A DNA stretch of 64,000 nucleotides from an uncultured Chloroflexia bacterium (GTDB lineage: Bacteria; Chloroflexota; Anaerolineae; Anaerolineales; UBA4823): contig CAVPJC010000014.1 in the NCBI GenBank assembly GCA_963705155.1, forward strand, positions 136,705 through 200,704. The letters run 5' to 3'. The translations under genes were made by a program, and so were the position numbers. A model generated the notes under the pieces. The model did not search any database. It was not told the origin of the DNA and saw only the letters and a program-made list of their open reading frames with translations. This document shows, one piece after another, positions 1 to 64,000 of the stretch (the first letter of the stretch is position 1; every line of letters begins with the position of its first letter).

Positions 1-856
1 CAATGTTGTTACCGGGCCGCGGGATGCTGCTGAAGAAATGGGGGATGAGCTTATTTCTAATCCAAAAGTTAAGGCAATCAGCTTTACGGGATCCTCTGCA
101 ACCGGACGGCATCTAGCCGAAAAAGCCGGTCGTTATTTGAAAAAGATTTTTCTGGAGTTGGGAGGTAAAAATCCACTGATCATCCTGGCGGACGCCGATA
201 TGGAGCGCGCGGTTAATGCTGCTACCTTCGGTCGCTTTTTGCACCAGGGGCAAATTTGTATGTCTGTCGAGAAAATCATTGTTGAAGCCTCCGTCTGTGA
301 TGAGTTCACACAGCGGTTCCTGGCGAAAGTCAAGACCTTGCATGCCGGCAATCCACATGAGCCAGCCAATATTATCGGTCCGGTGATTAACCAACGGCAG
401 TTGGAAAAAATTCATAGCCACGTGATCGATGCCCAAGAGAAGGGGGCAACAGTTCTGGTCGGAGGCAACTATGAAGGTCTGTTCTATTCACCCACCGTAT
501 TAACGAACGTCACCCCGGATATGGCTGTTTACCAGGAAGAAACTTTTGGCCCGGTTGTACCCATCATTGTGGTTCAAGATGTTGAAGACGCCATCCGGGT
601 GGCCAACGATACTATCTACGGTCTATCAGCTGGAGTAATCACACAAGACGAAGAAAAAGGTTTGTATGTCGCCAGTCAGCTTGAATCTGGAATGGTGCAT
701 GTGAACGATGCGCCAGTGTATGACGAGCCCCATATGCCTTTTGGTGGCGTCAAAGCGAGTGGTATTGGAAGGCACGGCGGTAAGGCTTCTATCGAGGCGT
801 TCACCGAACTGCGATGGATTTCTTTGGAGCGCGGGGGCAGACAGTATCCTTTCTAG
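1..856 (+). CDS. Aldehyde dehydrogenase, aromatic-aldehyde (benzaldehyde/vanillin DH)-like; 5'-truncated by window edge
   Basis: ORF open from window start. FTGS, LELGGKNP, FLHQGQICMS (catalytic Cys), EETFGP and PFGGVKASG motifs. Confidence 0.9.
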   Translation, partial: NVVTGPRDAAEEMGDELISNPKVKAISFTGSSATGRHLAEKAGRYLKKIFLELGGKNPLIILADADMERAVNAATFGRFLHQGQICMSVEKIIVEASVCDEFTQRFLAKVKTLHAGNPHEPANIIGPVINQRQLEKIHSHVIDAQEKGATVLVGGNYEGLFYSPTVLTNVTPDMAVYQEETFGPVVPIIVVQDVEDAIRVANDTIYGLSAGVITQDEEKGLYVASQLESGMVHVNDAPVYDEPHMPFGGVKASGIGRHGGKASIEAFTELRWISLERGGRQYPF

Positions 857-946
857 GAAAATCATTTGTGGATCTTCGAGACCACCTCACAGCATTCGCC
901 GTGTTTTCTATGCGAATTTTTTGATCTTACAACCAGGAGATTTTAA

Positions 947-2245
947 ATGGAAACAAACTTTTTAGATCCATTCATTGAGAACTCTTGAAAGAGAGGCTTT
1001 GACCCAGATACAACTTAAAAAATTCCAGATGATGTTGAGCCATGTTCTGGATAAGAGTTCATTCTACCGTAAAAAATTTCTTGACGCTGGCTTTCGCAGG
1101 GCAGAAGATGTACGTACTGTTGATGATTATCGCCGGTTGCCATTTACAACAAAGGCAGAGATATCGATTGACCAGGCGTCTCATCCCCCTTATGGAACGA
1201 ACCTGACTTATCCGATGGAACAGTACATCCGTATTCATCAGACCTCAGGTACCACTGGTGAGCCGCTGCGATGTCTTGACACCGAGGAAAGCTGGAACTG
1301 GTGGGCTCGCTGCTGGGCGAATGTATATCGCGCTGCTGGCGTTACCTCTCTCGACCGAATCTTTCTTGCTTTCTCTTTCGGACCATTCATTGGATTTTGG
1401 AGCGCTCACGAGGGAGCTCGTCTGATTAAAGCATTAGCTGTGCCAGGCGGTGGGATGTCATCTTATCAACGGGTGAAAGCGATTCTGGTAAACGATATCT
1501 CCGTATTGGTTTGCACGCCTACCTATGCACTGCATCTGGCAGAAGTAGCGGAGCAAGAAGGTTTGGATATCAAAGGATCGAATGTTCGCATCACCATTCA
1601 TGCTGGTGAACCTGGTGCAAGTATCCCGGCGACGAAAGAACGAATTGAGACCCTTTGGGGAGCGCGTTGTTATGACCACGCCGGCGCAACCGAAGTGGGC
1701 GCGTGGGGGTTCGAATGCCAGGCGCAATCGGGATTGCATGTTAATGAAGGTGAGTTTATTTTTGAAATCATCGATCCTGTAACTGGAGAACAAGCCACCG
1801 AGGAGAACTCGTCATTACCAATCTGGGCAGGATTGGAATGCCGATCATTCGTTACCGGACTGGTGATAAAGTAAAACTTTCATCCGAGCGTTGTGAGTGT
1901 GGAAGAACCTACCGGATGTTAGACGGCGGGATCATTGGGCGTGTGGATGATGTATTGATCATTCGCGGTGTTAATGTTTTCCCAAGTGCCATCGAAGGTT
2001 TTGTGCGCCAGTTCCCAGAGGTCAGTGAGTTTGCTGTTGATATTTTCCGGCGGGAACAGCTGGATGAGATGGAAATCCGTCTGGAGGTTCATGGTGGAGA
2101 ACCCGAAGAGGTGGCAAAAGCCGTGGCGAAGGAGATTCGAAATGGCCTCGGTATGCGCATCGCGGTCAGGCCAGTACCTTATGGCACTTTGCCGCGTTTT
2201 GACCTAAAAGCACGCCGGATAAACGATCACCGCTATAAAAAGTAA
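947..2245 (+). CDS. Phenylacetate-CoA ligase (PaaK)-family adenylating enzyme; two frameshifts (~978, ~1800)
   Basis: AGGAG RBS then ATG at 947. HQTSGTTGEP, HAGEPG, DHAGATE, MPIIRYRTGD and GRVDDVLIIRGVNVFP are split over ORFs 975-1874 and 1838-2245. Confidence 0.85.
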
Positions 2246-2277
2246 TCGCTTTTTGGAGGTTGTTCCTGGAGAACACG

Positions 2278-2526
2278 ATGAACATTGAATTAACAGTTGA
2301 GAAGTATATTTTGACCGAATTACACCTGGGAAAAAGGACAAAGATCGGACTCGATGAGTCTCTCGTTGGCTCAGGAATTCTGGATTCGCTGACCTTACTG
2401 CAATTGATTGCCTTCCTGGAAGAGCAATACCAGGTAAAGTTTGAAGATCAAGACATTAATCCTGAATATTTTCGATCAATCAACGCGATTAAAACGTTCA
2501 TCGAGCAAAAATTACGGAAATCCTGA
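2278..2526 (+). CDS. Acyl carrier protein 1
   Basis: 82 aa with GILDSL phosphopantetheine Ser motif and a GGAG RBS before ATG 2278. Confidence 0.88.
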   Translation: MNIELTVEKYILTELHLGKRTKIGLDESLVGSGILDSLTLLQLIAFLEEQYQVKFEDQDINPEYFRSINAIKTFIEQKLRKS

Positions 2527-2545
2527 ATTTATTTTGGGAGTATCT

Positions 2546-4294
2546 ATGATTTTGGCACACATAAACCAGACACTACAAGCCAAGATATTCGAACGCCTTG
2601 AAAAGGATCCCACCCGAAAAACAATTATGTTTTATAACGCAAATCGGGGATCGAACTGGTATAGTTTTGAGGGTTTGTACCAGTCTGCGAGTGGTTACGC
2701 ACAACTTTTGTTGGATTCTGGGCTGGGCAAGGGAGGTGTATGTATCATTGTGCTTCCCAGCGGCGAACTCTCTGCAATGTTGTTAACTGCCACTCTGTTA
2801 TTGGGAGGAGTGCCCTTACTTGTTGCACCTCCTTCACTACAGGCAGAGGGTGCTTTTTCCAGCCTATTAAATATCATCGAGAGAATCATTGGGAAAACCA
2901 GGCCTGATATCGTTGTTCTGCCTGATTCAATGGCGGAAATGCGAAAAGGCATTCGCAGCATCAAAGGAAAACCGCGTCGTATTTTTACAGAAGGCGAGGT
3001 GACACCCATTTATGGGGCAAAAATCCCGATCACAGTGCCTGGAGAAGATGATATTGCCGCTATGCAATTGACATCAGGAACGACAGGGTTTCCACGAGTA
3101 TGTGTCTGGAAACAGAGAAATGTAATCGCAGCATTAGATGGGATGTCTGCTGCGATGGATATTTCGGAGTATGACACCTGTCTGAATTGGACACCCTTAT
3201 ATCACGATATGGGTCTGGTAAATAATTTCTTCACAAGCGTTACCAGGGGTGTGCCATTAGTAATGTTGAACCCAAATGAGTTCGTCAAAGATCCCTCCCT
3301 CTGGCTGCGAAGTCTGTCTGAAACTGGTGCAACGGTAACCTGGTCACCGAATTTTGGTTTTGCAATTACTGCCCAGCGTGTTAAGGACAGAGACCTTGAA
3401 GGCGTACGATTAGACCAGGTTCGTGGTTTCTGGAATGCGGCAGAGAAAATCCACTATGAAACAATGAAGGCTTTTCACAAGAGATTTGAGGCTTACGGTG
3501 TTCGTTACGAAGCTCTCAAGACAAATTTTGGTTGTGCTGAGAATATCGGTGGAGCAACATTTAGCGATCCAAAGGGAGCCTTTTTGGTGGAACACCTGGA
3601 TCGTAAATCATTCCTCGAGTCTGGCGTTGCCAATCCGGTGGAAAACTCGAGCGGGGAAGGGGAAGTAGTTTCAATCGTCGGCGCAGGAAAGCCGCACCCT
3701 GGTATTCGTATCAGCATCCTGTCCAAAAAAGGTAAACAACTTCCGGATGGATGCATAGGTGAACTTGCTTTGGATACACCTTCGCGTATGCAAGGCTATC
3801 TGAATGATGCACGGGCAACCCGCCGGGCGTTATTTGGAAAATACTTGCGCACCGGAGATATGGGTTACATGCGTGGTGACCAGTTCTTTTGGGTTGGGCG
3901 TGTCAAAGAACGGATCACTGTGCGAGGTGTAAAGCTTGACCCTAGTGACTTTGAAAGGATTTTGCTGCAGATTCCCGGGCTGCGGCACGGTAATTTTGCA
4001 GCCTTTGGTGTCGACGATGAGAAACTGGGGACTCAGCGTATTGTTCTTGTTTCGGAAGTACGCAATTCAAACGAGAGAAACCCGGATGAAATTTCATCGG
4101 ACATCCGTAACCGGGTGTTTCTACAATTGGGGGTCAATATCAATGATGTGGTCCTGGTTAACCCAGACACACTTACCAAAACATCAAGTGGAAAGAGACG
4201 ACACCGCTTCTTCCGTAAGTTATATCTGGAAGGCAACCTGGAGGAATTCAGGTGGCTCCCCGCCAGCGTGAAAGACACACATTCAGGCAGCTAG
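2546..4294 (+). CDS. Fatty acyl-AMP ligase (FAAL)-like adenylation enzyme
   Basis: QLTSGTTGFP, WTPLYHDMGL, WSPNFGF, LRTGDMG and KTSSGK motifs. Directly follows an ACP. Confidence 0.85.
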   Translation: MILAHINQTLQAKIFERLEKDPTRKTIMFYNANRGSNWYSFEGLYQSASGYAQLLLDSGLGKGGVCIIVLPSGELSAMLLTATLLLGGVPLLVAPPSLQAEGAFSSLLNIIERIIGKTRPDIVVLPDSMAEMRKGIRSIKGKPRRIFTEGEVTPIYGAKIPITVPGEDDIAAMQLTSGTTGFPRVCVWKQRNVIAALDGMSAAMDISEYDTCLNWTPLYHDMGLVNNFFTSVTRGVPLVMLNPNEFVKDPSLWLRSLSETGATVTWSPNFGFAITAQRVKDRDLEGVRLDQVRGFWNAAEKIHYETMKAFHKRFEAYGVRYEALKTNFGCAENIGGATFSDPKGAFLVEHLDRKSFLESGVANPVENSSGEGEVVSIVGAGKPHPGIRISILSKKGKQLPDGCIGELALDTPSRMQGYLNDARATRRALFGKYLRTGDMGYMRGDQFFWVGRVKERITVRGVKLDPSDFERILLQIPGLRHGNFAAFGVDDEKLGTQRIVLVSEVRNSNERNPDEISSDIRNRVFLQLGVNINDVVLVNPDTLTKTSSGKRRHRFFRKLYLEGNLEEFRWLPASVKDTHSGS

Positions 4295-4311
4295 GAAAAT
4301 GACTTAATTCT

Positions 4312-5421
4312 ATGGCGAAACGGTTATTAATCCTGAATGGACTGGCGACGTTCGGTGTGGTTTTAAATCACGCCGCAAGCTGGGGTTTTATTGCAATGTT
4401 TTGGTGGACCGACCGTTATCGGGCTGTCAGTGTACCTAATTTTGACCAAATTGGGAGCGCGTCCTATTATGCTATGCGGTTCATCGAACAGTTAATCGCG
4501 TTTAGCGTACCGGCTTTCTTGTTTGTTTCCGGTTTTTTCGTGGCATTTGTTATCGGAAAAGAGAACTTGCTTTCCGGCTTTAAAATTGCAGGCAAGAGGA
4601 TCGGAACCCTGATCGTTCCTTATCTAATTTGGTCGGGGGTTATGTTCGGTTTCTCATACATTTTGGGTGCCAAATATTCGATCTTCCGATATATCAAAAT
4701 GCTGCTTGTCGGAGGTGCAGCAGATCCATACTACTACATCCCCCTGATCATCCAACTGTTCGCTCTCGCACCATTGTTTGTTTTAATCGCAAGAAACCAT
4801 TGGAAAGCATTACTTGCTTGTGGGATCGTGACACAATTCATTGTGCAAGGGATCCGTTACCCAATGATACTCGGGATGGACTCACCCCTATTAGTTTGGT
4901 TGATAAAACTGACACCCGGGTGGTTCTTTCCAACCAAAGTTATGTGGTTCATCCTGGGCATTGTGGTCAGTTTACATCTGGTGGCATTTAAGGAGTGGAT
5001 TTTTAAACTTCGATACGGCCTCCTTATAGGTTTGGTGGTTTTTCTGCTAGCGACTATGATCGAATGGGAAGTTTTGCTCCGAGCCTCGAATTCGGACTGG
5101 ATCCCATATTTTGATACTGTGTTGGATAGTGTCTATGCATTCTTCTTCATAACCACGTTTATCAACTTTAATCAGGTCGAATTACCAAAATCTCAGTGGT
5201 TAGCGGATCTGGGCGGGAAATCTTACGGGGTTTACCTGGTGCACACGATTGTCCTGATCGTATCAGCACGCTTGATATTCCACGTGGCGCCTTTTATTCT
5301 CGCATATCAAATTATTTTTCAGCCCATATTAATTGCCTTAGGTCTTGGCTCTCCGCTAATCTTGATGATGTTGGTCAAAAAGTCGCCGGCGCGGATGTTT
5401 TATAGAACGCTCTTCGGCTAA
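4312..5421 (+). CDS. Membrane acyltransferase, acyltransferase-3 (OafA/YeiB-like) family
   Basis: VVLNH, VPAFLFVSGF, PYLIWS, YYYIPL and SYGVYLVH motifs. About 10 hydrophobic segments. Confidence 0.85.
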   Translation: MAKRLLILNGLATFGVVLNHAASWGFIAMFWWTDRYRAVSVPNFDQIGSASYYAMRFIEQLIAFSVPAFLFVSGFFVAFVIGKENLLSGFKIAGKRIGTLIVPYLIWSGVMFGFSYILGAKYSIFRYIKMLLVGGAADPYYYIPLIIQLFALAPLFVLIARNHWKALLACGIVTQFIVQGIRYPMILGMDSPLLVWLIKLTPGWFFPTKVMWFILGIVVSLHLVAFKEWIFKLRYGLLIGLVVFLLATMIEWEVLLRASNSDWIPYFDTVLDSVYAFFFITTFINFNQVELPKSQWLADLGGKSYGVYLVHTIVLIVSARLIFHVAPFILAYQIIFQPILIALGLGSPLILMMLVKKSPARMFYRTLFG

Positions 5422-5444
5422 AGCCACAGAAGGATCGAACGATT

Positions 5445-6440
5445 ATGCATAAAATATTAGTCACAGGTGGAGCTGGATTTATTGGCTCGCACGTCGTTCA
5501 AGAACTAATCTCCCGCGGCCATTCGGTTACCGTACTGGATGATTTGAGCGGCGGATTTACCGATAATCTGGTAAATGGCGTAAATTTCGTTCAAGGATCG
5601 ATCACCGATGTTGAGTTGGTGGATGAATTATTCAAACAAAGCCAGTTTGATTATGTTTATCATCTGGCAGCATATGCCGCTGAGGGTCTCAGTCATTTCA
5701 TCAAGCGGTTTAATTACACAAACAATCTAATTGGCAGCGTCAATTTAATTAATGCAGCAATTAATACAGGTGTCAAGTGTTTTGTATTTACGTCTTCCAT
5801 CGCGGTGTATGGGGCCACTCCTGAGCTGCCGATGACCGAAGAAACACAACCACACCCTGAGGATCCTTATGGTATTGCAAAACTAGCCGTTGAGCAGGAG
5901 CTTCGGGTCTGCAAGGATATGTTTGGTCTTGATTACATCATTTTTCGGCCTCATAATGTGTATGGTGAGCGCCAGAATATCGGAGATAAATATCGAAATG
6001 TTGTCGGAATTTTTATGAACCAAATCTTGCAGGGTAAACCCATGACGATCTTTGGAGATGGTGAGCAAACCAGGGCTTTCAGTTATATCGGAGATGTAGC
6101 TCCAATTATTGCCGAAGCGGTGGAGGTGCATGATGCGTATAACCAAATCTTCAACATTGGCGCTGATCAGCCTTTTAGTGTGAACGAGTTAGCGACAAAC
6201 GTTGCCCTTGCAATGGATACACAACCAAACATTGTGCACTTACCAGCCAGAAATGAAGTGCAAAATGCGTATTCATCCCACGACAAGGTGAGACGAATGT
6301 TTGGAGATCGAAGCCCAACGACATTGGAACAAGGATTAGATCGCATGGCAGCGTGGGTTAAAAGTCATGGCGCCAGGGAGAGCCACAAATTTGGTGATAT
6401 TGAGATCATCAAAAATTTCCCTCCGGGTTGGCTGTCTTGA
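5445..6440 (+). CDS. NAD-dependent nucleotide-sugar epimerase/dehydratase
   Basis: TGGAGFIGS, FTSS and YGIAK (YxxxK) extended-SDR motifs. Confidence 0.92.
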   Translation: MHKILVTGGAGFIGSHVVQELISRGHSVTVLDDLSGGFTDNLVNGVNFVQGSITDVELVDELFKQSQFDYVYHLAAYAAEGLSHFIKRFNYTNNLIGSVNLINAAINTGVKCFVFTSSIAVYGATPELPMTEETQPHPEDPYGIAKLAVEQELRVCKDMFGLDYIIFRPHNVYGERQNIGDKYRNVVGIFMNQILQGKPMTIFGDGEQTRAFSYIGDVAPIIAEAVEVHDAYNQIFNIGADQPFSVNELATNVALAMDTQPNIVHLPARNEVQNAYSSHDKVRRMFGDRSPTTLEQGLDRMAAWVKSHGARESHKFGDIEIIKNFPPGWLS

Positions 6441-6452
6441 AAGGCGTCTGAT

Positions 6453-7361
6453 ATGACCAGTCCCCTGGTAATAACTGTAATCTTAAATACAAACCGAAGA
6501 GAGGATACGCTGGCGGTGCTTGATTCTTTGTCCAAGGGCGATTATCCAAATCATCAGATCATGGTTTTGGATAACGCATCTTCGGATGGTTCAGTTCAGG
6601 CCATCCGAGAACGATTCGCCTCTGTTCAAATCATTCCAATCCTTGAGAACCGGGGATACGCCGGTAACAACAATGTTGGCATTGAAGCTGCCTTAGCACA
6701 GGGGGCAGAATGGGTATTTGTTTTGAATGAAGATACAATTCTTGCATCCGATTGCATTCGTAAACTGGTTGAGGCAGGCGCGAGTATGCCTGAAGTGGGT
6801 ATTGTGGGGCCTATGGTTTATCATCACAGCGAGCCAACCGTCATTCAATCAGCTGGAGGTGTTATCAATTCGAAATGGCAGACCTGGCATGCAGGGCAAA
6901 ATGAAGTTGACCACGGACAATTTCCAGAAATACGCCAGGTGGATTGGTTGTCGGGTTGTGCAATTATGGTTCGTCGTGGAGTAATCGAACAGGTGGGGAT
7001 GCTTGATGTGCGTTTCTTTTATTATTTTGAAGAGACTGAGTGGTGTCTTCGCTCTCGGAATGCTGGTTGGAAGATTTTGCATGTTCCACAGGCTCATTTG
7101 TGGCACAAAGGTGTGCAAAAAAATTATACACCTGGTGCAAATGTCACTTACTATGCCACGCGCAACAGGTTTCTTTTATTTTCGAAACACAAAGCCCCAA
7201 TAATTGCCTGGTTGATCGCGATCTGGGAAACCGCACGGACATTATTTAGTTGGAGTATACGCCCAAAGTGGCGTGATATGCGCGACCATCGCGATGCCAT
7301 GTGGCAGGGGATGATGGATTTTATCGGAAAGCGGTGGGGTATGCGCGGTGCATTGAGATGA
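6453..7361 (+). CDS. Glycosyltransferase family 2
   Basis: DNASSDGS, NRGYAGNNNVG, LNEDT, and FFYYFEETEWC motifs. Confidence 0.92.
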   Translation: MTSPLVITVILNTNRREDTLAVLDSLSKGDYPNHQIMVLDNASSDGSVQAIRERFASVQIIPILENRGYAGNNNVGIEAALAQGAEWVFVLNEDTILASDCIRKLVEAGASMPEVGIVGPMVYHHSEPTVIQSAGGVINSKWQTWHAGQNEVDHGQFPEIRQVDWLSGCAIMVRRGVIEQVGMLDVRFFYYFEETEWCLRSRNAGWKILHVPQAHLWHKGVQKNYTPGANVTYYATRNRFLLFSKHKAPIIAWLIAIWETARTLFSWSIRPKWRDMRDHRDAMWQGMMDFIGKRWGMRGALR

Positions 7362-8404
7362 ACAGACAATTCAGCGCTTTAGGCGGTTTAGCGATGATTT
7401 TGATTGTACTCAATCACGCGATTGAGCTTGGCCTGGGTTACCCGGAACGGCTTGGTTTTGCGTCTCCACCTGAGTGGTTTCATAATACGATGCTAATTGT
7501 TCAGGGATTAGGGGTATTCGCTGTCCCTACTTTTCTTTTCATATCAGGAAGTTTCCTGGCATACGCCGCGCAAGGCGAACCGCCACGCCTGACACCTAAA
7601 TTTCTGGCATCGAGCTTGCGAAATATTCTTATACCCTATGTAATCTGGTCAGTGGTATTTTTTATTCTGGTTTATTTTCATTGGTCCCAGGGATATACTC
7701 TGATGGGATATTTAAAGCACCTGGTTACCGGTTATCCTTTCCATTTCATTCCCCTTCTCGTATTTTTTTATGTACTTTCCCCGTTGATGGTGATTCCGGC
7801 TAAGCGATACCCGGTCTTGTTGCTGTTAGTATTTTTGATCTATCAATTTTTATTAATTGTTATTCTTAATCCAAATATCTTTGGATTTCAATTCCCCGGT
7901 TGGATGAATCGCCTGGCAGTACCAGCATTAAAAACAACAATGTCTGAATGGGGGTTATATTTCCCGTTTGGCTTGGTTTACGGCTTACACGTCTCAAAGA
8001 TTCAGCCATTATTAAGAAAATATGCCTGGCTGTCGGCATCGATGACGGTGTTGCTTTTTATCCTTGCAATATTGAGCGGATTTAAACTAATATTGCTGCC
8101 GGCAGCTCGTTACTTGATCATGCTTTCTTTTGTTTTATTTATTCCTGCCATCCGCCGGGATCAAATTCCATTTCTACCTTTCTTCGAGCGGGTAGGTAAA
8201 ATGACGTACGGTTTGTACCTCACACACCTCATTTGTATCGATTTATTTGTGATCCTTATTCAGCTTGTCTATCCACAGTTTCTGGGGTGGAGCTGGATTT
8301 TAATACTATCGATGTTCCTGGTTGGGATTAGCACGCCAATTGCGTTAATGGAGGGTTTCTCGAAGGGGCGTATGCGCAAAATTTACCGGTACTTGTTTGG
8401 CTAA
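7358..8404 (+). CDS. Second acyltransferase-3 family membrane acyltransferase
   Basis: IVLNH, VPTFLFISG, PYVIWS and TYGLYLTH motifs. Paralogous to 4312-5421, with an ATGA overlap to the upstream gene. Confidence 0.85.
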   Translation: MNRQFSALGGLAMILIVLNHAIELGLGYPERLGFASPPEWFHNTMLIVQGLGVFAVPTFLFISGSFLAYAAQGEPPRLTPKFLASSLRNILIPYVIWSVVFFILVYFHWSQGYTLMGYLKHLVTGYPFHFIPLLVFFYVLSPLMVIPAKRYPVLLLLVFLIYQFLLIVILNPNIFGFQFPGWMNRLAVPALKTTMSEWGLYFPFGLVYGLHVSKIQPLLRKYAWLSASMTVLLFILAILSGFKLILLPAARYLIMLSFVLFIPAIRRDQIPFLPFFERVGKMTYGLYLTHLICIDLFVILIQLVYPQFLGWSWILILSMFLVGISTPIALMEGFSKGRMRKIYRYLFG

Positions 8405-8406
8405 CC

Positions 8407-9573
8407 ATGCATATACTTTTTTTATCCCGCTGGTATCCTTATCCACCGTCCAATGGCTCGAAAATCCGGGTTTACAATCTTCTGCGAGGTTTAGGTAAGG
8501 AACACAGCGTAACCCTATTTTCCTATTTTCAGCCAGAAGAAGGGCTGCCAGATCTTAATGCTATGAAAGAATGGTGCACTCATGTGGAGGTACTTCCTTA
8601 CAGGAGTTTTCGACCCAACAGCATGCATGCCTGGGCTGGTTTTTTTAGCAGCACCCCTCGAGCTTACCTCGATACCTTTTCCGCGGAATTTAGGGACAAA
8701 ATAATTAGCCTGCTTCAGGAATTTAAATACGATCTTGTTATTGCTTCACAAATTGACACGGCGGGATACGGTCGATATCTAAAGGGTATCCCAGCTATCT
8801 TTGAAGAGGTAGAAGTTAGTCATATTTATGAACGATACCATCATGCGACAAACATCATCAGCCGGATCAGAAGTGGAATGACCTGGGCGAAGCATCGCCA
8901 ATATTTGCTTAAATTGTTCAAGTATTACAAAATATGTACTGTTGCCTCTGGAAATGAAAAACAGCTCCTTGACGGTATTGTACGAACTGAGCCGAAGATC
9001 GAAGTAATCCCTAACTGTATTGATGTTAAGACCTATGCAGGAGATTGGGGGCAGCCAGACCCAAATATTATCGTGTTTACCGGATCGTTCCGTTATAATC
9101 CAAACTACGAAGGGGCGTTATGGTTTGTAAACCATGTGTTACCTTTGGTGCAGAGAGAATATCCTGGTATTCAGCTGGCGATCACTGGAGATCATGCGAA
9201 TAAGCTATTTCCTGCTGGAGCAGGTATTCGCCTGACTGGATTCGTTGATGATATCCGGCCATGGTTGGCGAAGGCTTGGTGCAGTATCGTTCCAATCTTT
9301 ACAGGCGGTGGGACAAGACTTAAAATTTTAGAGGCTATGGCGGCGGGAACACCAGTTGTTTCAACATCCAAAGGAGCAGAAGGATTGGATGCGCAGGATG
9401 GCGAACATTTGTTGATCGCTGATTCGCCAACCGATTTTGCAAAAGCAATCATTGAATTGCGGAAGAATGAGCAATTGCACACAGAAATTGCCGTAAATGC
9501 ACGCAATCTCGTTCTTAAATCGTTCGATTGGCCGATCATTATGAACCGTTTTTCGGAAATTATCCGATTATGA
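8407..9573 (+). CDS. Glycosyltransferase family 4 (resembles PEP-CTERM/EpsH1-associated sugar transferases)
   Basis: PYPPSNGSKIR N-terminus, FTGSFRYNPN, and GGGTRLKILEAMAAGTPVVST motifs. Confidence 0.9.
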   Translation: MHILFLSRWYPYPPSNGSKIRVYNLLRGLGKEHSVTLFSYFQPEEGLPDLNAMKEWCTHVEVLPYRSFRPNSMHAWAGFFSSTPRAYLDTFSAEFRDKIISLLQEFKYDLVIASQIDTAGYGRYLKGIPAIFEEVEVSHIYERYHHATNIISRIRSGMTWAKHRQYLLKLFKYYKICTVASGNEKQLLDGIVRTEPKIEVIPNCIDVKTYAGDWGQPDPNIIVFTGSFRYNPNYEGALWFVNHVLPLVQREYPGIQLAITGDHANKLFPAGAGIRLTGFVDDIRPWLAKAWCSIVPIFTGGGTRLKILEAMAAGTPVVSTSKGAEGLDAQDGEHLLIADSPTDFAKAIIELRKNEQLHTEIAVNARNLVLKSFDWPIIMNRFSEIIRL

Positions 9574-11003
9574 AATCATTAAGTTCGAAATCAATGTTGT
9601 TCATTACCCAATTGGTAAAAACAGAAGAGGGGCAGCGACCGGCGTGGCTCCGACCGATTATTGTTATCGCCGTTCTGTTCCTTAGTGTTGCCCTTTCGGT
9701 ACTTGGTAAGCCAAAAATCAGTCTCCTCGCAGGGGCTGCGATTTTTGGAATACCGGTTGTATTTGCATTTTTACGTTGGCCTCAAGTCGGATTAGCTGCA
9801 TTGGTAGTGGCTAGTTTTCTAATACCATCCCCTTTCGGTCCAGGTAGTGCGGGTGCGGTCATGCACTCGGCAATTTTGCTCACCGTTTTGCTCACCCTGC
9901 TGTGGATGCTTGATATGGTCGTGCGGGAGAAACGAATCTCGATAAATGCGTCAATTACCAATTCGCCGCTGATAGCGTTAATGATCGTAGCGATCATTGC
10001 TTTAATTAATGGCCAGATCAATTATTATTATCTGGCAAGATTGGCTTCTCCCATAGCTCAGATCAGTGGATTAGCGGTATTTCTTCTCTCTATAGCTGCT
10101 TACTTCCTTGGAGCCAACCAAATTAAAACCCAGGCCTGGCTCGAAAAGCTCACCTGGCTCTTCCTGGCTATTGGCGCAATATATATGATTGGGCGCCTTA
10201 CCCCTCTTACAGAGCGGTTCATCCGCCCAATATTCCAATATGGATCAGATGCAAGTCTGTTCTGGACCTGGATGGTAGCTCTCGGCGCCAGTCAGGGGCT
10301 GATCAACACCAGGCTGGACAAACGATGGCGAGTTGCCCTGGGATTATTAACTGCAACCACAATCTATGTAGCCTTGATTTAAAATTACTTCTGGAAATCT
10401 GGTTGGTTGCCAGCATTGGCCGCACTTGGTGTCATTATCTTCCTGGGTTTTCCAAAGTTGAGACCACTTGTTATTGTCGGGGCTTTAGTGGTAGCAATTT
10501 TTTCGATAACTGACTCACAAGTTGTTGTTTCAAGTGAGGATTACAGCATCCTGACCCGGGTCGAAGCCTGGAAGCTGATTTGGAAGATCATCCAGGCAAA
10601 CCCGATCCTCGGATTAGGTATGTCAAATTATTACTGGTATACTCCATTGTTTCCAATTTTGGGGTATGCGGTGAATTACAATTCACACAATAATTACATC
10701 GATATCGTTGCACAAACTGGTTTGGTTGGTTTGGCGTGTTTCATCTGGTTTCTCTTGGCCTCTGGTTGGTTAGGACTCCGTTTAAAGGATGCGGTTCCAG
10801 ATGGGTTTGCCAGGGCATTTGTTATCGGTGCAATGGGCGGATTGGCTGGAATCATTGCCAGCGGGATGTTAGGAGATTGGGTACTACCGTTTGTTTACAA
10901 TGTTGGCTTATATGGAATGCGTTCCAGTATATTGAGTTGGTTTTTCCTGGGCTGCCTGGTTTTTTATGAGCAGACCTATTTACATGGTCGAAAAACCGGA
11001 TAG
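9570..11003 (+). CDS. O-antigen ligase/Wzy_C-family membrane protein; in-frame TAA at 10380 (probable miscall of CAA)
   Basis: ORFs 9528-10382 and 10407-11003 are in the same frame. TRVEAW..PILGLG..SHNNYIDIVAQTGLVG Wzy_C signature. Confidence 0.82.
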
Positions 11004-11932
11004 TGCGTGTAGCCAATATGGAGCTATCGATCATTATTGTCAGTTGGAATACCTGTGATCTTTTACAGGCGTGCCTGGAATCGGTTTACCGGAATGCCCC
11101 AGACTGTCTGTTTGAAGTTTTGGTTGTGGATAACGCATCGAAAGATGGTAGTCTTGAAATGGTGCGTGGCCGGTTTCCCCGGGTTGTTGTACTATCCAAC
11201 ACGCGTAATTTGGGTTTTGCCTCAGCAAATAACCAGGCGATTGCTATTTCGTCGGGCAGGTATATTCTGCTTTTGAATTCTGATACGGTTGTTATGCCTG
11301 GTGCTCTGGAGAAATTGATTGAATTTTTTGAGCAACATCCACGAGCAGGGGCAGCCGGAGGGCATTTACTCAATCCGGATGGAAGTTTACAGTATTCTTG
11401 TTCTCCATCACCCACTTTGAGAAGTGAGGCCAGACGATTGCTGCGCATGCCCGGGGTTCGCACAGATGGATATTATCCGATGGAAACCTGGGATCTTCAC
11501 AAGTATCATGAAGTTGATGTTTTATTAGGTGCATGTTTAATGCTTCGTAAAGAAGTCCTGAACACGGTTGGAGTATTGGATGAAACATATTTTATGTATT
11601 CGGAAGAAGTAGATCTTTGCCGGCGAGTTCAGTTGGCTGGATGGAAACTTTTCTGGGTCCCGAACGCTTTTGTTTTGCATCATGGCGGGCAGAGTACTGG
11701 TCAGATCGCTGACAAAATGTTCTTGCAGCTCTACAAGAGCAAATTGCATTTTATTCGTAAGCATTATGGATCTTTGCATGGTTTCCTTTATAAAATCCTC
11801 CTGGGGGTTGTGTCACTAAGCCGAATCTCCCTTGGAGCAGTGGTGTGGTTTGAGAGCGCAGAGCGCCGTAAGACCCATTTGAGTCTTGTTAAAAGTTACC
11901 GGAATTTGTTGTTCTCTTTGCCTAAGATTTAA
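11003..11932 (+). CDS. Glycosyltransferase family 2 (WbbL-like)
   Basis: SIIIVSWN, DNASKDGS, NLGFASANN, LLLNSD and YFMYSEEVDLC motifs. Confidence 0.92.
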   Translation: MRVANMELSIIIVSWNTCDLLQACLESVYRNAPDCLFEVLVVDNASKDGSLEMVRGRFPRVVVLSNTRNLGFASANNQAIAISSGRYILLLNSDTVVMPGALEKLIEFFEQHPRAGAAGGHLLNPDGSLQYSCSPSPTLRSEARRLLRMPGVRTDGYYPMETWDLHKYHEVDVLLGACLMLRKEVLNTVGVLDETYFMYSEEVDLCRRVQLAGWKLFWVPNAFVLHHGGQSTGQIADKMFLQLYKSKLHFIRKHYGSLHGFLYKILLGVVSLSRISLGAVVWFESAERRKTHLSLVKSYRNLLFSLPKI

Positions 11933-11990
11933 TCTCAACAGCATTGAGAAAATGATGTTTGATGGAAATGATCTAATAGGAGTAATTTCG

Positions 11991-12236
11991 ATGTCTATTG
12001 AAGAGCAAATCAAGGAATATATTGCTAAGAACCTGCTATTTTCAGATAATGGGTTTCCATACCCTGACGATGCCTCATTTCTCGAAGAGCGAATTGTTGA
12101 TTCTATGGGCGTGATGGAATTGGTGGCATTCGTTGAGGAGAAATTTAAAATTCGGGTTGATGATATGGACGTAACACCGGACAATTTTGACTCAATCAAT
12201 CGGTTGGCGGGCTTCATCCGCAGAAAATCATTGTAG
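11991..12236 (+). CDS. Acyl carrier protein 2
   Basis: AGGAG RBS then ATG 11991. IVDSMGVMELV phosphopantetheine motif and PDNFDSI tail. Confidence 0.9.
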   Translation: MSIEEQIKEYIAKNLLFSDNGFPYPDDASFLEERIVDSMGVMELVAFVEEKFKIRVDDMDVTPDNFDSINRLAGFIRRKSL

Positions 12237-12271
12237 GTTGGGGATTTATTCCCTTTATTTTTAACGATTGT

Positions 12272-13831
12272 ATGAGCAAAGATATGAAGCTTGTCCAAAA
12301 TTTTCTTGAATACAGCGCAGAACGTTTGCCAGATAAGGTCGCCCTGGTTTGTGATCAACGGCGAGTTACGTATGCCGAACTAAACTCACAAGCAAATCGT
12401 CTGGCAAACGCCATGCGTGCTTGCGGTCTGAAGCGAGGCGACCGGGTAGCATTGTATTTGAACAACACCGTCGAGCTCGTGGTTGGGATCTTTGCAGTGC
12501 TCAAGGCTGGCGGAGTATTCGTGCCAGTCAACCCCACCACAAAAAAGGACAAGCTTGCATATATTCTTAACAATTGCCGCGCCGCCGGCTTGTTATTCGA
12601 GACACGCCAAAGAGACCTGGCTCACGGTATTGTTGAGCGTGTGTCGTCACTCCGGTTTATTGTTGTATGTGGAGTCGCCAATCCGACAGAGAATTCCTTG
12701 CATTCCAACCTGTGCAAGTCTCAGGATTTTAATGAAATTCAGTCTGAATATTCATCGGAACGACCGGTTTGCTCGAATATCGATCTTGATTTAGCCTGTC
12801 TGATCTATACTTCTGGAACAACAGGTGATCCAAAAGGCGTCATGTCAGACCATTCGAATGTCATATTTGCGGTAGATTCAATCACCTCATATCTTGAGAA
12901 TATCGAAGATGATATTGTGATTGATACATTACCCTTATCCTTTGATTATGGCTTGTACCAGTTGTTGATGGTTTTTAAATTCGGTGGACGGTTAGTGTTA
13001 GAGAGAGGTTTTGCTTATCCGGCGCAGATACTAAAGCGTATTCAGGAGGAGCGGGTTACCGGATTTCCTGGTGTGCCAACGATATTTGCTGTTTTGGTAC
13101 GTATGGATTTGAGTGATTTTGATTTATCAAGTCTGCGCTACCTTTCTAACACGGCTGCAGCCCTGCCTCCAAGTCATATCCTTGAATTAAGATCGAAGTT
13201 TCCAATGGTAACTATTTTTTCCATGTATGGCTTGACCGAAACCAAACGCACACTTTATCTACCTCCAGACCAGATTGACAAAAAACCCGGGTCGGTTGGC
13301 ATAGCCATACCGGGAACCGAGGTATGGATTGAAGATGAGACTGGTCAACGTCTTAAACCTGGCGAGGTAGGAGAGCTGGTCGTGCGCGGCAGACATGTCA
13401 TGCGGGGGTACTGGGAAGCCCCTGAAGCAACTGCACAACGTTACCGCCCAGGACCAATACCCGGAGAGCGCTTATGTTACAGCGGGGATTTGTTCCGTCT
13501 GGATGATGAAGGCTATTTTTATTTTGTCAGCCGCAAAGATGATATCATCAAGACAAGGGGGGAGAAAGTTGCTCCAAAGGAAGTTGAAACAATATTATAC
13601 GGCTTGCAGGGCATCCTTGAGGCAGCCGTTGTAGGCCTGCCTGATCCAATCCTTGGTCAGGCGGTTAAAGCTTTTCTCGTTGTTGAACATGGGGTAACCA
13701 TGAGTGAAGCACAGGTTCTGGCATACTGCCGCGCGAATATGGAAGATTTCATGGTACCAAAATTTATAGAATTTCGGGATGAGCTGCCGAAAACATCATC
13801 AGGAAAGATAAAAAAGACCGATCTCACTTGA
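12272..13831 (+). CDS. AMP-dependent acyl-CoA/acyl-ACP ligase
   Basis: YTSGTTGDPKG, PLSFDYG, MYGLTE, SGD and PKTSSGKI motifs. Confidence 0.92.
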   Translation: MSKDMKLVQNFLEYSAERLPDKVALVCDQRRVTYAELNSQANRLANAMRACGLKRGDRVALYLNNTVELVVGIFAVLKAGGVFVPVNPTTKKDKLAYILNNCRAAGLLFETRQRDLAHGIVERVSSLRFIVVCGVANPTENSLHSNLCKSQDFNEIQSEYSSERPVCSNIDLDLACLIYTSGTTGDPKGVMSDHSNVIFAVDSITSYLENIEDDIVIDTLPLSFDYGLYQLLMVFKFGGRLVLERGFAYPAQILKRIQEERVTGFPGVPTIFAVLVRMDLSDFDLSSLRYLSNTAAALPPSHILELRSKFPMVTIFSMYGLTETKRTLYLPPDQIDKKPGSVGIAIPGTEVWIEDETGQRLKPGEVGELVVRGRHVMRGYWEAPEATAQRYRPGPIPGERLCYSGDLFRLDDEGYFYFVSRKDDIIKTRGEKVAPKEVETILYGLQGILEAAVVGLPDPILGQAVKAFLVVEHGVTMSEAQVLAYCRANMEDFMVPKFIEFRDELPKTSSGKIKKTDLT

Positions 13832-13859
13832 AAGTGCGATAGCATAAAAAGGTGACAAT

Positions 13860-15878
13860 ATGTGCGGTATTACCGGTACTTACAATTTAAATAAATCCCA
13901 TCCAATTGCAGAAGCAGATATCCGGCAGATGCTTGCTATGCTCAGGCATCGCGGTCCCGATCAATTTGGTATCTATCTGGATGATGAAATTGGGATGGGT
14001 AGTGCACGTCTGAGCATCATTGATTTAAGCGGGGGTCAACAACCCATCTCCAATGAAGATCAAACAGTATGGATTGTGTTTAATGGAGAAGTCTTTAATT
14101 ATGTGGAATTGCGGCCGGTGCTCGAAAAGGCCGGGCATCGGTTTACGACGAATACTGATACTGAAGTGGTCGTGCATCTTTACGAGGAATATGGCCCGGC
14201 TTGTTTAAATTACCTGAATGGGCAGTTTGCGATTGCCCTGTGGGATGTCACCCGGAAAACTCTTTTTCTTGCACGTGACCGGCTTGGCATTCGCCCCCTA
14301 TTCTATAGCGTAGTAGACGGGGCATTGCTTTTTGCTTCTGAAATTAAAGCCATTCTTGCAGATCGTCGTATCCATGCGGAGATGGATCCCATCTCATTGG
14401 ACCAGGTTTTCACCTATTGGAGTACGCTCTCACCTCGAACGGCTTTCAAGGGTGTGTTCGAAATACCTGCCGGGCATTATATAATCGCAACCAATGGGCA
14501 AACCAAGGTGGAACGTTATTGGAATGTCCTGTTTGAGCCTGAAGAAAACAGGCGAAATTTCCCTGGAACTCCAGGCGATGATCATATCGATGATGTTCTT
14601 GAAGAGTTTTGCACATTACTGGTGGATGCAACGCAAATTCGCCTGAGAGCAGATGTGCCGGTAGGGGCTTATCTGAGTGGAGGTCTTGATTCTTCGACGA
14701 CCGCTGCCATTATCCGTAATTACACCAATAACCGGTTGGATACATTCTCAATTGCGTTCAGTGATCTGGAGTATGATGAAAGCGGTTTCCAGATCCAGAT
14801 GGCAAAACTGTTGGGGACAGATCACCACGTCGTCTATGCTACACACGAAGAGATCGGGCGTGTGTTTCCGGATGTCATCTGGCATACCGAAACCCCATTG
14901 ATGAGAACCTCGCCGGCTCCGCTCTACTTGTTATCCAGGTTGGTGCGCGAGAACAACTACAAAGTAGTTATGACAGGGGAGGGGGCGGATGAATTTCTCG
15001 GGGGGTATAACATTTTCAAAGAAACTATGATTTGGCGCTTTTGGTCCAAGCAACCCGACTTACAGCTTCGCCCCCTGCTTCTGCGTAAATTGTATCCCTA
15101 TATTGCGCAACTTTCTAAGAGTGGAGATTCTATATTTACGGGCGTTTTTTGGTAAGGGATTGAGCCAGGTTGACAATCCCTATTATTCCCATATCATCCG
15201 TTGGGAGGATACAGCGCGGACGAAGCGATTTTTCTCGAACGAACAACAACAGGCGATTGAGCAGCGAAAAATTGAAAACCTTCCCGTGCCTATTCCTTCT
15301 GATTTTATGAAATGGCACCCATTACATCGGGCGCAATACCTGGAGATTACAGTTTTTCTGTCGCAATACTTATTGTCGTCACAAGGCGACCGTGTGGCAA
15401 TGGCCAATTCGGTTGAGGGGCGTTTCCCATTTCTGGATTATCGAGTCGTGGAGTTTTGTAACCGCCTCCCGCCAGGGTTAAAATTGCGCGGCCTGACAGA
15501 AAAATATCTACTCAAACGTCTTGCCCGCCGATGGCTTCCGGATGATATCTGGCGGAGACCGAAGCGCCCATACCGAGCGCCTATCCATCGAAGCTTCTTT
15601 AACCCTGTGGCAGCGGAATATGTGTATGACCTACTCTCCGACGATGCCCTGCTCGATGCCGGATTATTCAAACCAGCAGCAGTACGCCAGCTGGCAAGTA
15701 AGGTTGAAAATGGAGCGAGTTTAGCGAAACCGATGATATGGCTCTGGTTGGTATTATCTCATCACAATTGGTCTACCAGAAATTTGTCAAAAGTTATCAA
15801 GCCGAGGCGCCACTTTCAATTGACGATGATGTTAAGGTATGCGTCGGTCACGCAAAACGAACAGGAGCTGTAGCATGA
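13860..15878 (+). CDS. asnB: Asparagine synthase (glutamine-hydrolysing)-like amidotransferase; frameshifts ~15135 and ~15721
   Basis: MCGI N-terminal nucleophile, HRGPD, LSGGLDSS, TGEGADE and SVEGRFPFLD. The restored C-terminus (ETDDMALVG...) ends at TGA 15878, overlapping the next ATG. Confidence 0.88.
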
Positions 15879-16843
15879 CATTCAGTAAAGCGATTATAAA
15901 AATTGATCCAGAAGTTGAGACAATCCGGATCATTGATATGCTGAGGAAAAATGTGCGCCAGGTGCTTCGCAGGCAGGGAGCTGTTTTGGGCGTGAGTGGT
16001 GGTGTTGATTTATCGGTGGTACTGGCTCTTTGCTGCCGTGCTTTTGGTACAGAAAGAGTGATTGCCCTGATGCTTCCAGAGAAGGATTTTGACCCGGAAT
16101 CAGAACGGCTTGCTCGACTGGTTTGTACTACCTTTGGTATTGAGCCAGTTCTAGAGGTGATAACGCCTGTTCTGGACGGTTTCGGGTGTTATCCGCGCCG
16201 GGACGAAGCTGTGCGAAGGGTTTTTCCAGAGTTCCAGGCGGAGGCGGGTTATAAAATGAAAATTGGACTGCCGCAAAATTTACTGGATGAAGATACCCTG
16301 AACGTCTTTCATCTGACAATTATTGCACCAGATGGTTCGGAGAAAAGCCAACGGTTGCCCTTGAAAGAGTTTTACCAGATTGTTGCAGCCTCGAATTTTA
16401 AGCAACGTACTCGTATGTCCATGCTCTACTACCATGCAGAGCTTCACAACTATGCCGTCATCGGGACCGCCAATAAAAACGAACACGATCAGGGCTTCTT
16501 TGTGAAATATGGGGATGGCGGCGTCGACGTTCGTCCGGTTATCCATTTATTCAAGACCCAGATTTATCAATTGGCAGAATATCTGGGTATACCGGAAGAG
16601 ATCCGCATGCGGCCTCCAACCACCGATACCTACAGCGCTCCGAGCACACAGCAGGAGTTCTTTTTCAGGCTTCCATTTGAAACAATGGATGTGTTATGGT
16701 ATGCACAGGAGCATGAGATCCCCATGGCGGAAGTTGCGAGTGCGATGGGTCTTTCCGAAATCCAGGTACAGCGAGCATATAATGACTTCACACGGAAGGC
16801 ACGTACCACAGATTATTTGCGAATACCTCCCTTGGATATTTGA
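15875..16843 (+). CDS. nadE: NH3-dependent NAD+ synthetase-like N-type ATP pyrophosphatase
   Basis: SGGVD(L)S, NFKQRTRM, GTANKNE, GFFVKYGDGG and PTTD motifs. Operonic with ACP/ligase/asnB, so probably not the housekeeping copy. Confidence 0.75.
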   Translation: MTFSKAIIKIDPEVETIRIIDMLRKNVRQVLRRQGAVLGVSGGVDLSVVLALCCRAFGTERVIALMLPEKDFDPESERLARLVCTTFGIEPVLEVITPVLDGFGCYPRRDEAVRRVFPEFQAEAGYKMKIGLPQNLLDEDTLNVFHLTIIAPDGSEKSQRLPLKEFYQIVAASNFKQRTRMSMLYYHAELHNYAVIGTANKNEHDQGFFVKYGDGGVDVRPVIHLFKTQIYQLAEYLGIPEEIRMRPPTTDTYSAPSTQQEFFFRLPFETMDVLWYAQEHEIPMAEVASAMGLSEIQVQRAYNDFTRKARTTDYLRIPPLDI

Positions 16844-16957
16844 CCTGACAAATTAGCAATTAATTGAACCATCGATGAATTAAAAGCGACAATTGTGATA
16901 AGCTGTACAAGTGTGGATACCTGATTCTTTGTCGTAGATAATTCTCAGAGGTGGAAT

Positions 16958-19234
16958 ATGAATTACGTTAGACAAGCAGTTAAAAGAATTCTTCGGTTTG
17001 GTCTGATTGCGATATTCATTATCATTGCGATAGGGATGGTCAACCCATATCCGACAGCAGCTTACAGTGGAGGGTATGCCCTCAGTTTTGATGGGATTGA
17101 TGATGCCGTCAGAGTTGGGGCTCCCGATCAGGGCCAAATCATTATGGGACCTGATTGTAAAAATACAAAATCGATGACTGTATGGGTCAGACCGCTTGGA
17201 GCAACGCCAGTTGTCGGTTATTTAGGAGCTTCGAAGGTTATCGTTGGTGATGGCCCCAACTGGTTTGGCATTGTGCGCAGCAAAATCGGTACCAATGGAG
17301 ACGATCGAATCTGGGTGTACAACTTTGATACGAATGAAGATAGGATTGGCATTCCTTACACGATCGGAGAATGGGTGCACATCGCTATGGTCCATGCAGG
17401 GGGAGAACTCAAAGCGTACAAAAACGGTGTTTTGGTTAATGATATTCCAAGCGGTAAAACAAATCTGAATGGCGCCGATTATGTCGGTTGCACGACTCTG
17501 TTTTTTGGTGGACAAGGAACGGGGCCATGGCCTTACCCGGATTTCCAGGGCCATATTGATGAAGTGAGCTTCTGGGGTAAAGAACTGACTGAACCAGAAA
17601 TTCGCCAAGTTATGAACTCAGGTTTGGTGGGCGATGAGAACGGACTGGGCGCTTATTTTACAATGTCAAATGGTTCAGGCACAACTGTCACAGACGATAG
17701 CATCAATAATTATGATGGACACTTCTTCGTTAATATTCTTGTAACTGGATCGCCTTCATGGGTGGCTTCAGGTGCAATGGCTGGACCTGATAACTCAATG
17801 GATTTTGATGGTCTGGATGATTTTGTTGAAATTGCCAGTGGGCCAGGGGCGTTCGCCAATCATACAGCTCTTACAATGAGTGGTTGGGTTTACCCTCGAA
17901 CTGCTGATGCCGCGGCACCAAACTATGAGGGTTATTTTGGAGTAAGGAATAATTCAGATGCTGATTTCTATCTGATACAGGAAGGAACCAACATCCGGGG
18001 AGTATTTACGAATAGCGCTTCCGATTCCTACAGCGTCAGCACATCAGCTACCGTTAATGACTGGCAGCACCTGGCCCTGGTATATGATGGCTCAAATCTG
18101 AGTCTGTTCAAAAATGGTGTATTGGCTGACCAAATCCCAGCAACCGGGCAAATAATTAATTCGACCGGGATGATGTCTATCGGTAAGATTGTTGACGGAA
18201 CAAACCAATATTATTTGGATGGCCAGGTGGATGAAGTTCAGGTATGGAGTACAGCACTGACAGAACAGTTTATCCGTGAAGGGATGGGCGAGTCACTCGT
18301 TGGTAATGAAACCGGTCTGGAACTGTATTACCGTTTTGACCAGCATAATTCTGCTACTCAAACGATTTTGTACGATATCACAGGCAATGATCAGGACGGG
18401 GTTCTGGTGAGCATGGACCCAAATTCGGACTGGGTGGGGTCCACTGCTTTCAATACATGGCTTGGGGCAGATAGTTCAGACTGGTTGGCAGCTGGAAACT
18501 GGAGCCGTAATAATCAACCTTCGACAGATGAAACGGTGGGTATTTATGCGGGTGATTTTGTCCACCAGCCCATCCTCGGAACGGCAGTGGATGTAAATAA
18601 TCTGGTGGTAGGATCGAATGCAGTCCTGGCTGTTGATAGTCTGGGGAGCGGGAGTGTAAACGCCAGCGGTAATCTCTTCAATTATGGCGCAATTGTACAG
18701 TCGCAAATCGTCAATGCCGCTCCTGCCACCTTCATGAGCACAGGTGGTTATGGCGGAGTGATTATTGATCCTGGAACTGTCGACCTGGGTCAGGTGTCTG
18801 TGACTTTCCGAGATTATCAGGACTGCGTCTCTGGCGGTGGCACGGTTGAGCGATGTTTTAATATCACTTCGACCAATGCACCGACAAATGCAACGGTCAC
18901 ATTCTTCCATGACAGCAGCGAGTTGAATGGAAACGACTGCCTCACACTCGGGGTATACCACTATTCTGGTTCCTGGACGAGTGTGACACTCGATGGGACT
19001 TATGGAACCGGCGGACGGGATTGCACAACCTCGCCGTATTCCATCAGGGCGACTGGCATCAATACGTTCTCGCCTTTTGTACTCAAGTCAAACGGTTCTC
19101 CAACAGCCGTCACACTAGAAAAATTTGAAGCTAAAAGTGTAGGCAATATGTTGCCCTTCGCCATCGCACTGGGGGTACCTCTGACCCTACTGGCGTTTTT
19201 GATGTATGTACGCTGGCGGCGCCAGGCACGATAA
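16958..19234 (+). CDS. Secreted, membrane-anchored protein with two LamG/concanavalin-like domains
   Basis: N-terminal signal peptide. Two FDGxDD...WxHxA...LYxNG...GxxDEV repeats. C-terminal PTAVTLEKF + TM + RWRR. Confidence 0.85.
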   Translation: MNYVRQAVKRILRFGLIAIFIIIAIGMVNPYPTAAYSGGYALSFDGIDDAVRVGAPDQGQIIMGPDCKNTKSMTVWVRPLGATPVVGYLGASKVIVGDGPNWFGIVRSKIGTNGDDRIWVYNFDTNEDRIGIPYTIGEWVHIAMVHAGGELKAYKNGVLVNDIPSGKTNLNGADYVGCTTLFFGGQGTGPWPYPDFQGHIDEVSFWGKELTEPEIRQVMNSGLVGDENGLGAYFTMSNGSGTTVTDDSINNYDGHFFVNILVTGSPSWVASGAMAGPDNSMDFDGLDDFVEIASGPGAFANHTALTMSGWVYPRTADAAAPNYEGYFGVRNNSDADFYLIQEGTNIRGVFTNSASDSYSVSTSATVNDWQHLALVYDGSNLSLFKNGVLADQIPATGQIINSTGMMSIGKIVDGTNQYYLDGQVDEVQVWSTALTEQFIREGMGESLVGNETGLELYYRFDQHNSATQTILYDITGNDQDGVLVSMDPNSDWVGSTAFNTWLGADSSDWLAAGNWSRNNQPSTDETVGIYAGDFVHQPILGTAVDVNNLVVGSNAVLAVDSLGSGSVNASGNLFNYGAIVQSQIVNAAPATFMSTGGYGGVIIDPGTVDLGQVSVTFRDYQDCVSGGGTVERCFNITSTNAPTNATVTFFHDSSELNGNDCLTLGVYHYSGSWTSVTLDGTYGTGGRDCTTSPYSIRATGINTFSPFVLKSNGSPTAVTLEKFEAKSVGNMLPFAIALGVPLTLLAFLMYVRWRRQAR

Positions 19235-19291
19235 AACGTGTGGGCGACTGTAAGTCGATTTTCGGATTGTCCATTTTAGAGTTTCATCACA

Positions 19292-19333
19292 AATATCCCT
19301 GTCTCTCTACCCACAGAGGAGAGACAGGGTATT
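19292..19333 (+). terminator. Strong stem-loop after the LamG gene (terminator or mRNA-stabilising hairpin)
   Basis: CCCTGTCTCTC (19297-19307) pairs with GAGAGACAGGG (19319-19329). The T-tail is poor. Confidence 0.5.
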
Positions 19334-20624
19334 GGGTGTTCCATTGAGAATTCTATTCCTGACACAAATCGTTCCATATCCACCCGATTCCGGGCCAAAA
19401 GTAAAAACATACCATGTATTACGGTATCTTTCCGAACAGGGACATAAAATTCACTTGGCTTCTTTCGTTCGTAAGGAAGAAGAGACTAATTTGGAGTCCC
19501 TCCGCAGCCTGTGTGAAGAAGTCTATAGTGTTCCTATTCAACGTTCACGTGTTGCAGATGGCTTTTACTGGCTACGGAGTCATATTACGGGACGTCCTTT
19601 CTTGATCGAACGGGATGATCTTAGTGGTATGCGGAACCTCATCCGTGATATTTTGAATAATAAAGCTATCGATTGTATCCATGCTGACCAGCTAACGATG
19701 GCCCAATTTGGCCTGCCACCGGTGTCATTATTCGGAGGTAGATCTGTATCTGATACGCAGGGAGATCGCCTTGAATCTGACAAGCAGCCATTGCTTGTAT
19801 TTGATGCACATAATGCAGTCTGGACGATTGTAGATAGAATGCGGCAGACAGTGCCTACTTTACTTCGCCCGATTTTGAATCTTGAGGTCCGGAGAGTCAA
19901 ACGATATGAGGGAATGATAGTAACAAAATTTGACCATACATTCGCTGTGACGGACATCGACAAGAATGATTTACTCAATGCCCAGAGGTTTGCTTCGGCA
20001 GGTGTAAGCTACTCGGACGTGAATTCATCCATCTCTGTTATCCCTATTGCGGTGGATACCGGGAGCTTACAACCGGTAGATAGAATTGTTGGATCTCGGA
20101 ATATCCTGACACTGGGAACATTGCATTATCCACCCAATGCGGATGGGATTCGATGGTTCTTCTCTGAAGTATTTCCATTGATTTAACAGGCAATCCCTGA
20201 TGTGACGCTAACGATTGTTGGTAAAAATCCGCCACAAGACTTTATCCAGACAGCGGATGATAGCAAGCATGTGATTACGGTTACGGGTTATGTTCCGGAT
20301 CTGGAGCCATTGATGGAAAAAGCTGCCTTGCTCGTTGTTCCAGTGAGGGCTGGCAGCGGGATGCGTGTGCGGATTCTGGATGCTTTTGCTAGAGGCATGC
20401 CGGTGGTGACAACAAATGTGGGTCTAGAGGGGATTAATGCGCAGCCGGGTAAGGATGTGCTTGTGGAAGATACACCTGAAGGTTTTTGCGCAGCTGTGAT
20501 CTCATTATTGAAAAATCCGAATCTACAAAAGCAGCTTGGTGAGAATGGGCGAGCGCTAGCCGAAACGGTCTATGATTGGAAGGTGGCATTACGGCGCCTG
20601 GATAAAGTTTATGATGCAGGTTAA
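19332..20624 (+). CDS. Glycosyltransferase family 4; in-frame TAA at 20184 (probable miscall of CAA)
   Basis: PYPPDSGPKVK, LGTLHYPPNADG and GSGMRVRILDAFARGMPVVTT motifs. The two ORF pieces are in the same frame. Confidence 0.85.
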
Positions 20625-21921
20625 ACGGATTAATCCATACTCCGAATTGAAGATTCTTGGGGTGATCATTTCGATATCGGTCATATTACGTCTCGTGGCC
20701 GCGGTCTGGATGGGTGATCAGGTGATTGAGCTGCCGGGTACAACGGACCAGATTTCTTATCATACCCTGGCACAACGGGTTTTAGCGGGAGAGGGTTTTA
20801 CATTTCCCCAGGCCTGGTGGCCTGCAACAGCCGCCGGCGCGCCGACAGCACACTGGAGTTTTTTGTACACTTTTTTTCTGGTGGCAGTTTATGCCATATT
20901 TGGTGTACATCCTTTAGCTGCCCGCCTGATTCAAGCGGTACTGGTTGGAATATTACATCCCTGGCTTGTGTACCTTCTTGGAAGGTCATATCTAGGTGAA
21001 AAGGTAGGGCTTATTGCCGCTGCTTTGACATCGATTTATATCTACTTTATTTATTACAACGCTGCCCTAATGACAGAGTCTTTATATATTACTGCTATTT
21101 TAAGTAGTCTCTTACTGACAGTAAAATTAAGTAGCAGAAATTTGGCTAAGAAAAGAATATTCGGAGGCGATCTTTGGCTGGGAATTTGGTTTGGAATTTC
21201 ATTAGGCGTGGTAGTTCTCATGCGACAGTTATTTTTGCTGCTCATTCCATTTCTATTTTTATGGTTATTGTGGGCAGGTGGATGGAAAAAACTATCACCG
21301 ATTATTTTCTCAACGATAATTCTGGTGGGAATGATCGCGCCGTTCACACTTTATAACTATGCGCGTTTCAACCGTTTTGTATTGTTGAACACTAACTCGG
21401 GTTTTGCGTTTTTCTGGGGTAATCACCCATCTTACGGATCCCACTTCATACCTATTCTTCCTGCTGAAGCATATGCCCTTATGATTCCCAAGGAATTGTT
21501 ATCATTGGATGAAGCCGCATTGGACCAGGCGCTTTTAAAAAGAGCACTGGGTTTTATTCAAGACGATCCAATCCGATATCTCGAGCTTTCGGTAAGTCGG
21601 ATACCCGCATATTTTAATTTTTGGCCGTCAAAAGGCAGTGGATTGGTGAGCAATATTTCCCGCGTTGGCAGCTTTGGCCTCGCACTGCCATTTTTTTTGT
21701 ACGGATTATTTTTGTCAATAAAAAAGAAGAATATGTTTGTCGATTTAGGTGTGTCCCAATCCAAAATTCGTTTCTTGCTGATTGGATTTGTTGTCATCTA
21801 TACAGGCATACATTTATTGATCTGGGCACTCGTCCGGTATCGTCTGCCTGTGGATGCTGTTTTAATAATATTCGCTGGATTGGCGTTGAATACTATTGTG
21901 GCTAGGTTTAATAGTAGATGA
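20611..21921 (+). CDS. GT-C fold (ArnT/PMT-like) membrane glycosyltransferase
   Basis: DQISYHTLA luminal Asp motif, LMTESL and RYRLP. Multiple TM helices. Confidence 0.8.
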   Translation: MMQVKRINPYSELKILGVIISISVILRLVAAVWMGDQVIELPGTTDQISYHTLAQRVLAGEGFTFPQAWWPATAAGAPTAHWSFLYTFFLVAVYAIFGVHPLAARLIQAVLVGILHPWLVYLLGRSYLGEKVGLIAAALTSIYIYFIYYNAALMTESLYITAILSSLLLTVKLSSRNLAKKRIFGGDLWLGIWFGISLGVVVLMRQLFLLLIPFLFLWLLWAGGWKKLSPIIFSTIILVGMIAPFTLYNYARFNRFVLLNTNSGFAFFWGNHPSYGSHFIPILPAEAYALMIPKELLSLDEAALDQALLKRALGFIQDDPIRYLELSVSRIPAYFNFWPSKGSGLVSNISRVGSFGLALPFFLYGLFLSIKKKNMFVDLGVSQSKIRFLLIGFVVIYTGIHLLIWALVRYRLPVDAVLIIFAGLALNTIVARFNSR

Positions 21922-23159
21922 ATATTTTATTTGTTGTACCTTATGTACCCAACCTGATCAGGACGCGATCGTATAATTTAATTCGATCGCTTCAACGAAT
22001 AGGTCATGAGGTCTCGGTTTATACTCTGTGGAGTGACGAGAGAGAAAAACAGGATGCTGACAAATTAAGCCATGAATGTCATGAGGTACACGCTCTCCAT
22101 TTACCGCGCATGCGATCGCTGATTAACAGCCTTGTGGCTTTACCAACAGGACTTCCTTTACAGGCGGTATACAGCTGGTTACCTATGCTAGCTAGCCAGC
22201 TCGAGAAAGCTATCAACCTGAGATCCGGCCGGCAATTTGATATTGTGCATGTTGAACACTTGCGAGGAGCACGGTACGGGATGTATTTAAAAGAAAAATT
22301 CCCGCATCTCCCCGTTATATGGGATAGCGTCGATTGCATCAGTTATTTGTTTGCACAGGCAGCCGGAAAGAGCCGGAGCCTATTTGGAAATGTTATCACA
22401 CGATTTGAGCTACCTCGTACACGGGCTTATGAGCGCATGCTACCAGGAAAGTTTGATCATGTCTTGATTACTTCGCCGATCGATCGTCAAGCCCTGTGGG
22501 ACTTGATGGATCACGACCGCATAAACGTTCCAATTTCCATCATTTCCAATGGAGTAGACTGGGAGTATTTTTCTCAACCATTTGAAATTCACCGAGATGA
22601 AGCCACAATTGTTTTCAGTGGCAAAATGAGCTATCACGCAAATATTACGATGGCTCTCTACCTTGTGGAGACGATAATGCCGTTAATCTGGCAGCGGAAA
22701 CCTGATATAAGGCTGTATATTGTGGGTAAAGACCCTCCGCCTAGTATCCTACACCTTGGTATCGACCCGCGGGTAATTGTGACCGGGACTGTGGATGATC
22801 TGCGTCCATATCTCAAGCGAGCCTCAGCAGCAGTCGTTCCATTACTTTATGGGGCAGGTTCACAGGTAAAGGTTTTGGAAGCGATGGCTTGCGGGACCCC
22901 AGTTGTTGTTACTCCTAGGGCAATTGCTGCTTTGCAGGTGGTTCCGGGAAGGGATGTTTTAGTTGCCAGTCAGCCTGAAGATTTTAGCCAATATATCGTG
23001 GAATTGGTGGAGAATCCAAGCATGCGGGAGCGGGTTGGCCAGGCTGGGAAAAAATACGTCGAAGAAAATCATCGCTGGTCTGCAATCGCTACAAAGTTGG
23101 ATCAGATTTATGTCTCGACCAAAAACCAACTTATAGCAAAAAATCCTCAGAAAAACTAA
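21918..23159 (+). CDS. Glycosyltransferase family 4
   Basis: FSGKMSYHAN and GAGSQVKVLEAMACGTPVV motifs. Confidence 0.9.
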   Translation: MNILFVVPYVPNLIRTRSYNLIRSLQRIGHEVSVYTLWSDEREKQDADKLSHECHEVHALHLPRMRSLINSLVALPTGLPLQAVYSWLPMLASQLEKAINLRSGRQFDIVHVEHLRGARYGMYLKEKFPHLPVIWDSVDCISYLFAQAAGKSRSLFGNVITRFELPRTRAYERMLPGKFDHVLITSPIDRQALWDLMDHDRINVPISIISNGVDWEYFSQPFEIHRDEATIVFSGKMSYHANITMALYLVETIMPLIWQRKPDIRLYIVGKDPPPSILHLGIDPRVIVTGTVDDLRPYLKRASAAVVPLLYGAGSQVKVLEAMACGTPVVVTPRAIAALQVVPGRDVLVASQPEDFSQYIVELVENPSMRERVGQAGKKYVEENHRWSAIATKLDQIYVSTKNQLIAKNPQKN

Positions 23160-23320
23160 TAGTTTTGTTTGGGGAGTCGCATATCTGAGGAATTGCTGGT
23201 ATTATCGGTATTATATTTATACGATAACGCAATTATAGTTTAACCAAATAACCGCGGAGAGAATGACAGCCCGTTGAATCATCTGGGATAGTATGGATTT
23301 ACCCACGGAGGGATTTCAGG

Positions 23321-24832
23321 ATGAAGATCGTTGGTCCAGGGATGGACAGTTTTATTCGAGATGTGGGAGCGGTCAAAACCAGCAGAAAGGCTAAAAGCCT
23401 GCCTCATAAAATTCTCTGGTCAGTCTACTATTTACTCCTGATTGGTAATGACATGCTCATGACGATGGTGGGTTTTGGGCTTGCGTATCATGTTCGTTTT
23501 AACTTGAACATCGCTATATTTCAGCAAGATGCAATCTATTCGCAGCCCTATTATTCGAGTCTCACCTTTGTGTTGGTGCCGGTTTGGTTGATTATATTTG
23601 CGTCAATCGGTTTGTACAACCGGCAGTATCTGCTGGGTGGAACGGATGAATATGCATTAGTGGCAAGGGCAACCACGGCCGGATTGATGGTTCTCATAAT
23701 TTTTGGTTTCTTGAAGCCGGAATTTATTATTGCTCGTGGTTGGCTTTTCTTGGCGTGGTTTTTTTCGTTTTTATTCGTGACCAGTGGAAGATTTACACTG
23801 AGACGAGTTGTATATTTTGGTCGTACCTACGGATATTTTTCTGCAGCAACCGTGATTGTTGGCGCCAATGATGAGGGAATTTCCTTAGCAAGGCAGTTGA
23901 GTAGCTGGAAAACCTCAGGTTTACGTTTGATTGGTTTTGTCGATAAAAAATTAAAACCCGGCACTCTGGTATTGGGTGGACTACGAGTGTTAGGCTCAAC
24001 AGATGATCTGGACGAAATCGTCGAGCATTATGGAGTTGAAGAGATTGTGCTTGCATCCAGTGCAATATCGACACACGATAAACTACTTGATGTTTTTCAG
24101 CAGTATGGGGTCGATAGTGATATCAATGTTCGTATGTCATCGGGATTGTATGAAATCATCACCACTGGTTTAACTGTAAAAGAGTTTGCATATGTACCTC
24201 TGGTCGGAGTCAACAAGGTACGCCTTACCGGAACAAATCAGGTGATCAAGTTTTTGTTGGATTATTTGCTAACCATCCCCGGTATGATCGTCTTGTTGCC
24301 AGTATTAGCACTCATAGCCCTGGCTATCCGGCTGGATTCTCCGGGGCCTATCGTGTTCCGAAGACGCGTGATGGGGGTAAACGGAAGGCAATTTGACGCC
24401 TTCAAATTCCGAACGATGTACACCAATGGAGACGAGATTTTATCCAGGCACCCGAAATTGAAGAGCGAATTGGAAACGAGTTATAAAATCAAAAATGATC
24501 CACGCGTAACCAGGGTTGGGAAATGGTTGCGTAGATTTAGTTTGGATGAACTGCCCCAGTTGATTAATGTCCTGAAAGGCGAGATGTCGCTGGTTGGGCC
24601 ACGGATGATCTCACCGCAGGAGATGGCAGTATATCGTCAATGGGGGATGAATTTACTCACTGTGAAACCCGGTCTCACAGGTTTGTGGCAAGTGAGCGGA
24701 AGGTCAGACGTATCCTATGCAGAGCGTGTCCGCCTGGATATGCACTATATTAGAAATTATAGTCCCTGGTTAGATTTTCAAATCATTCTACGGACGATAC
24801 CTGTGTTTATTTACGGGCACGGAGCATATTGA
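23321..24832 (+). CDS. Priming polyprenyl-phosphate glycosylphosphotransferase (WcaJ/CpsE type)
   Basis: N-terminal TMs and a CoA-binding-like domain. FKFRTM, DPRVTRVG..LDELPQL, SLVGPR and KPGLTGLWQVSGRS motifs. Confidence 0.93.
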   Translation: MKIVGPGMDSFIRDVGAVKTSRKAKSLPHKILWSVYYLLLIGNDMLMTMVGFGLAYHVRFNLNIAIFQQDAIYSQPYYSSLTFVLVPVWLIIFASIGLYNRQYLLGGTDEYALVARATTAGLMVLIIFGFLKPEFIIARGWLFLAWFFSFLFVTSGRFTLRRVVYFGRTYGYFSAATVIVGANDEGISLARQLSSWKTSGLRLIGFVDKKLKPGTLVLGGLRVLGSTDDLDEIVEHYGVEEIVLASSAISTHDKLLDVFQQYGVDSDINVRMSSGLYEIITTGLTVKEFAYVPLVGVNKVRLTGTNQVIKFLLDYLLTIPGMIVLLPVLALIALAIRLDSPGPIVFRRRVMGVNGRQFDAFKFRTMYTNGDEILSRHPKLKSELETSYKIKNDPRVTRVGKWLRRFSLDELPQLINVLKGEMSLVGPRMISPQEMAVYRQWGMNLLTVKPGLTGLWQVSGRSDVSYAERVRLDMHYIRNYSPWLDFQIILRTIPVFIYGHGAY

Positions 24833-24920
24833 GTTTGCACAAATACTGTCAGGTTGTTCTGCTGGTTTTGCCTTTATAATTGGTGTTAGTAGCTCTTCTT
24901 TTTGTGATATTTGTATTGGT

Positions 24921-26097
24921 GTGGAGGAGAATATGCAACACATTCTGGAGTATATCTCGGATCTAACAACGATCCTGGATAAACTGCCAGCTGTTCAAAT
25001 TGAGATGGTAATCGCCGCTCTTCATGAGGCGCGCCTCAATGGAAGGCAAATATTTCTCATGGGAAATGGAGAAAGTGCGTCCATTGCCAACAGCTTTAGT
25101 TATGATCTGGGAAAAAATACCCGCCTGGCAGGTCTGCCAGGCATCAAGGTTATCGATCTTTCAGATAAAGCTGCCCATTATTCCGGGTACGCCAATGATG
25201 AAAGCCTGGATATGGTGTTTGCAGCCCAACTTGACACATTGCTCAACCGTGGAGATATTGTTATAGGATTCAGTATCGCAGGGGATGAAGTAAATGTAAC
25301 ACGGGCAATTGAATTGGCAAACCGCCGGGGAGTAAAAACAATCAGCTTTACCGGAGGAGATGGCGGACGGCTGGGATCTATTGCTGACATCAATCTGTGT
25401 GTGCCTGCCTCAACTGCTGAATTCGTGCATGACATCCACCATATCGTTTGCCATATCATCACCAGGTCGCTCCGGGAGAATGCTCGCCAGGCCAAAGCGG
25501 CCAATCAATTGGAAAAACTATACCCGGAATCTGGTTCAGGTGCACAGACAAAAAAAACACATCGGACCGAATTATCGCAGGTTGTCGAAAATCGGATATC
25601 AGAGAGATCGCGCAATTCGTTAGAGTTGTTTTCTTCCATCAGTCGCGAACTGGCGTTAGAGTTAGATCTGGGCGAGCTGCTACGACGTGTGTTAAAACTG
25701 ACGCTGATTTAATCTAAAAGCCACCAGTGGTAGTATCCTGGTATTGAATGAAAGCGGGCAGGTTGTAGAAAGTGCTTTAGCGTATAATGGAGACGTCCAT
25801 GAAATTGTTGGTGGGCAAATCGCAGAAATTGTGGAGAAAGGTCTGGCAGGGTGGGTTGTTCAAAATCGGAAGGCTGCGCTCATTTATAATACTCGGGATG
25901 ATCCACGCTGGTTACCCAGATCCTGGGATCGAGAGGGGAAGTCCCGGTCGGCTGTTAGCGTTCCACTGATTGAAAATGATAAGGTTATCGGTGTCTTGAC
26001 CCTGGTGAATTCTCAGGGTGGTAGGTTCACTGAAGAAGATCTTTCCCTTCTCATTACTATTGCTGTCTTTATTTCACTTGTAAATTATTCAATCTGA
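24921..26097 (+). CDS. SIS (GmhA-like, degenerate) plus GAF domain fusion; frameshift ~25710
   Basis: GmhA-like N-half (MGNGESA, ANDE..VFAAQL, FTGGDGG). The GAF domain (ELDLGELL..GLAGWV..DPRW..SAVSVPL..GVL..FTEED) spans the frameshift. Confidence 0.75.
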
Positions 26098-26107
26098 AAG
26101 AAAAACT

Positions 26108-27748
26108 ATGGATATAAGTACTTATTTACGACCGTTGTTGAAGTGGTGGTGGTTACTATTAATCGCTACCCTCATCGCCGCGATATCAAGCTATCTGGTA
26201 ACCAGCCAACAACCACCAATTTTTCAATCACGCGCTACACTGGTGAGCGGACGGGCTGTTTACGAAGCGAATCCAACTGGAAATGACCTATACCTTAATC
26301 AGCAGCTGGCCGCTTTTTATGCTGATATGGCTCGTAGGGAACCAGTTCGGAATGCCACCTTGCAAGCCCTGGGGCTACAGCAACTACCCGATTACACCGC
26401 GACTGTGTTACCAGACAGCCAATTAATCGAGATTGTTGTTTCGGACACTGATCCTGGACGAGCTCAGGCGGTAGCGAATGAGCTAGCCAACCAGCTGGTG
26501 AAAAAAACACCGATTAATGATCAAGATAGCGCCCGCCAGGCATTCATTCAAGAACAATTAAACCAATTGCAGAACAGGATTAATGAAACCCAAGACGAGA
26601 TTGCCGCCAAACAGAACGAGATGGCAAAACTTGTCAGCGCACGTCAAATATCGGATATCCAACAAGAAATTGCTGCACTAGAAGAGAAATTATCCTCGTT
26701 CCGGCTGAATTATTCCAACCTTTTATCAAATTCTGATCGGGGAGCTACGAATACTCTTACAGTCCTTGAAACGGCTGACAGACCCAGGATACCGATCGGA
26801 CCGAATCGATTAATAACGGTATTACTATCGGGTGCAATCGCCCTTGCACTTGCGGGCGCGGCAGCCTATTTAATGGAATACCTGGATGACACTGTCAAAA
26901 CACCGGATGAAATTACTCGACTGCTGGATATCCCCGTCATCGGTTTTGTGTCAGAGATGGGTAAAGACCTGTTGGATGATGGATCCATCGCCAAACAGCC
27001 TCGCTCAGTGGTGGCTGAGGAATTCCGAGGTTTGCGGACAGACCTGGAATTTGCAGGTGTAGACCGGCCATTAAAGACTATTCTTGTGACCAGTTCTGGG
27101 GTATCCGCTGGAAAGACAACCATTGCAATAAATCTGGCGATTGTGATGGCGCAAAGTGGAAAACGGGTGATCCTGGTTGATGCCGATCTCCGTAGACCCA
27201 TGGTTCACAAATATCTTGATCTGCCCAATCAGAAAGGTATGTGTGATGTATTCCGTGGCGGTTTGGATGTTTATAATGCCGCAATCCATTGGAAAGAAGG
27301 AAACATATTTGTCATTCCGAGTGGTGGTGTTCCACCCAATCCAACGGAACTCCTGGGTTCCAAGAAAATGGATCAGATTCTGGATAGCCTGGAACGGACT
27401 GCAGATGTGGTTATTCTGGATGCACCACCACTTATGGTCACTGATTTAACGATTTTGGCTTCCAAAGTCGATGGTATCTTGCTCGTCGTGCGCCACGGTT
27501 TCACACGCCGCCCTGAAATCGTATCTGCAGTTAAGCGTCTAACGCGTGCAGATGTTCGTGTGGTTGGCTCAGTGTTAAACCGGATTCCACGCGCTGGCAT
27601 GGAATATGGGGGTTTATATCGATACTACAATACTTATCTGGAAGAGGGTGAAAAACCGGCACCGGGAAAAAATGGAAAATCAAAACTGGCAGGTTTATTG
27701 GGTCGTCGCGAGAAGACAGTTGATGTAGAACCGAAGAAGTCCGGATAG
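26108..27748 (+). CDS. Polysaccharide co-polymerase/tyrosine autokinase (Wzz-Wzc/CpsCD fusion)
   Basis: Wzz N-terminus and coiled coil. EEFRGLRT, GKTT Walker A, DADLRRP, DAPP and a C-terminal Tyr cluster YGGLYRYYNTY. Confidence 0.92.
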   Translation: MDISTYLRPLLKWWWLLLIATLIAAISSYLVTSQQPPIFQSRATLVSGRAVYEANPTGNDLYLNQQLAAFYADMARREPVRNATLQALGLQQLPDYTATVLPDSQLIEIVVSDTDPGRAQAVANELANQLVKKTPINDQDSARQAFIQEQLNQLQNRINETQDEIAAKQNEMAKLVSARQISDIQQEIAALEEKLSSFRLNYSNLLSNSDRGATNTLTVLETADRPRIPIGPNRLITVLLSGAIALALAGAAAYLMEYLDDTVKTPDEITRLLDIPVIGFVSEMGKDLLDDGSIAKQPRSVVAEEFRGLRTDLEFAGVDRPLKTILVTSSGVSAGKTTIAINLAIVMAQSGKRVILVDADLRRPMVHKYLDLPNQKGMCDVFRGGLDVYNAAIHWKEGNIFVIPSGGVPPNPTELLGSKKMDQILDSLERTADVVILDAPPLMVTDLTILASKVDGILLVVRHGFTRRPEIVSAVKRLTRADVRVVGSVLNRIPRAGMEYGGLYRYYNTYLEEGEKPAPGKNGKSKLAGLLGRREKTVDVEPKKSG

Positions 27749-27920
27749 TCCAATGCCAAACAGAAGCACGTAATTATCTGGTGGCAGCAACCTGTGTGCT
27801 CCAACAACGTAGAATGTCGCGTGGATGCAAGTTACACAATTGCAGAAGTATGCAAGACCTGAGGAGGTAACCCAGGTAATTGAACTGGCAGGAGATAATG
27901 AAGCGCCTCAGTTACACCGA

Positions 27921-27939
27921 TTAACCTTTTAAAGGTTAA
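27921..27939. promoter_or_regulatory. 19-bp palindrome, candidate operator
   Basis: TTAACCTTT-T-AAAGGTTAA is a perfect inverted repeat ending 4 bp upstream of the -35 box. Confidence 0.5.
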
Positions 27940-27943
27940 CTCC

Positions 27944-27972
27944 TTGACAAACACTGGATCGACGTGTACAAT
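27944..27972 (+). promoter_or_regulatory. Sigma70-type promoter of the aro operon
   Basis: TTGACA (27944-27949), 17-bp spacer, TACAAT (27967-27972). Confidence 0.85.
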
Positions 27973-28006
27973 CCTGCTCAATTAGTTGGGATCTGGTTAA
28001 GAAATC

Positions 28007-28084
28007 ATGACTCACTCCTCTTTTTTCTATTTTGCCTGGGTTTATTACGGCTACCGAAATTCGGCAGCCGTTGCCGGCGCTTAA
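28007..28084 (+). CDS. Aromatic amino acid attenuator leader peptide MTHSSFFYFAWVYYGYRNSAAVAGA
   Basis: 25-codon uORF between the promoter and the terminator. 8 of 11 consecutive codons are Phe, Tyr or Trp. Confidence 0.85.
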   Translation: MTHSSFFYFAWVYYGYRNSAAVAGA

Positions 28085-28111
28085 GCGGGAGTAGAGAATT
28101 TTCACACCCAC

Positions 28112-28144
28112 AACGCGAGGCCAACGGCCTCGCGTTTTCATTTT
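28112..28144 (+). terminator. Attenuator (3:4) intrinsic terminator
   Basis: AACGCGAGGCC-AAC-GGCCTCGCGTT followed by TTCATTTT, just upstream of the first aro gene. Confidence 0.88.
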
Positions 28145-28160
28145 AGACTGGAAGGTGCTT

Positions 28161-28550
28161 ATGACCGTGAGAGGTATACGCGGAGCAACGGTAGCTATTG
28201 AAGATCACGGATCGGCAATTTTGGGTGCTACCCGGGATCTTTTGCAAGCGATATTGGCCGCTAACCCGGTACATCCCGATGATATTGCCAGCGTTTTCTT
28301 TACAGTCACCGAAGACATCAGTTCGACCTATCCGGCGCTGGCGGCGCGAGAGCTGGGTTGGCAAAACGTTCCGTTATTATGTTCGCGCGAAATTCCGGTT
28401 CCTGGCAGCCTTCCATTATGTATCCGTGTGTTAATCCATTGGAATACCGACTTACCCCAAAAAGCCATTCAACACGTTTACCTAGGTGAGGCTGCAATAT
28501 TAAGACCGGATTTAACCCCAGACAAATCTCAGATCGAATTGGAGGATTGA
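28161..28550 (+). CDS. aroH: Chorismate mutase, AroH (Bacillus) type
   Basis: VRGIRGAT, FTVTED, YPALAAR, CIRVL and HVYLGEAAILRPDL motifs. Confidence 0.93.
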   Translation: MTVRGIRGATVAIEDHGSAILGATRDLLQAILAANPVHPDDIASVFFTVTEDISSTYPALAARELGWQNVPLLCSREIPVPGSLPLCIRVLIHWNTDLPQKAIQHVYLGEAAILRPDLTPDKSQIELED

Positions 28551-28553
28551 GCC

Positions 28554-29605
28554 ATGATGATTGTAATGCGTGCCAATGCTACAGACGAACAGATTACCCA
28601 TGTAGTGGAAGTGGTAAAAGGATTGGGCTTGCGCGCTCATTTATCGAAGGGCGCCGAGCGAACCGTCATTGGGGCTATTGGTGATGGTCGCCCGATTCAA
28701 AAGGATCAGTTTTTCTTCCTGCCTGGAGTGGATCGAGTTGTTCCAATCTCGCGTCCTTTAAGATCACATCGCGTGAATTCAAACCGGATAGTACGATCTT
28801 TACCCTGGATGGTGTGAGTATAGGCGGGGATGAAATTGTTATCATCGCTGGACCATGCTCTGTCGAAAACCGTACGCAGCTACTTGAGACGGCACATGCT
28901 GTTCGTGAAGCGGGCGCCCATGCATTGCGCGGTGGAGCATTCAAACCACGCACCTCGCCGTACTCCTTCCAGGGTCTCGGTGAAGAAGGTCTGGAATATC
29001 TGGCGGAAGCGCGTGAGCAGACCGGCCTGCCAATTATTACTGAAGTGATGTCGCCAGATCAGATCCCACTTTTGTTAAAATATGCAGACGTACTGCAGGT
29101 CGGCGCCCGCAATATGCAAAATTATTCACTGCTCCACGCGGTCGGCGCCAGCCAGCAGCCAGTACTTTTGAAACGCGGTATGTCTGCCACTATTGAGGAA
29201 TTGTTGATGGCTGCCGAATACATCCTATCGCACGGCAACCGACGGGTTATTCTGTGTGAACGCGGCATCCGTACCTTCGAGACAGCCACACGGAATACAA
29301 CGGATATCAACGCTGTGCCAGTATTAAAATCGCTTACACATTTACCGGTTATCCTGGATCCCAGCCACAGCACGGGTAATTATGAGTATGTGAACGCGAT
29401 CGCGCGGGCGGGCATTGCTGCTGGCGCGGATGGTTTGATCGTTGAGGTACATATCGATCCGGGAAGCGCGTTGTCGGATGGCGGGCAATCTCTCAAGCCT
29501 GAACGTTTCGCTCAGATGGTGACACAGGTCAGCGCTATCGCCCAGGCTGTGGGTAGATCGCTGGCGCCAGCCCGGCATAAAAGTTCACCTGGCGCAGCAT
29601 TATGA
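28554..29605 (+). CDS. aroF: DAHP synthase class I-beta with N-terminal ferredoxin-like regulatory domain; frameshift ~28758
   Basis: [13 protein letters not shown]-terminal domain, then [27 protein letters not shown] and DPSH. Confidence 0.92.
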
Positions 29606-30474
29606 ACGATCCTGATTTTTTTAGCAGCTCCAGGGTTGGTATCCTGGGGCTGGGATTGATGGGAGGCTCTCTGGCGCTGGCGCTGCGCGGCAAATGCCGC
29701 CAATTGTATGCCTATGACCCTGATCCAGTTACGATCTCTCTTGCAGGCAGGATGGATGCTGTTGATCGACTTTCGCTCGATCTCGCTGAAATCATCCCAA
29801 TGGCCGATGTTCTTATCCTGGCAGCCCCGGTGAAGGGCATCCTGGATCTAATTGAACAATTACCACAACTGCACCCGGGTGCGCCTGTGGTTCTGGATAT
29901 CGGTTCAACCAAGACCCAGGTGTGCCAGATGCTCGCCCAGCTTCCCGAGAGATTTCATGCGGTTGGCGGGCATCCCATGTGTGGCCTTGCCGCGACCGGT
30001 CTGGCTTATGCCAGGTCTGATCTTTTTCGAGGCGCGATATTTGCTTTCACACCGGTGCCAAACACAACCGATCTGGCAAGGCTAACGGCCGAGGCACTGG
30101 CGGAACTTATTGGGGCAAAATCCTTTTGGCTGGATGCCGACACCCATGATGAATGGGTAGCAGCCACCAGCCACATACCGTATTTACTTTCGCTGGCATT
30201 GACGTTGGCCACACCTGTGGAAGCTCGCCCTCTGGTTGGACCCGGGTTTTTATCCAGCTCGCGATTGGCAGGCAGCTCGACTGCTATGATGGCAGATATT
30301 TTGAGGACCAATACACAAAATATCTGCCAAGCATTGGGGCGTTTTCAGGAACAGATGGCAGCAATCAAAGCTTTGTTGGAAGCGGATGGAGTAGATCGCC
30401 TGGCCCAGTTAATGAGCGAAGGGGCTGCCCGGCGTGCTTTCCTGGCGGGCGATCAAATGGGACAAACACCATGA
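29602..30474 (+). CDS. tyrA: Prephenate/arogenate dehydrogenase
   Basis: [21 protein letters not shown] and [12 protein letters not shown] motifs. Confidence 0.9.
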
Positions 30475-31817
30475 AACTGACTGTTACTCCGAATTATGCG
30501 CTCACAGGAAGTTACCAGCTTGCCGGTGATAAATCCCTCTCGCATCGGGCTGCTCTACTGGGGGCTATGGCTCATGGCGTTAGTGAGATTGATAATTTTC
30601 TCGTGGCAGGTGTAACTGACGCAATGTTGAAGGCGTTTACAGTTCTTCAGGTGCAATGGAAAATCGATGCTGACAGGTTGACCGTGCAAGGCGCCGGGCT
30701 GCAAGGCTGGTTACCATCTCGCGATGCCCTGGATTGTGGAAATTCTGCGACAACGATGCGTTTATTAGCCGGGGCGCTAGCAGCAGCAGGGTTGCCCGCA
30801 ATTTTGGATGGGTCTGATTCCCTGCGCAGACGCCCCATGAAACGCATCATTGAGCCGCTGGAACAAATGGGTGCAGAGATTAATGCCTCTGGTGGCTGTG
30901 CACCGCTCTTGATTTCAGCGCGAACCGTACCCTTAAAAGGCATCGATTATACAATGCCGGTTGCGAGCGCGGAGGTAAAATCCTGTGTGCTTCTGGCTGG
31001 CCTGGCAGCCAGGGGTGTGATCACACTGCGCGAGCCTGCTCCGTCCAGAGATCACACGGAACGAATGTTCCGAAGCATGGGGATTGAAATCGTTAGTGAT
31101 GTGGATGAGATTGCTGGCAGGCAAACATATGTTACCCGATTGTACCCTCCAGATGCAATAAATTTGCCAGCATTGAAACTGCGCTTGCCAGGCGACATCT
31201 CTGCTGCTGCCTTTTTGATAGTAGCGGGATTGATTACCCCTGGCTCTGATATTGTTCTCAGCCATGTCTGCCTGAATCCCACACGAACGGGATTGCTGGA
31301 TGCTTTAGTAAGTATGGGCGCACAGATAGAGATTGTCCCGCAGGGGGAGGAGCATGGGGAGCCGGTGGGAAATATTCGTGTTCGCTCCTCATCCTTGAAG
31401 GCAACCAGTGTATCCGGCGAGCTGGTCGTTCGGATGATCGACGAGTTCCCTGCTTTTGCAGTGGCAGCAGCCTATGCTTATGGAAAAACCAGCGTCTGTG
31501 ATGCGGAGGAGCTCCGGCATAAAGAATCCGACCGGATTCTGGCGCTTTGTGGTGAACTGCGTTCTCTGGGGATTCGGGCTGAGGAACAACAGGATGGTTT
31601 TGTCATTCAAGGAGGAAACCAACCTGAGGGAGGTGAGGTTGGCGCTCACAACGATCATCGCCTTGCAATGGCACTTTCTCTCGTAGGTTTAGCCTCCAAA
31701 CAATCTGTCATTGTGCATGGCGCAGAGATCATCGCCGAATCGTTCCCCAATTTTATCCAGGCATTAAACAGCCTGGGAGCGTGCACTTCGATTACGGACC
31801 AGGGTTGCAACGGATGA
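30471..31817 (+). CDS. aroA: EPSP synthase (class II-like)
   Basis: GDKSLSHR, LDCGNSATTMRL, RDHTE, NPTR, ELRHKESDR and DHRLAM motifs. Confidence 0.95.
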   Translation: MKLTVTPNYALTGSYQLAGDKSLSHRAALLGAMAHGVSEIDNFLVAGVTDAMLKAFTVLQVQWKIDADRLTVQGAGLQGWLPSRDALDCGNSATTMRLLAGALAAAGLPAILDGSDSLRRRPMKRIIEPLEQMGAEINASGGCAPLLISARTVPLKGIDYTMPVASAEVKSCVLLAGLAARGVITLREPAPSRDHTERMFRSMGIEIVSDVDEIAGRQTYVTRLYPPDAINLPALKLRLPGDISAAAFLIVAGLITPGSDIVLSHVCLNPTRTGLLDALVSMGAQIEIVPQGEEHGEPVGNIRVRSSSLKATSVSGELVVRMIDEFPAFAVAAAYAYGKTSVCDAEELRHKESDRILALCGELRSLGIRAEEQQDGFVIQGGNQPEGGEVGAHNDHRLAMALSLVGLASKQSVIVHGAEIIAESFPNFIQALNSLGACTSITDQGCNG

Positions 31818-32707
31818 ACTACCGCCTCGGCCTGGTTGGTTATCCACTGGATCACAGCATTTCGCCAGCGTTGCATAGCGCCGGGCTGGTCGCATTAGAA
31901 TTATCCGGGGAGTATATCCGATATCCAATCCCTGATCTACCGTCGGGATGGGACGGATTTGAATACTTGGTGAATCAGTTGAAGACCGGCGAGCTTGACG
32001 GGTTGAATGTTACCATTCCTTATAAGCAGATCATTATCCAATGGCTGGATGTACTGACGCCAACAGCAAAAGCAATTGGAGCAGTAAACACACTGTACTG
32101 CCGTGTCGATAAACTGGTTGGAGATAATACAGACGCTGGTGGTTTCTTGCTGGATCTTGAGAGGGTGTTCGGCAGCAAGGTTTGGCCAGTGGGCGATACC
32201 GGGTTACCCGGGACTGCTATGATACTGGGGGCGGGAGGTTCTGCGTGGGCAGTCGCTTACAGTCTAAATCGGGCCGGTTGGAGGCTGGCACTTGCAGCTC
32301 GAAATATTTCAAAAGCAGAAGACCTGGCTGTCAGCCTGGAGTTGAATACCTGTGAGATTGTCCATCTTTCACCTGAAGGAATCAAAAGCTTTCTGGAAAA
32401 CAATAATGCGGTTGTTGGCCTGGTGGTGAACACAACCCCACTGGGTATGTTCCCAGATTTGGAGAATAGTCCCTGGCCGATTGAAATTCCGCTGCCCGTT
32501 GAAGCTCGTATATATGATTTGGTGTACAATCCGAGAACGACTCGATTTGTTCTTAATGCTCAAACAACCGGCCATCGCTCGGCCAACGGTCTGGGGATGC
32601 TGGTAGAACAGGCAGCGTTGGCCCTGGAAATATGGACCGGTCAGCAGGTGCCCAGACAACCTATGTACACCGCGGCGGAACAGGCTCTCAACGAAATGAG
32701 ATCCTAA
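31814..32707 (+). CDS. aroE: Shikimate dehydrogenase
   Basis: HSISPALH, GLNVTIPYK, GAVNT, NTD, GAGGSA and DLVYNP motifs. Confidence 0.95.
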   Translation: MNYRLGLVGYPLDHSISPALHSAGLVALELSGEYIRYPIPDLPSGWDGFEYLVNQLKTGELDGLNVTIPYKQIIIQWLDVLTPTAKAIGAVNTLYCRVDKLVGDNTDAGGFLLDLERVFGSKVWPVGDTGLPGTAMILGAGGSAWAVAYSLNRAGWRLALAARNISKAEDLAVSLELNTCEIVHLSPEGIKSFLENNNAVVGLVVNTTPLGMFPDLENSPWPIEIPLPVEARIYDLVYNPRTTRFVLNAQTTGHRSANGLGMLVEQAALALEIWTGQQVPRQPMYTAAEQALNEMRS

Positions 32708-32727
32708 TCTATGGAGTATGACATTAC

Positions 32728-33891
32728 ATGAAAACGCGAGCACAGCGTTTAAATAGCACATCCATGCAATTCTTTGCGACAGCAAATGAAAAAATACGCG
32801 CCCTTACGGCAGCCGGAAAGGATGTGATTCGCCTGGACATCGGATCGCCAGATCTTCCTCCACCGGTCCATATCCTGAATGCATTGACCCGATCAGCAGC
32901 ACAAGATGATAATCATGGCTACCAACCACACAATGCGACTGATGAGCTTCGAAAAGCCTGGGCTCATATGTATCATCAGAACTATCAGGTGGAATTAGAT
33001 CCGGCCAGTAAAATTCTCCCCTTGATGGGCTCAAAAGAAGGCATCTTTCATCTGCTCCTGGCTTTGATCGATCCCGGTGATGTGGTTTTGATCCCTGATC
33101 CGGGTTATCTCACCTATTCGCAGGGCACGTTGGTGAGTGGCGGCGAACCGTATTTTCTGCCTCTACAGGCTGCCAATGGTTACCTGCCAGACCTGAATGC
33201 TATACCAGAAGAAATTGCGCGCAGAGCGAGGTTACTCTGGCTCAATTATCCCAATAACCCCACTGCGGCGACGGCTCCACCTGAATTTTTTCAGAAGGCG
33301 GTAGAATTCGGGCATGAATACGATCTCCTGGTATGCCACGATGCTGCTTATGGGCAGGTGGCCTTTGATGGTTACAAAGCGCCAAGCTTGATGCAGATAC
33401 CGGGGGCACCGGAAGTGTCGGTTGAATTCAACACCCTTTCAAAATCACATAATATGGCTGGCTGGCGTGTCGGGGTAGCGGTTGGCAATCCACAGGTATT
33501 AAAATCCCTCTATATGTTGAAAACGAATGCAGATAGTGGACATTTTTTGCCTGTACTACACGCGGGCACAATGGCGCTCATGGGTGACCAGAGCTGGTTA
33601 GCCGATCGGAACAAAATTTACGAGCAACGACGGGATATCACCGTTGAGAACCTGCACTCTATGGGCTTGACGGCTGAAAAACCACGGGCATCTATCTATG
33701 TCTGGTGCCCGGTGCCGGATGGCTGGTTGTGTGAACCGTTTGCTGAGCACCTGCTTGAGAATGCGCATGTCAGTGTCGCGCCTGGAACGGTGTTCGGTCA
33801 GCAGGGGGAGGGTTATTTCCGGATCGCGCTGACGGCACCCGGGTATCGGATACAAGAAGCCATGCAGCGGATCGCTCAATCGATAAGGTAA
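32728..33891 (+). CDS. PLP-dependent class I/II aminotransferase (LL-DAP aminotransferase-like)
   Basis: GSKEG, NYPNNPT, HDAAY and LSKSHNMAGWRVG motifs. Confidence 0.9.
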   Translation: MKTRAQRLNSTSMQFFATANEKIRALTAAGKDVIRLDIGSPDLPPPVHILNALTRSAAQDDNHGYQPHNATDELRKAWAHMYHQNYQVELDPASKILPLMGSKEGIFHLLLALIDPGDVVLIPDPGYLTYSQGTLVSGGEPYFLPLQAANGYLPDLNAIPEEIARRARLLWLNYPNNPTAATAPPEFFQKAVEFGHEYDLLVCHDAAYGQVAFDGYKAPSLMQIPGAPEVSVEFNTLSKSHNMAGWRVGVAVGNPQVLKSLYMLKTNADSGHFLPVLHAGTMALMGDQSWLADRNKIYEQRRDITVENLHSMGLTAEKPRASIYVWCPVPDGWLCEPFAEHLLENAHVSVAPGTVFGQQGEGYFRIALTAPGYRIQEAMQRIAQSIR

Positions 33892-33905
33892 ATTAGAAGA
33901 GGCCT

Positions 33906-35075
33906 ATGACTTTACGATTTCTAACTTCAGGTGAATCTCATGGTCCAGGATTAACGGCAATTTTGGAAGGAATGCCAGCCGGACTACTGCTCGATGAGGC
34001 GATGATCAACCGGGAACTCGCCCGGCGCCAACAGGGCTTTGGGGCGGGTCCTCGAATGAAAATCGAACAAGACACAGTGCGTATCCTGGGTGGCACCATG
34101 GAAGGGAAGACAATCGGGGCGCCGATCGCTTTGTACATTGAAAACCTGGATCATGTCCGTTGGCGAGGTCGATTGGTGGCGCCATTCAGCATACCACGTC
34201 CGGGGCATGCTGACCTGACCGGAGCAGTTAAGTATGGCTACACCGATCTGAGGCCGGCGCTGGAACGAGCTTCGGCACGAGAGACTGCAGCCCGTGTGGC
34301 CGTGGGAGCGGTATGCAAACGACTGTTATCTCAATTCGGTATTCAGATCGGAGGATATGTTATCGCGATTGGGGCGATTACTGCAGAACTGAGCGGTCTT
34401 GATTATGCCAGGCGGTTTGAATTGGCCGAGAGCTCAGACGTTCGTTGTCCCGAACCTGGCGCAGCGGAGTTGATGCGCGCCAGCATTCGCCAGATCATGT
34501 TGGAGAAGGACACCCTGGGTGGTGTTCTTGAAGTTGTCGCCCTGGGTGTACCCCCGGGGCTTGGCTCACATGTTCATTGGGACAGGCGGCTGGAAGGCCG
34601 GTTGAGCGCAGCGGTGATGAGCGTGCCGGCAATCAAGGGAGTGGAGGTTGGACCAGCCTTTGAAAATGCCCGTTTGAAAGGCACCCAGGTTCATGATGCC
34701 ATCCGGCTGGAAGGGTCGAATCTCACGCGCCCGACGGACCGCTCCGGCGGCCTGGAAGGCGGTATCACGACGGGGCAGCCGCTGATATTGCGTGTAGCCA
34801 TGAAACCGATTGCCACAACCCTGACACCGCAGTTATCTGTTGATCTGGCCAGTGGGGTAGAAGTGCCAACACAATATGAGCGGTCGGATTTTTGTCCTGT
34901 GCCGCGCGCTGTGCCAATCCTGGAGGCGATGATTGCGTTCATTCTGGCCGATGCAGTTATTGAAAAACTGGGCGGGGATTCGTTGGACGAAATGCTGCCC
35001 AGATGGGCCAGCATGCGTAGGGCCAGCCTGGATGATTTGCGCATAGACGGTAGCGAGCATGAATGGTGGGCTTAG
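33906..35075 (+). CDS. aroC: Chorismate synthase
   Basis: LTSGESHG, RPGHAD, ERASARETA, MKPI and ERSD motifs. Confidence 0.96.
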   Translation: MTLRFLTSGESHGPGLTAILEGMPAGLLLDEAMINRELARRQQGFGAGPRMKIEQDTVRILGGTMEGKTIGAPIALYIENLDHVRWRGRLVAPFSIPRPGHADLTGAVKYGYTDLRPALERASARETAARVAVGAVCKRLLSQFGIQIGGYVIAIGAITAELSGLDYARRFELAESSDVRCPEPGAAELMRASIRQIMLEKDTLGGVLEVVALGVPPGLGSHVHWDRRLEGRLSAAVMSVPAIKGVEVGPAFENARLKGTQVHDAIRLEGSNLTRPTDRSGGLEGGITTGQPLILRVAMKPIATTLTPQLSVDLASGVEVPTQYERSDFCPVPRAVPILEAMIAFILADAVIEKLGGDSLDEMLPRWASMRRASLDDLRIDGSEHEWWA

Positions 35076-35102
35076 ACAAGATAGCATAAGGCATATTTAT
35101 TC

Positions 35103-36675
35103 ATGGACCGGCAAAATGTCAACCGTTTCATATTTCTCTATGGACCACCTGGCGCAGGAAAGAGCAGCGTTGGACGCCGCCTGGCAAAGGTGCTGGAAGT
35201 CCCCTTCTGTGATCTTGATGGTGAAATCGAGTTATTCAGCCGGATGTCGATCGAAGAGATTTTTTCAAGAGATGGCGAAGGCGTTTTTCGCCGGTTGGAA
35301 AAAGCTGCTCTGGAACGAATTGTAGAATCGGGCGATGGGGTGGTGGCATTAGGAGGTGGTGCTCTGCTGGACGAATCCAGCCGTAGCCTGGTAGAAAAAC
35401 GTGGGAAGGGTTTACTTTTTGGATTCCCCATATGATGTCTTGAAAATGCGGTTACAGGATGGGCCAGTACGACCGTTAATACAGGGAGATGCCGGAGAGC
35501 GGTTAAGAAAGTTGTTGGAGAACCGTGTGGAACATTATTGCTCCTTTTCTCAAAGGATTGACACTTCAACTCAATCCATTGATGCTGTCGTTTATGAGAT
35601 TCAGATCAGATCGGGCTGGTTCCGAGTGCATGGAATGGCGACGTCTTACGGGGTCTATGTAGTCTCCGGTGGATTGAGCGAAATTGGGGATCTGTTTGCG
35701 AGAAATGGATTGAAAGGCCCCGTAGTTCTTGTCACCGATGATCATGTGGCAGGCTTTCATGCGGGCACAGTGATCGATTCGCTTCAAGCAAGCGGTATTG
35801 GGGTCACAATGTGTGTTATTCCGGCGGGTGAGCGGTATAAAACGGTGAAGACCGTGGAAACACTTTGGAAGCATTTCCTGGCAGCCGGGGTTGAACGAAG
35901 CAGCACTATCATTGCTCTTGGCGGCGGGGTTGTAGGCGATCTGACTGGTTTTGCAGCCGCTACGTACTTACGCGGGGTTGCCTGGGTAGCCTTGCCGACC
36001 ACTTTGTTGGCGATGGTAGATGCCAGCATAGGTGGGAAAACAGGCGCAGATCTGCCGGAGGGGAAAAACCTGGTGGGGGCATTCCACCCACCCCGCCTAA
36101 TTTTAACGGATCCACAAACTCTGAAATCATTACCTGGCGAGGAATTGCGTAGCGGGTTGGCTGAGGTAGTGAAACATGGTGTGATCGGTGATCCTGATTT
36201 ATTCATATTGTGCACCCACCCTGACTCCATGAAAGACCCCCAGATTCTTGACGAAATCGTACGGCGGGCGATAGCAGTAAAAATCCGAGTTATCCAGGCA
36301 GATCCGTACGAGAAGGGTATCCGTGCTGCACTCAATCTGGGACACACGTTAGGCCATGCAATCGAATCGGTATCGGGTTACCATTTGCGGCACGGAGAAG
36401 CAGTAGCGATTGGTATGGTAGCAGCGGCTCGCCTTGCGGAGAAGGAAGGGATCGCTTCTCCCGGTTTGGCGCAGAAAATTGAGGCCGTTCTGATAGGCCT
36501 GGGGTTGCCAACACACATCCCACGCGATCTTCCAGTCGACAAAATTTTACAAGCTATGCGTGTAGACAAAAAAAAGTTGGATGGCAGCCTTCGATTTGTT
36601 CTACCGGTGCAAATCGGCGAGGTAGTCACTGGTATCAGCGTGGATGAAGCCCATATCCTGGAGGAGCTTTTATGA
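35103..36675 (+). CDS. aroB: Shikimate kinase / 3-dehydroquinate synthase fusion (AroK-AroB); frameshift ~35405
   Basis: GPPGAGKS, DLD and FRRLE (AroK) continue into GGGVVGD, PTTLLAMVDASIGGK and LNLGHT (AroB). Confidence 0.88.
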
Positions 36676-37112
36676 AATCTGTGTTGATATTGCATGGGCC
36701 GAACTTGAATTTATTGGGCAGCCGTGAACCAGATGTATATGGATTACTCACTCTGGACGATATCAATTCCCGGTTAGTAAAACTTGGCGCCGATCTCGGG
36801 GTGGGTGTCCGAACTTTTCAATCCAATCATGAGGGAGAACTGGTGGATGCGCTCCAGGAAGCTCGCAACTGGGCTGCAGGAGTTGTTTTTAATCCAGCTG
36901 GATATACTCACACCTCGGTCACACTGCGAGATACGGTCGCTTCAATTGGTATTCCCGTGGTTGAAGTGCATCTATCCAATGTATATGCGCGCGAACCATT
37001 TCGTCACTTTTCGTACCTTTCGCCGGTGTGTGTGGGAAAAATCAGCGGTTTTGGGTGGCGATCGTACCTACTCGGGCTTCAAGCTCTGGCGTGGATATTG
37101 GAAGCAGATTAG
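36672..37112 (+). CDS. aroQ: Type II 3-dehydroquinate dehydratase
   Basis: HGPNLNLLGSREPDVYG, QSNHEG, NPAGYTHTS and EVHLSN motifs. Confidence 0.96.
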   Translation: MKSVLILHGPNLNLLGSREPDVYGLLTLDDINSRLVKLGADLGVGVRTFQSNHEGELVDALQEARNWAAGVVFNPAGYTHTSVTLRDTVASIGIPVVEVHLSNVYAREPFRHFSYLSPVCVGKISGFGWRSYLLGLQALAWILEAD

Positions 37113-37175
37113 GAACCAGCCATTTGGTTATCCAAAATTTCTTCTGCGTACCGGTAAGTGAGATTTAATAGAAAC

Positions 37176-37203
37176 AAAAACCACCCTTATATAAAAAGGG
37201 TGG
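37176..37203 (-). terminator. Intrinsic terminator downstream of the tRNA
   Basis: CCACCCTT/AAGGGTGG stem, with an A-run on + (U-run on -). Confidence 0.65.
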
Positions 37204-37214
37204 CGTCGGGATCA

Positions 37215-37287
37215 TACCCCCACCGCGAACTCGAACGTGGGCCTTTGCCTCCGGAGGGCAACGCTCTATCCACTGAGCTATGGGGGC
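37215..37287 (-). tRNA. tRNA-Arg(CCG), CCA not encoded
   Basis: Minus strand GCCCCCATAGCTCAGTGGATAGAGCG-TTGCC-CTCCGGA-GGCAA...TTCGAG...TGGGGGTA. The T-arm is slightly irregular, probably from a sequencing error. Confidence 0.9.
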
Positions 37288-37350
37288 GTTTTTCGGACAG
37301 CGGAATTTTACCATGAGAAAGACGGCTTGCAAATAGCCTGGATCAAACCG

Positions 37351-38353
37351 TCAATCACCAAAGAGGGATAAAGATAATCGGGCCAGTTCGGACCGAAGTT
37401 TTTCAATGATGAGCGTGTTGCCATCCTCTTCACCCATTCTGGTACGCTGATGTTTTTTATGGGCAAGCTCCGCGGTAAGTTGGTAGAACTGGTTAGTGGC
37501 AAGGTATTTTCCATTTGCAAGGCTTGAAAAACGGGCAGCGCTTTGCGCCAGCGCAGAACAAGCGGTTCGATATTGAGCTGGACTGATAATGCCCATCTGC
37601 ACTTCTTCTTCTAATTGGGTTTGCAAAGTACGTTGTTCTTGAAGGATGGCAAATATAATTACCCCCAGCATAAATAACCAGCCTGTCCAATCAACGGCGG
37701 TGCTGATGATCAGCCCTCCGACGCCGGAGAGAAAACTGGCTAATGTATTGTGAAATGCGTGGGTGAATACAGCGATGCACCAGCCCAGTCCGGGGGCGAT
37801 GATTTTTATCGGCAGGTTTTGATTAAGTCGGGAAATTGCCAGGCCAATACCGATGAATGCCGTATAGAAGGGGTGCTGCCAACCCACCAGAATCACCCGG
37901 ACGAAGATCAGAGTTAAAAAGACCCTGAAAGCCATTTTCCTGATAACCATACTGGAAAATATAAAATGAATTTTCGGTTGCAGCAAATCCAAGCGCGGTG
38001 ATGCCAGCATAGACAATTCCATCCAAAACTGAATCAAATTCGTTCCGAAAGAATAGAAACACGGCCAGTACTGCCAGGCCCTTGACGCTTTCTTCGATGA
38101 TGGGAGCGATGAAGGTACCTGTAGTGAGATCCGTAAAAAGTTCTGAATTGGTTACGAGAAAAACGCTCAATCCAAGAACTGTGTTTACCAGAAACGCCGC
38201 CCCGGCTGCCACGACTGCCCCCCACAGAAATACACCGACCAACATTGCTCCCGGTTCTTTTTCATACCTGTCCAACCAATAGACGAACCAGGCAAAAAAG
38301 AACATTGGAATGACGCCGAAGAAAATCGATAACACTATACCCACGATAACCAC
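37351..38353 (-). CDS. PrsW-family intramembrane glutamic metalloprotease; frameshift ~37915
   Basis: DRYEKEP, APIIEESVKG, GFAATEN, HPFYTAFIG and HAFHN motifs across two overlapping ORFs. Confidence 0.88.
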
Positions 38354-38402
38354 CCTTCACGGATCGCCAGGGAGTAAATCTACACTCAGTTCACCAAAAT
38401 AT

Positions 38403-39026
38403 TTATGAAAAATTCAGGCGGCTGCGATGAACCCGCGCTGCCGTTGGATCACCGCCCAGGGCCAGGATTACTTCTTCTGGTCTTCCGGTCGCGCCATTGC
38501 GGGCTGCCAGTAATGCAATCATACGTTGACAGCCATCTGGATCGGGCGAGACCAGGCGTAATTCGTGGATAAGCGGGCGCAGGTTGTAGGTCTTTCCCTG
38601 GCGCTGGCGGATCAATTCACTGGTTTTTAGCAACTCATTAACCCGCTCAGCTAGTTCAGGCAGGTGTTCCAGCAAGGTGATCTCGTATTCAGAAGATTCC
38701 AAGGTTGCCTGAAGAGCAGGCAAGCTAGCCTCTACCTCGAGAATCTGTTCGATCCGAATGCCGGGTGGGGCGGCTTGGTTAAGGGAATCCAGAATTTCCG
38801 AGAGATCGCTGACTTGTTCCAGGTATATGTCTACAATTTCTGCGCTGCTGGTAAAACCGAGGGGTAAGGCGCACGCCAGATTGATACGCGGATGGGGTTT
38901 GAATCCCTGGCTGTAAGCCAGCGGCAACCCGGAGCGGCGGACGGTGCGCTCCCAGGTTTTGTGTAAATCCAGGTGCCCGGTGTAACGCATATCGTTGGTC
39001 TTGGAGAAATGGATTCGGATGCGCAT
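38403..39026 (-). CDS. Radical SAM-linked protein (DUF2344/TIGR03936-like)
   Basis: RYTGHLDL..WERTVRRSGLPLAYSQGFKPHPRI motif. Follows the radical SAM gene. Confidence 0.88.
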   Translation of the reverse strand: MRIRIHFSKTNDMRYTGHLDLHKTWERTVRRSGLPLAYSQGFKPHPRINLACALPLGFTSSAEIVDIYLEQVSDLSEILDSLNQAAPPGIRIEQILEVEASLPALQATLESSEYEITLLEHLPELAERVNELLKTSELIRQRQGKTYNLRPLIHELRLVSPDPDGCQRMIALLAARNGATGRPEEVILALGGDPTAARVHRSRLNFS

Positions 39027-39036
39027 AGGCAAAAGA

Positions 39037-40972
39037 TCAATCGTTGAAAATAATATCACTTTGTGAGATTAATGCGGTCACGGGAATTTTTTTGTTTTTT
39101 ACTTCGGGACACTGCCAGACTTCGCCTGGATTTTCTCGTCGAATGTCAGCAAAGGTTGGCAGGATGCCACACGCAAAACAACGTTGGCGGCAATCCACCC
39201 TGGTTTTTCCTCGCAAGCTCCACAAATAATCCTCTGTGAGGAATTTTTTTCTCACCGACGTATTGATGTGCTCCCAGGGGAAGGTCTCATCGATGGGACG
39301 TTCGCGATGGGTGTAGAATGCCGGATCAAGGCCAATAATTTGAAAAGCTTGCAGCCAGGCATTGTAATTGAAGTGTTCATTCCAGGCGTCAAAGCGCGCT
39401 CCATGTTTCCATGCCTGGTAAACGACCTCAGCCATACGGCGATCTCCTCGAGAGAGCCAGGCTTCCAGCATCGTATCTTGTGGCGAATTCCAGGTCATTT
39501 TGAGGCCATGACCTCGCAGTTGTCGCTTGAGCAAATCCTGTTTTAACAGGATTTGCTCCATGGTATCACAAGGCACCCATTGGAAGGGCGTATGGGGTTT
39601 GGGAACAAACGTGCTGATGCCTGCATTTACCTGTGCCCGTTTACCGATTACTTTGCGGCCTTCAGCGAGCACGGCTTTGCACAAGTCTGCAATTGCCTGG
39701 ACATCCTCCAGCGTTTCAGAGGGGTGACCAATCATAAAATACAGTTTGATGGTACTCCAACCACGTGAGAATATTGCCTGTGCTGTTTCCAACAGCTGGG
39801 CTGTGCTGACTGGTTTATTGATGATCTCCCTCATACGCTCTGTGGCAGCCTCAGGCGCCAGCGTAAAGCCGCCACGGCGTGCATCTTTGAGCGCATCCAT
39901 CAATTCAACCGAAAATGACTCGATGCGCAGAGATGGAAGCGAGATCGAGAGATGCTCGGAGCTGAATTCTCGCTGACTTCGTTGACCAATTCGAGTATAT
40001 TCGTATAGTCAGAGGACGATAAGGAGAGCAGGCCAATCTCTTCAAAACCGGTCGCATGAATTGCCGCCTCAATAGCATTCACCACCTCGGAAACCGGGCG
40101 TTCGCGCACAGGCCTTGTAATCATGCCGGCATGGCAAAAACGGCATCCGCGTGTGCATCCCCGCATTATCTCCACCGGAATACGATTATGAACCGTATCG
40201 ATATATGGAACGATCAAATTTGTGGGGGGTGGAGGAAGCCTGGGAACAATGCGTTTAACGATGCTCGCAGGAGCCAGCTCGTCCAGTTTAGTAATTCTCG
40301 CAAATGTGCCGTCCTGATGATATGTAGCTTCATAGAGCGAAGGCACATAGACTCCCCAAATCTGGGACAGGGAACGCAGCAATTCACCCCGTGAGGCCTT
40401 GCTTCGGCGCCATACCTGGTGAGCAGCTATGATGTCGTGGATAACTTCTTCGCCTTCACCAATGACGAACGCATCAATAAACGCAAACATTGGTTCGGGA
40501 TTATAGGTGGAGTGCCCGCCTGCAATAACTAAAGGGTGAAACTCATGCCGGTCAGCAGAAAATATGGGTATCCCGCCCAAATCCAGGGCATTCAGGGTGT
40601 TGGTGTAGAGGGTTTCATAGGGCAATGAAAAACCGATAATATCAAAATCGGAGAGGGCATGCTTGCTTTCCAGGCTATACAACGGTACCTGGTTGGCACG
40701 CAGGGCGTTCTCCATATCGATCCAGGGGCTGAAGGCGCGTTCCGCCAGGCTGTCCTGGCGATTGTTGATCAACTCGTAAAGAATCGCCAATCCCAGGTTG
40801 GACATACCAAGATCGTACAAATCAGGAAAGATCAAAGCGATATGGGTATCTACACTGCCCCAGTTTTTTAAACCTGATTGTACTCTCCTCCGGTATACCG
40901 GCCAGGTTTTTGTAGTGTGGGAAGAATACGTTCGAGACGTGTTGTGATTTGTTCGGGGGTTTTTATTGTCAT
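39037..40972 (-). CDS. B12-binding radical SAM protein (TIGR03960-like); frameshifts ~40870 and ~39965
   Basis: KPGRYTGGEYN, FPDLYDLGMSNLG, RGCTRGCRFC (CxxxCxxC) and FVPKPHTPFQW motifs. Confidence 0.88.
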
Positions 40973-41059
40973 AATTTTATCCATAGAAAACAGTAAGAAG
41001 GTCAATAATTATATCAGACAAAAATACACTAAAATTGTGCGATTAGCCAGGCATCAATA

Positions 41060-41093
41060 AAGGACCGGCTCAGTATGAATGAGGCCGGTCCTT
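41060..41093 (-). terminator. Hairpin downstream of ndk
   Basis: AAGGACCGGC...GCCGGTCCTT inverted repeat. Confidence 0.55.
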
Positions 41094-41138
41094 GTGATTT
41101 TATTTGGCTATTTTATTCGGATACCAATTCGAAAGAGA

Positions 41139-41606
41139 TTATTTTTTCTCGAAGATCCAACGGTCGGCTGCGCGTTCCCATGAGACCAGCTCGCTCTCTT
41201 TAAACCACAGGGCCACTTCTTTCTCACCGTTATCGACCGAATTGGAGGCATGGGTCAGATTGCGGCCAACTTCGAGGGCGAAATCATGACGTAATGAACC
41301 GGGAGCAGCCTCTGTAGGACGGGTTGATCCCATGGTCTGCCGCACAGCTGCAACCGCGTTGGGTCCTTCCCATGCCATCGCCATCACAGGTGAAGAAGTA
41401 ATGTACCGGATCAGGCCTTCATAGAACGACTTGCCTTTGTGAACGGCATAATGTGTTTCGGCGAGCTCCAGGCTGACATCCATAAATCGAGCTGCTACCA
41501 GACGCAATCCACGGCGTTCGAGGCGAGAAATTACCTCTCCGACCAGGCCGCGTTGAACACCATCTGGTTTGACTAAAACCAATGTCTTTTCCACAATTTC
41601 CTCCAA
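41139..41606 (-). CDS. ndk: Nucleoside diphosphate kinase
   Basis: KPDGVQRGLVGEVI, HY, PGSLR and NLTHASNS (catalytic His) motifs. Confidence 0.96.
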   Translation of the reverse strand: MEEIVEKTLVLVKPDGVQRGLVGEVISRLERRGLRLVAARFMDVSLELAETHYAVHKGKSFYEGLIRYITSSPVMAMAWEGPNAVAAVRQTMGSTRPTEAAPGSLRHDFALEVGRNLTHASNSVDNGEKEVALWFKESELVSWERAADRWIFEKK

Positions 41607-41614
41607 AAAAGAGT

Positions 41615-44600
41615 CTAACGGAGTAACTCCTCCGCCTTCGTATACGCGTCTAATGCTTCTTGCAAGTTGCCGGCTCGAACATGTGCATCGCCAAGGGCCT
41701 GCCAGAAGGCAATATCAACCGGATAACGATAGAGAGCCTCGTTCAAATCTCGGATAACATCCGGAAGCATCTGTTTGGATTTTATGATCTCCTGGTAATG
41801 TTGAATTGCCTTCTCCCGATCTCCATGGATGAATGCGTTGCGCGCCTGGATCAGCAGCATTTGTTGGTCGTCTTGGATGCCATGGTATTGCTCTTCTGGT
41901 TCAGGTTCTAGCCTGTTTACAACGAGGCGAGTGGATAGCAACGCGACTGTTTCAGGGTCGAGACCTTCGACCATCAAAAGGTCTTGAAGATTATCAAATG
42001 CGCCATGAGCATTACGGTACTCCAGAATAGCTTGCGCCCGGATGTACCCGATGCCTGGGAGACGCTCCAATTCCACCAAACCTGCCTGGTTAAGATCCAG
42101 TAAGGGATAAACTATTTCAGCCGGTTCAATCCTGGCTGGTTGCTGCTCTTCCAATTCCGAGGGTGGTTGCCATTGTGAAATATCTGCGGTTTCTTGACGT
42201 TCTTCCACATCAGCCAACCAGGAAGGTAATTCTGGCATGACCTCTGCAGTCACCGGTTCTGCCTCTGGCTTGGGGGCTTCGAGTGCAGTTTCTTCCTCCG
42301 TAAAGAGCCAGGATGCCTCGGCCTCCGCTGGCACCGGCGCTTCCACGGTGGTGATTGGGGTTTCCTCAACCTCCGGTGTAAAGGGTTGGAGCTCGGCCTC
42401 CGGTTCAAGGACTTCAACTTCTGGCAAACTCGTGTCGGCAGGAATTTCAGCAAGCGGTTCTTCAGCTACCAGGTCTTGCTCAACCTGAGCAACTTCACCT
42501 TCCAACTGTGTGGGGGTAACCAATTCAGATGCTGATGCCAGCTCAGCTTGTTCTGCCGCTTGCACGACCCAATCTGGGGGCGCATCCAGCCGGTCTTCGG
42601 GTTTGAGGAGGAGCGCCTCTTCAGCACCTTGCCGGGCAGCCAAACTTTCCAACCAGGCAAAAGCCGCATCGTCATCGACAGGCAAGACCGCAGGCTCCGT
42701 GATCGATGGGGAAACTTCCTCGCTTATATCGGGAATTTCAACTTCCGGAGTGCTTATGACTTCTTCGGTCACAGATTCTAGAGCCGCTGGAAGTTCTGCA
42801 ATCAGCAAATCTTCGGTTGGCAGTTCTGCAGCAGGCAGTTCTTCGAGTGGCAGCTCCTCTGCAGGTAGATCTTCAACTGGCTGTTTATCCTCGACAGGTA
42901 GGTCAACCGCACCTTCAGCCAATTCAAGCTCAGATAAAGTTTGCTGCACTTCTCCTGTATCTTCCGAAATCTCTAGCTGGGAGGCAGCCTCCTCGGGGGA
43001 TTGTGTGGCCTCAACCGCAAACGCTGGGGTCTCCGGCTCACCCAGGTCTCTCAGCCAATCGGGAAGCTGTTCTACCGATGCTTCGAGAGCAGCTTTTTCG
43101 TCAATCCAGGCAGCCGGTTCGGAAACTTCAGGAGTAAGAGCTTCGCCCTGCGCGGCAGCGACGCCCAGGGCAGCTGCTGACGTGGCTTCCTCAGAGATGC
43201 CGCGCAACCAATCGGGAATTTCATCAGCGGGAACAGCCTCTTCGGCGTCAACGACTGATAGAGATTCCGGTACGGTTGTCTCGATCACTTCTTGCGGGGC
43301 AGTCGTCTGATCCTGGAGCGCCCGAACTCGAGTTGGCTTGGTATCGCCGATTTCAACAGGAGGTTCTTCACCAGGTTGTGGTATTGCATTCGATGCGGCA
43401 GCTAATATTTGCGGACCAAAAAGCATCGAGAACCCGGTTTCGGGGGTAATCTCTTCCTGGGTTTTCGTTAACCAGGCGGGCAAATCCGGAGATATTTCGG
43501 CTTTTATGGGTTCACCGGTCTCAAATAATTCTTCCAGCGGAGCACCTGGCTCGACGGGTGTGGTCGTACCAAGGTCCTTCAACCAATCAGGCAGCGCGGC
43601 AGGTTCAGCGGCGCTGGCTTGAATCTCTCCAACCGGTGTTTCAAAGGTTAGCGGCTCAGGTGTCGAGGCTGATGTGTCATCCAGTTCCTTCAACCAGTCG
43701 GGCACATCCGCCGGTTGAGCCGATAGCTGCGGTTCAAATTGACCGGAGGCCACAAAAGCATCACTTGAGTCATCCGATGAACCCTCAGGCGCAAGCTCTT
43801 TTAGCCAGTCTGGCAAACTCGCAGCTTCACCGCCTGAAATCTGCCCTTCTGGTTGAAATCCCGTGTCCTGGATGAGTGGTTCGGCAGCAGATTGTGCTTC
43901 CAGATCCTTTAGCCACTCGGGCAGATCTGTTGCAGGTTCTATCGGAAGATCCAAGGTCTCGTCGGAAGGCATGGAGAGGTCCTCCATTTCGGCTGGTTCA
44001 CTAACGCCTTCGGCTTCGAATAATCGAGATTCAAGTGGGGTAATTTCCATTAAAGGCAAGTCAGGCTCAAGGGGTTCGATGGGCTGCCATTCATCGGATG
44101 CGGGCGTACTCAACCAATCTGGTGTTTCAGCTTCGACTGTTTCTTCAACCTCAAGTTCAGCGGTTGGCTGCTCCCATATGCTGGCTTCCGGGGATGTTAT
44201 TGCGTCTGTCAGGTCTGACCGGATTTCTTCCTGCTCGGCGGCTTTTAAGACCCAGTCGGGAGGTGTTTCGCGACGTTCCTCCGGGCTGAGGATTAATGCC
44301 TCCTCCGCACCCTGTTTGGCTGCAAGGCTCTCCAACCAGGCGAAAGCCGCGTCGTCATCGACATTGGCCTGGACAGATGGAATTTCATCCGCCTGGACGG
44401 GTATGATTTCTCCTTCCAGTTCTGGAATTTCTGCCGCCAAGGATGCAGAGACGTCTTCAGAAAGGGACTCTTCGGGGGCGGGTTCTTCCAGCCAATCAGG
44501 CATTTCCGGAGTATCTGCTGATTTATTGATTTGAGCAGCATCGAGCGGAATTTCTTCAGGTGTTTCTGACCATTCCGGTAGGGAGATTCCTTCAACTTCA

Positions 44601-45889
44601 ACAGCAGTTTGGGAAGATAACCAGTCGGGCATGTCTTCACTCGGTGCCGGAATCGTTTCGTCGATCCAGGCCGGTGGAGCATCCGCATCGAGGTCGGCTG
44701 CACTGGCAACCTGATCATCTAATTGGTCAGGATGAGCGATTTCTTTGAGCCACTCAGGGATATCACCTGGCGCGGCTTCTTCGGGGATATTCGGGAAATC
44801 GTCCAGAGCCAGATCGGCTGGTTGTTCTTCAGCTTCGGCGCTGGCTGGCTTCCATCCCGCAGACTTCATCCAATCTGGAATTGCCTCCTCGGCGTTGATT
44901 TCAGCTTCTGGTAACTCTGAACTGAGAGTTTCTTCCTCGTGCTGTTGCAAACTGTCAGGAATGGTGTCTTCGATGATGGGGGATTTGAAATCAGCACGAT
45001 CCATTAACCAATCGGGTAGTTTTTCCTCATCGGTCTGTGGTTGGTCGATTTTTACCCCGAGTGAGGCAGCCCAATCAGGTTGGGAAACAGTTCCAGCAGC
45101 AGATTGTCCGGGAACGTAGACAAGCTTTTCGAGAAAGACAGCATCGTCAGATACTTTCTCTACTACCGGTGCCGCCTGGGAAATTTGCGCCAAATAGGGA
45201 TCGAGCACATACATGCGTTGGCGGTAAGTCTCACCTTCTGCGGATCTTTCTGTGCCTGCCAGGATATTTGCCAGAATGCGGTTTGCTTCAAGGCTGAAAG
45301 GCATTTTAGTGTGAATGTTGCTGCACACATTGGCTGCCTCTACCTTCTGTCCAGAAAGATAGTATGCCTGGGCCAGTAAAGTCTGCAAATCCTGACGGTC
45401 CGGGTTCTCGGCCAGCGCCGCCCGCAATTCAGAGATTGCCTGTGGATAAAGCTCACCCTTGAGATACATTCTTGCCAGAGCGCCGCGGGTCAGCCGGACT
45501 TTGGGAGGTTCAAGTCCGTCACGACGGCCGTACAGGCGTCTGAGCTCTCCTTGAATGGCATTATTGGCTGGCTGTACCTCAAAGGCACGCTCCATATGCC
45601 AGATGGCTTCATCCAAATTGCTCTCATCTTCGCGAATGATGCTCATCCCCACATGGGAAACAAAGTCATCTGGGATGGCTGATAGGACCCGCTGGAAGAT
45701 ATCCGAAGCATCTCCGTAGCGTTGACTTTCCAAATAAGCCTTCCCAAGTAAACGATAGGTCTGGAGATGCTTGGGAAATGTTTTCAGGATGTGGAGGGAA
45801 TGAGCGATTGCCTGATCAAATTGGTGCTGATCGGTCAGGATTTCAATCTCACGATTATATGCTCTCAGGTTTATCTTTGCCATTTTCAA
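41615..45889 (-). CDS. 1424-aa TPR protein with long acidic PxW-repeat linker, ComEA-type HhH domain and C-terminal TPR
   Basis: N-terminal TPRs, about 19 [LIMVPTQ]P[DEAS]W motifs, LDLNQA..LERLPGIGYIRAQAILEYR HhH motif, and C-terminal WQALGDAH TPR. Confidence 0.85.
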   Translation of the reverse strand: MKMAKINLRAYNREIEILTDQHQFDQAIAHSLHILKTFPKHLQTYRLLGKAYLESQRYGDASDIFQRVLSAIPDDFVSHVGMSIIREDESNLDEAIWHMERAFEVQPANNAIQGELRRLYGRRDGLEPPKVRLTRGALARMYLKGELYPQAISELRAALAENPDRQDLQTLLAQAYYLSGQKVEAANVCSNIHTKMPFSLEANRILANILAGTERSAEGETYRQRMYVLDPYLAQISQAAPVVEKVSDDAVFLEKLVYVPGQSAAGTVSQPDWAASLGVKIDQPQTDEEKLPDWLMDRADFKSPIIEDTIPDSLQQHEEETLSSELPEAEINAEEAIPDWMKSAGWKPASAEAEEQPADLALDDFPNIPEEAAPGDIPEWLKEIAHPDQLDDQVASAADLDADAPPAWIDETIPAPSEDMPDWLSSQTAVEVEGISLPEWSETPEEIPLDAAQINKSADTPEMPDWLEEPAPEESLSEDVSASLAAEIPELEGEIIPVQADEIPSVQANVDDDAAFAWLESLAAKQGAEEALILSPEERRETPPDWVLKAAEQEEIRSDLTDAITSPEASIWEQPTAELEVEETVEAETPDWLSTPASDEWQPIEPLEPDLPLMEITPLESRLFEAEGVSEPAEMEDLSMPSDETLDLPIEPATDLPEWLKDLEAQSAAEPLIQDTGFQPEGQISGGEAASLPDWLKELAPEGSSDDSSDAFVASGQFEPQLSAQPADVPDWLKELDDTSASTPEPLTFETPVGEIQASAAEPAALPDWLKDLGTTTPVEPGAPLEELFETGEPIKAEISPDLPAWLTKTQEEITPETGFSMLFGPQILAAASNAIPQPGEEPPVEIGDTKPTRVRALQDQTTAPQEVIETTVPESLSVVDAEEAVPADEIPDWLRGISEEATSAAALGVAAAQGEALTPEVSEPAAWIDEKAALEASVEQLPDWLRDLGEPETPAFAVEATQSPEEAASQLEISEDTGEVQQTLSELELAEGAVDLPVEDKQPVEDLPAEELPLEELPAAELPTEDLLIAELPAALESVTEEVISTPEVEIPDISEEVSPSITEPAVLPVDDDAAFAWLESLAARQGAEEALLLKPEDRLDAPPDWVVQAAEQAELASASELVTPTQLEGEVAQVEQDLVAEEPLAEIPADTSLPEVEVLEPEAELQPFTPEVEETPITTVEAPVPAEAEASWLFTEEETALEAPKPEAEPVTAEVMPELPSWLADVEERQETADISQWQPPSELEEQQPARIEPAEIVYPLLDLNQAGLVELERLPGIGYIRAQAILEYRNAHGAFDNLQDLLMVEGLDPETVALLSTRLVVNRLEPEPEEQYHGIQDDQQMLLIQARNAFIHGDREKAIQHYQEIIKSKQMLPDVIRDLNEALYRYPVDIAFWQALGDAHVRAGNLQEALDAYTKAEELLR
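42545..44362 (-). repeat. Internal ~43-aa duplication in the TPR protein (copies ~42545-42680 and ~44230-44362)
   Basis: DDDAAFAWLESLAA(K/R)QGAEEAL.L.PE.R...PPDWV..AAEQ occurs twice, with DNA-level similarity. Confidence 0.8.
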
Positions 45890-45982
45890 CCTTTCCCTGT
45901 TAAATCACTTCTGGAGGCATGATATGCTTAGTATGCCTCATGTTTCAGATTGTGACAAGAGTATTAAAATATAGTTCTCATT

Positions 45983-46016
45983 AAAAAATCGTGCAGGTGT
46001 TCTCCACCTGCACGAT
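45983..46016 (-). terminator. Intrinsic terminator of hppA
   Basis: ATCGTGCAGGTG/CACCTGCACGAT 12-bp stem followed by a U-run on the minus strand. Confidence 0.85.
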
Positions 46017-46070
46017 GCATGACTTGTACCAACTGACCTAACAGATTGTGCGAGGAAAACCGATTTGCGC

Positions 46071-48431
46071 TCAATCACCGGAAGCGGGGCGGTTGAAAAC
46101 TGCGGTTGGTCTCTTGCTTTGCATGATTGCCCAGACAACCGCCGCCAGCAACAAAACGACCACCAGCAATACGCCGATGTTCAGCTCGCTGTATTTCACA
46201 ATGATCGGAGCAGCAATAAGGCTCACCAGATTGGTTACTTTGATCATCGGGTTGAGTGCTGGTCCAGCGGTATCCTTCAGCGGGTCGCCAACCGTGTCAC
46301 CAACGACTCCCGCCTTGTGACGTTCGGAGCCTTTTCCCGTGTTAGCAACCAGGTCACGAGGTTCATCTTCGATCGATTTCTTGGCGTTATCCCAGGCGCC
46401 GCCGGCATTGGACATAAACACAGCCAGAAGCTGGCCACTCAAGATGATGCCTGCCAGGAAGCCACCCAAAGCTTCTACCTGAAGAACCAGGCCGACTGCC
46501 AGCGGCATAAGCACTGATATGACAGCCAGTGGGATCAGTTCCTTTTGTGCGGCTGCGGTCGAAATGCCGACGACTTGCGCGTAATCCGGTTTTACTGTGC
46601 CTTCCATGATACCGGGGATACGAAATTGCCGGCGTACTTCCTCAACAATCAGCCCGGCAGCGCGGCTGACCGCACGGATGGAAAGTGAGCTGAACAACCA
46701 AGGTAATGCGCCGCCGAGCAGCAGGCCGATGAAAACGCGGGTATCCGAAACGCGGATGCCAGTATCCTGAATTAAAACCAGGAACGGTTTGACTTTACCT
46801 GCAGCCTCAGCTACCAGATTGGCTGCCAGCTGCACCTTACCAACATCTGTGATAAATGAGGCAAACAGGCTGATTGCAGCGATCACTGCGGAGGCAATCG
46901 CAACACCTTTGGTGATTGCTTTCGTCGTATTGCCCACTGCATCCAGGTCGGCCATAATCTGGCGAGCTTTGCGGGTTTCTTCATCGTCCATATCGTGCCA
47001 TGCCATTTCGCCGATCCCGTTGGCGTTGTCCGAGATGGGCCCGTATGAGTCCATCGCCACATTATTGCCGGTGTGGCTGAGCATACCGATGCCAATCATG
47101 GCAACGGCGTAAAGAACGAAAATGGGACCCTGGGCATTATAGAGCAGCAGTGCAAAGATGAAGCTGATGACGATGACCACCAAAGCCCAGACGCTCGATT
47201 CCATGCCGACCGAAAGGCCTGAGAGAATCGTGGTTGCCGGACCACCTTTGGTGGACTCCACGATTTCTTTCACCGGAGGCCGCTTGGTAGAGGTGAAGTA
47301 TGATGTCAGCGGATTGAATGCCACAGCCAGGCCTACGCCGATGGTGGTCAGCATAGCCATTTTCCAGTCATTGGCGTACAGCAGTGCCAGTACGAATGCC
47401 CACACGATGGTGTTGACGCTGGAAACCTCGTAGGAGCGGAACATGGCTTCTTCGGCGTCGTGGGCACGCAGGAACTTGATGGGGAATTTTTCCCAGATGG
47501 GGACGGTGAAGGTGCCGATAATCGAGCTGATCACGCCAATGGCACGGATGATCAGAGGATAAACAATCCATTTCAGGCTATGGGTGGGATCGATGGCTAC
47601 CAAGGCCAGGCCGAGGATCAAGCCGGAAACAATGGTCACCTCATAACTCTCGAAGATATCGGCTGCCATACCGGCGCAGTCGCCCACGTTATCGCCCACA
47701 AGATCTGCGATGACAGCAGCATTGCGGGGATCATCTTCAGGAATATCTTTTTCAACTTTACCCACCAGGTCAGCACCGACATCGGCGGCTTTGGTAAAGA
47801 TACCACCACCCACACGCATAAACAATGCGATGAGAGTGCCGCCGAAACCAAATCCAAGCAATGCATCGGGCGCGGCGGTTCCAAAGATGATGAAAATGAT
47901 CGTACCGCCAAACAAACCCAGCCCGTCTGTGAGCATGCCGGTGATCGTGCCCGCATAGTAAGCAATCGTCAGTGATTCGGTAAAATCACGCCTGGCGGCT
48001 GAGGCGGCGCGCACGTTGGCCTGGATAGCCATGCGCATACCAAGCTGTCCAACCGTCAATGAGAAGGTAGCCCCCATGATAAAGGCAATGGTACGACCGA
48101 TCGCCACGATGATCTGGGCATTTGCGGCGCCGAATTCTTTCACGGCTTCGGCGCTGGGAGGAACAATGTACACACTGAGGAATAAGGCAATAGTAAGGAC
48201 GCCGATGAGCGGCAAGATTGATTTCAACTGGCGGGTCAAATAGCTCTCTGCACCGATGCGGATAGCATTCCAGACTTCCTGCATCTTTGCGCTGCCTTTA
48301 TCTTTGTTCATTACATTGCCGCGCAGCATCCAGGCATAAAGCAAGCTAATGAAAGATGTGATAACAACCCCGATAATCGCAATCTGTTCAAAATTGTTAA
48401 GGCCGTGCCGGGCAAGTCCCAATATGTTCAT
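46071..48431 (-). CDS. hppA: Membrane-bound H+-translocating pyrophosphatase, K+-independent type
   Basis: GGGIFTKAADVGADLVGKVE, DNVGDCAG, GGAWDNAKK and GDTVGDPLKD motifs. GNTTKA carries the Lys of K+-independent enzymes. Confidence 0.95.
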   Translation of the reverse strand: MNILGLARHGLNNFEQIAIIGVVITSFISLLYAWMLRGNVMNKDKGSAKMQEVWNAIRIGAESYLTRQLKSILPLIGVLTIALFLSVYIVPPSAEAVKEFGAANAQIIVAIGRTIAFIMGATFSLTVGQLGMRMAIQANVRAASAARRDFTESLTIAYYAGTITGMLTDGLGLFGGTIIFIIFGTAAPDALLGFGFGGTLIALFMRVGGGIFTKAADVGADLVGKVEKDIPEDDPRNAAVIADLVGDNVGDCAGMAADIFESYEVTIVSGLILGLALVAIDPTHSLKWIVYPLIIRAIGVISSIIGTFTVPIWEKFPIKFLRAHDAEEAMFRSYEVSSVNTIVWAFVLALLYANDWKMAMLTTIGVGLAVAFNPLTSYFTSTKRPPVKEIVESTKGGPATTILSGLSVGMESSVWALVVIVISFIFALLLYNAQGPIFVLYAVAMIGIGMLSHTGNNVAMDSYGPISDNANGIGEMAWHDMDDEETRKARQIMADLDAVGNTTKAITKGVAIASAVIAAISLFASFITDVGKVQLAANLVAEAAGKVKPFLVLIQDTGIRVSDTRVFIGLLLGGALPWLFSSLSIRAVSRAAGLIVEEVRRQFRIPGIMEGTVKPDYAQVVGISTAAAQKELIPLAVISVLMPLAVGLVLQVEALGGFLAGIILSGQLLAVFMSNAGGAWDNAKKSIEDEPRDLVANTGKGSERHKAGVVGDTVGDPLKDTAGPALNPMIKVTNLVSLIAAPIIVKYSELNIGVLLVVVLLLAAVVWAIMQSKRPTAVFNRPASGD

Positions 48432-48466
48432 ACTCTCTGCTCCTCGAATTTGGTCGGATTTATAAC

Positions 48467-48496
48467 AAAAAAACCCAAACGATTATGCGTCTGGGT
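48467..48496 (-). terminator. Premature terminator in the hppA 5' leader
   Basis: Minus strand ACCCAGACG-CATAAT-CGTTTGGG-TTTTTTT, located between the promoter and the RBS. Confidence 0.7.
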
Positions 48497-48552
48497 ATTT
48501 TTCTAAAAATTTGTCCATCTCGATGCGAACAATTGAGCCAGCATGATGGTTT

Positions 48553-48581
48553 ATTTTACCCAATGCACTTTGAAAAGTCAA
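48553..48581 (-). promoter_or_regulatory. Sigma70-type promoter of hppA
   Basis: Minus strand TTGACT, 17-bp spacer, TAAAAT. Confidence 0.7.
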
Positions 48582-48703
48582 ACCTATTATTATGTGGAGT
48601 TAAACCGTTTTCTACCATACCTTCCCGCCAACTGTAAAAGTTCCGACCTGGCCGATAAACTTTTGGGAGTTGATTAGATTTTCATTAGAAATCTCAGAAC
48701 CAC

Positions 48704-48733
48704 TTGACTTTGCTACTTTTTTTGTTGTATAAC
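48704..48733 (+). promoter_or_regulatory. Candidate sigma70 promoter of the ABC operon
   Basis: TTGACT, 18-bp spacer (containing a T homopolymer), TATAAC. Confidence 0.55.
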
Positions 48734-48861
48734 ATCTTACGGGTCAATCTACAACGAGCAGTAATTGTTGATTGTCTCAGGGAAATTACGCAAGTGATCC
48801 GCTGAATTAAGCACTGCCGCCGTTTGACGGTCGCTGTGCTTTTTGTTGTCAGGAGCATTGT

Positions 48862-49828
48862 ATGATCCAGGTAGAAGGATTAACGAAAGATTACGGGCTG
48901 CGACGAGCCATCGACCAACTTAAATTTTAATGCCCAAAAAGGAGAAATTGTCGGCTTTTTGGGTCCGAACGGTGCTGGAAAAACCACAACCATGCGTATC
49001 TTGACCGGATACATGCCCCCGACAGCCGGGCAGGCGTTGGTGGCCGGTTTTGATGTTGTCGAAAAATCGCTGGAAGTTCGCAAGCGGGTCGGATATCTTC
49101 CGGAGACGGTTCCGTTATATCCAGATATGACCGTATTCGATTATTTAAAGTATATGGGTGATTTGCGTAAACTCAAGAATGTTGAAGACCGCGTCGATGA
49201 TGTCCTTGAGCTGGTTCACATGGAAGATCGGGCCGAAGGGTACATAGGCAACCTGTCGAAAGGAATGCGGCAGCGGGTGGGTCTGGCACAAGCGCTGTTG
49301 CACCAACCGGAAGTGTTGATATTGGATGAGCCCACAATTGGTCTCGACCCGGCGCAGATGCATGAAGTACGAAACCTGATTCGTGAGCTGGGAAAAGAGC
49401 GAACGGTGATGCTTTCTACCCACATCCTGTCGGAAGCACAACAAGTCTGCAACCGGGTGTTGATTATCAATAAAGGAAAGATCGTCGTTGAAGATACTCC
49501 GGAAAATTTGCAGGCAGGATTGGCAGGAGTGCAGCGGGTAGCCATCCGGGTGCGCGGCGATGCGGATGGATTGGATCGCACCATTCTGGCGGTAAAAGGC
49601 GTCAAGAAGGTTTCGGCGTCAGGTGATGGAGGACTTGAATTTGAGACGATCCCCAACCTGGACGCCAGGCCGGATGTGGCCCGGAGTGTCATCGATGCCG
49701 GTTTTGACTTGTTGGAAATGCGCCTGTTGGGTCTCAGCCTTGAGGATATTTTCTTACAACTGACCCGGGATGAACCAGAACCACCTCAAATGGCAGATGC
49801 ACCTGCCGAAGGTGATGAAGAGATCTAA
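48862..49828 (+). CDS. ABC transporter ATP-binding protein (GldA-like); frameshift ~48920
   Basis: AGGAG RBS, MIQVEGLTKDYG, GPNGAGKTT, LSKGMRQRVG and ILDEPTIGLDP motifs. Confidence 0.9.
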
Positions 49829-49847
49829 AGGTTGACAGGATAAATCA

Positions 49848-50579
49848 ATGCGAAACGTCTGGACAATCGCCTCACGCGAATACAAGCTATATTTTTCCAG
49901 CCCGGCAGCCTACATGGTAGCGTTTGTGATGCTGCTGGTTTTAGGAATTATATTTTATGCAAATGTTGTCGGCGCGATGATGCAGCAATTCCCTCCGGGG
50001 ATCCAAATCGTCTTTGGACCGTTGATGACGGTGCTCTTATTTGTTACACCTGCCATCACCATGCGTCTGCTGGCTGAAGAGCAGCGTCTTGGAACGATGG
50101 AACTTTTGCTCACGGCGCCAATCAAAGATTGGGAGCTGATCGTGGGCAAGTGGCTCGGCGGTTTCATGTTTTTACTCACCATCGTTGCCATCACATGGTT
50201 GTATCCGATTTTGCTCAACCAAATTGTGGATCCTGGAATTGACCAGGGCCCGCTCGTCTCGGGTTACCTGGGGATCATCCTGTTCATTGCGTCTCTGGTC
50301 GCAGTTGGGGTAGCCATGTCTGCCATGTTCAGCAACCAGATCGCTGTTTTTTTCGGAACACTGGGTGTTTATTTATTATTATGGTTGATCAGCCTGCCCT
50401 CACAAGCAATGAGCTCTGCCGGGGGTGAGGTGCTACGCTATCTTGATATCAGTGAACATTTCTATAATACTTTTTATCGCGGCATCATCGATGTCAGCGA
50501 TATTATTTATTACTTGAGTCTGACCGCCCTGGCGCTTTTTCTTGGTTCTGTGCTGGTTGAGAGCCGGAGGTGGCGCTAA
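49848..50579 (+). CDS. ABC-2 permease (GldF-like)
   Basis: YFSSPAAY, PAITMRLLAEEQRLGTMELLLTAP and SNQI motifs. Confidence 0.9.
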   Translation: MRNVWTIASREYKLYFSSPAAYMVAFVMLLVLGIIFYANVVGAMMQQFPPGIQIVFGPLMTVLLFVTPAITMRLLAEEQRLGTMELLLTAPIKDWELIVGKWLGGFMFLLTIVAITWLYPILLNQIVDPGIDQGPLVSGYLGIILFIASLVAVGVAMSAMFSNQIAVFFGTLGVYLLLWLISLPSQAMSSAGGEVLRYLDISEHFYNTFYRGIIDVSDIIYYLSLTALALFLGSVLVESRRWR

Positions 50580-52128
50580 TGAACACTGAATGGCGACGTT
50601 TTGCACCGTATGGGCTATATCTTGCTTTGGTGGCTGCGCTGGCGGCAGGTATCATATATATTATTCAACGTGAATGGAACCTTTACCTGCAGATCAGCCT
50701 GGGATTGGTCGTGCTTGGGCTGGCTATTTTTGCGCTTCTTGATCCCAAGAAAGTGCGTGAACTACTCACGGGTCGTCAAGCCCGCTACGGCAGCAATTCT
50801 CTGGTGATGATCGTGGCATTTATTGGCATTTTGGTGGTGGTTAACTATCTCGGCTACCAAAATTCAAAACGCTGGGACCTGACCGAGGATAAAGAGAATA
50901 CGCTGGCGGAGGAGAGCCTGAATACCTTAAAAAGTCTGCCAGAACCGGTGGTTGCTCAGGCATTCTTTTCGGTGCGTATTTCACCAGAGGCGGCAAAAGG
51001 TTTGTTGGAGCAGTACAAATTCGAAAGCAATGGGAAATTCGATTACAAATTCATCGATCCAGAAGGTGATCCACTGGCTGCCCAGGAGGCCAAAATCACT
51101 CAAGACGGCACGGTGGTGCTCCGGATGGGCAACCGTCTCGAAAGGGTGTCCCTGGTAAGTGAAAAGGAAATTACAGCAGCTATGGTGCGCCTGTTGAGCA
51201 ATGATACCCGGGCGGTCTATTCTTAACCGGGCACGGGGAGCGAGACCTGAATGGCACTAACCCTGAGGCATATTCGAGCGCGCGCCAGGTTCTGGAAAGT
51301 AAAAATTATCAGGTTCAATCACTCAACTTGCTCACAACCAACAAGATTCCAGATAACGCGAAAGTCATTGTTATTGCCGGGCCAATCCAACCTGTCACTG
51401 CGCAAGAAGTTGAAATGTTGAAAAACTACCTGGTCAACGGAGGTTCGCTCGTGGTTCTGGAAGAACCATTGCCCTTGACTTAATTTGGGGACCAGCCGGA
51501 TCCACTGGCAGAATACCTGCAACAATCCCTGGGGGTTACCCTGGGAAAGGATGTTGTGGTGGATACCACGTCACAACAGCCATTGGTAGCATTTGCCAAC
51601 CAATACGCAAATCACCCGATCAGCGAGAGATTACAAGGTGTTGCAGCATATTTTCCCACCGCGCGCAGTGTTCGTGTAACCTCTGAGATCACTGGCACCA
51701 ATTCGATCGAGCTGGTGCTTACTGCAGATCAGTCGTGGGCTGAAACCGACCTGGCGGGATTACAAGAACAAAATCCCCAGGTACAACCCGATGAAGGCGT
51801 AGACTTGATCGGTCCGGTGTCGATGGCGGTTGTAGCCCAGAACGACGCCACTAAACAGCGTGTGGTCGTTTTTGGCGATGTGGATTTTGCGAGTGATGGT
51901 TATTTTGGGCAGCTTGCTAACGGCGACTTGTTCATCAACGCGGTTGACTGGGCGGCAGAACAGGAAAACCTGATTAATCTTACGCCAAAAGACCAGACGC
52001 AGCGCATACTGCTTCCACCTCAAAAATACACGTTAGGCTTAATCCTGTTCGGATCGGTTTTCCTGCTTCCGGGGATTGTCTTTGCAGCGGGTGTAGTGGT
52101 ATGGGCACAACGGCGAAAACGTGGTTAA
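50579..52128 (+). CDS. GldG-like ABC auxiliary component; frameshift ~51220 and in-frame TAA at 51481
   Basis: RWDLTEDKENTL, VY(F)LTGHGE, VVVFGDVDF and NAVDW motifs, plus a C-terminal TM and RRKR. Confidence 0.82.
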
Positions 52129-52192
52129 TAAAAAAACAGACAAAAGTTACCTTTCAAATGTCTGAAATTTTTCGGGAACTTTGAGGATTGGT

Positions 52193-52775
52193 ATGATCAG
52201 GCGTTCAACCTGGATTTTACTGGCAGTATTCGCCATGTTAGCAGCTGGTACGTTGATCTGGCAAAGGACGGAAAAAAAGAGCGGCGTGGACCCCACGCCG
52301 ACATCTAGACCTGCGCTTTTTGATTTTGATTCTGGATCGATTACTCAGGTGCAATTGGAGAATTCGTCACAAAGCGCAGTTTTTGAAAAACGTGCAGACG
52401 GAAGCTGGATTTTAAATAGCGATCCATCGCTGGCGATCGACAGCGATGAGATTTCTAACGGGCTGGCGGAACTGGCCGGGGTGCGCGGATTAAATGTCAT
52501 CGACGCCCCACCGCAGGATAAGCTTAACGGGTATGGATGAACCGATGCTCACACTCTCGATAACTCTTGAAAATGGACGGACAATCCATGTGGAGGTCGG
52601 AGCCAGCACAGCCATCGGGAGCGGATATTACACCCGCCTGGATGGCGGCAGACTATACGTTGTCAGCAAACCTGTTCTGGATGGCATGCTTGCCATGCTT
52701 CAAGCCCCGCCGCTTCAGACACCACAGGCGGATGCGGCGCACACACCTGCCCCCATTACAACATCTGTACCTTAA
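52193..52775 (+). CDS. DUF4340-like protein; frameshift ~52520
   Basis: N-terminal TM anchor and a G.D.P.L..VG..TAIGSGYY pattern. Occupies the usual position after GldG. Confidence 0.65.
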
Positions 52776-52807
52776 CCGTGTGTTCAGGTCAGACAGGAAA
52801 TTGGGTA

Positions 52808-52836
52808 TTGATTTTGCGTCAAAATGAGTGTATTCT
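52808..52836 (+). promoter_or_regulatory. Candidate rpoD promoter
   Basis: TTGATT, 17-bp spacer, TATTCT. The spacer region holds the ATTTTG-CGT-CAAAAT palindrome. Confidence 0.4.
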
Positions 52837-52930
52837 GAATTTATCCTGGGCAGCAGCGGGGTGAGATGCACACGGCTCTCCCTTTATACCCCGGTGGCAT
52901 GATCCAGAGAATGATCGATATGGAGTTGGA

Positions 52931-54145
52931 ATGATTGATGAAGATCTGTTAAGTGCAATCGAAGATCGGGACGAAGAACACCCTGCGATTGCGCGGTTGA
53001 TTGAATTGGGGCGGCAAAAATCGTATGTAACCATCGATGATATCCTCGGCTTCTTCCCAGAGGCCGAGACGGATGTTGATCAGCTTGAGGAAGCCTTTGC
53101 TGCATTACTCAGCGCTGGTATTGTTTATATGGATGAGCCGGTGCCGGGGGGACCAAGCGACGAAGAGTTGGCCGAAGAAGAAGTTGAGGATGACACCCGG
53201 CGTGATCTTTCGGTTGACGATAACTACCTGGCAAATATTGACACGGATGATACGATTGGTCTCTACCTGAAAGAGGTTGGGCGGGTACCACTGCTCACCG
53301 CAGTCGAAGAGGTTGAGCTTGCCCAGCGCATCGAGCAGGGCCGTTTAGCGCGAGAGGAATTGGCCAAAGGGAATGTTGGTCCCAGGCGTCGCAAGGATCT
53401 ACAAATCCTCATCGAGGATGGCTGGGCAGCGCGCGAGCATTTGATTACTGCCAATTCGCGTCTGGTCATCAGTGTAGCCAAGAAATACATGGGCCGGGGC
53501 GTACCTTTTTTGGATTTGATCCAGGAAGGCAACATCGGTTTGATACGGGCAGCCAAGAAATTTGATTACCGGCGCGGGCATAAATTCAGCACCTATGCCA
53601 CCTGGTGGATTTGCCAGGCTGTGACACGCGCTATAGCAGATCAAGGACGCACGATCCGCGTGCCTGTCCACATGGGCGACCAGATCAACAAACTCCTGCG
53701 GGTTCAGCATCAGCTAACTCAACGCCTGGGGCGCGACCCATCGGTTGAAGAGCTTGCCGGAGCATTGGATGTGACCCCTCAAAAAGTGGAGAACATGATC
53801 CAGGTTGCGCGCCGGCCGTTATCGCTAGAAACACCGACCGATGATGAAGAAGATTCAGTTCTGGGTGATTTTATACAGGACGAGGAAGTTCCTGCACCGG
53901 ATGAGACCGCCACTTACAATCTCTTGCGCGAACATCTGGATAATGTGCTGAATGGTCTGCCGCCTCGCGAAGTACGCATATTACAGCTGCGCTATGGCCT
54001 GCTGGATGGGCAGGCTTACACGTTGGAAGAAGTGGGGCGCAAGATGGGTGTTACGCGTGAGCGCGTGCGCCAGATTGAGGCTCAGGCTTTAAGCCGTTTG
54101 CGACACCCGGCCATACGCAGGAAACTGCGCGAGTATCTTGGTTGA
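52931..54145 (+). CDS. rpoD: Primary RNA polymerase sigma factor
   Basis: Region 1.1, [31 protein letters not shown] and [16 protein letters not shown] motifs. Confidence 0.95.
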
Positions 54146-54150
54146 TAAGG

Positions 54151-54180
54151 AAAACTGCGGGCGCTCAAGCCCGCAGTTTT
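54151..54180. terminator. Bidirectional intrinsic terminator
   Basis: AAAACTGCGGGC-GCTCAA-GCCCGCAGTTTT between convergent genes. Confidence 0.9.
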
Positions 54181-55789
54181 ATTTTTTCAGTCTTTCGAAG
54201 ATTAACATACCGTCACTTGTGTAGATATCGGTTGGGATTTTTTCTCTCAAGCGGTACTCCTGTTGAAAGACCGCATCTTTCAATAAACCAGCGCGCCCAT
54301 ACACCTCCATAATAACGATGAAATCTGGCTGCTGGTCCAGGATCAGATCTGGCGGTATGGCATAGTTGGTGATGTAGAGCGCTTCAGGCAGAGGGTAATA
54401 CTGTGTGGAGATTGGCGAATTCAAGCCGACAGTGTCCAGAATTGTTGCGCCGGTAAAATATCCAAGCACACCCACGTCACCGGCAGCTAATACAGGAGTG
54501 GGGTTTTGAGTGTATAGATCATTCCAGAGTGAATCCGCGGCCTGGCGGTATAGAAGCTCCAATTGGTACCATGCCATTTCCGGAGCCGGGCGTTGGATGC
54601 CATGATCGGGCTTCCATCGCCAATCGCGCAGCATGAGAAGACATGGTAGAAGCACGATAAAAACAGGAATGATCACCCCGTCTATGCGAGCGGAGCTGGT
54701 GGTGGACGATTTTTTTGCCCGTAAGGATCGAATGAGCCGCTCCAGACCAATCAAGATAAATAATATGTAAGCTGGAAGAGGGGGCGTCAAATACCAACGG
54801 AAGATGAGCGGGTTTGCGATGGAGAACGCAGCAAAGTACAACCAGGGATAGACTACGAATGGCCAGATGCGAGGATTAGAGCGGAAAGCATACCAGGCGC
54901 CAATCAGGTACAGAGTGGGGTACAAGAACAGACCAACCACAATCGCTGGAACGCCAAAGGTCAAATTATCCATAAATGGGGTTGCGTAGTGTTGTAGCAA
55001 CCGGATAAATGCTGCATCTGAAGGTAAGCGATATGCAAGGCTTTTAGCTGCTATCGAATGAGGAAGGGGACTGCCAAAATAACAGGTTGAAAACAGGATC
55101 CAGGTCAGAGTCGGAACGATAAAGGCCAGGATTTCATTCCTAACCGAATTGGGTTTCGCATTTTGGACGGAGGCGTTGTTGTGTGTCTTACCTCGAATAT
55201 TCCGGGTCAGACTCCACAGCCAATCCACACCCAGAGGACCCAGTAAGATCAATGCGTCTGGACGAGTCAGTAAGGCGAGAGCACCCAGGAAGGCGGTCAA
55301 AACTCTTTTACCACCCAGGTACGCGCCCATAAGGCCAACCAGCAAAAGGATGTATACGCTGGTTTCGAGCCCACCAATTGCAAAGGTTACACTGAACGGC
55401 GCAACAGCCCATGCGAGGCCAGCCGCAGCCCCTGCCAACGGGGAATTGAAACGCTTGCCTAAAAACAGCAGTAGCAAACAGGTGACGCCATCGGCAAGCG
55501 CATTTACCAGCAGCGCAATCTGTGGGAATGGAGCCTGGGCGCCGCCATTCAGGCTGGCAATTATGGTTAACAGAATTGTATAGAGCGGCGTGGTGGTGCC
55601 TAAAACGTGCTCTCCAGGGTTGTATGTGAAGCCGTTCCCGGCTAAAATGTTACGTGCATACCGGAAGGTGATGTAGGAATCGTCGATCGTCCGAGGACCT
55701 GGCAAGAGCCGCGCCGTGATTGCCAGGACGACGACGATTATTGGAAATACGTAAGTTAATTTGAGATAGCGCCTAAAGCGTAATTTCAC
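54179..55789 (-). CDS. GT-C fold membrane glycosyltransferase (DDxYI/AftB-like)
   Basis: IDDSYITFRYARN, GTTTPLY, GLET, RPDA and DVGVLGY..DTVGLN motifs. Confidence 0.78.
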   Translation of the reverse strand: MKLRFRRYLKLTYVFPIIVVVLAITARLLPGPRTIDDSYITFRYARNILAGNGFTYNPGEHVLGTTTPLYTILLTIIASLNGGAQAPFPQIALLVNALADGVTCLLLLFLGKRFNSPLAGAAAGLAWAVAPFSVTFAIGGLETSVYILLLVGLMGAYLGGKRVLTAFLGALALLTRPDALILLGPLGVDWLWSLTRNIRGKTHNNASVQNAKPNSVRNEILAFIVPTLTWILFSTCYFGSPLPHSIAAKSLAYRLPSDAAFIRLLQHYATPFMDNLTFGVPAIVVGLFLYPTLYLIGAWYAFRSNPRIWPFVVYPWLYFAAFSIANPLIFRWYLTPPLPAYILFILIGLERLIRSLRAKKSSTTSSARIDGVIIPVFIVLLPCLLMLRDWRWKPDHGIQRPAPEMAWYQLELLYRQAADSLWNDLYTQNPTPVLAAGDVGVLGYFTGATILDTVGLNSPISTQYYPLPEALYITNYAIPPDLILDQQPDFIVIMEVYGRAGLLKDAVFQQEYRLREKIPTDIYTSDGMLIFERLKK

Positions 55790-55810
55790 GTCTCGAATTA
55801 TATACTTGTT

Positions 55811-57479
55811 TTGGGGCCATCAAGCCTGATGCGAGATTCCAAATTTGCAATGCGAACAGCCCTGCTAATCCTGGCGGCCGTGGTGGTGGCGATGTCTGTG
55901 AAGGCCTGGCTGCAAATCTCGGAGTCCATCCCATTTAATGCTGACGAGGCTGTGGTAGCACTAATGGCGCGCCACATCCTTCAGGGGGAGCGCCCAACGT
56001 TTTTTTATGGTCAGGCATATATGGGCAGCCTGGACGCCTGGTTAATCGCCGGTGCTTTCAATGCGCTGGGTCAAGAGGTGTGGGTTATCCGCCTGGTGCA
56101 GAGCTTGCTGTATGCAGGGACGATGTTGACAACCGCCTGGCTGGGCAAGCTTGTCTTTGAATCCTGGACCGATGGAATCATTGCTGCCTGGCTGATGGCG
56201 ATACCGGCAGTCAATGTTACGCTGTACACAACCGCTACTCTGGGCGGATATGGCGAAGCTTTACTGATCGGTAATATCATCCTGTGTTTGGCAATCCTAC
56301 TGGTGCGCGAGTCGCCTCACTTGAATCTATCGAGAGCCATGCTCTGGTTGGTGTGGGGCTTTCTCATTGGGCTTGGCCTGTGGGCTTTTGGGCTGACGCT
56401 GGTTTACAGTCTGCCGGCTGGAGTGTACGTGCTCATCTCGCTCAGGAACAGGAAGGATGCCGAATCCCACCTACAAAGTGATGACCAGGCAGTGGATTGG
56501 TGCAATTCTGACTGCCGGAGTAGGTTTCCTGCTGGGATCGATGCCATGGTGGAACTATGCCCTCGCACATGGCTTCGAGCATCTGCTGGGTGAGCTGGGT
56601 GGAGGTGCGATTGCCGGGGTAGAGGGGCTGCCTTTCTGGCAGCAGCTCTCACAGCATTTGGTAAGTTTACTTCTGCTGGGGAGCACAGTGATTTTTGGTA
56701 TGAGGCCGCCCTGGGGCATTGAATGGCTGGGTTTACCTTTACTGCCGGTGATCCTCTTTTTCTGGATGGCTGTACTGCTGAACACAGGGCGCAAAATGGT
56801 AAAAGGGAACCTCAGCGCCGAGAAGTGGCTGTTGTCTGGAGTTTGCGTGGTGCTGGTGGGTGGTTTTGTATTTTCTCCGTTCGGCGCTGATCCTTCCGGG
56901 AGGTATTTTCTACCTCTGACAGTTCCATTGATGTTATTTGCCTCCGACCTTGTAGTAAAAGTGCGCGCCCGTTTCGGGGGTTGGTCGTGGAGCCTGGCGT
57001 GTGTTGTTATCTTTTATCACATCTGGGGAACCTTGCAATGTGTCTCCGTTCTGCCTCCGGGAATTACGACCCAATTCAATCCGGTGACACAAGTAGATCA
57101 GAGTTACCTGCCGGAGTTGATTGAGTTCTTAAGTGAACAGGGTGAGATGCGCGGTCATACAAATTACTGGGTAGCCTATCCGTTGGCCTTCCTATCTGAT
57201 GAGCGGCTCGTGTTTACACCAGACCTGCCATATCACCGCGATTTTCGTTATACCCCACGGGATAACCGTTACCCAGCGTACAATGAAATCGTGGCCGAAT
57301 CCCCCCGGACGGCCTGGATTACAACAAATCATCCAGAATTGGATGCCTACCTGCGCGACCAGTTTTCTGAGCGAGCTCTCGAATGGGAGGAAACCAAGAT
57401 TGGTAACTTTCAGGTATTTTACAATCTGTCAAAGCGAGTGAGTGCAGCTGAATTGGGATTAGGGATTGCCGCGCCATGA
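55811..57479 (+). CDS. GT-C fold (ArnT/GT39-like) membrane glycosyltransferase; frameshift ~56460
   Basis: NADEAVVALMARHI, FFYGQAYMGSL and GRYFLP motifs. Many TM helices. Confidence 0.75.
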
Positions 57480-57516
57480 GAGGCATTATACTTGTGAAGA
57501 TGGCGATGGAGACGGC

Positions 57517-59001
57517 TTGTTGACAACAAAACGCCTGGTAATTTGGATCACGTTCCTGGCTGTGTTTGCCATGGCGGCCCGCATCTCGGTTGATACGGAT
57601 ACCTGGTGGCATTTACGTTCGGGTCAATGGATCGTAGAAAATCAACGCCTTCCATACACAGATCCTTTCTCGTACACCCGTGCAGGTCAGTCCTGGGAAT
57701 ACCCCGGTTGGTTGGTACAAATCCCCATGTATGTGGTATTCAGGATCGCCGGACCGGGTGGATTGAATTTACTTACTGCGCTGCTGGTGACACTGGCTTA
57801 TTTTTTTATCTGGCGCACCCTGAATGGAGGGGTCTTCCTGAAAGCGATTGCAGTTGTGATGGCAGCGGCAGCCTCGGGTGTGTATTGGGCGGCGCGCCCG
57901 TACATGTTGACATTTGTGCTCTCAGCGATTTTTATCTGGATATTGGAGAACGAACGGCAAAAAAATGCAATTTCATTCCGTGGAGGAATTTTTTGGCTGC
58001 CCTTGCTCATGGTGATCTGGGCTAACGGTCATGGTGGATTTGCGGTAGGGTTTTTAATATGGGGGGTTTATTGGAGTTCAATGCTCATCCAGTGGGGGCT
58101 TAATCAGTACACGAACAGACAAACAGAGAATGAAGGCAATGGGTTTGAACAAACAAGCCACCTGAAACGTATGACCTGGATCGGAGCGTTGATGATTGTG
58201 GGTGTGTGTCTCAATCCATACGGTCCCCAGATGCTGCTGTACCCGTTTAAGACGGTCAGTATAGGCGCGCTGAAGGATTACATCCAGGAATGGCAGTCTC
58301 CAAACTTTCACAATATCCAGGTGCAGCCTTTTGCCTGGCTGTTGCTCGCGTTGCTTGGCGTTGTGGGGGCGGCAAGACGGCGGATGCTTTTCACTGATTT
58401 CGCCCTGGCAGCGGGTTTTGCCTATATGGGTCTCTTGGCAGGGCGGAATATTGCGCTTTTTGGCCTGGTCGCACCGATGGTCATTACGCGGCATGCGGCC
58501 CCACTCAGCGTCGCGCTGACACGCAAGATGGGATTGCCTGAATTATTCCAGGGCGCGGTCACGCCGCGCTCTGCGCGTCTGAATGTTCTGCTGCTCATGG
58601 TCATCCTGCTGGCAGTCGTGGCAAAACTCAGTCTCATTTATCCGGAGCAGGCTAACCGGGAGGTATTTGAGACCCAACTGCCTGTTGGAGCGGTGGCTTA
58701 CCTGAGAGAAAATCTACCGAACGGCCGGTTATTCAATTCGTATAACTGGGGCGGATATCTGCTCTGGGCGTTGCCGGAGTATCCCGTATTTATCGATGGA
58801 CGTACTGATCTATACAACGATGCGGTCATCACCACCTGGCTAAAAGTTATGCGTGCTGAAAACGGCTGGGTCGAAATATTGAACGAATGGGATGTGAATC
58901 TCATCCTGGTTGAGCCGGATACACCTTTGGTGGGCGCGTTGAAACCGGAAGGTTGGTCAATCCTTTATGCGGACGATCAATCCGTCTTATTTGGGAGATA
59001 A
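57517..59001 (+). CDS. Multi-pass membrane protein, probable GT-C glycosyltransferase
   Basis: DTDTWWHLRSGQWI, DPFSYT, WANGHGGF, NPYG and FNSYNWGGYL..FIDGRTD motifs. Confidence 0.72.
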   Translation: MLTTKRLVIWITFLAVFAMAARISVDTDTWWHLRSGQWIVENQRLPYTDPFSYTRAGQSWEYPGWLVQIPMYVVFRIAGPGGLNLLTALLVTLAYFFIWRTLNGGVFLKAIAVVMAAAASGVYWAARPYMLTFVLSAIFIWILENERQKNAISFRGGIFWLPLLMVIWANGHGGFAVGFLIWGVYWSSMLIQWGLNQYTNRQTENEGNGFEQTSHLKRMTWIGALMIVGVCLNPYGPQMLLYPFKTVSIGALKDYIQEWQSPNFHNIQVQPFAWLLLALLGVVGAARRRMLFTDFALAAGFAYMGLLAGRNIALFGLVAPMVITRHAAPLSVALTRKMGLPELFQGAVTPRSARLNVLLLMVILLAVVAKLSLIYPEQANREVFETQLPVGAVAYLRENLPNGRLFNSYNWGGYLLWALPEYPVFIDGRTDLYNDAVITTWLKVMRAENGWVEILNEWDVNLILVEPDTPLVGALKPEGWSILYADDQSVLFGR

Positions 59002-59005
59002 CACA

Positions 59006-60034
59006 ATGGATGCGACGATTTCTGATGAAAAGTTGGCTGTTCACAAAAACCGCATCCTAATCACTGGTGGAGCTGGATTTATCGGATCTCATCTGGCAGA
59101 AGAGATGCTGTCGCGCGGCCACAAGGTCACGGTGATCGACAACCTGTCCACAGGTCGATTTGAAAATATCCAACATCTGGTTGACCACCCCAGTTTTCGG
59201 TTTGCGATCGACAGTATAACCAACGAAGTGGTAATGGATCGCCTCGCCAGTGAATGTGATGTCATCATTCACCTGGCGGCTGCGGTGGGCGTGATGTTGA
59301 TTGTAGATCATCCGGTGCAAACGATTGAGACCAACGTGATGGGGACAGAGGCGGTGCTCAAAGCGGCATTGCGCTACCGGGCTAAAGTGTTGATCGCTTC
59401 AACTTCTGAAGTATATGGGAAAGGCAACCATATGCCATTTCGTGAAGATGATGACGTAGTTCTGGGGCCTACTTGCCGCAGTCGATGGTCGTACGCAGCC
59501 TCGAAAATGGTGGATGAGTTCCTTGCACTGGCTTACCACCGGGAAAAAGGTTTGCCGGTGATTGTCTTTCGGTTATTCAATACCGTGGGGCCCCGTCAAA
59601 GTGGACGTTATGGAATGGTCATACCAAGATTTGTCCAACAGGCGTTGCAAAACACCCCGTTGACTGTTTATGGAGATGGTAAGCAATCCCGCTGTTTTCT
59701 GCATGTGAAGGATGCCGTTGAAGCGATCGTTGGGCTGATCCAGTCGCCTGAAGCGGTGGGAGAGGTATTCAATGTAGGTTCGACAGAAGAAGTTAGCATA
59801 AGCCAATTAGCAGAGAAGGTGCAGGAATTTGTGAATAAGGAAAACCCAGAACGGCCCGGGATCGTCTACACGCCATACGACCAGGCATACGCGGTAGGTT
59901 TTGAAGATATGCAACGGCGGGTGCCGGATATATCACGGGTACATGCTCTAACGGGTTGGCAGCCCAGACGGTCGCTGGATGAAATTTTGCACGATGTGAT
60001 TGCCGGTGAAAAAGCGGTGACTGAGATGAATTGA
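59006..60034 (+). CDS. NAD-dependent nucleotide-sugar epimerase/dehydratase (UDP-GlcA decarboxylase-like)
   Basis: TGGAGFIGSH, ASTSEVYGK, YAASK and RLFNTVGPRQ motifs. Confidence 0.92.
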   Translation: MDATISDEKLAVHKNRILITGGAGFIGSHLAEEMLSRGHKVTVIDNLSTGRFENIQHLVDHPSFRFAIDSITNEVVMDRLASECDVIIHLAAAVGVMLIVDHPVQTIETNVMGTEAVLKAALRYRAKVLIASTSEVYGKGNHMPFREDDDVVLGPTCRSRWSYAASKMVDEFLALAYHREKGLPVIVFRLFNTVGPRQSGRYGMVIPRFVQQALQNTPLTVYGDGKQSRCFLHVKDAVEAIVGLIQSPEAVGEVFNVGSTEEVSISQLAEKVQEFVNKENPERPGIVYTPYDQAYAVGFEDMQRRVPDISRVHALTGWQPRRSLDEILHDVIAGEKAVTEMN

Positions 60035-60074
60035 AAAAAAAGGTCTGCAAATCTCTCGTTGCAGACCTCTTTCT
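60034..60074. terminator. Bidirectional intrinsic terminator
   Basis: A-run, AGGTCTGCAA/TTGCAGACCT stem, then a T-rich tail, between convergent genes. Confidence 0.85.
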
Positions 60075-60102
60075 TTAATCTTTGGCCTAGCCTGGTGAAC
60101 GG

Positions 60103-63100
60103 TTACTGCCCGAGAACTAAAGGCAGCATCAGACGAGTCCAGCCGGCTAGTGGGTCCACGATGATCGTTGCATCGCTGGGGGGACCCAGGATATTGTCGC
60201 CATCCAGGATAGAGACCCGCCAGTAATAAGTTCTCCCGGTTGGGAAAACGCGCGTGGGCGTGTAGCGCGTGCTGTTGGTTGTGACCGTTAAGTACATGGG
60301 TGAAAATGCCGGGTATTGTGATATTTCAAGCTTGTAGGCCGCCGCGCCAAGAACATATGGTGTTACGAGATCAGATGCAGTCCAGGTAAATGTTGGTGTA
60401 GTAGCGGAAATTGAGCCGCTCAAGGGTGATTTCGGAACGGCGTACGGATATTGCTTGGTAAATTGGGCAGCCGGGCTGTTATTGCCAATTCGTCCCTGGC
60501 CATCATACATTGCAACCCGCCAGTAGTATTTTCCATCGGCATAACCATCTGTGGGCGTCCAGCAAGATTGTTCCGTCGTCACGGTGTCGTAGATATCCGA
60601 GAAGGTTGGATCTCCCCGGCTCACCTGAACTCGATATTCGCTGGCTGCCAGAACAGGCACGCCTGCCTGGCTGACGACCAAAGGTGTCCAGCACAAAGTA
60701 GGCGATGTACTGATCACGTGTTGTTCATTTGGATCATCTGGCGTAAGCCCTTGAACGAGGGGCAGTGCAAGTGTAAAGGTAGCGGGAGCGCTCCATTCAT
60801 TGAGGACGCTACCGTACCGGCGGGCGCGTACACGCCAGTAATAAAAGCCGTTTGCCAGTGTGCCCAGTGACGTGTATGAGTTTTGTAGTCGTATTGGCGC
60901 TTAGATCGGAGGTGGCAAAGTTCGGATCTGTATCTACCTGAATGTCGTAGGTATCCGCCCCTTCCACGATATTCCAGGAAAAGGTAGGTGTGGCAAAGGT
61001 GACAGACTGCTGAAGGTTTTCGGGTATGAATCCACGGCGTTCAAAACGGGAGGGCTGGGACCAGACGCCAAAATACGCACCATCGTCATCCAGATAGCGG
61101 GGTCGTATTCGCCAGTAATAAGTGTTATCGCCTTCCAGGTCTGAAGGCCAATGGTGCACGGTAGAAGCATAGTATTCACCGGTGGATGTTTGTTGATAAG
61201 TACCGGGGGCCGTACCTGTGAACAGGGGGTCCAAATTGACTTCTATGTTACCGCCGGCCCAAGGAGCAGTGCCATTCGATCCGGTTGGGTTCTCCCAGAA
61301 AAATGGCGGGAAGGATGAATAGGTGCGCGGATCGTTCTCAACATTGTTGGGAGGAGTGATCGTCATCATGCGTTCAGACACGCTGGAAAAACGGCTGACA
61401 GGCTGCCCACCTGGAATTCCGGGGTCCGAGGGGACTGAGTATTGTGGATTGCCTCCTGAAGCGGGCAGGCTCATCAGGGAAAGTGCATAGCTGTTGCCGG
61501 TCAGGTTGACGCCGATGGCGGTATTGGGTACTTTGATTTCCACATAACCGGGGTTGTTATATAACGCCCCACCGACCGAGCTCAAAAGCTGTGGCGTGTT
61601 CCAAGCGGTGCCGTTCCAGCTGTAGATGACGACCTGGTTGGCGGCAAAAATGCCACCGCGCTCGAAAATATAGATGGCATATTCGGGCCGGTGGGCCGGG
61701 ATGGTGCTGATGTTGAAGGAGCGCGCATCAAAGGTTGCCCCAACGTTATCCAAATGATCTGTATCCAGGTAAAGGGTGTAGGTAATGTTGGTGGTTGTCG
61801 GGGTTGCATCGAAACCGAAATACCAGTTTAAGGTATCCTGTGAGGCATAGAGTTTGGTGACATCATAGTCGGTTATGCCCGGTTCATCAGGATCGGAAGC
61901 GATTTGTAAATGGTTAGATGCGCTGCCAAGCGTCCGTTCCCGGTATATCAGACTCTGAGAAGCTACCTGAAAACGCCAGGGTGCGCTAAATTCACCCAGT
62001 GGATTGCCTCCGGCGAGACCGCGCACTCTCCAGTAGTAGGTGCCGTAATCCAGGCGGTTCAATAGATCTCGTTGGGCAAGCATCGTGGTGGGAGAATATG
62101 CCGGGTAAACCACGTTATCAGAAATGACGGTGCTCCCAAAATTCGGATCCCTGCTGACCTGGACATTGTATGAGTTTGCGCCTTGCATGGGCCACCACTC
62201 AAAAAGCGGGGTTGCCTCCACGTGCTCTGAGGCTCTGACCGGGCGAATAAGAACAGGAGACGTTCCTGCCGTGGGGGTGAGCATTTGCGAAACATCGATG
62301 CGCGTTCGCCATATTTGACTCCACCATGGCACCGGGATGGGGTCGCCGGTCATCAAGCAGCTGCCGCCCAGGGCGTTCAGCGGGCAAACACGCCAAAAGT
62401 AGTCTGTGTCTGGTGAGGCGGGTGTAAAGGGGTTGGCCGCTGTTGGCGCAGCGGAGATGTTTTCTGTGTCAACGCTCCAATTTACACTGTTAAAGAGTGG
62501 GTCATCATCCACTTGAAGGCGATAAGCCGGGGCATACGCTCCTCCCGTGAAAGGCGGCACTGTTACGCGTTGCCAGAGGAAGATGGGTTGAGGGATTGTC
62601 CGGTCTTCGTGAGGGCTCATTACGATGTCATCATCGGGAGGCGGGTAGGTGGAAGGAGGGTAGTAGTAGAGCGGATAGATTTGCTGTGGTGCGACAAAAT
62701 TCTGACTGCTGATATAGGAAAATACATTGCTGACAACCCCCTTATGGTTGTTTTTATCGTAAGGCGTAACCCGCCAATATGTGATGTGATCAGCCCCTGA
62801 ATAGTCTTTTGGCATATAAAATGGATTGGATGTGGTTTCAGTATCCGCACCGACAAAATCATTGTCTCCATCCAGCTCGATCTTATAATAGCTTGCCCCG
62901 GGAACAGGCGTCCAGCTAAAAAACGGAAAACGTTGGTGCTGGTAAAGATTTACCGGGGTCAGGAGCACTGGCTGGATGTACCATTGTTTTTTAAATGTCC
63001 ATACAGGGCTCCAATCCGTGATGGAGCTGCCGGAATGAGCACGCACGCGCCAGTAATAATTAATATCGTTCGCCAGAGTTGTCAGGGGAGTATAGGTTGT

Positions 63101-63944
63101 ATTCCGGGTGTCATATGACAGAACATTTGAGCTGAAGCCCGGGTCGGTAGAATACTGCAGTCGATAAACATAGGCGCCGCGCACCGCCGTCCAATGAAAA
63201 GTGGGTGTGAAAGTTGGAAAGGAGTTGTTGGCGGGCTCGAGCTGGATTGGGATGGGATTGTACCCCAGGGTGAAGCTGCGTGTCTGGCTATAAGTGCCAG
63301 AACGGTCTGCTGGATCCAGGGGGATTACCCGCCAGAAATAGCTTCCGTTGGCTAACTTGGCAGGCGGCTGGTAGGTAGTTGTGACTGTTAAGACATTGAT
63401 CAACAGGGTTGTAAATTCAGGCGATGCCGCTACTTGAAAACGATAGTGGGCTGCGCCGATGACATGCTGCCACTTGGAAGACCGGGGCGTCGAAAAATTC
63501 AAGATTTGCCCCGTCCTCGGGGGAAACCAGAACCGGGTAATTCTGGTCGCTGGCCCATTCTCGGGTAAATGACCAGGTATCACTAAACTCTCCAGCCGGG
63601 GCGGGCGTATCTGCGCGCACGCGCCAGAACCACTCCCCATCCGATAAAGTGTTAGCATTAATGGGAGTGAACCTTGTTGCCGGTGTGGTGAATTCCACTC
63701 GAGTCGTAAAGGCTATGTCCTGGCTAAATTGAATGCGGTAGGTAGCTGCCCCTTCAACCGGGCTCCATGAGAACTCAGGGATTGCCAGGGGCGGCATTGC
63801 CAGAGAAGATGGCTCGGCGACTGCCGTGATATTGGCTCCATCGTATGGTGTGATCAAGGATGGCACGTCCAACGCCTGGGCTGGTTGAACACCGACCGGG
63901 GCCAATAAACCCAGGATGATGAGAAAAATCACAAGCTTAGCCAT
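60103..63944 (-). CDS. Large secreted protein (~1270 aa) with tandem Ig/FN3-like YYWRV repeats and C-terminal LPLV motif; several frameshifts
   Basis: Signal peptide MAKLVIF..AQA. About 10 repeats of F.W..V.GA..Y.(I/V)Q.S.DP.F....YYWRV across ORFs 63417-63998, 60809-63658 and 60103-60717. Ends RLMLPLVLGQ. Confidence 0.8.
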
Positions 63945-64000
63945 AAATCTGCTCAATCGAGAATAAATTAGTTCACTTGAATTATTGAACGCTACCATTG

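Follow-up and report, generated by a model that had tools for sequence, protein, structure and literature searches.

Three carrier-protein modules and a candidate carrier-fed AT3 subfamily in a Chloroflexota-like glycan locus

We found that a Wzy-type glycan locus combines three modules, each with an adenylating enzyme and a carrier protein, with stand-alone AT3 membrane acyltransferases of a distinct subfamily. The window (the whole 64,000-nucleotide stretch of DNA that was analysed) is best explained as the downstream two-thirds of this locus, which is about 50 kb long, belongs to a Chloroflexota-like genome and begins 20 kb or more before base 1. We propose that the modules would make acyl thioesters in the cytoplasm. 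The dedicated AT3 proteins would take the acyl group from the phosphopantetheine arm of the carrier, not from acyl-CoA, and would transfer it to the sugar polymer, following the Dlt pathway in logic but with an AT3 protein in the role of the MBOAT protein. We give this reading, three carrier modules feeding AT3 glycan acylation with the donor switch included, a probability of roughly 0.55; the donor switch, the identities of the acyl groups and the acceptor are what we infer. It suggests an undescribed route by which unusual acyl groups (aromatic, amide-bearing, pyrrole-type) could reach cell-surface polysaccharide.

Open reading frame lists and Pfam and NCBIfam profile searches recovered every gene named in the original prediction, in one co-directional run on the + strand (listed here with neighbouring genes on either side):

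Just upstream of base 1: dedicated DAHP synthase
Just upstream of base 1: chorismate pyruvate-lyase-like gene, ChorLy (PF01947, 56 bits, cut-off 22)
2-856, + strand: last 284 codons of an aldehyde dehydrogenase, ALDH (PF00171, 348.5 bits)
975-2245, + strand: PaaK-like adenylate-forming ligase (AMP-binding_C_2, 67.3 bits; NCBIfam PaaK models)
2260-2526, likely start 2278, + strand: ACP1, small carrier protein (PP-binding, 25.7 bits)
About 2546-4294, ORF opening at 2441, + strand: FAAL-like acyl-AMP ligase (PRK09192 fatty acyl-AMP ligase, 292.4 bits, below the cut-off of 600)
4312-5421, + strand: AT3-1, 369-aa stand-alone membrane acyltransferase (PF01757, 75 bits)
5445-6440, + strand: SDR, NAD-dependent sugar epimerase/dehydratase (PF01370, 199 bits; GalE-like, 172 bits, below cut-off)
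6453-7361, + strand: GT2 glycosyltransferase (PF00535)
7358-8404, ORF opening at 7301, + strand: AT3-2 (PF01757, 88.3 bits)
8407-9573, + strand: GT1-type (GT4 fold) glycosyltransferase (PF13692, 94 bits)
9528-11003, + strand: Wzy_C/O-antigen-ligase-like membrane protein (PF04932, 55.8 bits on the second piece)
11003-11932, + strand: GT2 glycosyltransferase (PF00535, 102 bits)
About 11991-12236, ORF opening at 11886, + strand: ACP2, small carrier protein (PP-binding, 23.4 bits)
12272-13831, + strand: AMP-forming ligase (PF00501, 320 bits)
13860-15878, + strand: AsnB-type glutamine amidotransferase (GATase_7 and Asn_synthase; TIGR03108-like, below cut-off)
15839-16843, + strand: NadE-like ATP-pyrophosphatase/amidating enzyme (PRK00876 NAD(+) synthase subfamily, 456 bits, above the cut-off of 313)
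23321-24832, downstream of the 1-16843 stretch: WcaJ-like gene (NCBIfam)
26108-27748, downstream of the 1-16843 stretch: Wzc-like gene (NCBIfam)

The gene at 5445-6440 was also considered as a glycosyltransferase, which its epimerase/dehydratase domain (PF01370) ruled out. Among 79 related loci, 44 have its orthologue following the AT3 genes and 49 have an orthologue of the GT2 gene at 6453-7361. As had been stated, neither a ketosynthase nor a condensation domain was seen in the 18 + strand ORFs scanned in 1-16843; the scanned ORFs of the gene run likewise held no thioesterase and no further acyltransferase.

We found that AT3 genes of this type keep company with carrier modules. Our set consisted of 142 AT3 ORFs, drawn from three metagenome loci and from the 79 genome loci that the AT3 alignment had been used to retrieve. 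Looking up to 400 bp upstream of each AT3 gene (n = 142), we most often met a gene labelled as a carrier (39), another AT3 (36) or a PltA-like halogenase (33), and more rarely a FAAL (3), a NadE-like gene (2), a prolyl ligase (2), or a Wzy, GT2a or SDR gene (1 each); 14 had an unlabelled neighbour and 10 lay at a contig edge. In 56 of the 79 loci the sequence extended over 3 kb beyond the first AT3 on its upstream side, and 40 of these had a carrier gene no more than 3.5 kb upstream of that AT3. Among the 16 misses, the carrier lay between AT3 copies in 7 and Module B genes were nearby in 7 more. Two findings count against the proposal. In two long loci, L071 and L090, the 21 kb held the AT3 gene but no carrier or ligase. 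AT3 copy number also did not match module number; in L051, the 21 kb that was fetched contained a single AT3 for two modules.

The AT3 clades tracked module type. In a FastTree tree of 146 rows, AT3-1 fell in a five-row clade (support 99). Three of its other members (L097, L108, L127) lie directly behind a FAAL gene, and the fourth (L020), at the edge of its contig, has a remnant of a FAAL gene. AT3-2 fell in a five-row clade (support 100) nested in a 19-row clade (support 99), in which 8 of the 18 other rows came from the 7 Module B loci (L053, L073, L081, L086 twice, L091, L094, L095). In L073 and L086, the AT3 gene directly follows NadE. Where Module B stood at the end of the locus (five genomes searched), an AT3-2-like gene was right behind it in one, 18-28 kb away in three and absent in one, a spread that we count against the proposal. 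Two further AT3 genes, upstream of the window, belong to clades that track the prolyl module described below.

The subfamily also differs from WecH at the R-X10-H motif. None of 145 subfamily ORFs had Arg at the first position (Asn in 123, Ser in 12, another residue in 10), and all 145 retained the His; AT3-1 has N-X10-H. A conserved Arg-Arg pair lies five or six residues before the Asn in the alignment consensus and could replace the lost Arg. Newman et al. 2023 call R-X10-H 'absolutely conserved', and simulations of OafB place the motif Arg at the 3'-phosphate of CoA. Loss of the Arg fits a carrier donor, because the carrier-bound arm lacks the CoA 3'-phosphate. The clade correspondence and the motif change, like the gene content and synteny, were observed directly.

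The AT3 proteins could instead be ordinary O-acyltransferases that use acetyl-CoA (or succinyl-CoA), with the carrier modules making something else (a cytoplasmic N-acyl substituent, a lipid anchor or a separate small molecule). We regard this as unlikely. It would leave the carrier thioesters without an off-loading enzyme in conserved gene runs, and it explains neither the clades that track module type nor the 0 of 145 count at the position that OafB simulations assign to the CoA 3'-phosphate. It would account for the mismatch in AT3 and module numbers and for six loci with Module A and no AT3 (below). AsnB-type enzymes in glycan loci, such as WbpS, can amidate uronic acids without a carrier, which also counts for it. 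Lastly, in the portions of the AT3 literature available to us, all characterised enzymes are described as acyl-CoA users, and none is reported with a demonstrated carrier-protein donor.

We found that Module A is a rare insert. We take it to consist of the DAHP synthase and chorismate-lyase-like genes, ALDH, the PaaK-like ligase, ACP1, FAAL and AT3-1. Its probable role is to supply an aryl group of the 4-hydroxybenzoyl type made from chorismate, possibly plus a FAAL-activated acid. An aryl acyl group had been suggested before, and the lyase-like gene supports it. ALDH was rejected as the aryl source in favour of that gene. The start of the ALDH gene is upstream of the window (L006, position 19363), and the best-scoring NCBIfam models for the partial protein were those of lactaldehyde and succinate-semialdehyde dehydrogenases, none of which came near its cut-off; they indicate a generic ALDH and give no specific support for the aromatic-aldehyde type. 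The ChorLy-PaaK pair recurs in 8 further loci (L074, L127, L113-L116, L118 and L117, whose contig ends just past ChorLy), from all of which ALDH is missing, and in other loci that carry an ALDH it lies outside Module A. Thus the original prediction stands in part: delivery of carrier-built acyl groups to AT3 proteins for the glycan gains support, and its aldehyde-to-acid route does not.

The gene order in L127 is DAHPS-ChorLy-PaaK-ACP-FAAL-AT3-SDR-AT3, with no prolyl module within 9.9 kb upstream. We count this arrangement in support, as cassette swapping. In six loci, ACP-FAAL-ChorLy-PaaK lies among Wzx/sulfotransferase glycan genes, and the flanks fetched, each up to 10 kb long, contain no AT3, so Module A can work without one; this counts against the proposal.

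Two other readings of Module A bear on these data. AT3-1 might be a CoA-dependent, aroyl-specific enzyme, with the PaaK-like ligase making 4-hydroxybenzoyl-CoA or a similar aryl-CoA, and FAAL and ACP1 serving another step. The PaaK-like pieces scored 150.9 and 89.7 bits against NCBIfam PaaK models (cut-off 700), and the nearest solved structures are true CoA ligases (4r1l and 2y27, about 210-220 bits); those of the L127 orthologue are phenylacetate-CoA ligases (220 bits). The recurrent ChorLy-PaaK pair in 8 other loci fits this reading as well. We nevertheless think it improbable: the AT3-1 clade sits directly behind FAAL and not behind the PaaK-like gene, the Arg assigned to the CoA 3'-phosphate is missing from the subfamily, and the solved relatives of the PaaK-like enzyme include AjiA1 (102 bits), which we take to be a PaaK-like enzyme that loads a carrier protein.

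Alternatively, the product of Module A could be a phenolic aglycone or primer to which sugars are then added, like the mycobacterial p-hydroxybenzoate derivatives and phenolic glycolipids, with no ester decoration. The chorismate-lyase family is that of Rv2949c, which in mycobacteria is paired with the FAAL-type FadD22, and in the six loci without AT3 the module's neighbours include glycosyltransferases, sulfotransferases and a Wzx-like flippase. Slightly less probable still, this reading is at odds with the absence of a polyketide synthase and with the clade-specific AT3 that follows FAAL at once in the window, L097, L108 and L127.

Other contexts of FAAL are consistent with the carrier-to-AT3 proposal. 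The nearest solved structures of the FAAL-like ligase are FAALs (3pbk, 171 bits, and 3kxw), and orthologues with 45-61% identity occur in 36 metagenome contigs. Among 35 metagenome loci with a FAAL ORF, MBOAT-ACP lies upstream of FAAL in 8, and 5 of these 8 also have a DltD-like gene, a neighbourhood that resembles a Dlt layout by analogy. The three carrier types align without gaps (27-53% identity to ACP1), and the Asp-Ser site is invariant in 16 aligned carriers from all three module types. At the level of sequence comparison, then, the predicted transfer from carrier to AT3 is favoured by synteny across 79 genome and 35 metagenome loci, by AT3 clades that track module type, and by FAAL orthologues that accompany either AT3 or MBOAT and DltD-like genes, with no other off-loading enzyme in the gene runs. 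A co-fold test lent the idea weak support.

Module B would comprise ACP2, the ligase, AsnB and the NadE-like protein, and is probably served by AT3-2. Its likely donor is an amidated (amino)acyl group. The top NCBIfam match of the ligase was TIGR03098, an exosortase-A-associated ligase (489.6 bits, below the cut-off of 592), and other loci, too, have the NadE-like gene together with the other three genes of the module.

We found a third module upstream of the window, and hence missed by the original prediction. It has a prolyl-carrier ligase, a carrier protein and a prolyl-carrier dehydrogenase, followed by two AT3 genes, and is far commoner than the window's modules. The nearest solved structure of the dehydrogenase was 4irn, 'prolyl-ACP dehydrogenase' (491 bits, versus at most 299 for generic acyl-CoA dehydrogenases), and the nearest single-domain solved relative of the ligase was PltF (326 bits, versus at most 234 for other single domains). 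The PigA model matched at 463 bits, below its cut-off of 500. By sequence, the module resembles prolyl-to-pyrrolyl carrier chemistry, and its likely donor would be a dehydroprolyl or pyrrolyl group. A halogenase is found in 31 of 79 related loci and is absent from this genome's locus. Against the proposal, 13 or 14 loci have the ligase or halogenase with no dehydrogenase in the flank; five of these genomes encode their closest dehydrogenase relative (50-51% identity) at another site.

Several genes are interrupted in this assembly, a point against the proposal. The PaaK-like gene has a single frame break at about 1793-1796 (frames 975-1874 and 1838-2245), which the intact 443-aa L074 orthologue spans, aligning across residue 296. 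Comparison with orthologues places AsnB in three frame segments, separated at about 15125 and about 15722. In the Wzy-like gene, an in-frame TAA occupies 10380-10382; orthologues align through it without gaps (Glu in L042). We infer that the breaks are most likely assembly errors, because genes elsewhere in the genome are broken too. The locus could instead be decaying and the system dead in this organism, with at least 8 real disruptions in about 48 kb (including PaaK-like, AsnB twice, Wzy, GT1, an upstream AT3 and an upstream AsnB-like gene). This is very improbable, as DAHP synthase, shikimate kinase/DHQ synthase and PrsW genes outside the locus in the same window are broken alike, secA is scattered across four or more open frames, and a class-I tRNA synthetase relative is in seven pieces. 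Moreover, each segment is 50-73% identical to orthologues in its own frame, and estimated genome completeness is only 84.8% (26 contigs).

The closest parallel in logic is the Dlt system of teichoic acid D-alanylation (DltA ligase, DltC carrier, DltB MBOAT, DltD). In both, an ATP-dependent ligase loads a stand-alone carrier and a polytopic membrane acyltransferase adjoins, and all three carriers here have weak DltC matches. In contrast to Dlt, the membrane enzyme is an AT3 protein (PF01757), with a fold described as unlike MBOAT; DltD and DltX are absent from the window, the acids are not D-alanine and the target is a Wzy-type glycan. The AT3 O-acyltransferases (OafA/OafB, WecH, OatA, IcaC, Oac) share the Pfam family, the 10-helix size (about 369 aa), the TM1 His and a place within a glycan locus. 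The proteins here differ in being stand-alone without an SGNH domain, in replacing the Arg of R-X10-H, in being encoded between carrier and ligase genes, and in their proposed donor (acyl-S-carrier versus acyl-CoA).

As in the Rv2949c-FadD22 system of mycobacterial p-hydroxybenzoate glycolipids, a lyase of the Rv2949c family (PF01947) adjoins a FAAL-like ligase and a carrier, but here there is an extra PaaK-like ligase, no polyketide synthase and an AT3 directly downstream. The ligase and amidotransferase of the XrtA/PEP-CTERM set (TIGR03098, TIGR03108) are the best or second-best matches of the Module B ligase and AsnB; like Module B, that set is uncharacterised and is found in exopolysaccharide loci. 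Module B differs in scoring below the curated cut-offs (489.6 versus 592; 349.7 plus 90 versus 817) and in its extra NadE-like partner. Finally, the type II NRPS pyrrole modules (PltF/PltL/PltE/PltA, PigI/G/A, Bmp) provide the nearest solved structures for the upstream ligase, carrier and dehydrogenase and for the halogenase of related loci. Unlike them, the module here has no thioesterase or downstream assembly line, lies in a polysaccharide locus and is followed by AT3 genes. In the aminocoumarin antibiotics, a pyrrolyl group is transferred to a sugar.

The first 16.8 kb of the window form a single co-directional run on the plus strand. Pfam and NCBIfam scans recovered all the elements listed in the original prediction, including the acyl modules, the AT3 acyltransferases, the glycosyltransferases and an O-antigen-ligase-like gene. 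The gene at 5445-6440 had been wrongly taken for a glycosyltransferase; it encodes an NAD-dependent epimerase/dehydratase (SDR). The genes are:

2-856, +, ALDH (gene start lies upstream of the window)
975-2245, +, PaaK-like ligase (Module A)
2260-2526, +, ACP1 (Module A)
about 2546-4294, +, FAAL-like ligase (Module A)
4312-5421, +, AT3 #1 (Module A; PF01757, 75.0 bits, cut-off 31)
5445-6440, +, NAD-dependent epimerase/dehydratase (SDR)
6453-7361, +, GT2
7358-8404, +, AT3 #2 (PF01757, 88.3 bits, cut-off 31)
8407-9573, +, GT1-type transferase
9528-11003, +, Wzy_C/O-antigen-ligase-like protein
11003-11932, +, GT2
about 11991-12236, +, ACP2 (Module B)
12272-13831, +, AMP ligase (Module B)
13860-15878, +, AsnB (Module B)
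15839-16843, +, NadE-like protein (Module B)
23321-24832, downstream of Module B, WcaJ-like initiating phosphotransferase (Pfam/NCBIfam)
26108-27748, downstream of Module B, Wzc-like tyrosine kinase (Pfam/NCBIfam)

Further transferases and a Laminin_G_3 protein also lie downstream of the run. The Laminin_G_3 protein (16958-19234, directly 3' of Module B; 758 aa) has two such concanavalin-like domains and a hydrophobic C-terminal tail, and weaker relatives were seen in a few related loci (L020, L036, L068, L072). G+C content is 44-49% in the glycan locus (window 1-28000) versus 48-55% in 28000-64000.

The window spans C14:136705-200704. In the 20 kb directly upstream of it (L006) are further glycosyltransferases, a sulfotransferase, another AsnB-like gene, a member of the acyl-CoA dehydrogenase family, an amino-acid adenylation enzyme and a 78-aa carrier protein. 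They also contain two more AT3 genes (92.1 and 94.9 bits on PF01757), one of them interrupted by a frame break, as well as a second DAHP synthase, a chorismate-lyase-like gene (ChorLy) and the start of the ALDH gene. No ketosynthase or condensation domain was found among the plus-strand ORFs scanned in the window run and these 20 kb, in agreement with the original prediction.

Several genes of the locus are interrupted. The PaaK-like gene has one frame change (at about 1793-1796), AsnB has two (about 15125 and about 15722), and the Wzy-like gene and a GT1 gene at 19332-20624 are each interrupted by an in-frame TAA. Such breaks might indicate a pseudogenised locus. We rejected this as the main reading: orthologues align straight across all the breaks, with Glu and Gln codons at the two stops, and housekeeping genes outside the locus are broken likewise. 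The DAHP synthase (window 28554-29605), the shikimate kinase/DHQ synthase (window 35103-36675) and a PrsW protease (window 37351-38353) are split, secA is divided among at least four open frames (C26:27559-31334) and a relative of class-I tRNA synthetases among seven (C13:127807-132504); rpoB and ileS are whole. With like breaks in housekeeping genes, we take those of the glycan locus to be errors in the assembled sequence rather than signs of decay. The genome (26 contigs, estimated completeness 84.8%) seems to contain many assembly indel errors, unevenly distributed between contigs. Public reads (three runs, 5-7% of sampled words; contigs of 151-331 bases) included none spanning a break site and are uninformative on the frame breaks. 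Both TAA stops (window 10374-10382 and 20178-20186) lie within the identical nine bases TTGATTTAA, which might be a coincidence or the mark of a systematic error in base calling at one motif.

AT3 #1 is one of a close-knit family of proteins of approximately 369 aa: of 8000 candidates scored, 385 matched at E <= 1e-10, and those with names are from Anaerolineales, Caldilineaceae, Chloroflexota and Binatia. An alignment-based AT3 scan of species-representative genomes gave 79 loci, in which six-frame ORFs were compared with the proteins of this locus. The common gene order, with variable parts in parentheses, is dehydrogenase - prolyl ligase - carrier - (halogenase) - one to three AT3 - SDR - GT2 - GT1 - Wzy - GT2 - (ACP2 - ligase - AsnB - NadE). 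A prolyl ligase was present in 49 of the 79 loci, a dehydrogenase in 36, any carrier in 61, the SDR in 44 and the first GT2 (GT2a) in 49. The Module B ligase was found in 17, AsnB in 18, the NadE-like gene in 13, and Module A in one (L074). Carrier and ligase were both present somewhere in 57 loci; 17 of the remaining 22 are loci of less than 15 kb cut by contig ends.

The upstream module, outside the window, looks like prolyl-to-pyrrolyl carrier chemistry because of the closest solved relatives of its dehydrogenase, ligase and carrier, and of the halogenase of related loci. Proline would be loaded to give prolyl-S-carrier and then oxidised to dehydroprolyl- or pyrrolyl-S-carrier. The top solved relative of the dehydrogenase is 4irn, a "prolyl-ACP dehydrogenase" (491 bits). 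Two other proline-pathway dehydrogenases score 348 and 335 bits, and generic acyl-CoA dehydrogenases do not exceed 299 bits. Its top NCBIfam models, PigA (463.1 bits, cut-off 500) and RedW (427.2 bits, cut-off 650), both scored below cut-off. The top single-domain solved relative of the ligase is the proline-carrier ligase PltF (326 bits; other single domains at most 234 bits, the 398 bits of LgrA being two domains summed). Ten sampled columns of the ligase were identical in 45 of 50 rows (two of these columns are one residue off the pocket code), and a literature search with the ten-residue pocket code, read by hand, gave no match. The carrier is closest to 6cxt chain A, which we take to be the Bmp1 carrier domain, solved together with its dehydrogenase.

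In 31 of the 79 related loci, a PltA/ChlB4-like flavin halogenase is encoded between the carrier and the AT3 genes (e.g., L074 459-1739, L043 7526-8866, L077 7549-8883), and four loci have two copies (L026, L041, L049, L058). L077 comes from a cultured organism, Bellilinea caldifistulae GOMI-1, and its gene order is ligase, carrier, AT3, halogenase, AT3, AT3. Its closest solved relatives are ChlB4, PltA and 5buk (406-417 bits). No halogenase was found in the locus analysed here; the sole relative in this genome is a 32% identical gene on another contig (C13). The prolyl cassette is widespread but sparse, since its ligase was found (E <= 1e-120) in 9 of 400 other genomes evenly sampled from the phylum.

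Module A is rarer, and no cultured organism with it was found. The closest solved relatives of its FAAL-like ligase are FAALs, and the top model is PRK09192 (292.4 bits, under the cut-off of 600). The other ligase gave 135.1 and 82.6 bits on two pieces against TIGR02155, under the cut-off of 646; by these scores, 975-2245 is PaaK-like only and not a curated PaaK. FAAL orthologues were absent above 31% identity from the genomes of 30 relatives, nor did 400 further genomes from the phylum contain one at E <= 1e-110. A metagenome scan gave 36 contigs with orthologues 45-61% identical, the FAAL ORF being visible in 35; many of the 35 with none of the gene contexts described here and below are shorter than 5 kb. 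An AT3 gene lies directly downstream of FAAL in 3 of the 35 loci, a PaaK-like gene upstream in four, and ChorLy follows FAAL in six, with PaaK next in five of these and the contig cut in the sixth (L117). These six loci encode several sulfotransferases together with a Wzx-like flippase; their fetched flanks contain no AT3. The context differs in L122 (5074-21662), where a halogenase-like gene (416 bits) and a 949-aa ORF adjoin a FAAL orthologue (620 bits) and the opposite strand has a 2910-aa ORF; this region may be an assembly line.

The original prediction derived one, possibly aryl, acyl group from an aldehyde by way of the acid. This route is unsupported. Because no other Module A locus has an ALDH, and among them only L127 has a DAHP synthase, the aryl acid would most simply be chorismate-derived 4-hydroxybenzoate rather than an oxidised aldehyde. 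ChorLy, just upstream of the window, scored 56 bits on PF01947 (Rv2949c-like), above the Pfam gathering score of 22, and 36 bits against the NCBIfam cyanobacterial chorismate lyase model, under its cut-off of 175. The DAHP synthase of the glycan locus (L006 17610-18659) is 68% identical to a neighbouring housekeeping paralogue (window 28814-29605). A shikimate/aromatic amino-acid operon (window 28155-36675) adjoins the glycan locus; Pfam identified in it a DAHP synthase, an EPSP synthase and a shikimate kinase fused to DHQ synthase, and a prephenate-dehydrogenase-like ORF in this region was recognised by eye alone.

For the product of Module B, one can do no better than a reasonable guess, an amidated (amino)acyl thioester. 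The top model for its ligase is TIGR03098, an exosortase-A-associated ligase (489.6 bits, under the cut-off of 592.35), and the amino-acid adenylation model gave 276 bits (under the cut-off of 317). AsnB scored 349.7 and 90.0 bits against TIGR03108, an XrtA-system amidotransferase, under the cut-off of 816.9. The NadE-like protein is above the PRK00876 cut-off, and its closest solved relatives are NH3-dependent NAD synthetases.

We found that AT3 clades follow module type. In a FastTree phylogeny of 146 AT3 ORFs (SH-like supports, no bootstrap), AT3 #1 falls in a clade of five rows (support 99). Three of these (L097, L108, L127) are each directly behind a FAAL gene, and the fifth (L020) is at a contig edge with a FAAL remnant. 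AT3 #2, the proposed partner of Module B, is in a five-row clade (support 100) nested in a 19-row clade (support 99), in which 8 of the 18 other rows come from the seven Module B loci. The two upstream AT3 genes are in clades tracking the carrier or the halogenase of the prolyl module. In L073 and L086 an AT3 gene is directly 3' of NadE, and among five genomes with Module B at the end of the locus, an AT3 #2-like gene is right behind it in one, 18-28 kb away in three, and absent in one. These five genomes, and L051 with two modules and one AT3 gene in 21 kb, count against a strict rule of one AT3 per module. The order in L127 is DAHPS-ChorLy-PaaK-ACP-FAAL-AT3-SDR-AT3, and there is no prolyl module within 9.9 kb upstream; the acid-making cassette before the AT3-SDR core can therefore be exchanged.

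Nine loci from the clade that surrounds AT3 #2 have a gene for a DUF362 protein of approximately 425 aa directly 5' of AT3 (L094 8714-9988, L081 5893-7161 and seven others). One of the nine, from Longilinea arvoryzae (L071), has no carrier or ligase in 21 kb.

The subfamily of stand-alone AT3 proteins related to AT3 #1 departs from the canonical motif. Newman et al. (2023, eLife 12:e81547) describe R-X10-H as "absolutely conserved" in AT3 proteins, and the term "acyl carrier" is absent from their text. Our comparison uses a single canonical AT3, E. coli WecH (R-X10-H). In the column of the WecH His, the TM1 His (His25 of OafB) is kept in 145 of 145 subfamily ORFs. The Arg (Arg14 of OafB) is present at the WecH Arg column in none of the 145, the residue being Asn in 123, Ser in 12, Thr in three, Met and Leu in two each, and Pro, Ile and Gly in one each; the residue is Asn in AT3 #1 and Gly in AT3 #2. 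A conserved Arg-Arg pair five or six residues before the Asn is a caveat on the loss of Arg. The subfamily also has a conserved R-x-x-E-Q (R56, E59 and Q60 of AT3 #1), for which comparison with the placement in OafB of RXXR (cytoplasmic face of TMH3) is uncertain. A second E. coli reference, OpgC, aligned too poorly for use, and tblastn of AT3 #1 against plasmids for characterised AT3 references gave two weak matches only. No AT3 gene was found elsewhere in this genome; all four are in the glycan locus, which leaves none as an internal control for the motif. Simulations of OafB put the Arg at the 3'-phosphate of CoA. Loss of the Arg fits a change of donor, because the phosphopantetheine arm of a carrier is without the 3'-phospho-adenosine.

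In the usual view, AT3-type O-acylation of glycans uses acyl-CoA, and Dlt-type carrier-dependent acylation requires an MBOAT. A 2026 preprint likewise has AT3 enzymes using cytoplasmic acyl-CoA. In this locus, adenylating ligases are encoded together with small stand-alone carriers: ACP1 lies with the PaaK-like and FAAL genes, ACP2 with the ligase of Module B, and the upstream carrier with the upstream ligase. An alignment of the three types of carrier needs no gaps and shows 27-53% identity to ACP1; the Asp-Ser site is invariant. When AT3 #1 and ACP1 were co-folded, each from an alignment, the score was 0.57 (best of three controls 0.00), a verdict of "weak support". Passes at or below 0.60 include 7 of 80 solved complexes and both of the two mismatched pairs, out of 110, that passed, and in this range a pass is wrong more often than right unless the pair was likely beforehand. 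At least 95% of contacts were shared between runs and partner pLDDT was 76 or higher; no interface was returned. A search for longer proteins found no fused form of the subfamily among 6924 candidates, which is weak evidence.

We give a probability of roughly one half to the following reading. The AT3 subfamily, with N-X10-H in place of R-X10-H, would have switched donor from acyl-CoA to acyl-S-carrier protein, and would serve as a plug-in port exporting natural-product-type acids onto surface polysaccharides. Acid-making cassettes would be exchanged ahead of matching AT3 clades, with pyrrolyl or halopyrrolyl groups, aryl groups derived from chorismate, and amidated aminoacyl groups as the candidate acids. 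The window locus would be the richest case among those compared, with three cassettes and four AT3 genes in one locus. The main proposal of the original prediction, that AT3 proteins pass carrier-tethered acyl groups to a glycan, stands as the best available reading, with comparative support, but is unproven. In a literature search covering a minority of subscription journals, we found no relevant paper on carrier-dependent AT3 systems or pyrrolyl glycans.

If this reading is correct, AT3 proteins gain a second class of donor, and polysaccharides bearing aromatic, pyrrole (sometimes halogenated) and amide-containing esters are predicted in a phylum that is abundant in sediments and sludge but has been little studied. 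The exchange of Arg for Asn in TM1, together with an adjoining carrier gene, would be a simple sequence marker for such systems, which would offer a modular means of attaching chosen acids to exported glycans.

The Module B ligase and AsnB resemble the TIGR03098 and TIGR03108 proteins of the XrtA/PEP-CTERM EPS module, and both miss the curated scores. The Dlt pathway shares with this locus an adenylating ligase beside a small stand-alone carrier; it differs in its MBOAT (DltB) and DltD, which are absent from the window's run. A Dlt-like set of MBOAT, carrier, DltD-like, B12/radical-SAM and FAAL genes occurs on metagenome contigs (L101 5264-11710), and the genome studied here has an MBOAT gene (34% identical), a carrier gene and a FAAL-like piece at C19:144641-151656. 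The likeness to Dlt extends to the FAAL orthologues: in 8 of the 35 metagenome loci an MBOAT and a carrier gene lie upstream of FAAL, with a DltD-like gene as well in five of the eight. If our reading holds, two textbook systems, AT3 glycan O-acylation and Dlt-type carrier-dependent acylation, would merge.

Follow-up and report, generated by a model that had tools for sequence, protein, structure and literature searches.

The leader of the aro operon in this Anaerolineales genome represents, to judge by its sequence, a new family of a known kind of attenuator, one that is conserved and was previously uncatalogued. We consider it very probable that it works as a ribosome-mediated attenuator, which would set read-through into the operon by the charging of tRNA-Phe and tRNA-Tyr. 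The leader lies in a 64,000-nucleotide stretch of one contig (the window), in which promoter, uORF, terminator and the Shine-Dalgarno sequence of aroH follow one another in the canonical order (Table 1), with the U-run of the leader 16 nt upstream of aroH. An earlier sequence-only reading of this DNA had proposed the promoter, a 25-codon uORF, the stems 1:2, 2:3 and 3:4 and the U-run, all of which we recovered base for base. The 3 Phe, 4 Tyr and 1 Trp codons that it had counted in a stretch of 11 were likewise found, at codons 6-16, and every pairing of the three alternative stems lies in the place proposed for it.

Table 1. Positions of the leader elements and of the operon genes in the window
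Feature	Position	Strand	Details
Sigma-70-type promoter	27944..27972	+	-35 TTGACA 27944-27949, 17-nt spacer, -10 TACAAT 27967-27972
Leader peptide uORF	28007..28084	+	25 codons + TAA; ATG 28007, TAA 28082-28084
Regulatory codon run FFYFAWVYYGY	28022..28054	+	uORF codons 6-16: 3 Phe, 4 Tyr, 1 Trp
Structure 1:2 (protector)	28011..28096	+	inner hairpin 28047-28071 inside outer helices
Segment 2, 5' strand of antiterminator	28067..28080	+	last five sense codons; stop codon next at 28082
Segment 3, 3' strand of antiterminator	28115..28128	+	upper 5' arm, loop and first 3'-arm bases of terminator
Intrinsic terminator 3:4 + U-run TTTTCATTTT	28112..28144	+	stem-loop 28112-28136
aroH, AroH-type chorismate mutase, with Shine-Dalgarno GGAAGG (28150-28155)	28150..28550	+	ATG 28161; TIGR01796, 138 bits vs cut-off 82
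DAHP synthase, N-terminal regulatory domain	28554..29605	+	NF006421, positions 1-71 and 89-336
tyrA, prephenate dehydrogenase (family-level)	29602..30474	+	several models, at most 167 bits, all below curated cut-offs
aroA, EPSP synthase	30471..31817	+	TIGR01356, 358 bits; start codon located
aroE, shikimate dehydrogenase	31814..32707	+	TIGR00507, 197.8 bits, just under cut-off 200.2
Class I/II aminotransferase	32728..33891	+	best models LL-DAP or aspartate aminotransferases, all below cut-off
aroC, chorismate synthase	33906..35075	+	NF003793, 409 bits
aroK-aroB, shikimate kinase + 3-dehydroquinate synthase	35103..36675	+	frameshift near 35395-35410
aroQ, type II 3-dehydroquinate dehydratase, last operon gene	36672..37112	+	TIGR01088, 189 bits

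The promoter matches the consensus at 11 of 12 positions and ranks top among 10 promoter-like sites in a scan of positions 27000-38000 (11 kb); a TTGAC...TAnnnT promoter occupies the equivalent relative position in 16 homologous loci. Between it and the first structural gene lies a uORF with its own start and stop, which by direct reading encodes MTHSSFFYFAWVYYGYRNSAAVAGA and holds a cluster of end-product codons, eight aromatic codons in 11. The further hallmarks of a leader-peptide attenuator are also present, namely a terminator that separates the uORF from the structural gene, an antiterminator exclusive with that terminator whose 5' strand can be sequestered by a segment overlapping the regulatory codons, and a stop codon so placed that a finishing ribosome would mask segment 2. 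No clear Shine-Dalgarno sequence precedes the uORF at 28007 in this genome, where the ATG falls 34 nt after the -10 box, and in about half of its relatives the uORF is apparently leaderless. When the entire genome (5.27 Mb) was scanned for short ORFs with a terminator behind them, this uORF, with seven aromatic residues in a 9-residue window, emerged as the sole site with at least five. The co-occurrence of the leader elements exceeds chance expectation, the combination being unique in the genome scan and having homologues in dozens of genera. A Thr-rich ORF on C15 from the same scan was rejected as a leader; it represents another reading frame of a repeat, and the gene downstream of that repeat is one that we take, from its start, to be mutL-like.

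The long structure 1:2 has an overall folding energy of -31.0 kcal/mol; the inner hairpin, which is its apex, folds by itself at -13.9 kcal/mol, and its outer helices pair the coding region with the stretch directly after the stop codon. The core of 2:3 joins GCCGTTG (28067-28073) to CAACGGC (28122-28128), and the duplex extends to 12 bp across segments 2 and 3 at about -20 kcal/mol. The terminator (-19.1 kcal/mol) has an 11-bp stem, in which eight pairs are G-C, and a loop of 3 nt; TTTTCATTTT comes after it. To imitate a stalled ribosome, we folded 28007-28128, a fragment that lacks most of the terminator's 3' arm, and kept every base up to 28058 single-stranded; under these constraints the antiterminator 2:3 formed. 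When the 5' part of the full-length leader was masked, the terminator 3:4 was always retained as the thermodynamic winner; because it always wins in full-length folds, we relied for 2:3 on the duplex calculation and on the fold ending at 28128. Since 2:3 and 3:4 are similar in stability, we assume that the choice between them has to be made kinetically. At least 14 nt separate the first Phe codons (28022-28033) from the inner hairpin downstream, and a ribosome stalled on these codons may open the outer helices only.

From these structures we infer the following dynamics. Transcription from the promoter would be followed by translation of the 25-codon uORF. With Phe and Tyr plentiful, the ribosome would reach the stop codon and cover segment 2 or, if it had already gone, segment 2 would be locked in the long 1:2 structure; either way the 3:4 terminator would form and transcription would end before aroH. 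Under a shortage of charged tRNA-Phe or tRNA-Tyr, the ribosome would be expected to stall in the FFYFAWVYYGY run, which both makes up the 5' strand of structure 1:2 and lies immediately before it. Segment 2, freed in this way, would pair with segment 3 and sequester the upper 5' arm, the loop and the first 3'-arm bases of the terminator, and with the terminator blocked RNA polymerase would continue into the operon. The lone Trp codon of this run may contribute a Trp input as well, one that is weaker and specific to the lineage.

The leader was found by blastn in 16 of 40 related genomes; one blastn match (L018) was due to chance and is not a leader. A covariance model (R1), built from 17 homologues and searched against 151 sampled genomes of the same order, has matches in 75 of them, spread over 16 of 18 families, and 74 of these 75 genomes carry an F/Y-rich leader. 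The aroH family TIGR01796 is present in 100 of the same 151 genomes, 72 of which have an R1 leader. Inspection by eye of 27 of the 28 genomes with aroH and no R1 match revealed an F/Y-rich uORF with a terminator in 16, a uORF only in three, a terminator only in two and neither of these in six. Hence, adding these 16 to the R1 finds, the leader is present in about 88 of the 100 aroH-bearing genomes. Conversely, aroH is absent from four of five R1-negative genomes tested. The leader is present or absent in step with aroH, and therefore serves as a marker of aromatic amino acid prototrophy among these organisms, most of which are uncultured.

For the comparisons that follow 88 leaders were aligned, leaving out five order-level R1 matches that are Thr/Met-rich leaders of aspartate kinase. 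The gene downstream is aroH in 78 cases and DAHP synthase in eight (in three of these about 360-380 nt downstream of the leader), while two leaders run into a contig end. The segment-2 motif has 48 exact matches among 185,579 species genomes, and all 48 records are titled Chloroflexi, Chloroflexota, Chloroflexia, Anaerolineae, Anaerolineales, Anaerolineaceae, Anaerolinea or Pelolinea, with Anaerolinea thermophila and Pelolinea sp. among the titles; this agrees with the placement of the DNA in the Chloroflexota by the sequence-only reading, the lineage being one of the Anaerolineae. A class-wide search gave two matches outside the order, neither of them an aro leader: one (L051) has a non-aromatic uORF, and in the other (L052) a YYYYYY uORF precedes the gene of a periplasmic binding protein. 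An R1 match on C19 of the genome itself was also rejected, being just the terminator of a gene.

Of the residues in the 88 leaders 14.2% are Phe and another 14.2% Tyr; the genome-wide shares are 3.8% and 2.8%, which amounts to a 3.7-fold enrichment of Phe and a 5-fold enrichment of Tyr. Every leader has at least four residues that are Phe or Tyr, and the best 11-residue window holds 4-9 aromatic residues. The start codon is ATG in 86 and GTG in two, and the synonymous codons are mixed (TTT/TTC 196/109, TAT/TAC 143/163). The distance from the start of segment 2 to the end of the stop codon is 18 nt in 37 of 43 leaders, the present one among them. The most conserved nucleotides of the leader are those of segment 2 and the terminator, and the N-terminal half of the uORF varies freely in its nucleotides, with an F/Y run always encoded. 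Four frame-shifted variants (L006, L035, L038 and L041) keep the nucleotides and not the peptide, with the stop within about 10 nt; because they keep the nucleotides only, the conserved AVGGA ending before the stop codon reflects the RNA and not the peptide.

This pattern bears on the alternative that the switch is set by an RNA-binding protein, by a tRNA in the manner of a T-box, or by a small molecule acting on a riboswitch, with the uORF being incidental. The concentration of conservation in the nucleotides of segment 2 and the terminator would suit such a switch, as would the shifts of the uORF frame in four leaders and the unconserved C-terminal peptide. Yet 88 leaders from many genera preserve an open frame that begins with ATG or GTG and has its stop at a fixed distance, and the same leaders combine a 4- to 5-fold enrichment of F/Y with synonymous variation. 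Moreover, the N-terminal half, though free in its nucleotides, never ceases to encode the F/Y run, and the locus has no match to any Rfam family, the T-box included, at E up to 10. Given this evidence we regard a ribosome-independent switch as extremely unlikely.

The base-paired elements were examined in an alignment of 17 sequences. With the MAFFT alignment A1 as input, RNAalifold returned the terminator and one small local hairpin lying within segment 2, but neither 1:2 nor 2:3; for this reason the named structures were tested instead. Taking 1:2 and 3:4 together, 88.2% of the cells are paired, compared with 28-51% in slid controls, both sides have changed in 10 of 21 pairs, and the covariation score was reached by none of 500 shuffles, a figure which overstates significance because the sequences are related. 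Compensatory changes affect 4 of the 10 pairs of the inner hairpin of 1:2 and 6 of the 11 pairs of the terminator, in which 95-99% of cells are paired. For 2:3 the paired fraction is 94.1% (8.5-54% when slid) and covariation is modest, with two pairs, four double-change cells and a score reached by 23 of 500 shuffles. Across the 88 leaders the best duplex between segments 2 and 3 averages -19.8 kcal/mol (median z -2.7), and in 59 of the 88 at most five of 200 shuffles were as good. Divergent clades differ in the sequence of segment 2, and each remains complementary to its own terminator arm; cognate pairs stand at -19.8 kcal/mol against -17.7 +/- 0.27 for permuted partners, a difference reached in 0 of 2000 permutations, although here too relatedness inflates the significance. 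Segment 2 and the 5' arm of the terminator in the same leader co-evolve. The homologous leaders retain both the aromatic cluster and the hairpins on which the sequence-only reading had staked its case.

That reading had further taken the leader to sense Phe, Tyr and Trp together. This stands for Phe and Tyr, which together account for at least four residues in all 88 leaders, but not as a conserved feature for Trp, a codon for which occurs in just 32 of the 88. The overall frequency of Trp in the leaders (1.7% of residues) does not differ from the genome background (1.6%; binomial p = 0.38). Nevertheless, where Trp is present it usually lies within the F/Y run: it adjoins F or Y in 27 of 37 cases, as against 356 of 1500 for other non-aromatic residues (Fisher p = 7e-10, the lineages not being independent), and its contexts differ by clade (RWF, AWY, YWY, YWF, FWF), suggesting repeated recruitment. 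In the present leader the codon TGG (28037-28039) occupies a central place in the run, 8 nt short of the inner hairpin, so that a ribosome stalled on it would cover most of the 5' arm, and the operon yields chorismate, which is also required for Trp synthesis. These observations favor a true three-input attenuator, in which Trp starvation would act through this TGG to derepress the operon as well as Phe/Tyr starvation does. Set against this are the ratio of one Trp codon to seven Phe/Tyr codons and the presence of a separate tRNA-sensing T-box on the trp operon of this genome (RF00230, 97.1 bits vs gathering score 93). Furthermore, TGG pairs with segment 2 in the middle helix, so that a constraint on RNA structure could explain its position. 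A full three-input device therefore strikes us as conceivable and rather doubtful, and in this genome Trp may be a lineage-specific third input beside the two principal ones.

Profile matches bear out the gene order aroH-aroF-tyrA-aroA-aroE-aminotransferase-aroC-aroKB-aroQ that had been read from the sequence. The operon of about nine kb encodes all seven shikimate steps together with chorismate mutase, prephenate dehydrogenase and an aminotransferase, the last of which we assign a putative aromatic role because of its operon context. In this assembly the DAHP synthase gene is split by a one-base frameshift near 28757-28770, the frame being continuous in relatives, and aroK-aroB is interrupted as well. 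If these two frameshifts are real, the operon is decaying and the attenuator would be an intact relic in front of a cluster of pseudogenes. However, both junctions are one-base frame changes, that in aroK lies beside short A and G runs, and the frames are intact in relatives. All three chorismate-binding genes (trpE and two others) and hisG are also split in this genome, the assembly of which consists of 26 contigs with an estimated completeness of merely 84.8%. Because these other genes are split likewise, we think the frameshifts to be assembly errors; they fit systematic indel errors, and a relic leader is very unlikely.

The leader overturns no principle, but it provides a well-supported RNA regulatory family for a phylum in which gene regulation is almost unstudied, and it suggests that one leader could gate the entire shikimate pathway along with the chorismate mutase/Tyr branch by means of two amino acid inputs. 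It is ready for deposit as an Rfam-type family, which would improve the annotation of Anaerolineales metagenome-assembled genomes, and its variants, with or without the Trp codon and with leadered or leaderless uORFs, form a natural series for the evolution of attenuator inputs. Tentatively, and as a possibility that we would not yet favor, the Anaerolineales might share a re-programmable attenuator chassis, in which the same segment 2, stop and terminator are kept while the codons are swapped. The aro versions would carry Phe/Tyr (with Trp in about a third of lineages, including this genome) and be leaderless in about half of the cases, and paralogous Thr/Met versions would serve aspartate kinase. 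Were this so, the recruitment of Trp would have produced a three-input sensor for the whole common pathway, operating beside the trp T-box, and the attenuators of the order would have arisen by duplication and codon re-specification and not independently.

A scan of positions 27000-29000 on both strands against Rfam, at E up to 10, gave no matches, and the locus lies outside every catalogued Rfam leader family (Trp_leader, Phe_leader, His_leader, Leu_leader, Thr_leader and others). No T-box (RF00230) match was obtained at the leader locus; the same search tool did detect the T-box on this genome's trp operon. The T-box resembles the present leader in that tRNA charging decides between terminator and antiterminator, but it binds uncharged tRNA directly and has no uORF, unlike this leader with its conserved uORF. 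The classical trpL-trpEDCBA and pheL-pheA attenuators of enterobacteria are built from a 1:2 protector, a 2:3 antiterminator and a 3:4 terminator. Their mechanism is well established, and is summarized in PMC11802643 and PMC3082878. The Anaerolineales leader shares with them the four-segment logic, the overlap of the regulatory codons with segment 1 and the predicted masking of segment 2 by a ribosome at the stop codon. It differs in probably sensing two, possibly three, amino acids instead of one, in controlling the common pathway plus the Tyr branch instead of a single terminal branch, in having no Rfam sequence or structure match, and in the apparently leaderless uORFs of about half of the relatives.

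We found no description of such a leader in Chloroflexi or Anaerolinea in the open literature, in keeping with the sequence-only reading, which knew of none from the Chloroflexota; analogues are known from Corynebacterium glutamicum and Acholeplasma. The premise of that reading, by which a classical attenuator usually responds to a single amino acid and governs terminal branches, is outdated, as the descriptions of aroR (PMC11802643) and uORFC-13-1 (PMC8632094) indicate. According to PMC8632094, the uORFC-13-1 motif, which precedes aroF (DAHP synthase) in Acholeplasma, comprises a predicted uORF, in which a U-run codes for one Phe or more, and a terminator after it; it is limited there to Acholeplasma and environmental sequences. 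The Rfam scan of the present locus gave no match to it. It is thus similar to our leader in placing a Phe-codon uORF and a terminator ahead of DAHP synthase, while the description given there includes no Tyr run. In Corynebacterium glutamicum the aroR leader (Phe-Tyr-Phe) controls the DAHP synthase (aroF) operon, and ribosome stalling raises transcription of that operon (Neshat et al. 2014, as related in PMC11802643). The two leaders are alike in mixing Phe and Tyr codons ahead of an operon with the entry enzyme of the common pathway, but aroR belongs to another phylum and is compared by description only, so that functional analogy alone is claimed. As described, the aroR run has three aromatic codons, compared to eight in the Anaerolineales leader, and its operon differs from the one found here, which encodes all seven shikimate steps with chorismate mutase, TyrA and an aminotransferase. 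Finally, transcription under aroR is reported in PMC11802643 to be unaffected by Tyr availability, whereas in the leaders described here Tyr is enriched as much as Phe.

The aro operon of the window is preceded by what is very probably an attenuator that depends on the ribosome and senses Phe and Tyr, and every element that the sequence-only reading had proposed for it, i.e. a promoter, a uORF, alternative stems and a terminator, is present in the sequence (see table). The promoter ranked first among ten promoter-like sites in a scan of 11 kb, and the uORF begins 34 nt past the end of the -10 box without a clear Shine-Dalgarno sequence. The gene upstream of the leader, which ends at 27748, encodes an unrelated polysaccharide tyrosine autokinase; hence the terminator does not close an upstream operon. 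Neighboring genes of the operon (28161-37112) overlap or are separated by no more than 27 nt and cover chorismate mutase and the Tyr branch along with all seven shikimate steps, each assigned by NCBIfam, which bears out the earlier description of a whole shikimate-pathway operon. Two of the reading frames are broken by one-base frame changes, namely that of DAHP synthase (28757-28770) and that of aroK-aroB (35395-35410), with short A and G runs adjoining the latter junction. Elsewhere in the genome trpE and two further chorismate-binding genes (all three of this kind), as well as hisG, are likewise split (contigs C26, C2, C19 and C20), and the frames are intact in relatives. Given the several split genes, the 26 contigs of the assembly and its estimated completeness of only 84.8%, the splits look like systematic assembly indel error rather than gene decay.

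Features of the aro leader and operon in the window, and of related elements elsewhere in the same genome
Feature	Location	Strand	Description
Promoter	TTGACA 27944-49, TACAAT 27967-72	+	17-nt spacer; consensus 11/12
uORF	ATG 28007, TAA 28082-84	+	MTHSSFFYFAWVYYGYRNSAAVAGA; 25 codons
Regulatory run	28022-28054	+	FFYFAWVYYGY; uORF codons 6-16
Terminator stem-loop	28112-28136	+	11-bp stem, 8 G-C pairs, 3-nt loop, then TTTTCATTTT
Shine-Dalgarno	28150	+	GGAAGG; precedes aroH start
aroH	start 28161	+	chorismate mutase (NCBIfam)
DAHPS	after aroH	+	DAHP synthase, N-terminal regulatory domain (NCBIfam)
tyrA	after DAHPS	+	prephenate dehydrogenase (NCBIfam)
aroA	after tyrA	+	EPSP synthase (NCBIfam)
aroE	after aroA	+	shikimate dehydrogenase (NCBIfam)
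Aminotransferase	after aroE	+	class I/II (NCBIfam); aromatic role inferred from context
aroC	after aminotransferase	+	chorismate synthase (NCBIfam)
aroK-aroB	after aroC	+	shikimate kinase + dehydroquinate synthase (NCBIfam)
aroQ	operon end 37112	+	type II dehydroquinase (NCBIfam)
T-box before trp operon	C26, L154 2519-2860	-	RF00230, 97.1 bits (gathering score 93)
pheA	C13, about 189800-190600	-	PF00800, 222 bits
Candidate His leader uORF	C20, L155 1362-1457; whole about 1290-1500	-	upstream of hisG

The stretch 28007-28097 folds (ViennaRNA) as a single long, imperfect hairpin (-31.0 kcal/mol) with the previously proposed 1:2 (protector) stem, 28047-71 (-13.9 kcal/mol), at its apex. In the outer helices the coding region, GCC-TGG codons included, is paired with the stretch around and past the stop codon. 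The 7-bp 2:3 (antiterminator) pairing noted earlier lies within a 12-bp duplex of about -20 kcal/mol, comprised of GCCGUU (28067-72) with AACGGC (28123-28), GCC with GGC over a single bulged C and, after a short internal loop, CGC with GCG in the 5' arm of the terminator. When bases up to 28058 were kept unpaired as a mimic of the stalled ribosome, this antiterminator was the minimum-energy fold of 28007-28128. Inclusion of the full terminator (3:4, -19.1 kcal/mol) made it win in every case; as the complete terminator is always thermodynamically preferred, we infer that the switch must be kinetic, like that of classical systems.

Support for these structures came from a 17-sequence MAFFT alignment, evaluated with shuffles and slid controls. 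For 1:2 plus 3:4, 88.2% of cells are paired (slid controls 28-51%), both sides have changed in 10 of 21 pairs, and the covariation score was reached by none of 500 shuffles; together with the retained aromatic run this upholds the expectation of conserved aromatic uORFs and covarying stems upstream of aroH. For 2:3, 94.1% are paired versus 8.5-54% in slid controls, with double changes in only two pairs and a score reached by 23 of 500 shuffles, and the signal in this alignment is conservation more than covariation. Stronger evidence for 2:3 is furnished by the divergent clades among 88 aligned F/Y-rich leaders, where segment 2 is unlike that of the main group and is still complementary to its own terminator 5' arm and loop. 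With the proviso that relatedness of the sequences inflates all shuffle, z and permutation figures, the best segment-2 duplex averages -19.8 kcal/mol (median z -2.7), no more than 5 of 200 shuffles match its stability in 59 of the 88, and permuted partners yield only -17.7 +/- 0.27 kcal/mol, the observed mean being reached in 0 of 2000 permutations.

The 88 leaders encode 2148 residues, among which Phe (305) and Tyr (306) each make up 14.2%, as against 3.8% and 2.8% respectively in the genome background of ORFs of at least 300 aa. All 88 have at least four such residues and 87 have both; 86 start with ATG. Synonymous codons are used for both amino acids (TTT 196, TTC 109; TAT 143, TAC 163), and the N-terminal halves are free in sequence and variable in length, with the aromatic run always encoded. 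The conserved ...AVGGA* ending reflects a constraint on the RNA and not on the peptide, since four leaders with one-base differences enter another frame there, retain the nucleotides and reach a stop within ~10 nt. The distance from the start of segment 2 to the end of the stop codon is 18 nt in 37 of 43 leaders, so that a ribosome finishing the peptide would cover this segment. In 23 of the 43 (including L015, L009, L017, L012, L023, L025-L028 and L032) the uORF start codon lies 6-12 nt, mostly 8-10, past the end of the -10 box, implying that their leader peptides may be translated from leaderless transcripts.

The earlier proposal that Phe, Tyr and Trp are read jointly thus stands for the first two, but Trp occurs in only 32 of 88 leaders and at background share (37/2148, 1.7% versus 1.6%; binomial p = 0.38). 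Of the 37 Trp residues, 27 adjoin F or Y, compared to 356 of 1500 other non-aromatic residues (Fisher p = 7e-10, in lineages that are not independent), and the position of Trp within the run varies between clades. We read Phe and Tyr as the probable conserved inputs, with Trp an apparently optional one acquired repeatedly; in the present genome it is possibly, though rather doubtfully, a minor input.

A 241-nt blastn query detected the leader, from its aromatic codons through the terminator, in 16 of 40 related genomes, and in all 16 loci the F/Y-rich uORF comes with a promoter (TTGAC...TAnnnT), the segment-2 motif, a terminator and aroH. R1, a covariance model built from 17 homologous aro leaders, was run on an order-wide sample of 151 genomes and matched 75, which represent 16 of 18 families; its 80 places comprise 75 F/Y-rich leaders (74 genomes) and five Thr/Met-rich ones. 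Neither of the two R1 matches outside the order, in only two genomes of the same class, is an aro leader. Exact matches to the segment-2 motif numbered 48 across 185,579 species genomes, all in records titled Chloroflexi, Chloroflexota, Chloroflexia, Anaerolineae, Anaerolineales, Anaerolineaceae, Anaerolinea or Pelolinea.

R1 undercounts leaders. The aroH family was found in 100 of the 151 genomes, 72 of them with an R1 leader; an AroH protein search of five R1-negative genomes found no aroH in four. In one of the 28 R1-negative genomes with aroH this gene is at a contig start. Among the 27 inspected, an F/Y-rich uORF and terminator lie immediately upstream of aroH in 16, a uORF only in three (by a crude terminator finder), a terminator only in two and neither in six. 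Adding these 16 to the 72 places the leader in about 88 of 100 aroH-bearing genomes. The 88 aligned leaders lie ahead of aroH (78) or DAHP synthase (8), or are cut by a contig end (2); in three of the eight the gene is ~360-380 nt downstream. At this distance ahead of a DAHP synthase paralog, one genus (L113 and L125 in G036; also L122 in G080 and L126 in G066) has a second aromatic leader, MSTKFYFFSYFYFW..., and it keeps the aroH-linked leader as well.

A scan for short ORFs with terminators found the aro leader to be the only site in this genome with at least five aromatic residues in nine. The trp operon, presumably trpE, trpG, trpD and trpC judging from N-terminal similarity, is preceded by a T-box; therefore, the Trp branch is under tRNA sensing and the common pathway under the leader peptide. 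No leader of its own was seen for pheA, which lies 22 nt past a 307-aa ORF whose N-terminus suggests a branched-chain aminotransferase, itself after a presumably leuB-like ORF. The aro leader is placed on the operon by which chorismate is committed to Phe and Tyr. A promoter, an HHHH-containing 31-codon uORF and a terminator immediately precede hisG (TIGR00070) and make up a candidate His attenuator. With leader peptides and a T-box in one genome, the organism uses both kinds of control.

The five Thr/Met-rich leaders (e.g. ...TTTGTMTTTAR...; L128 in G029, L146 in G085, L147 in G111, L148 in G052 and L149 in G058) have a scaffold of segment 2, stop and terminator near enough to that of the aro leader for an R1 match. 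All five precede a ~465-500-aa ORF with a common conserved N-terminus; the one family-searched, after L146, is an aspartate kinase (NF004938, 506 bits). This suggests that the two sets may be paralogous attenuators with re-specified codons. A further Thr-rich leader is present in G033 (L019). In G181, from another order of the class, a terminator and a uORF that has six Tyr codons in a row (L052, about 1480-1650, minus strand) precede the gene of a periplasmic protein that binds amino acids (Peripla_BP_6, 205 bits); together they may form an attenuator by which an uptake system responds to Tyr. In G268 a non-aromatic uORF ending ...PRARRRVVRA, with a terminator (L051, about 1500-1650), lies upstream of a gene and shares the stop context GCGCTTAAGC with aro leaders.

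Rfam holds no family matching the aro leader locus, which therefore falls outside every catalogued leader family, and a full-text search of the open literature found no such leader described for Chloroflexi or Anaerolinea. A leader-gene survey mentioning Chloroflexi considered the group too sparsely sampled (PMC4833913), and for Actinobacteria a 2005 survey found Phe and Tyr genes to be without RNA elements (PMC1262725). The aro leader, with the control logic of trpL and pheL, belongs to a well-known kind and forms a new family spanning the order, one that is solid and of use in annotation. Also close to it is uORFC-13-1, a predicted motif before aroF in Acholeplasma (PMC8632094). The closest functional analog is aroR of C. 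glutamicum, a Phe-Tyr-Phe leader before the DAHP synthase operon (aroF) that responds to Phe limitation (PMC11802643).
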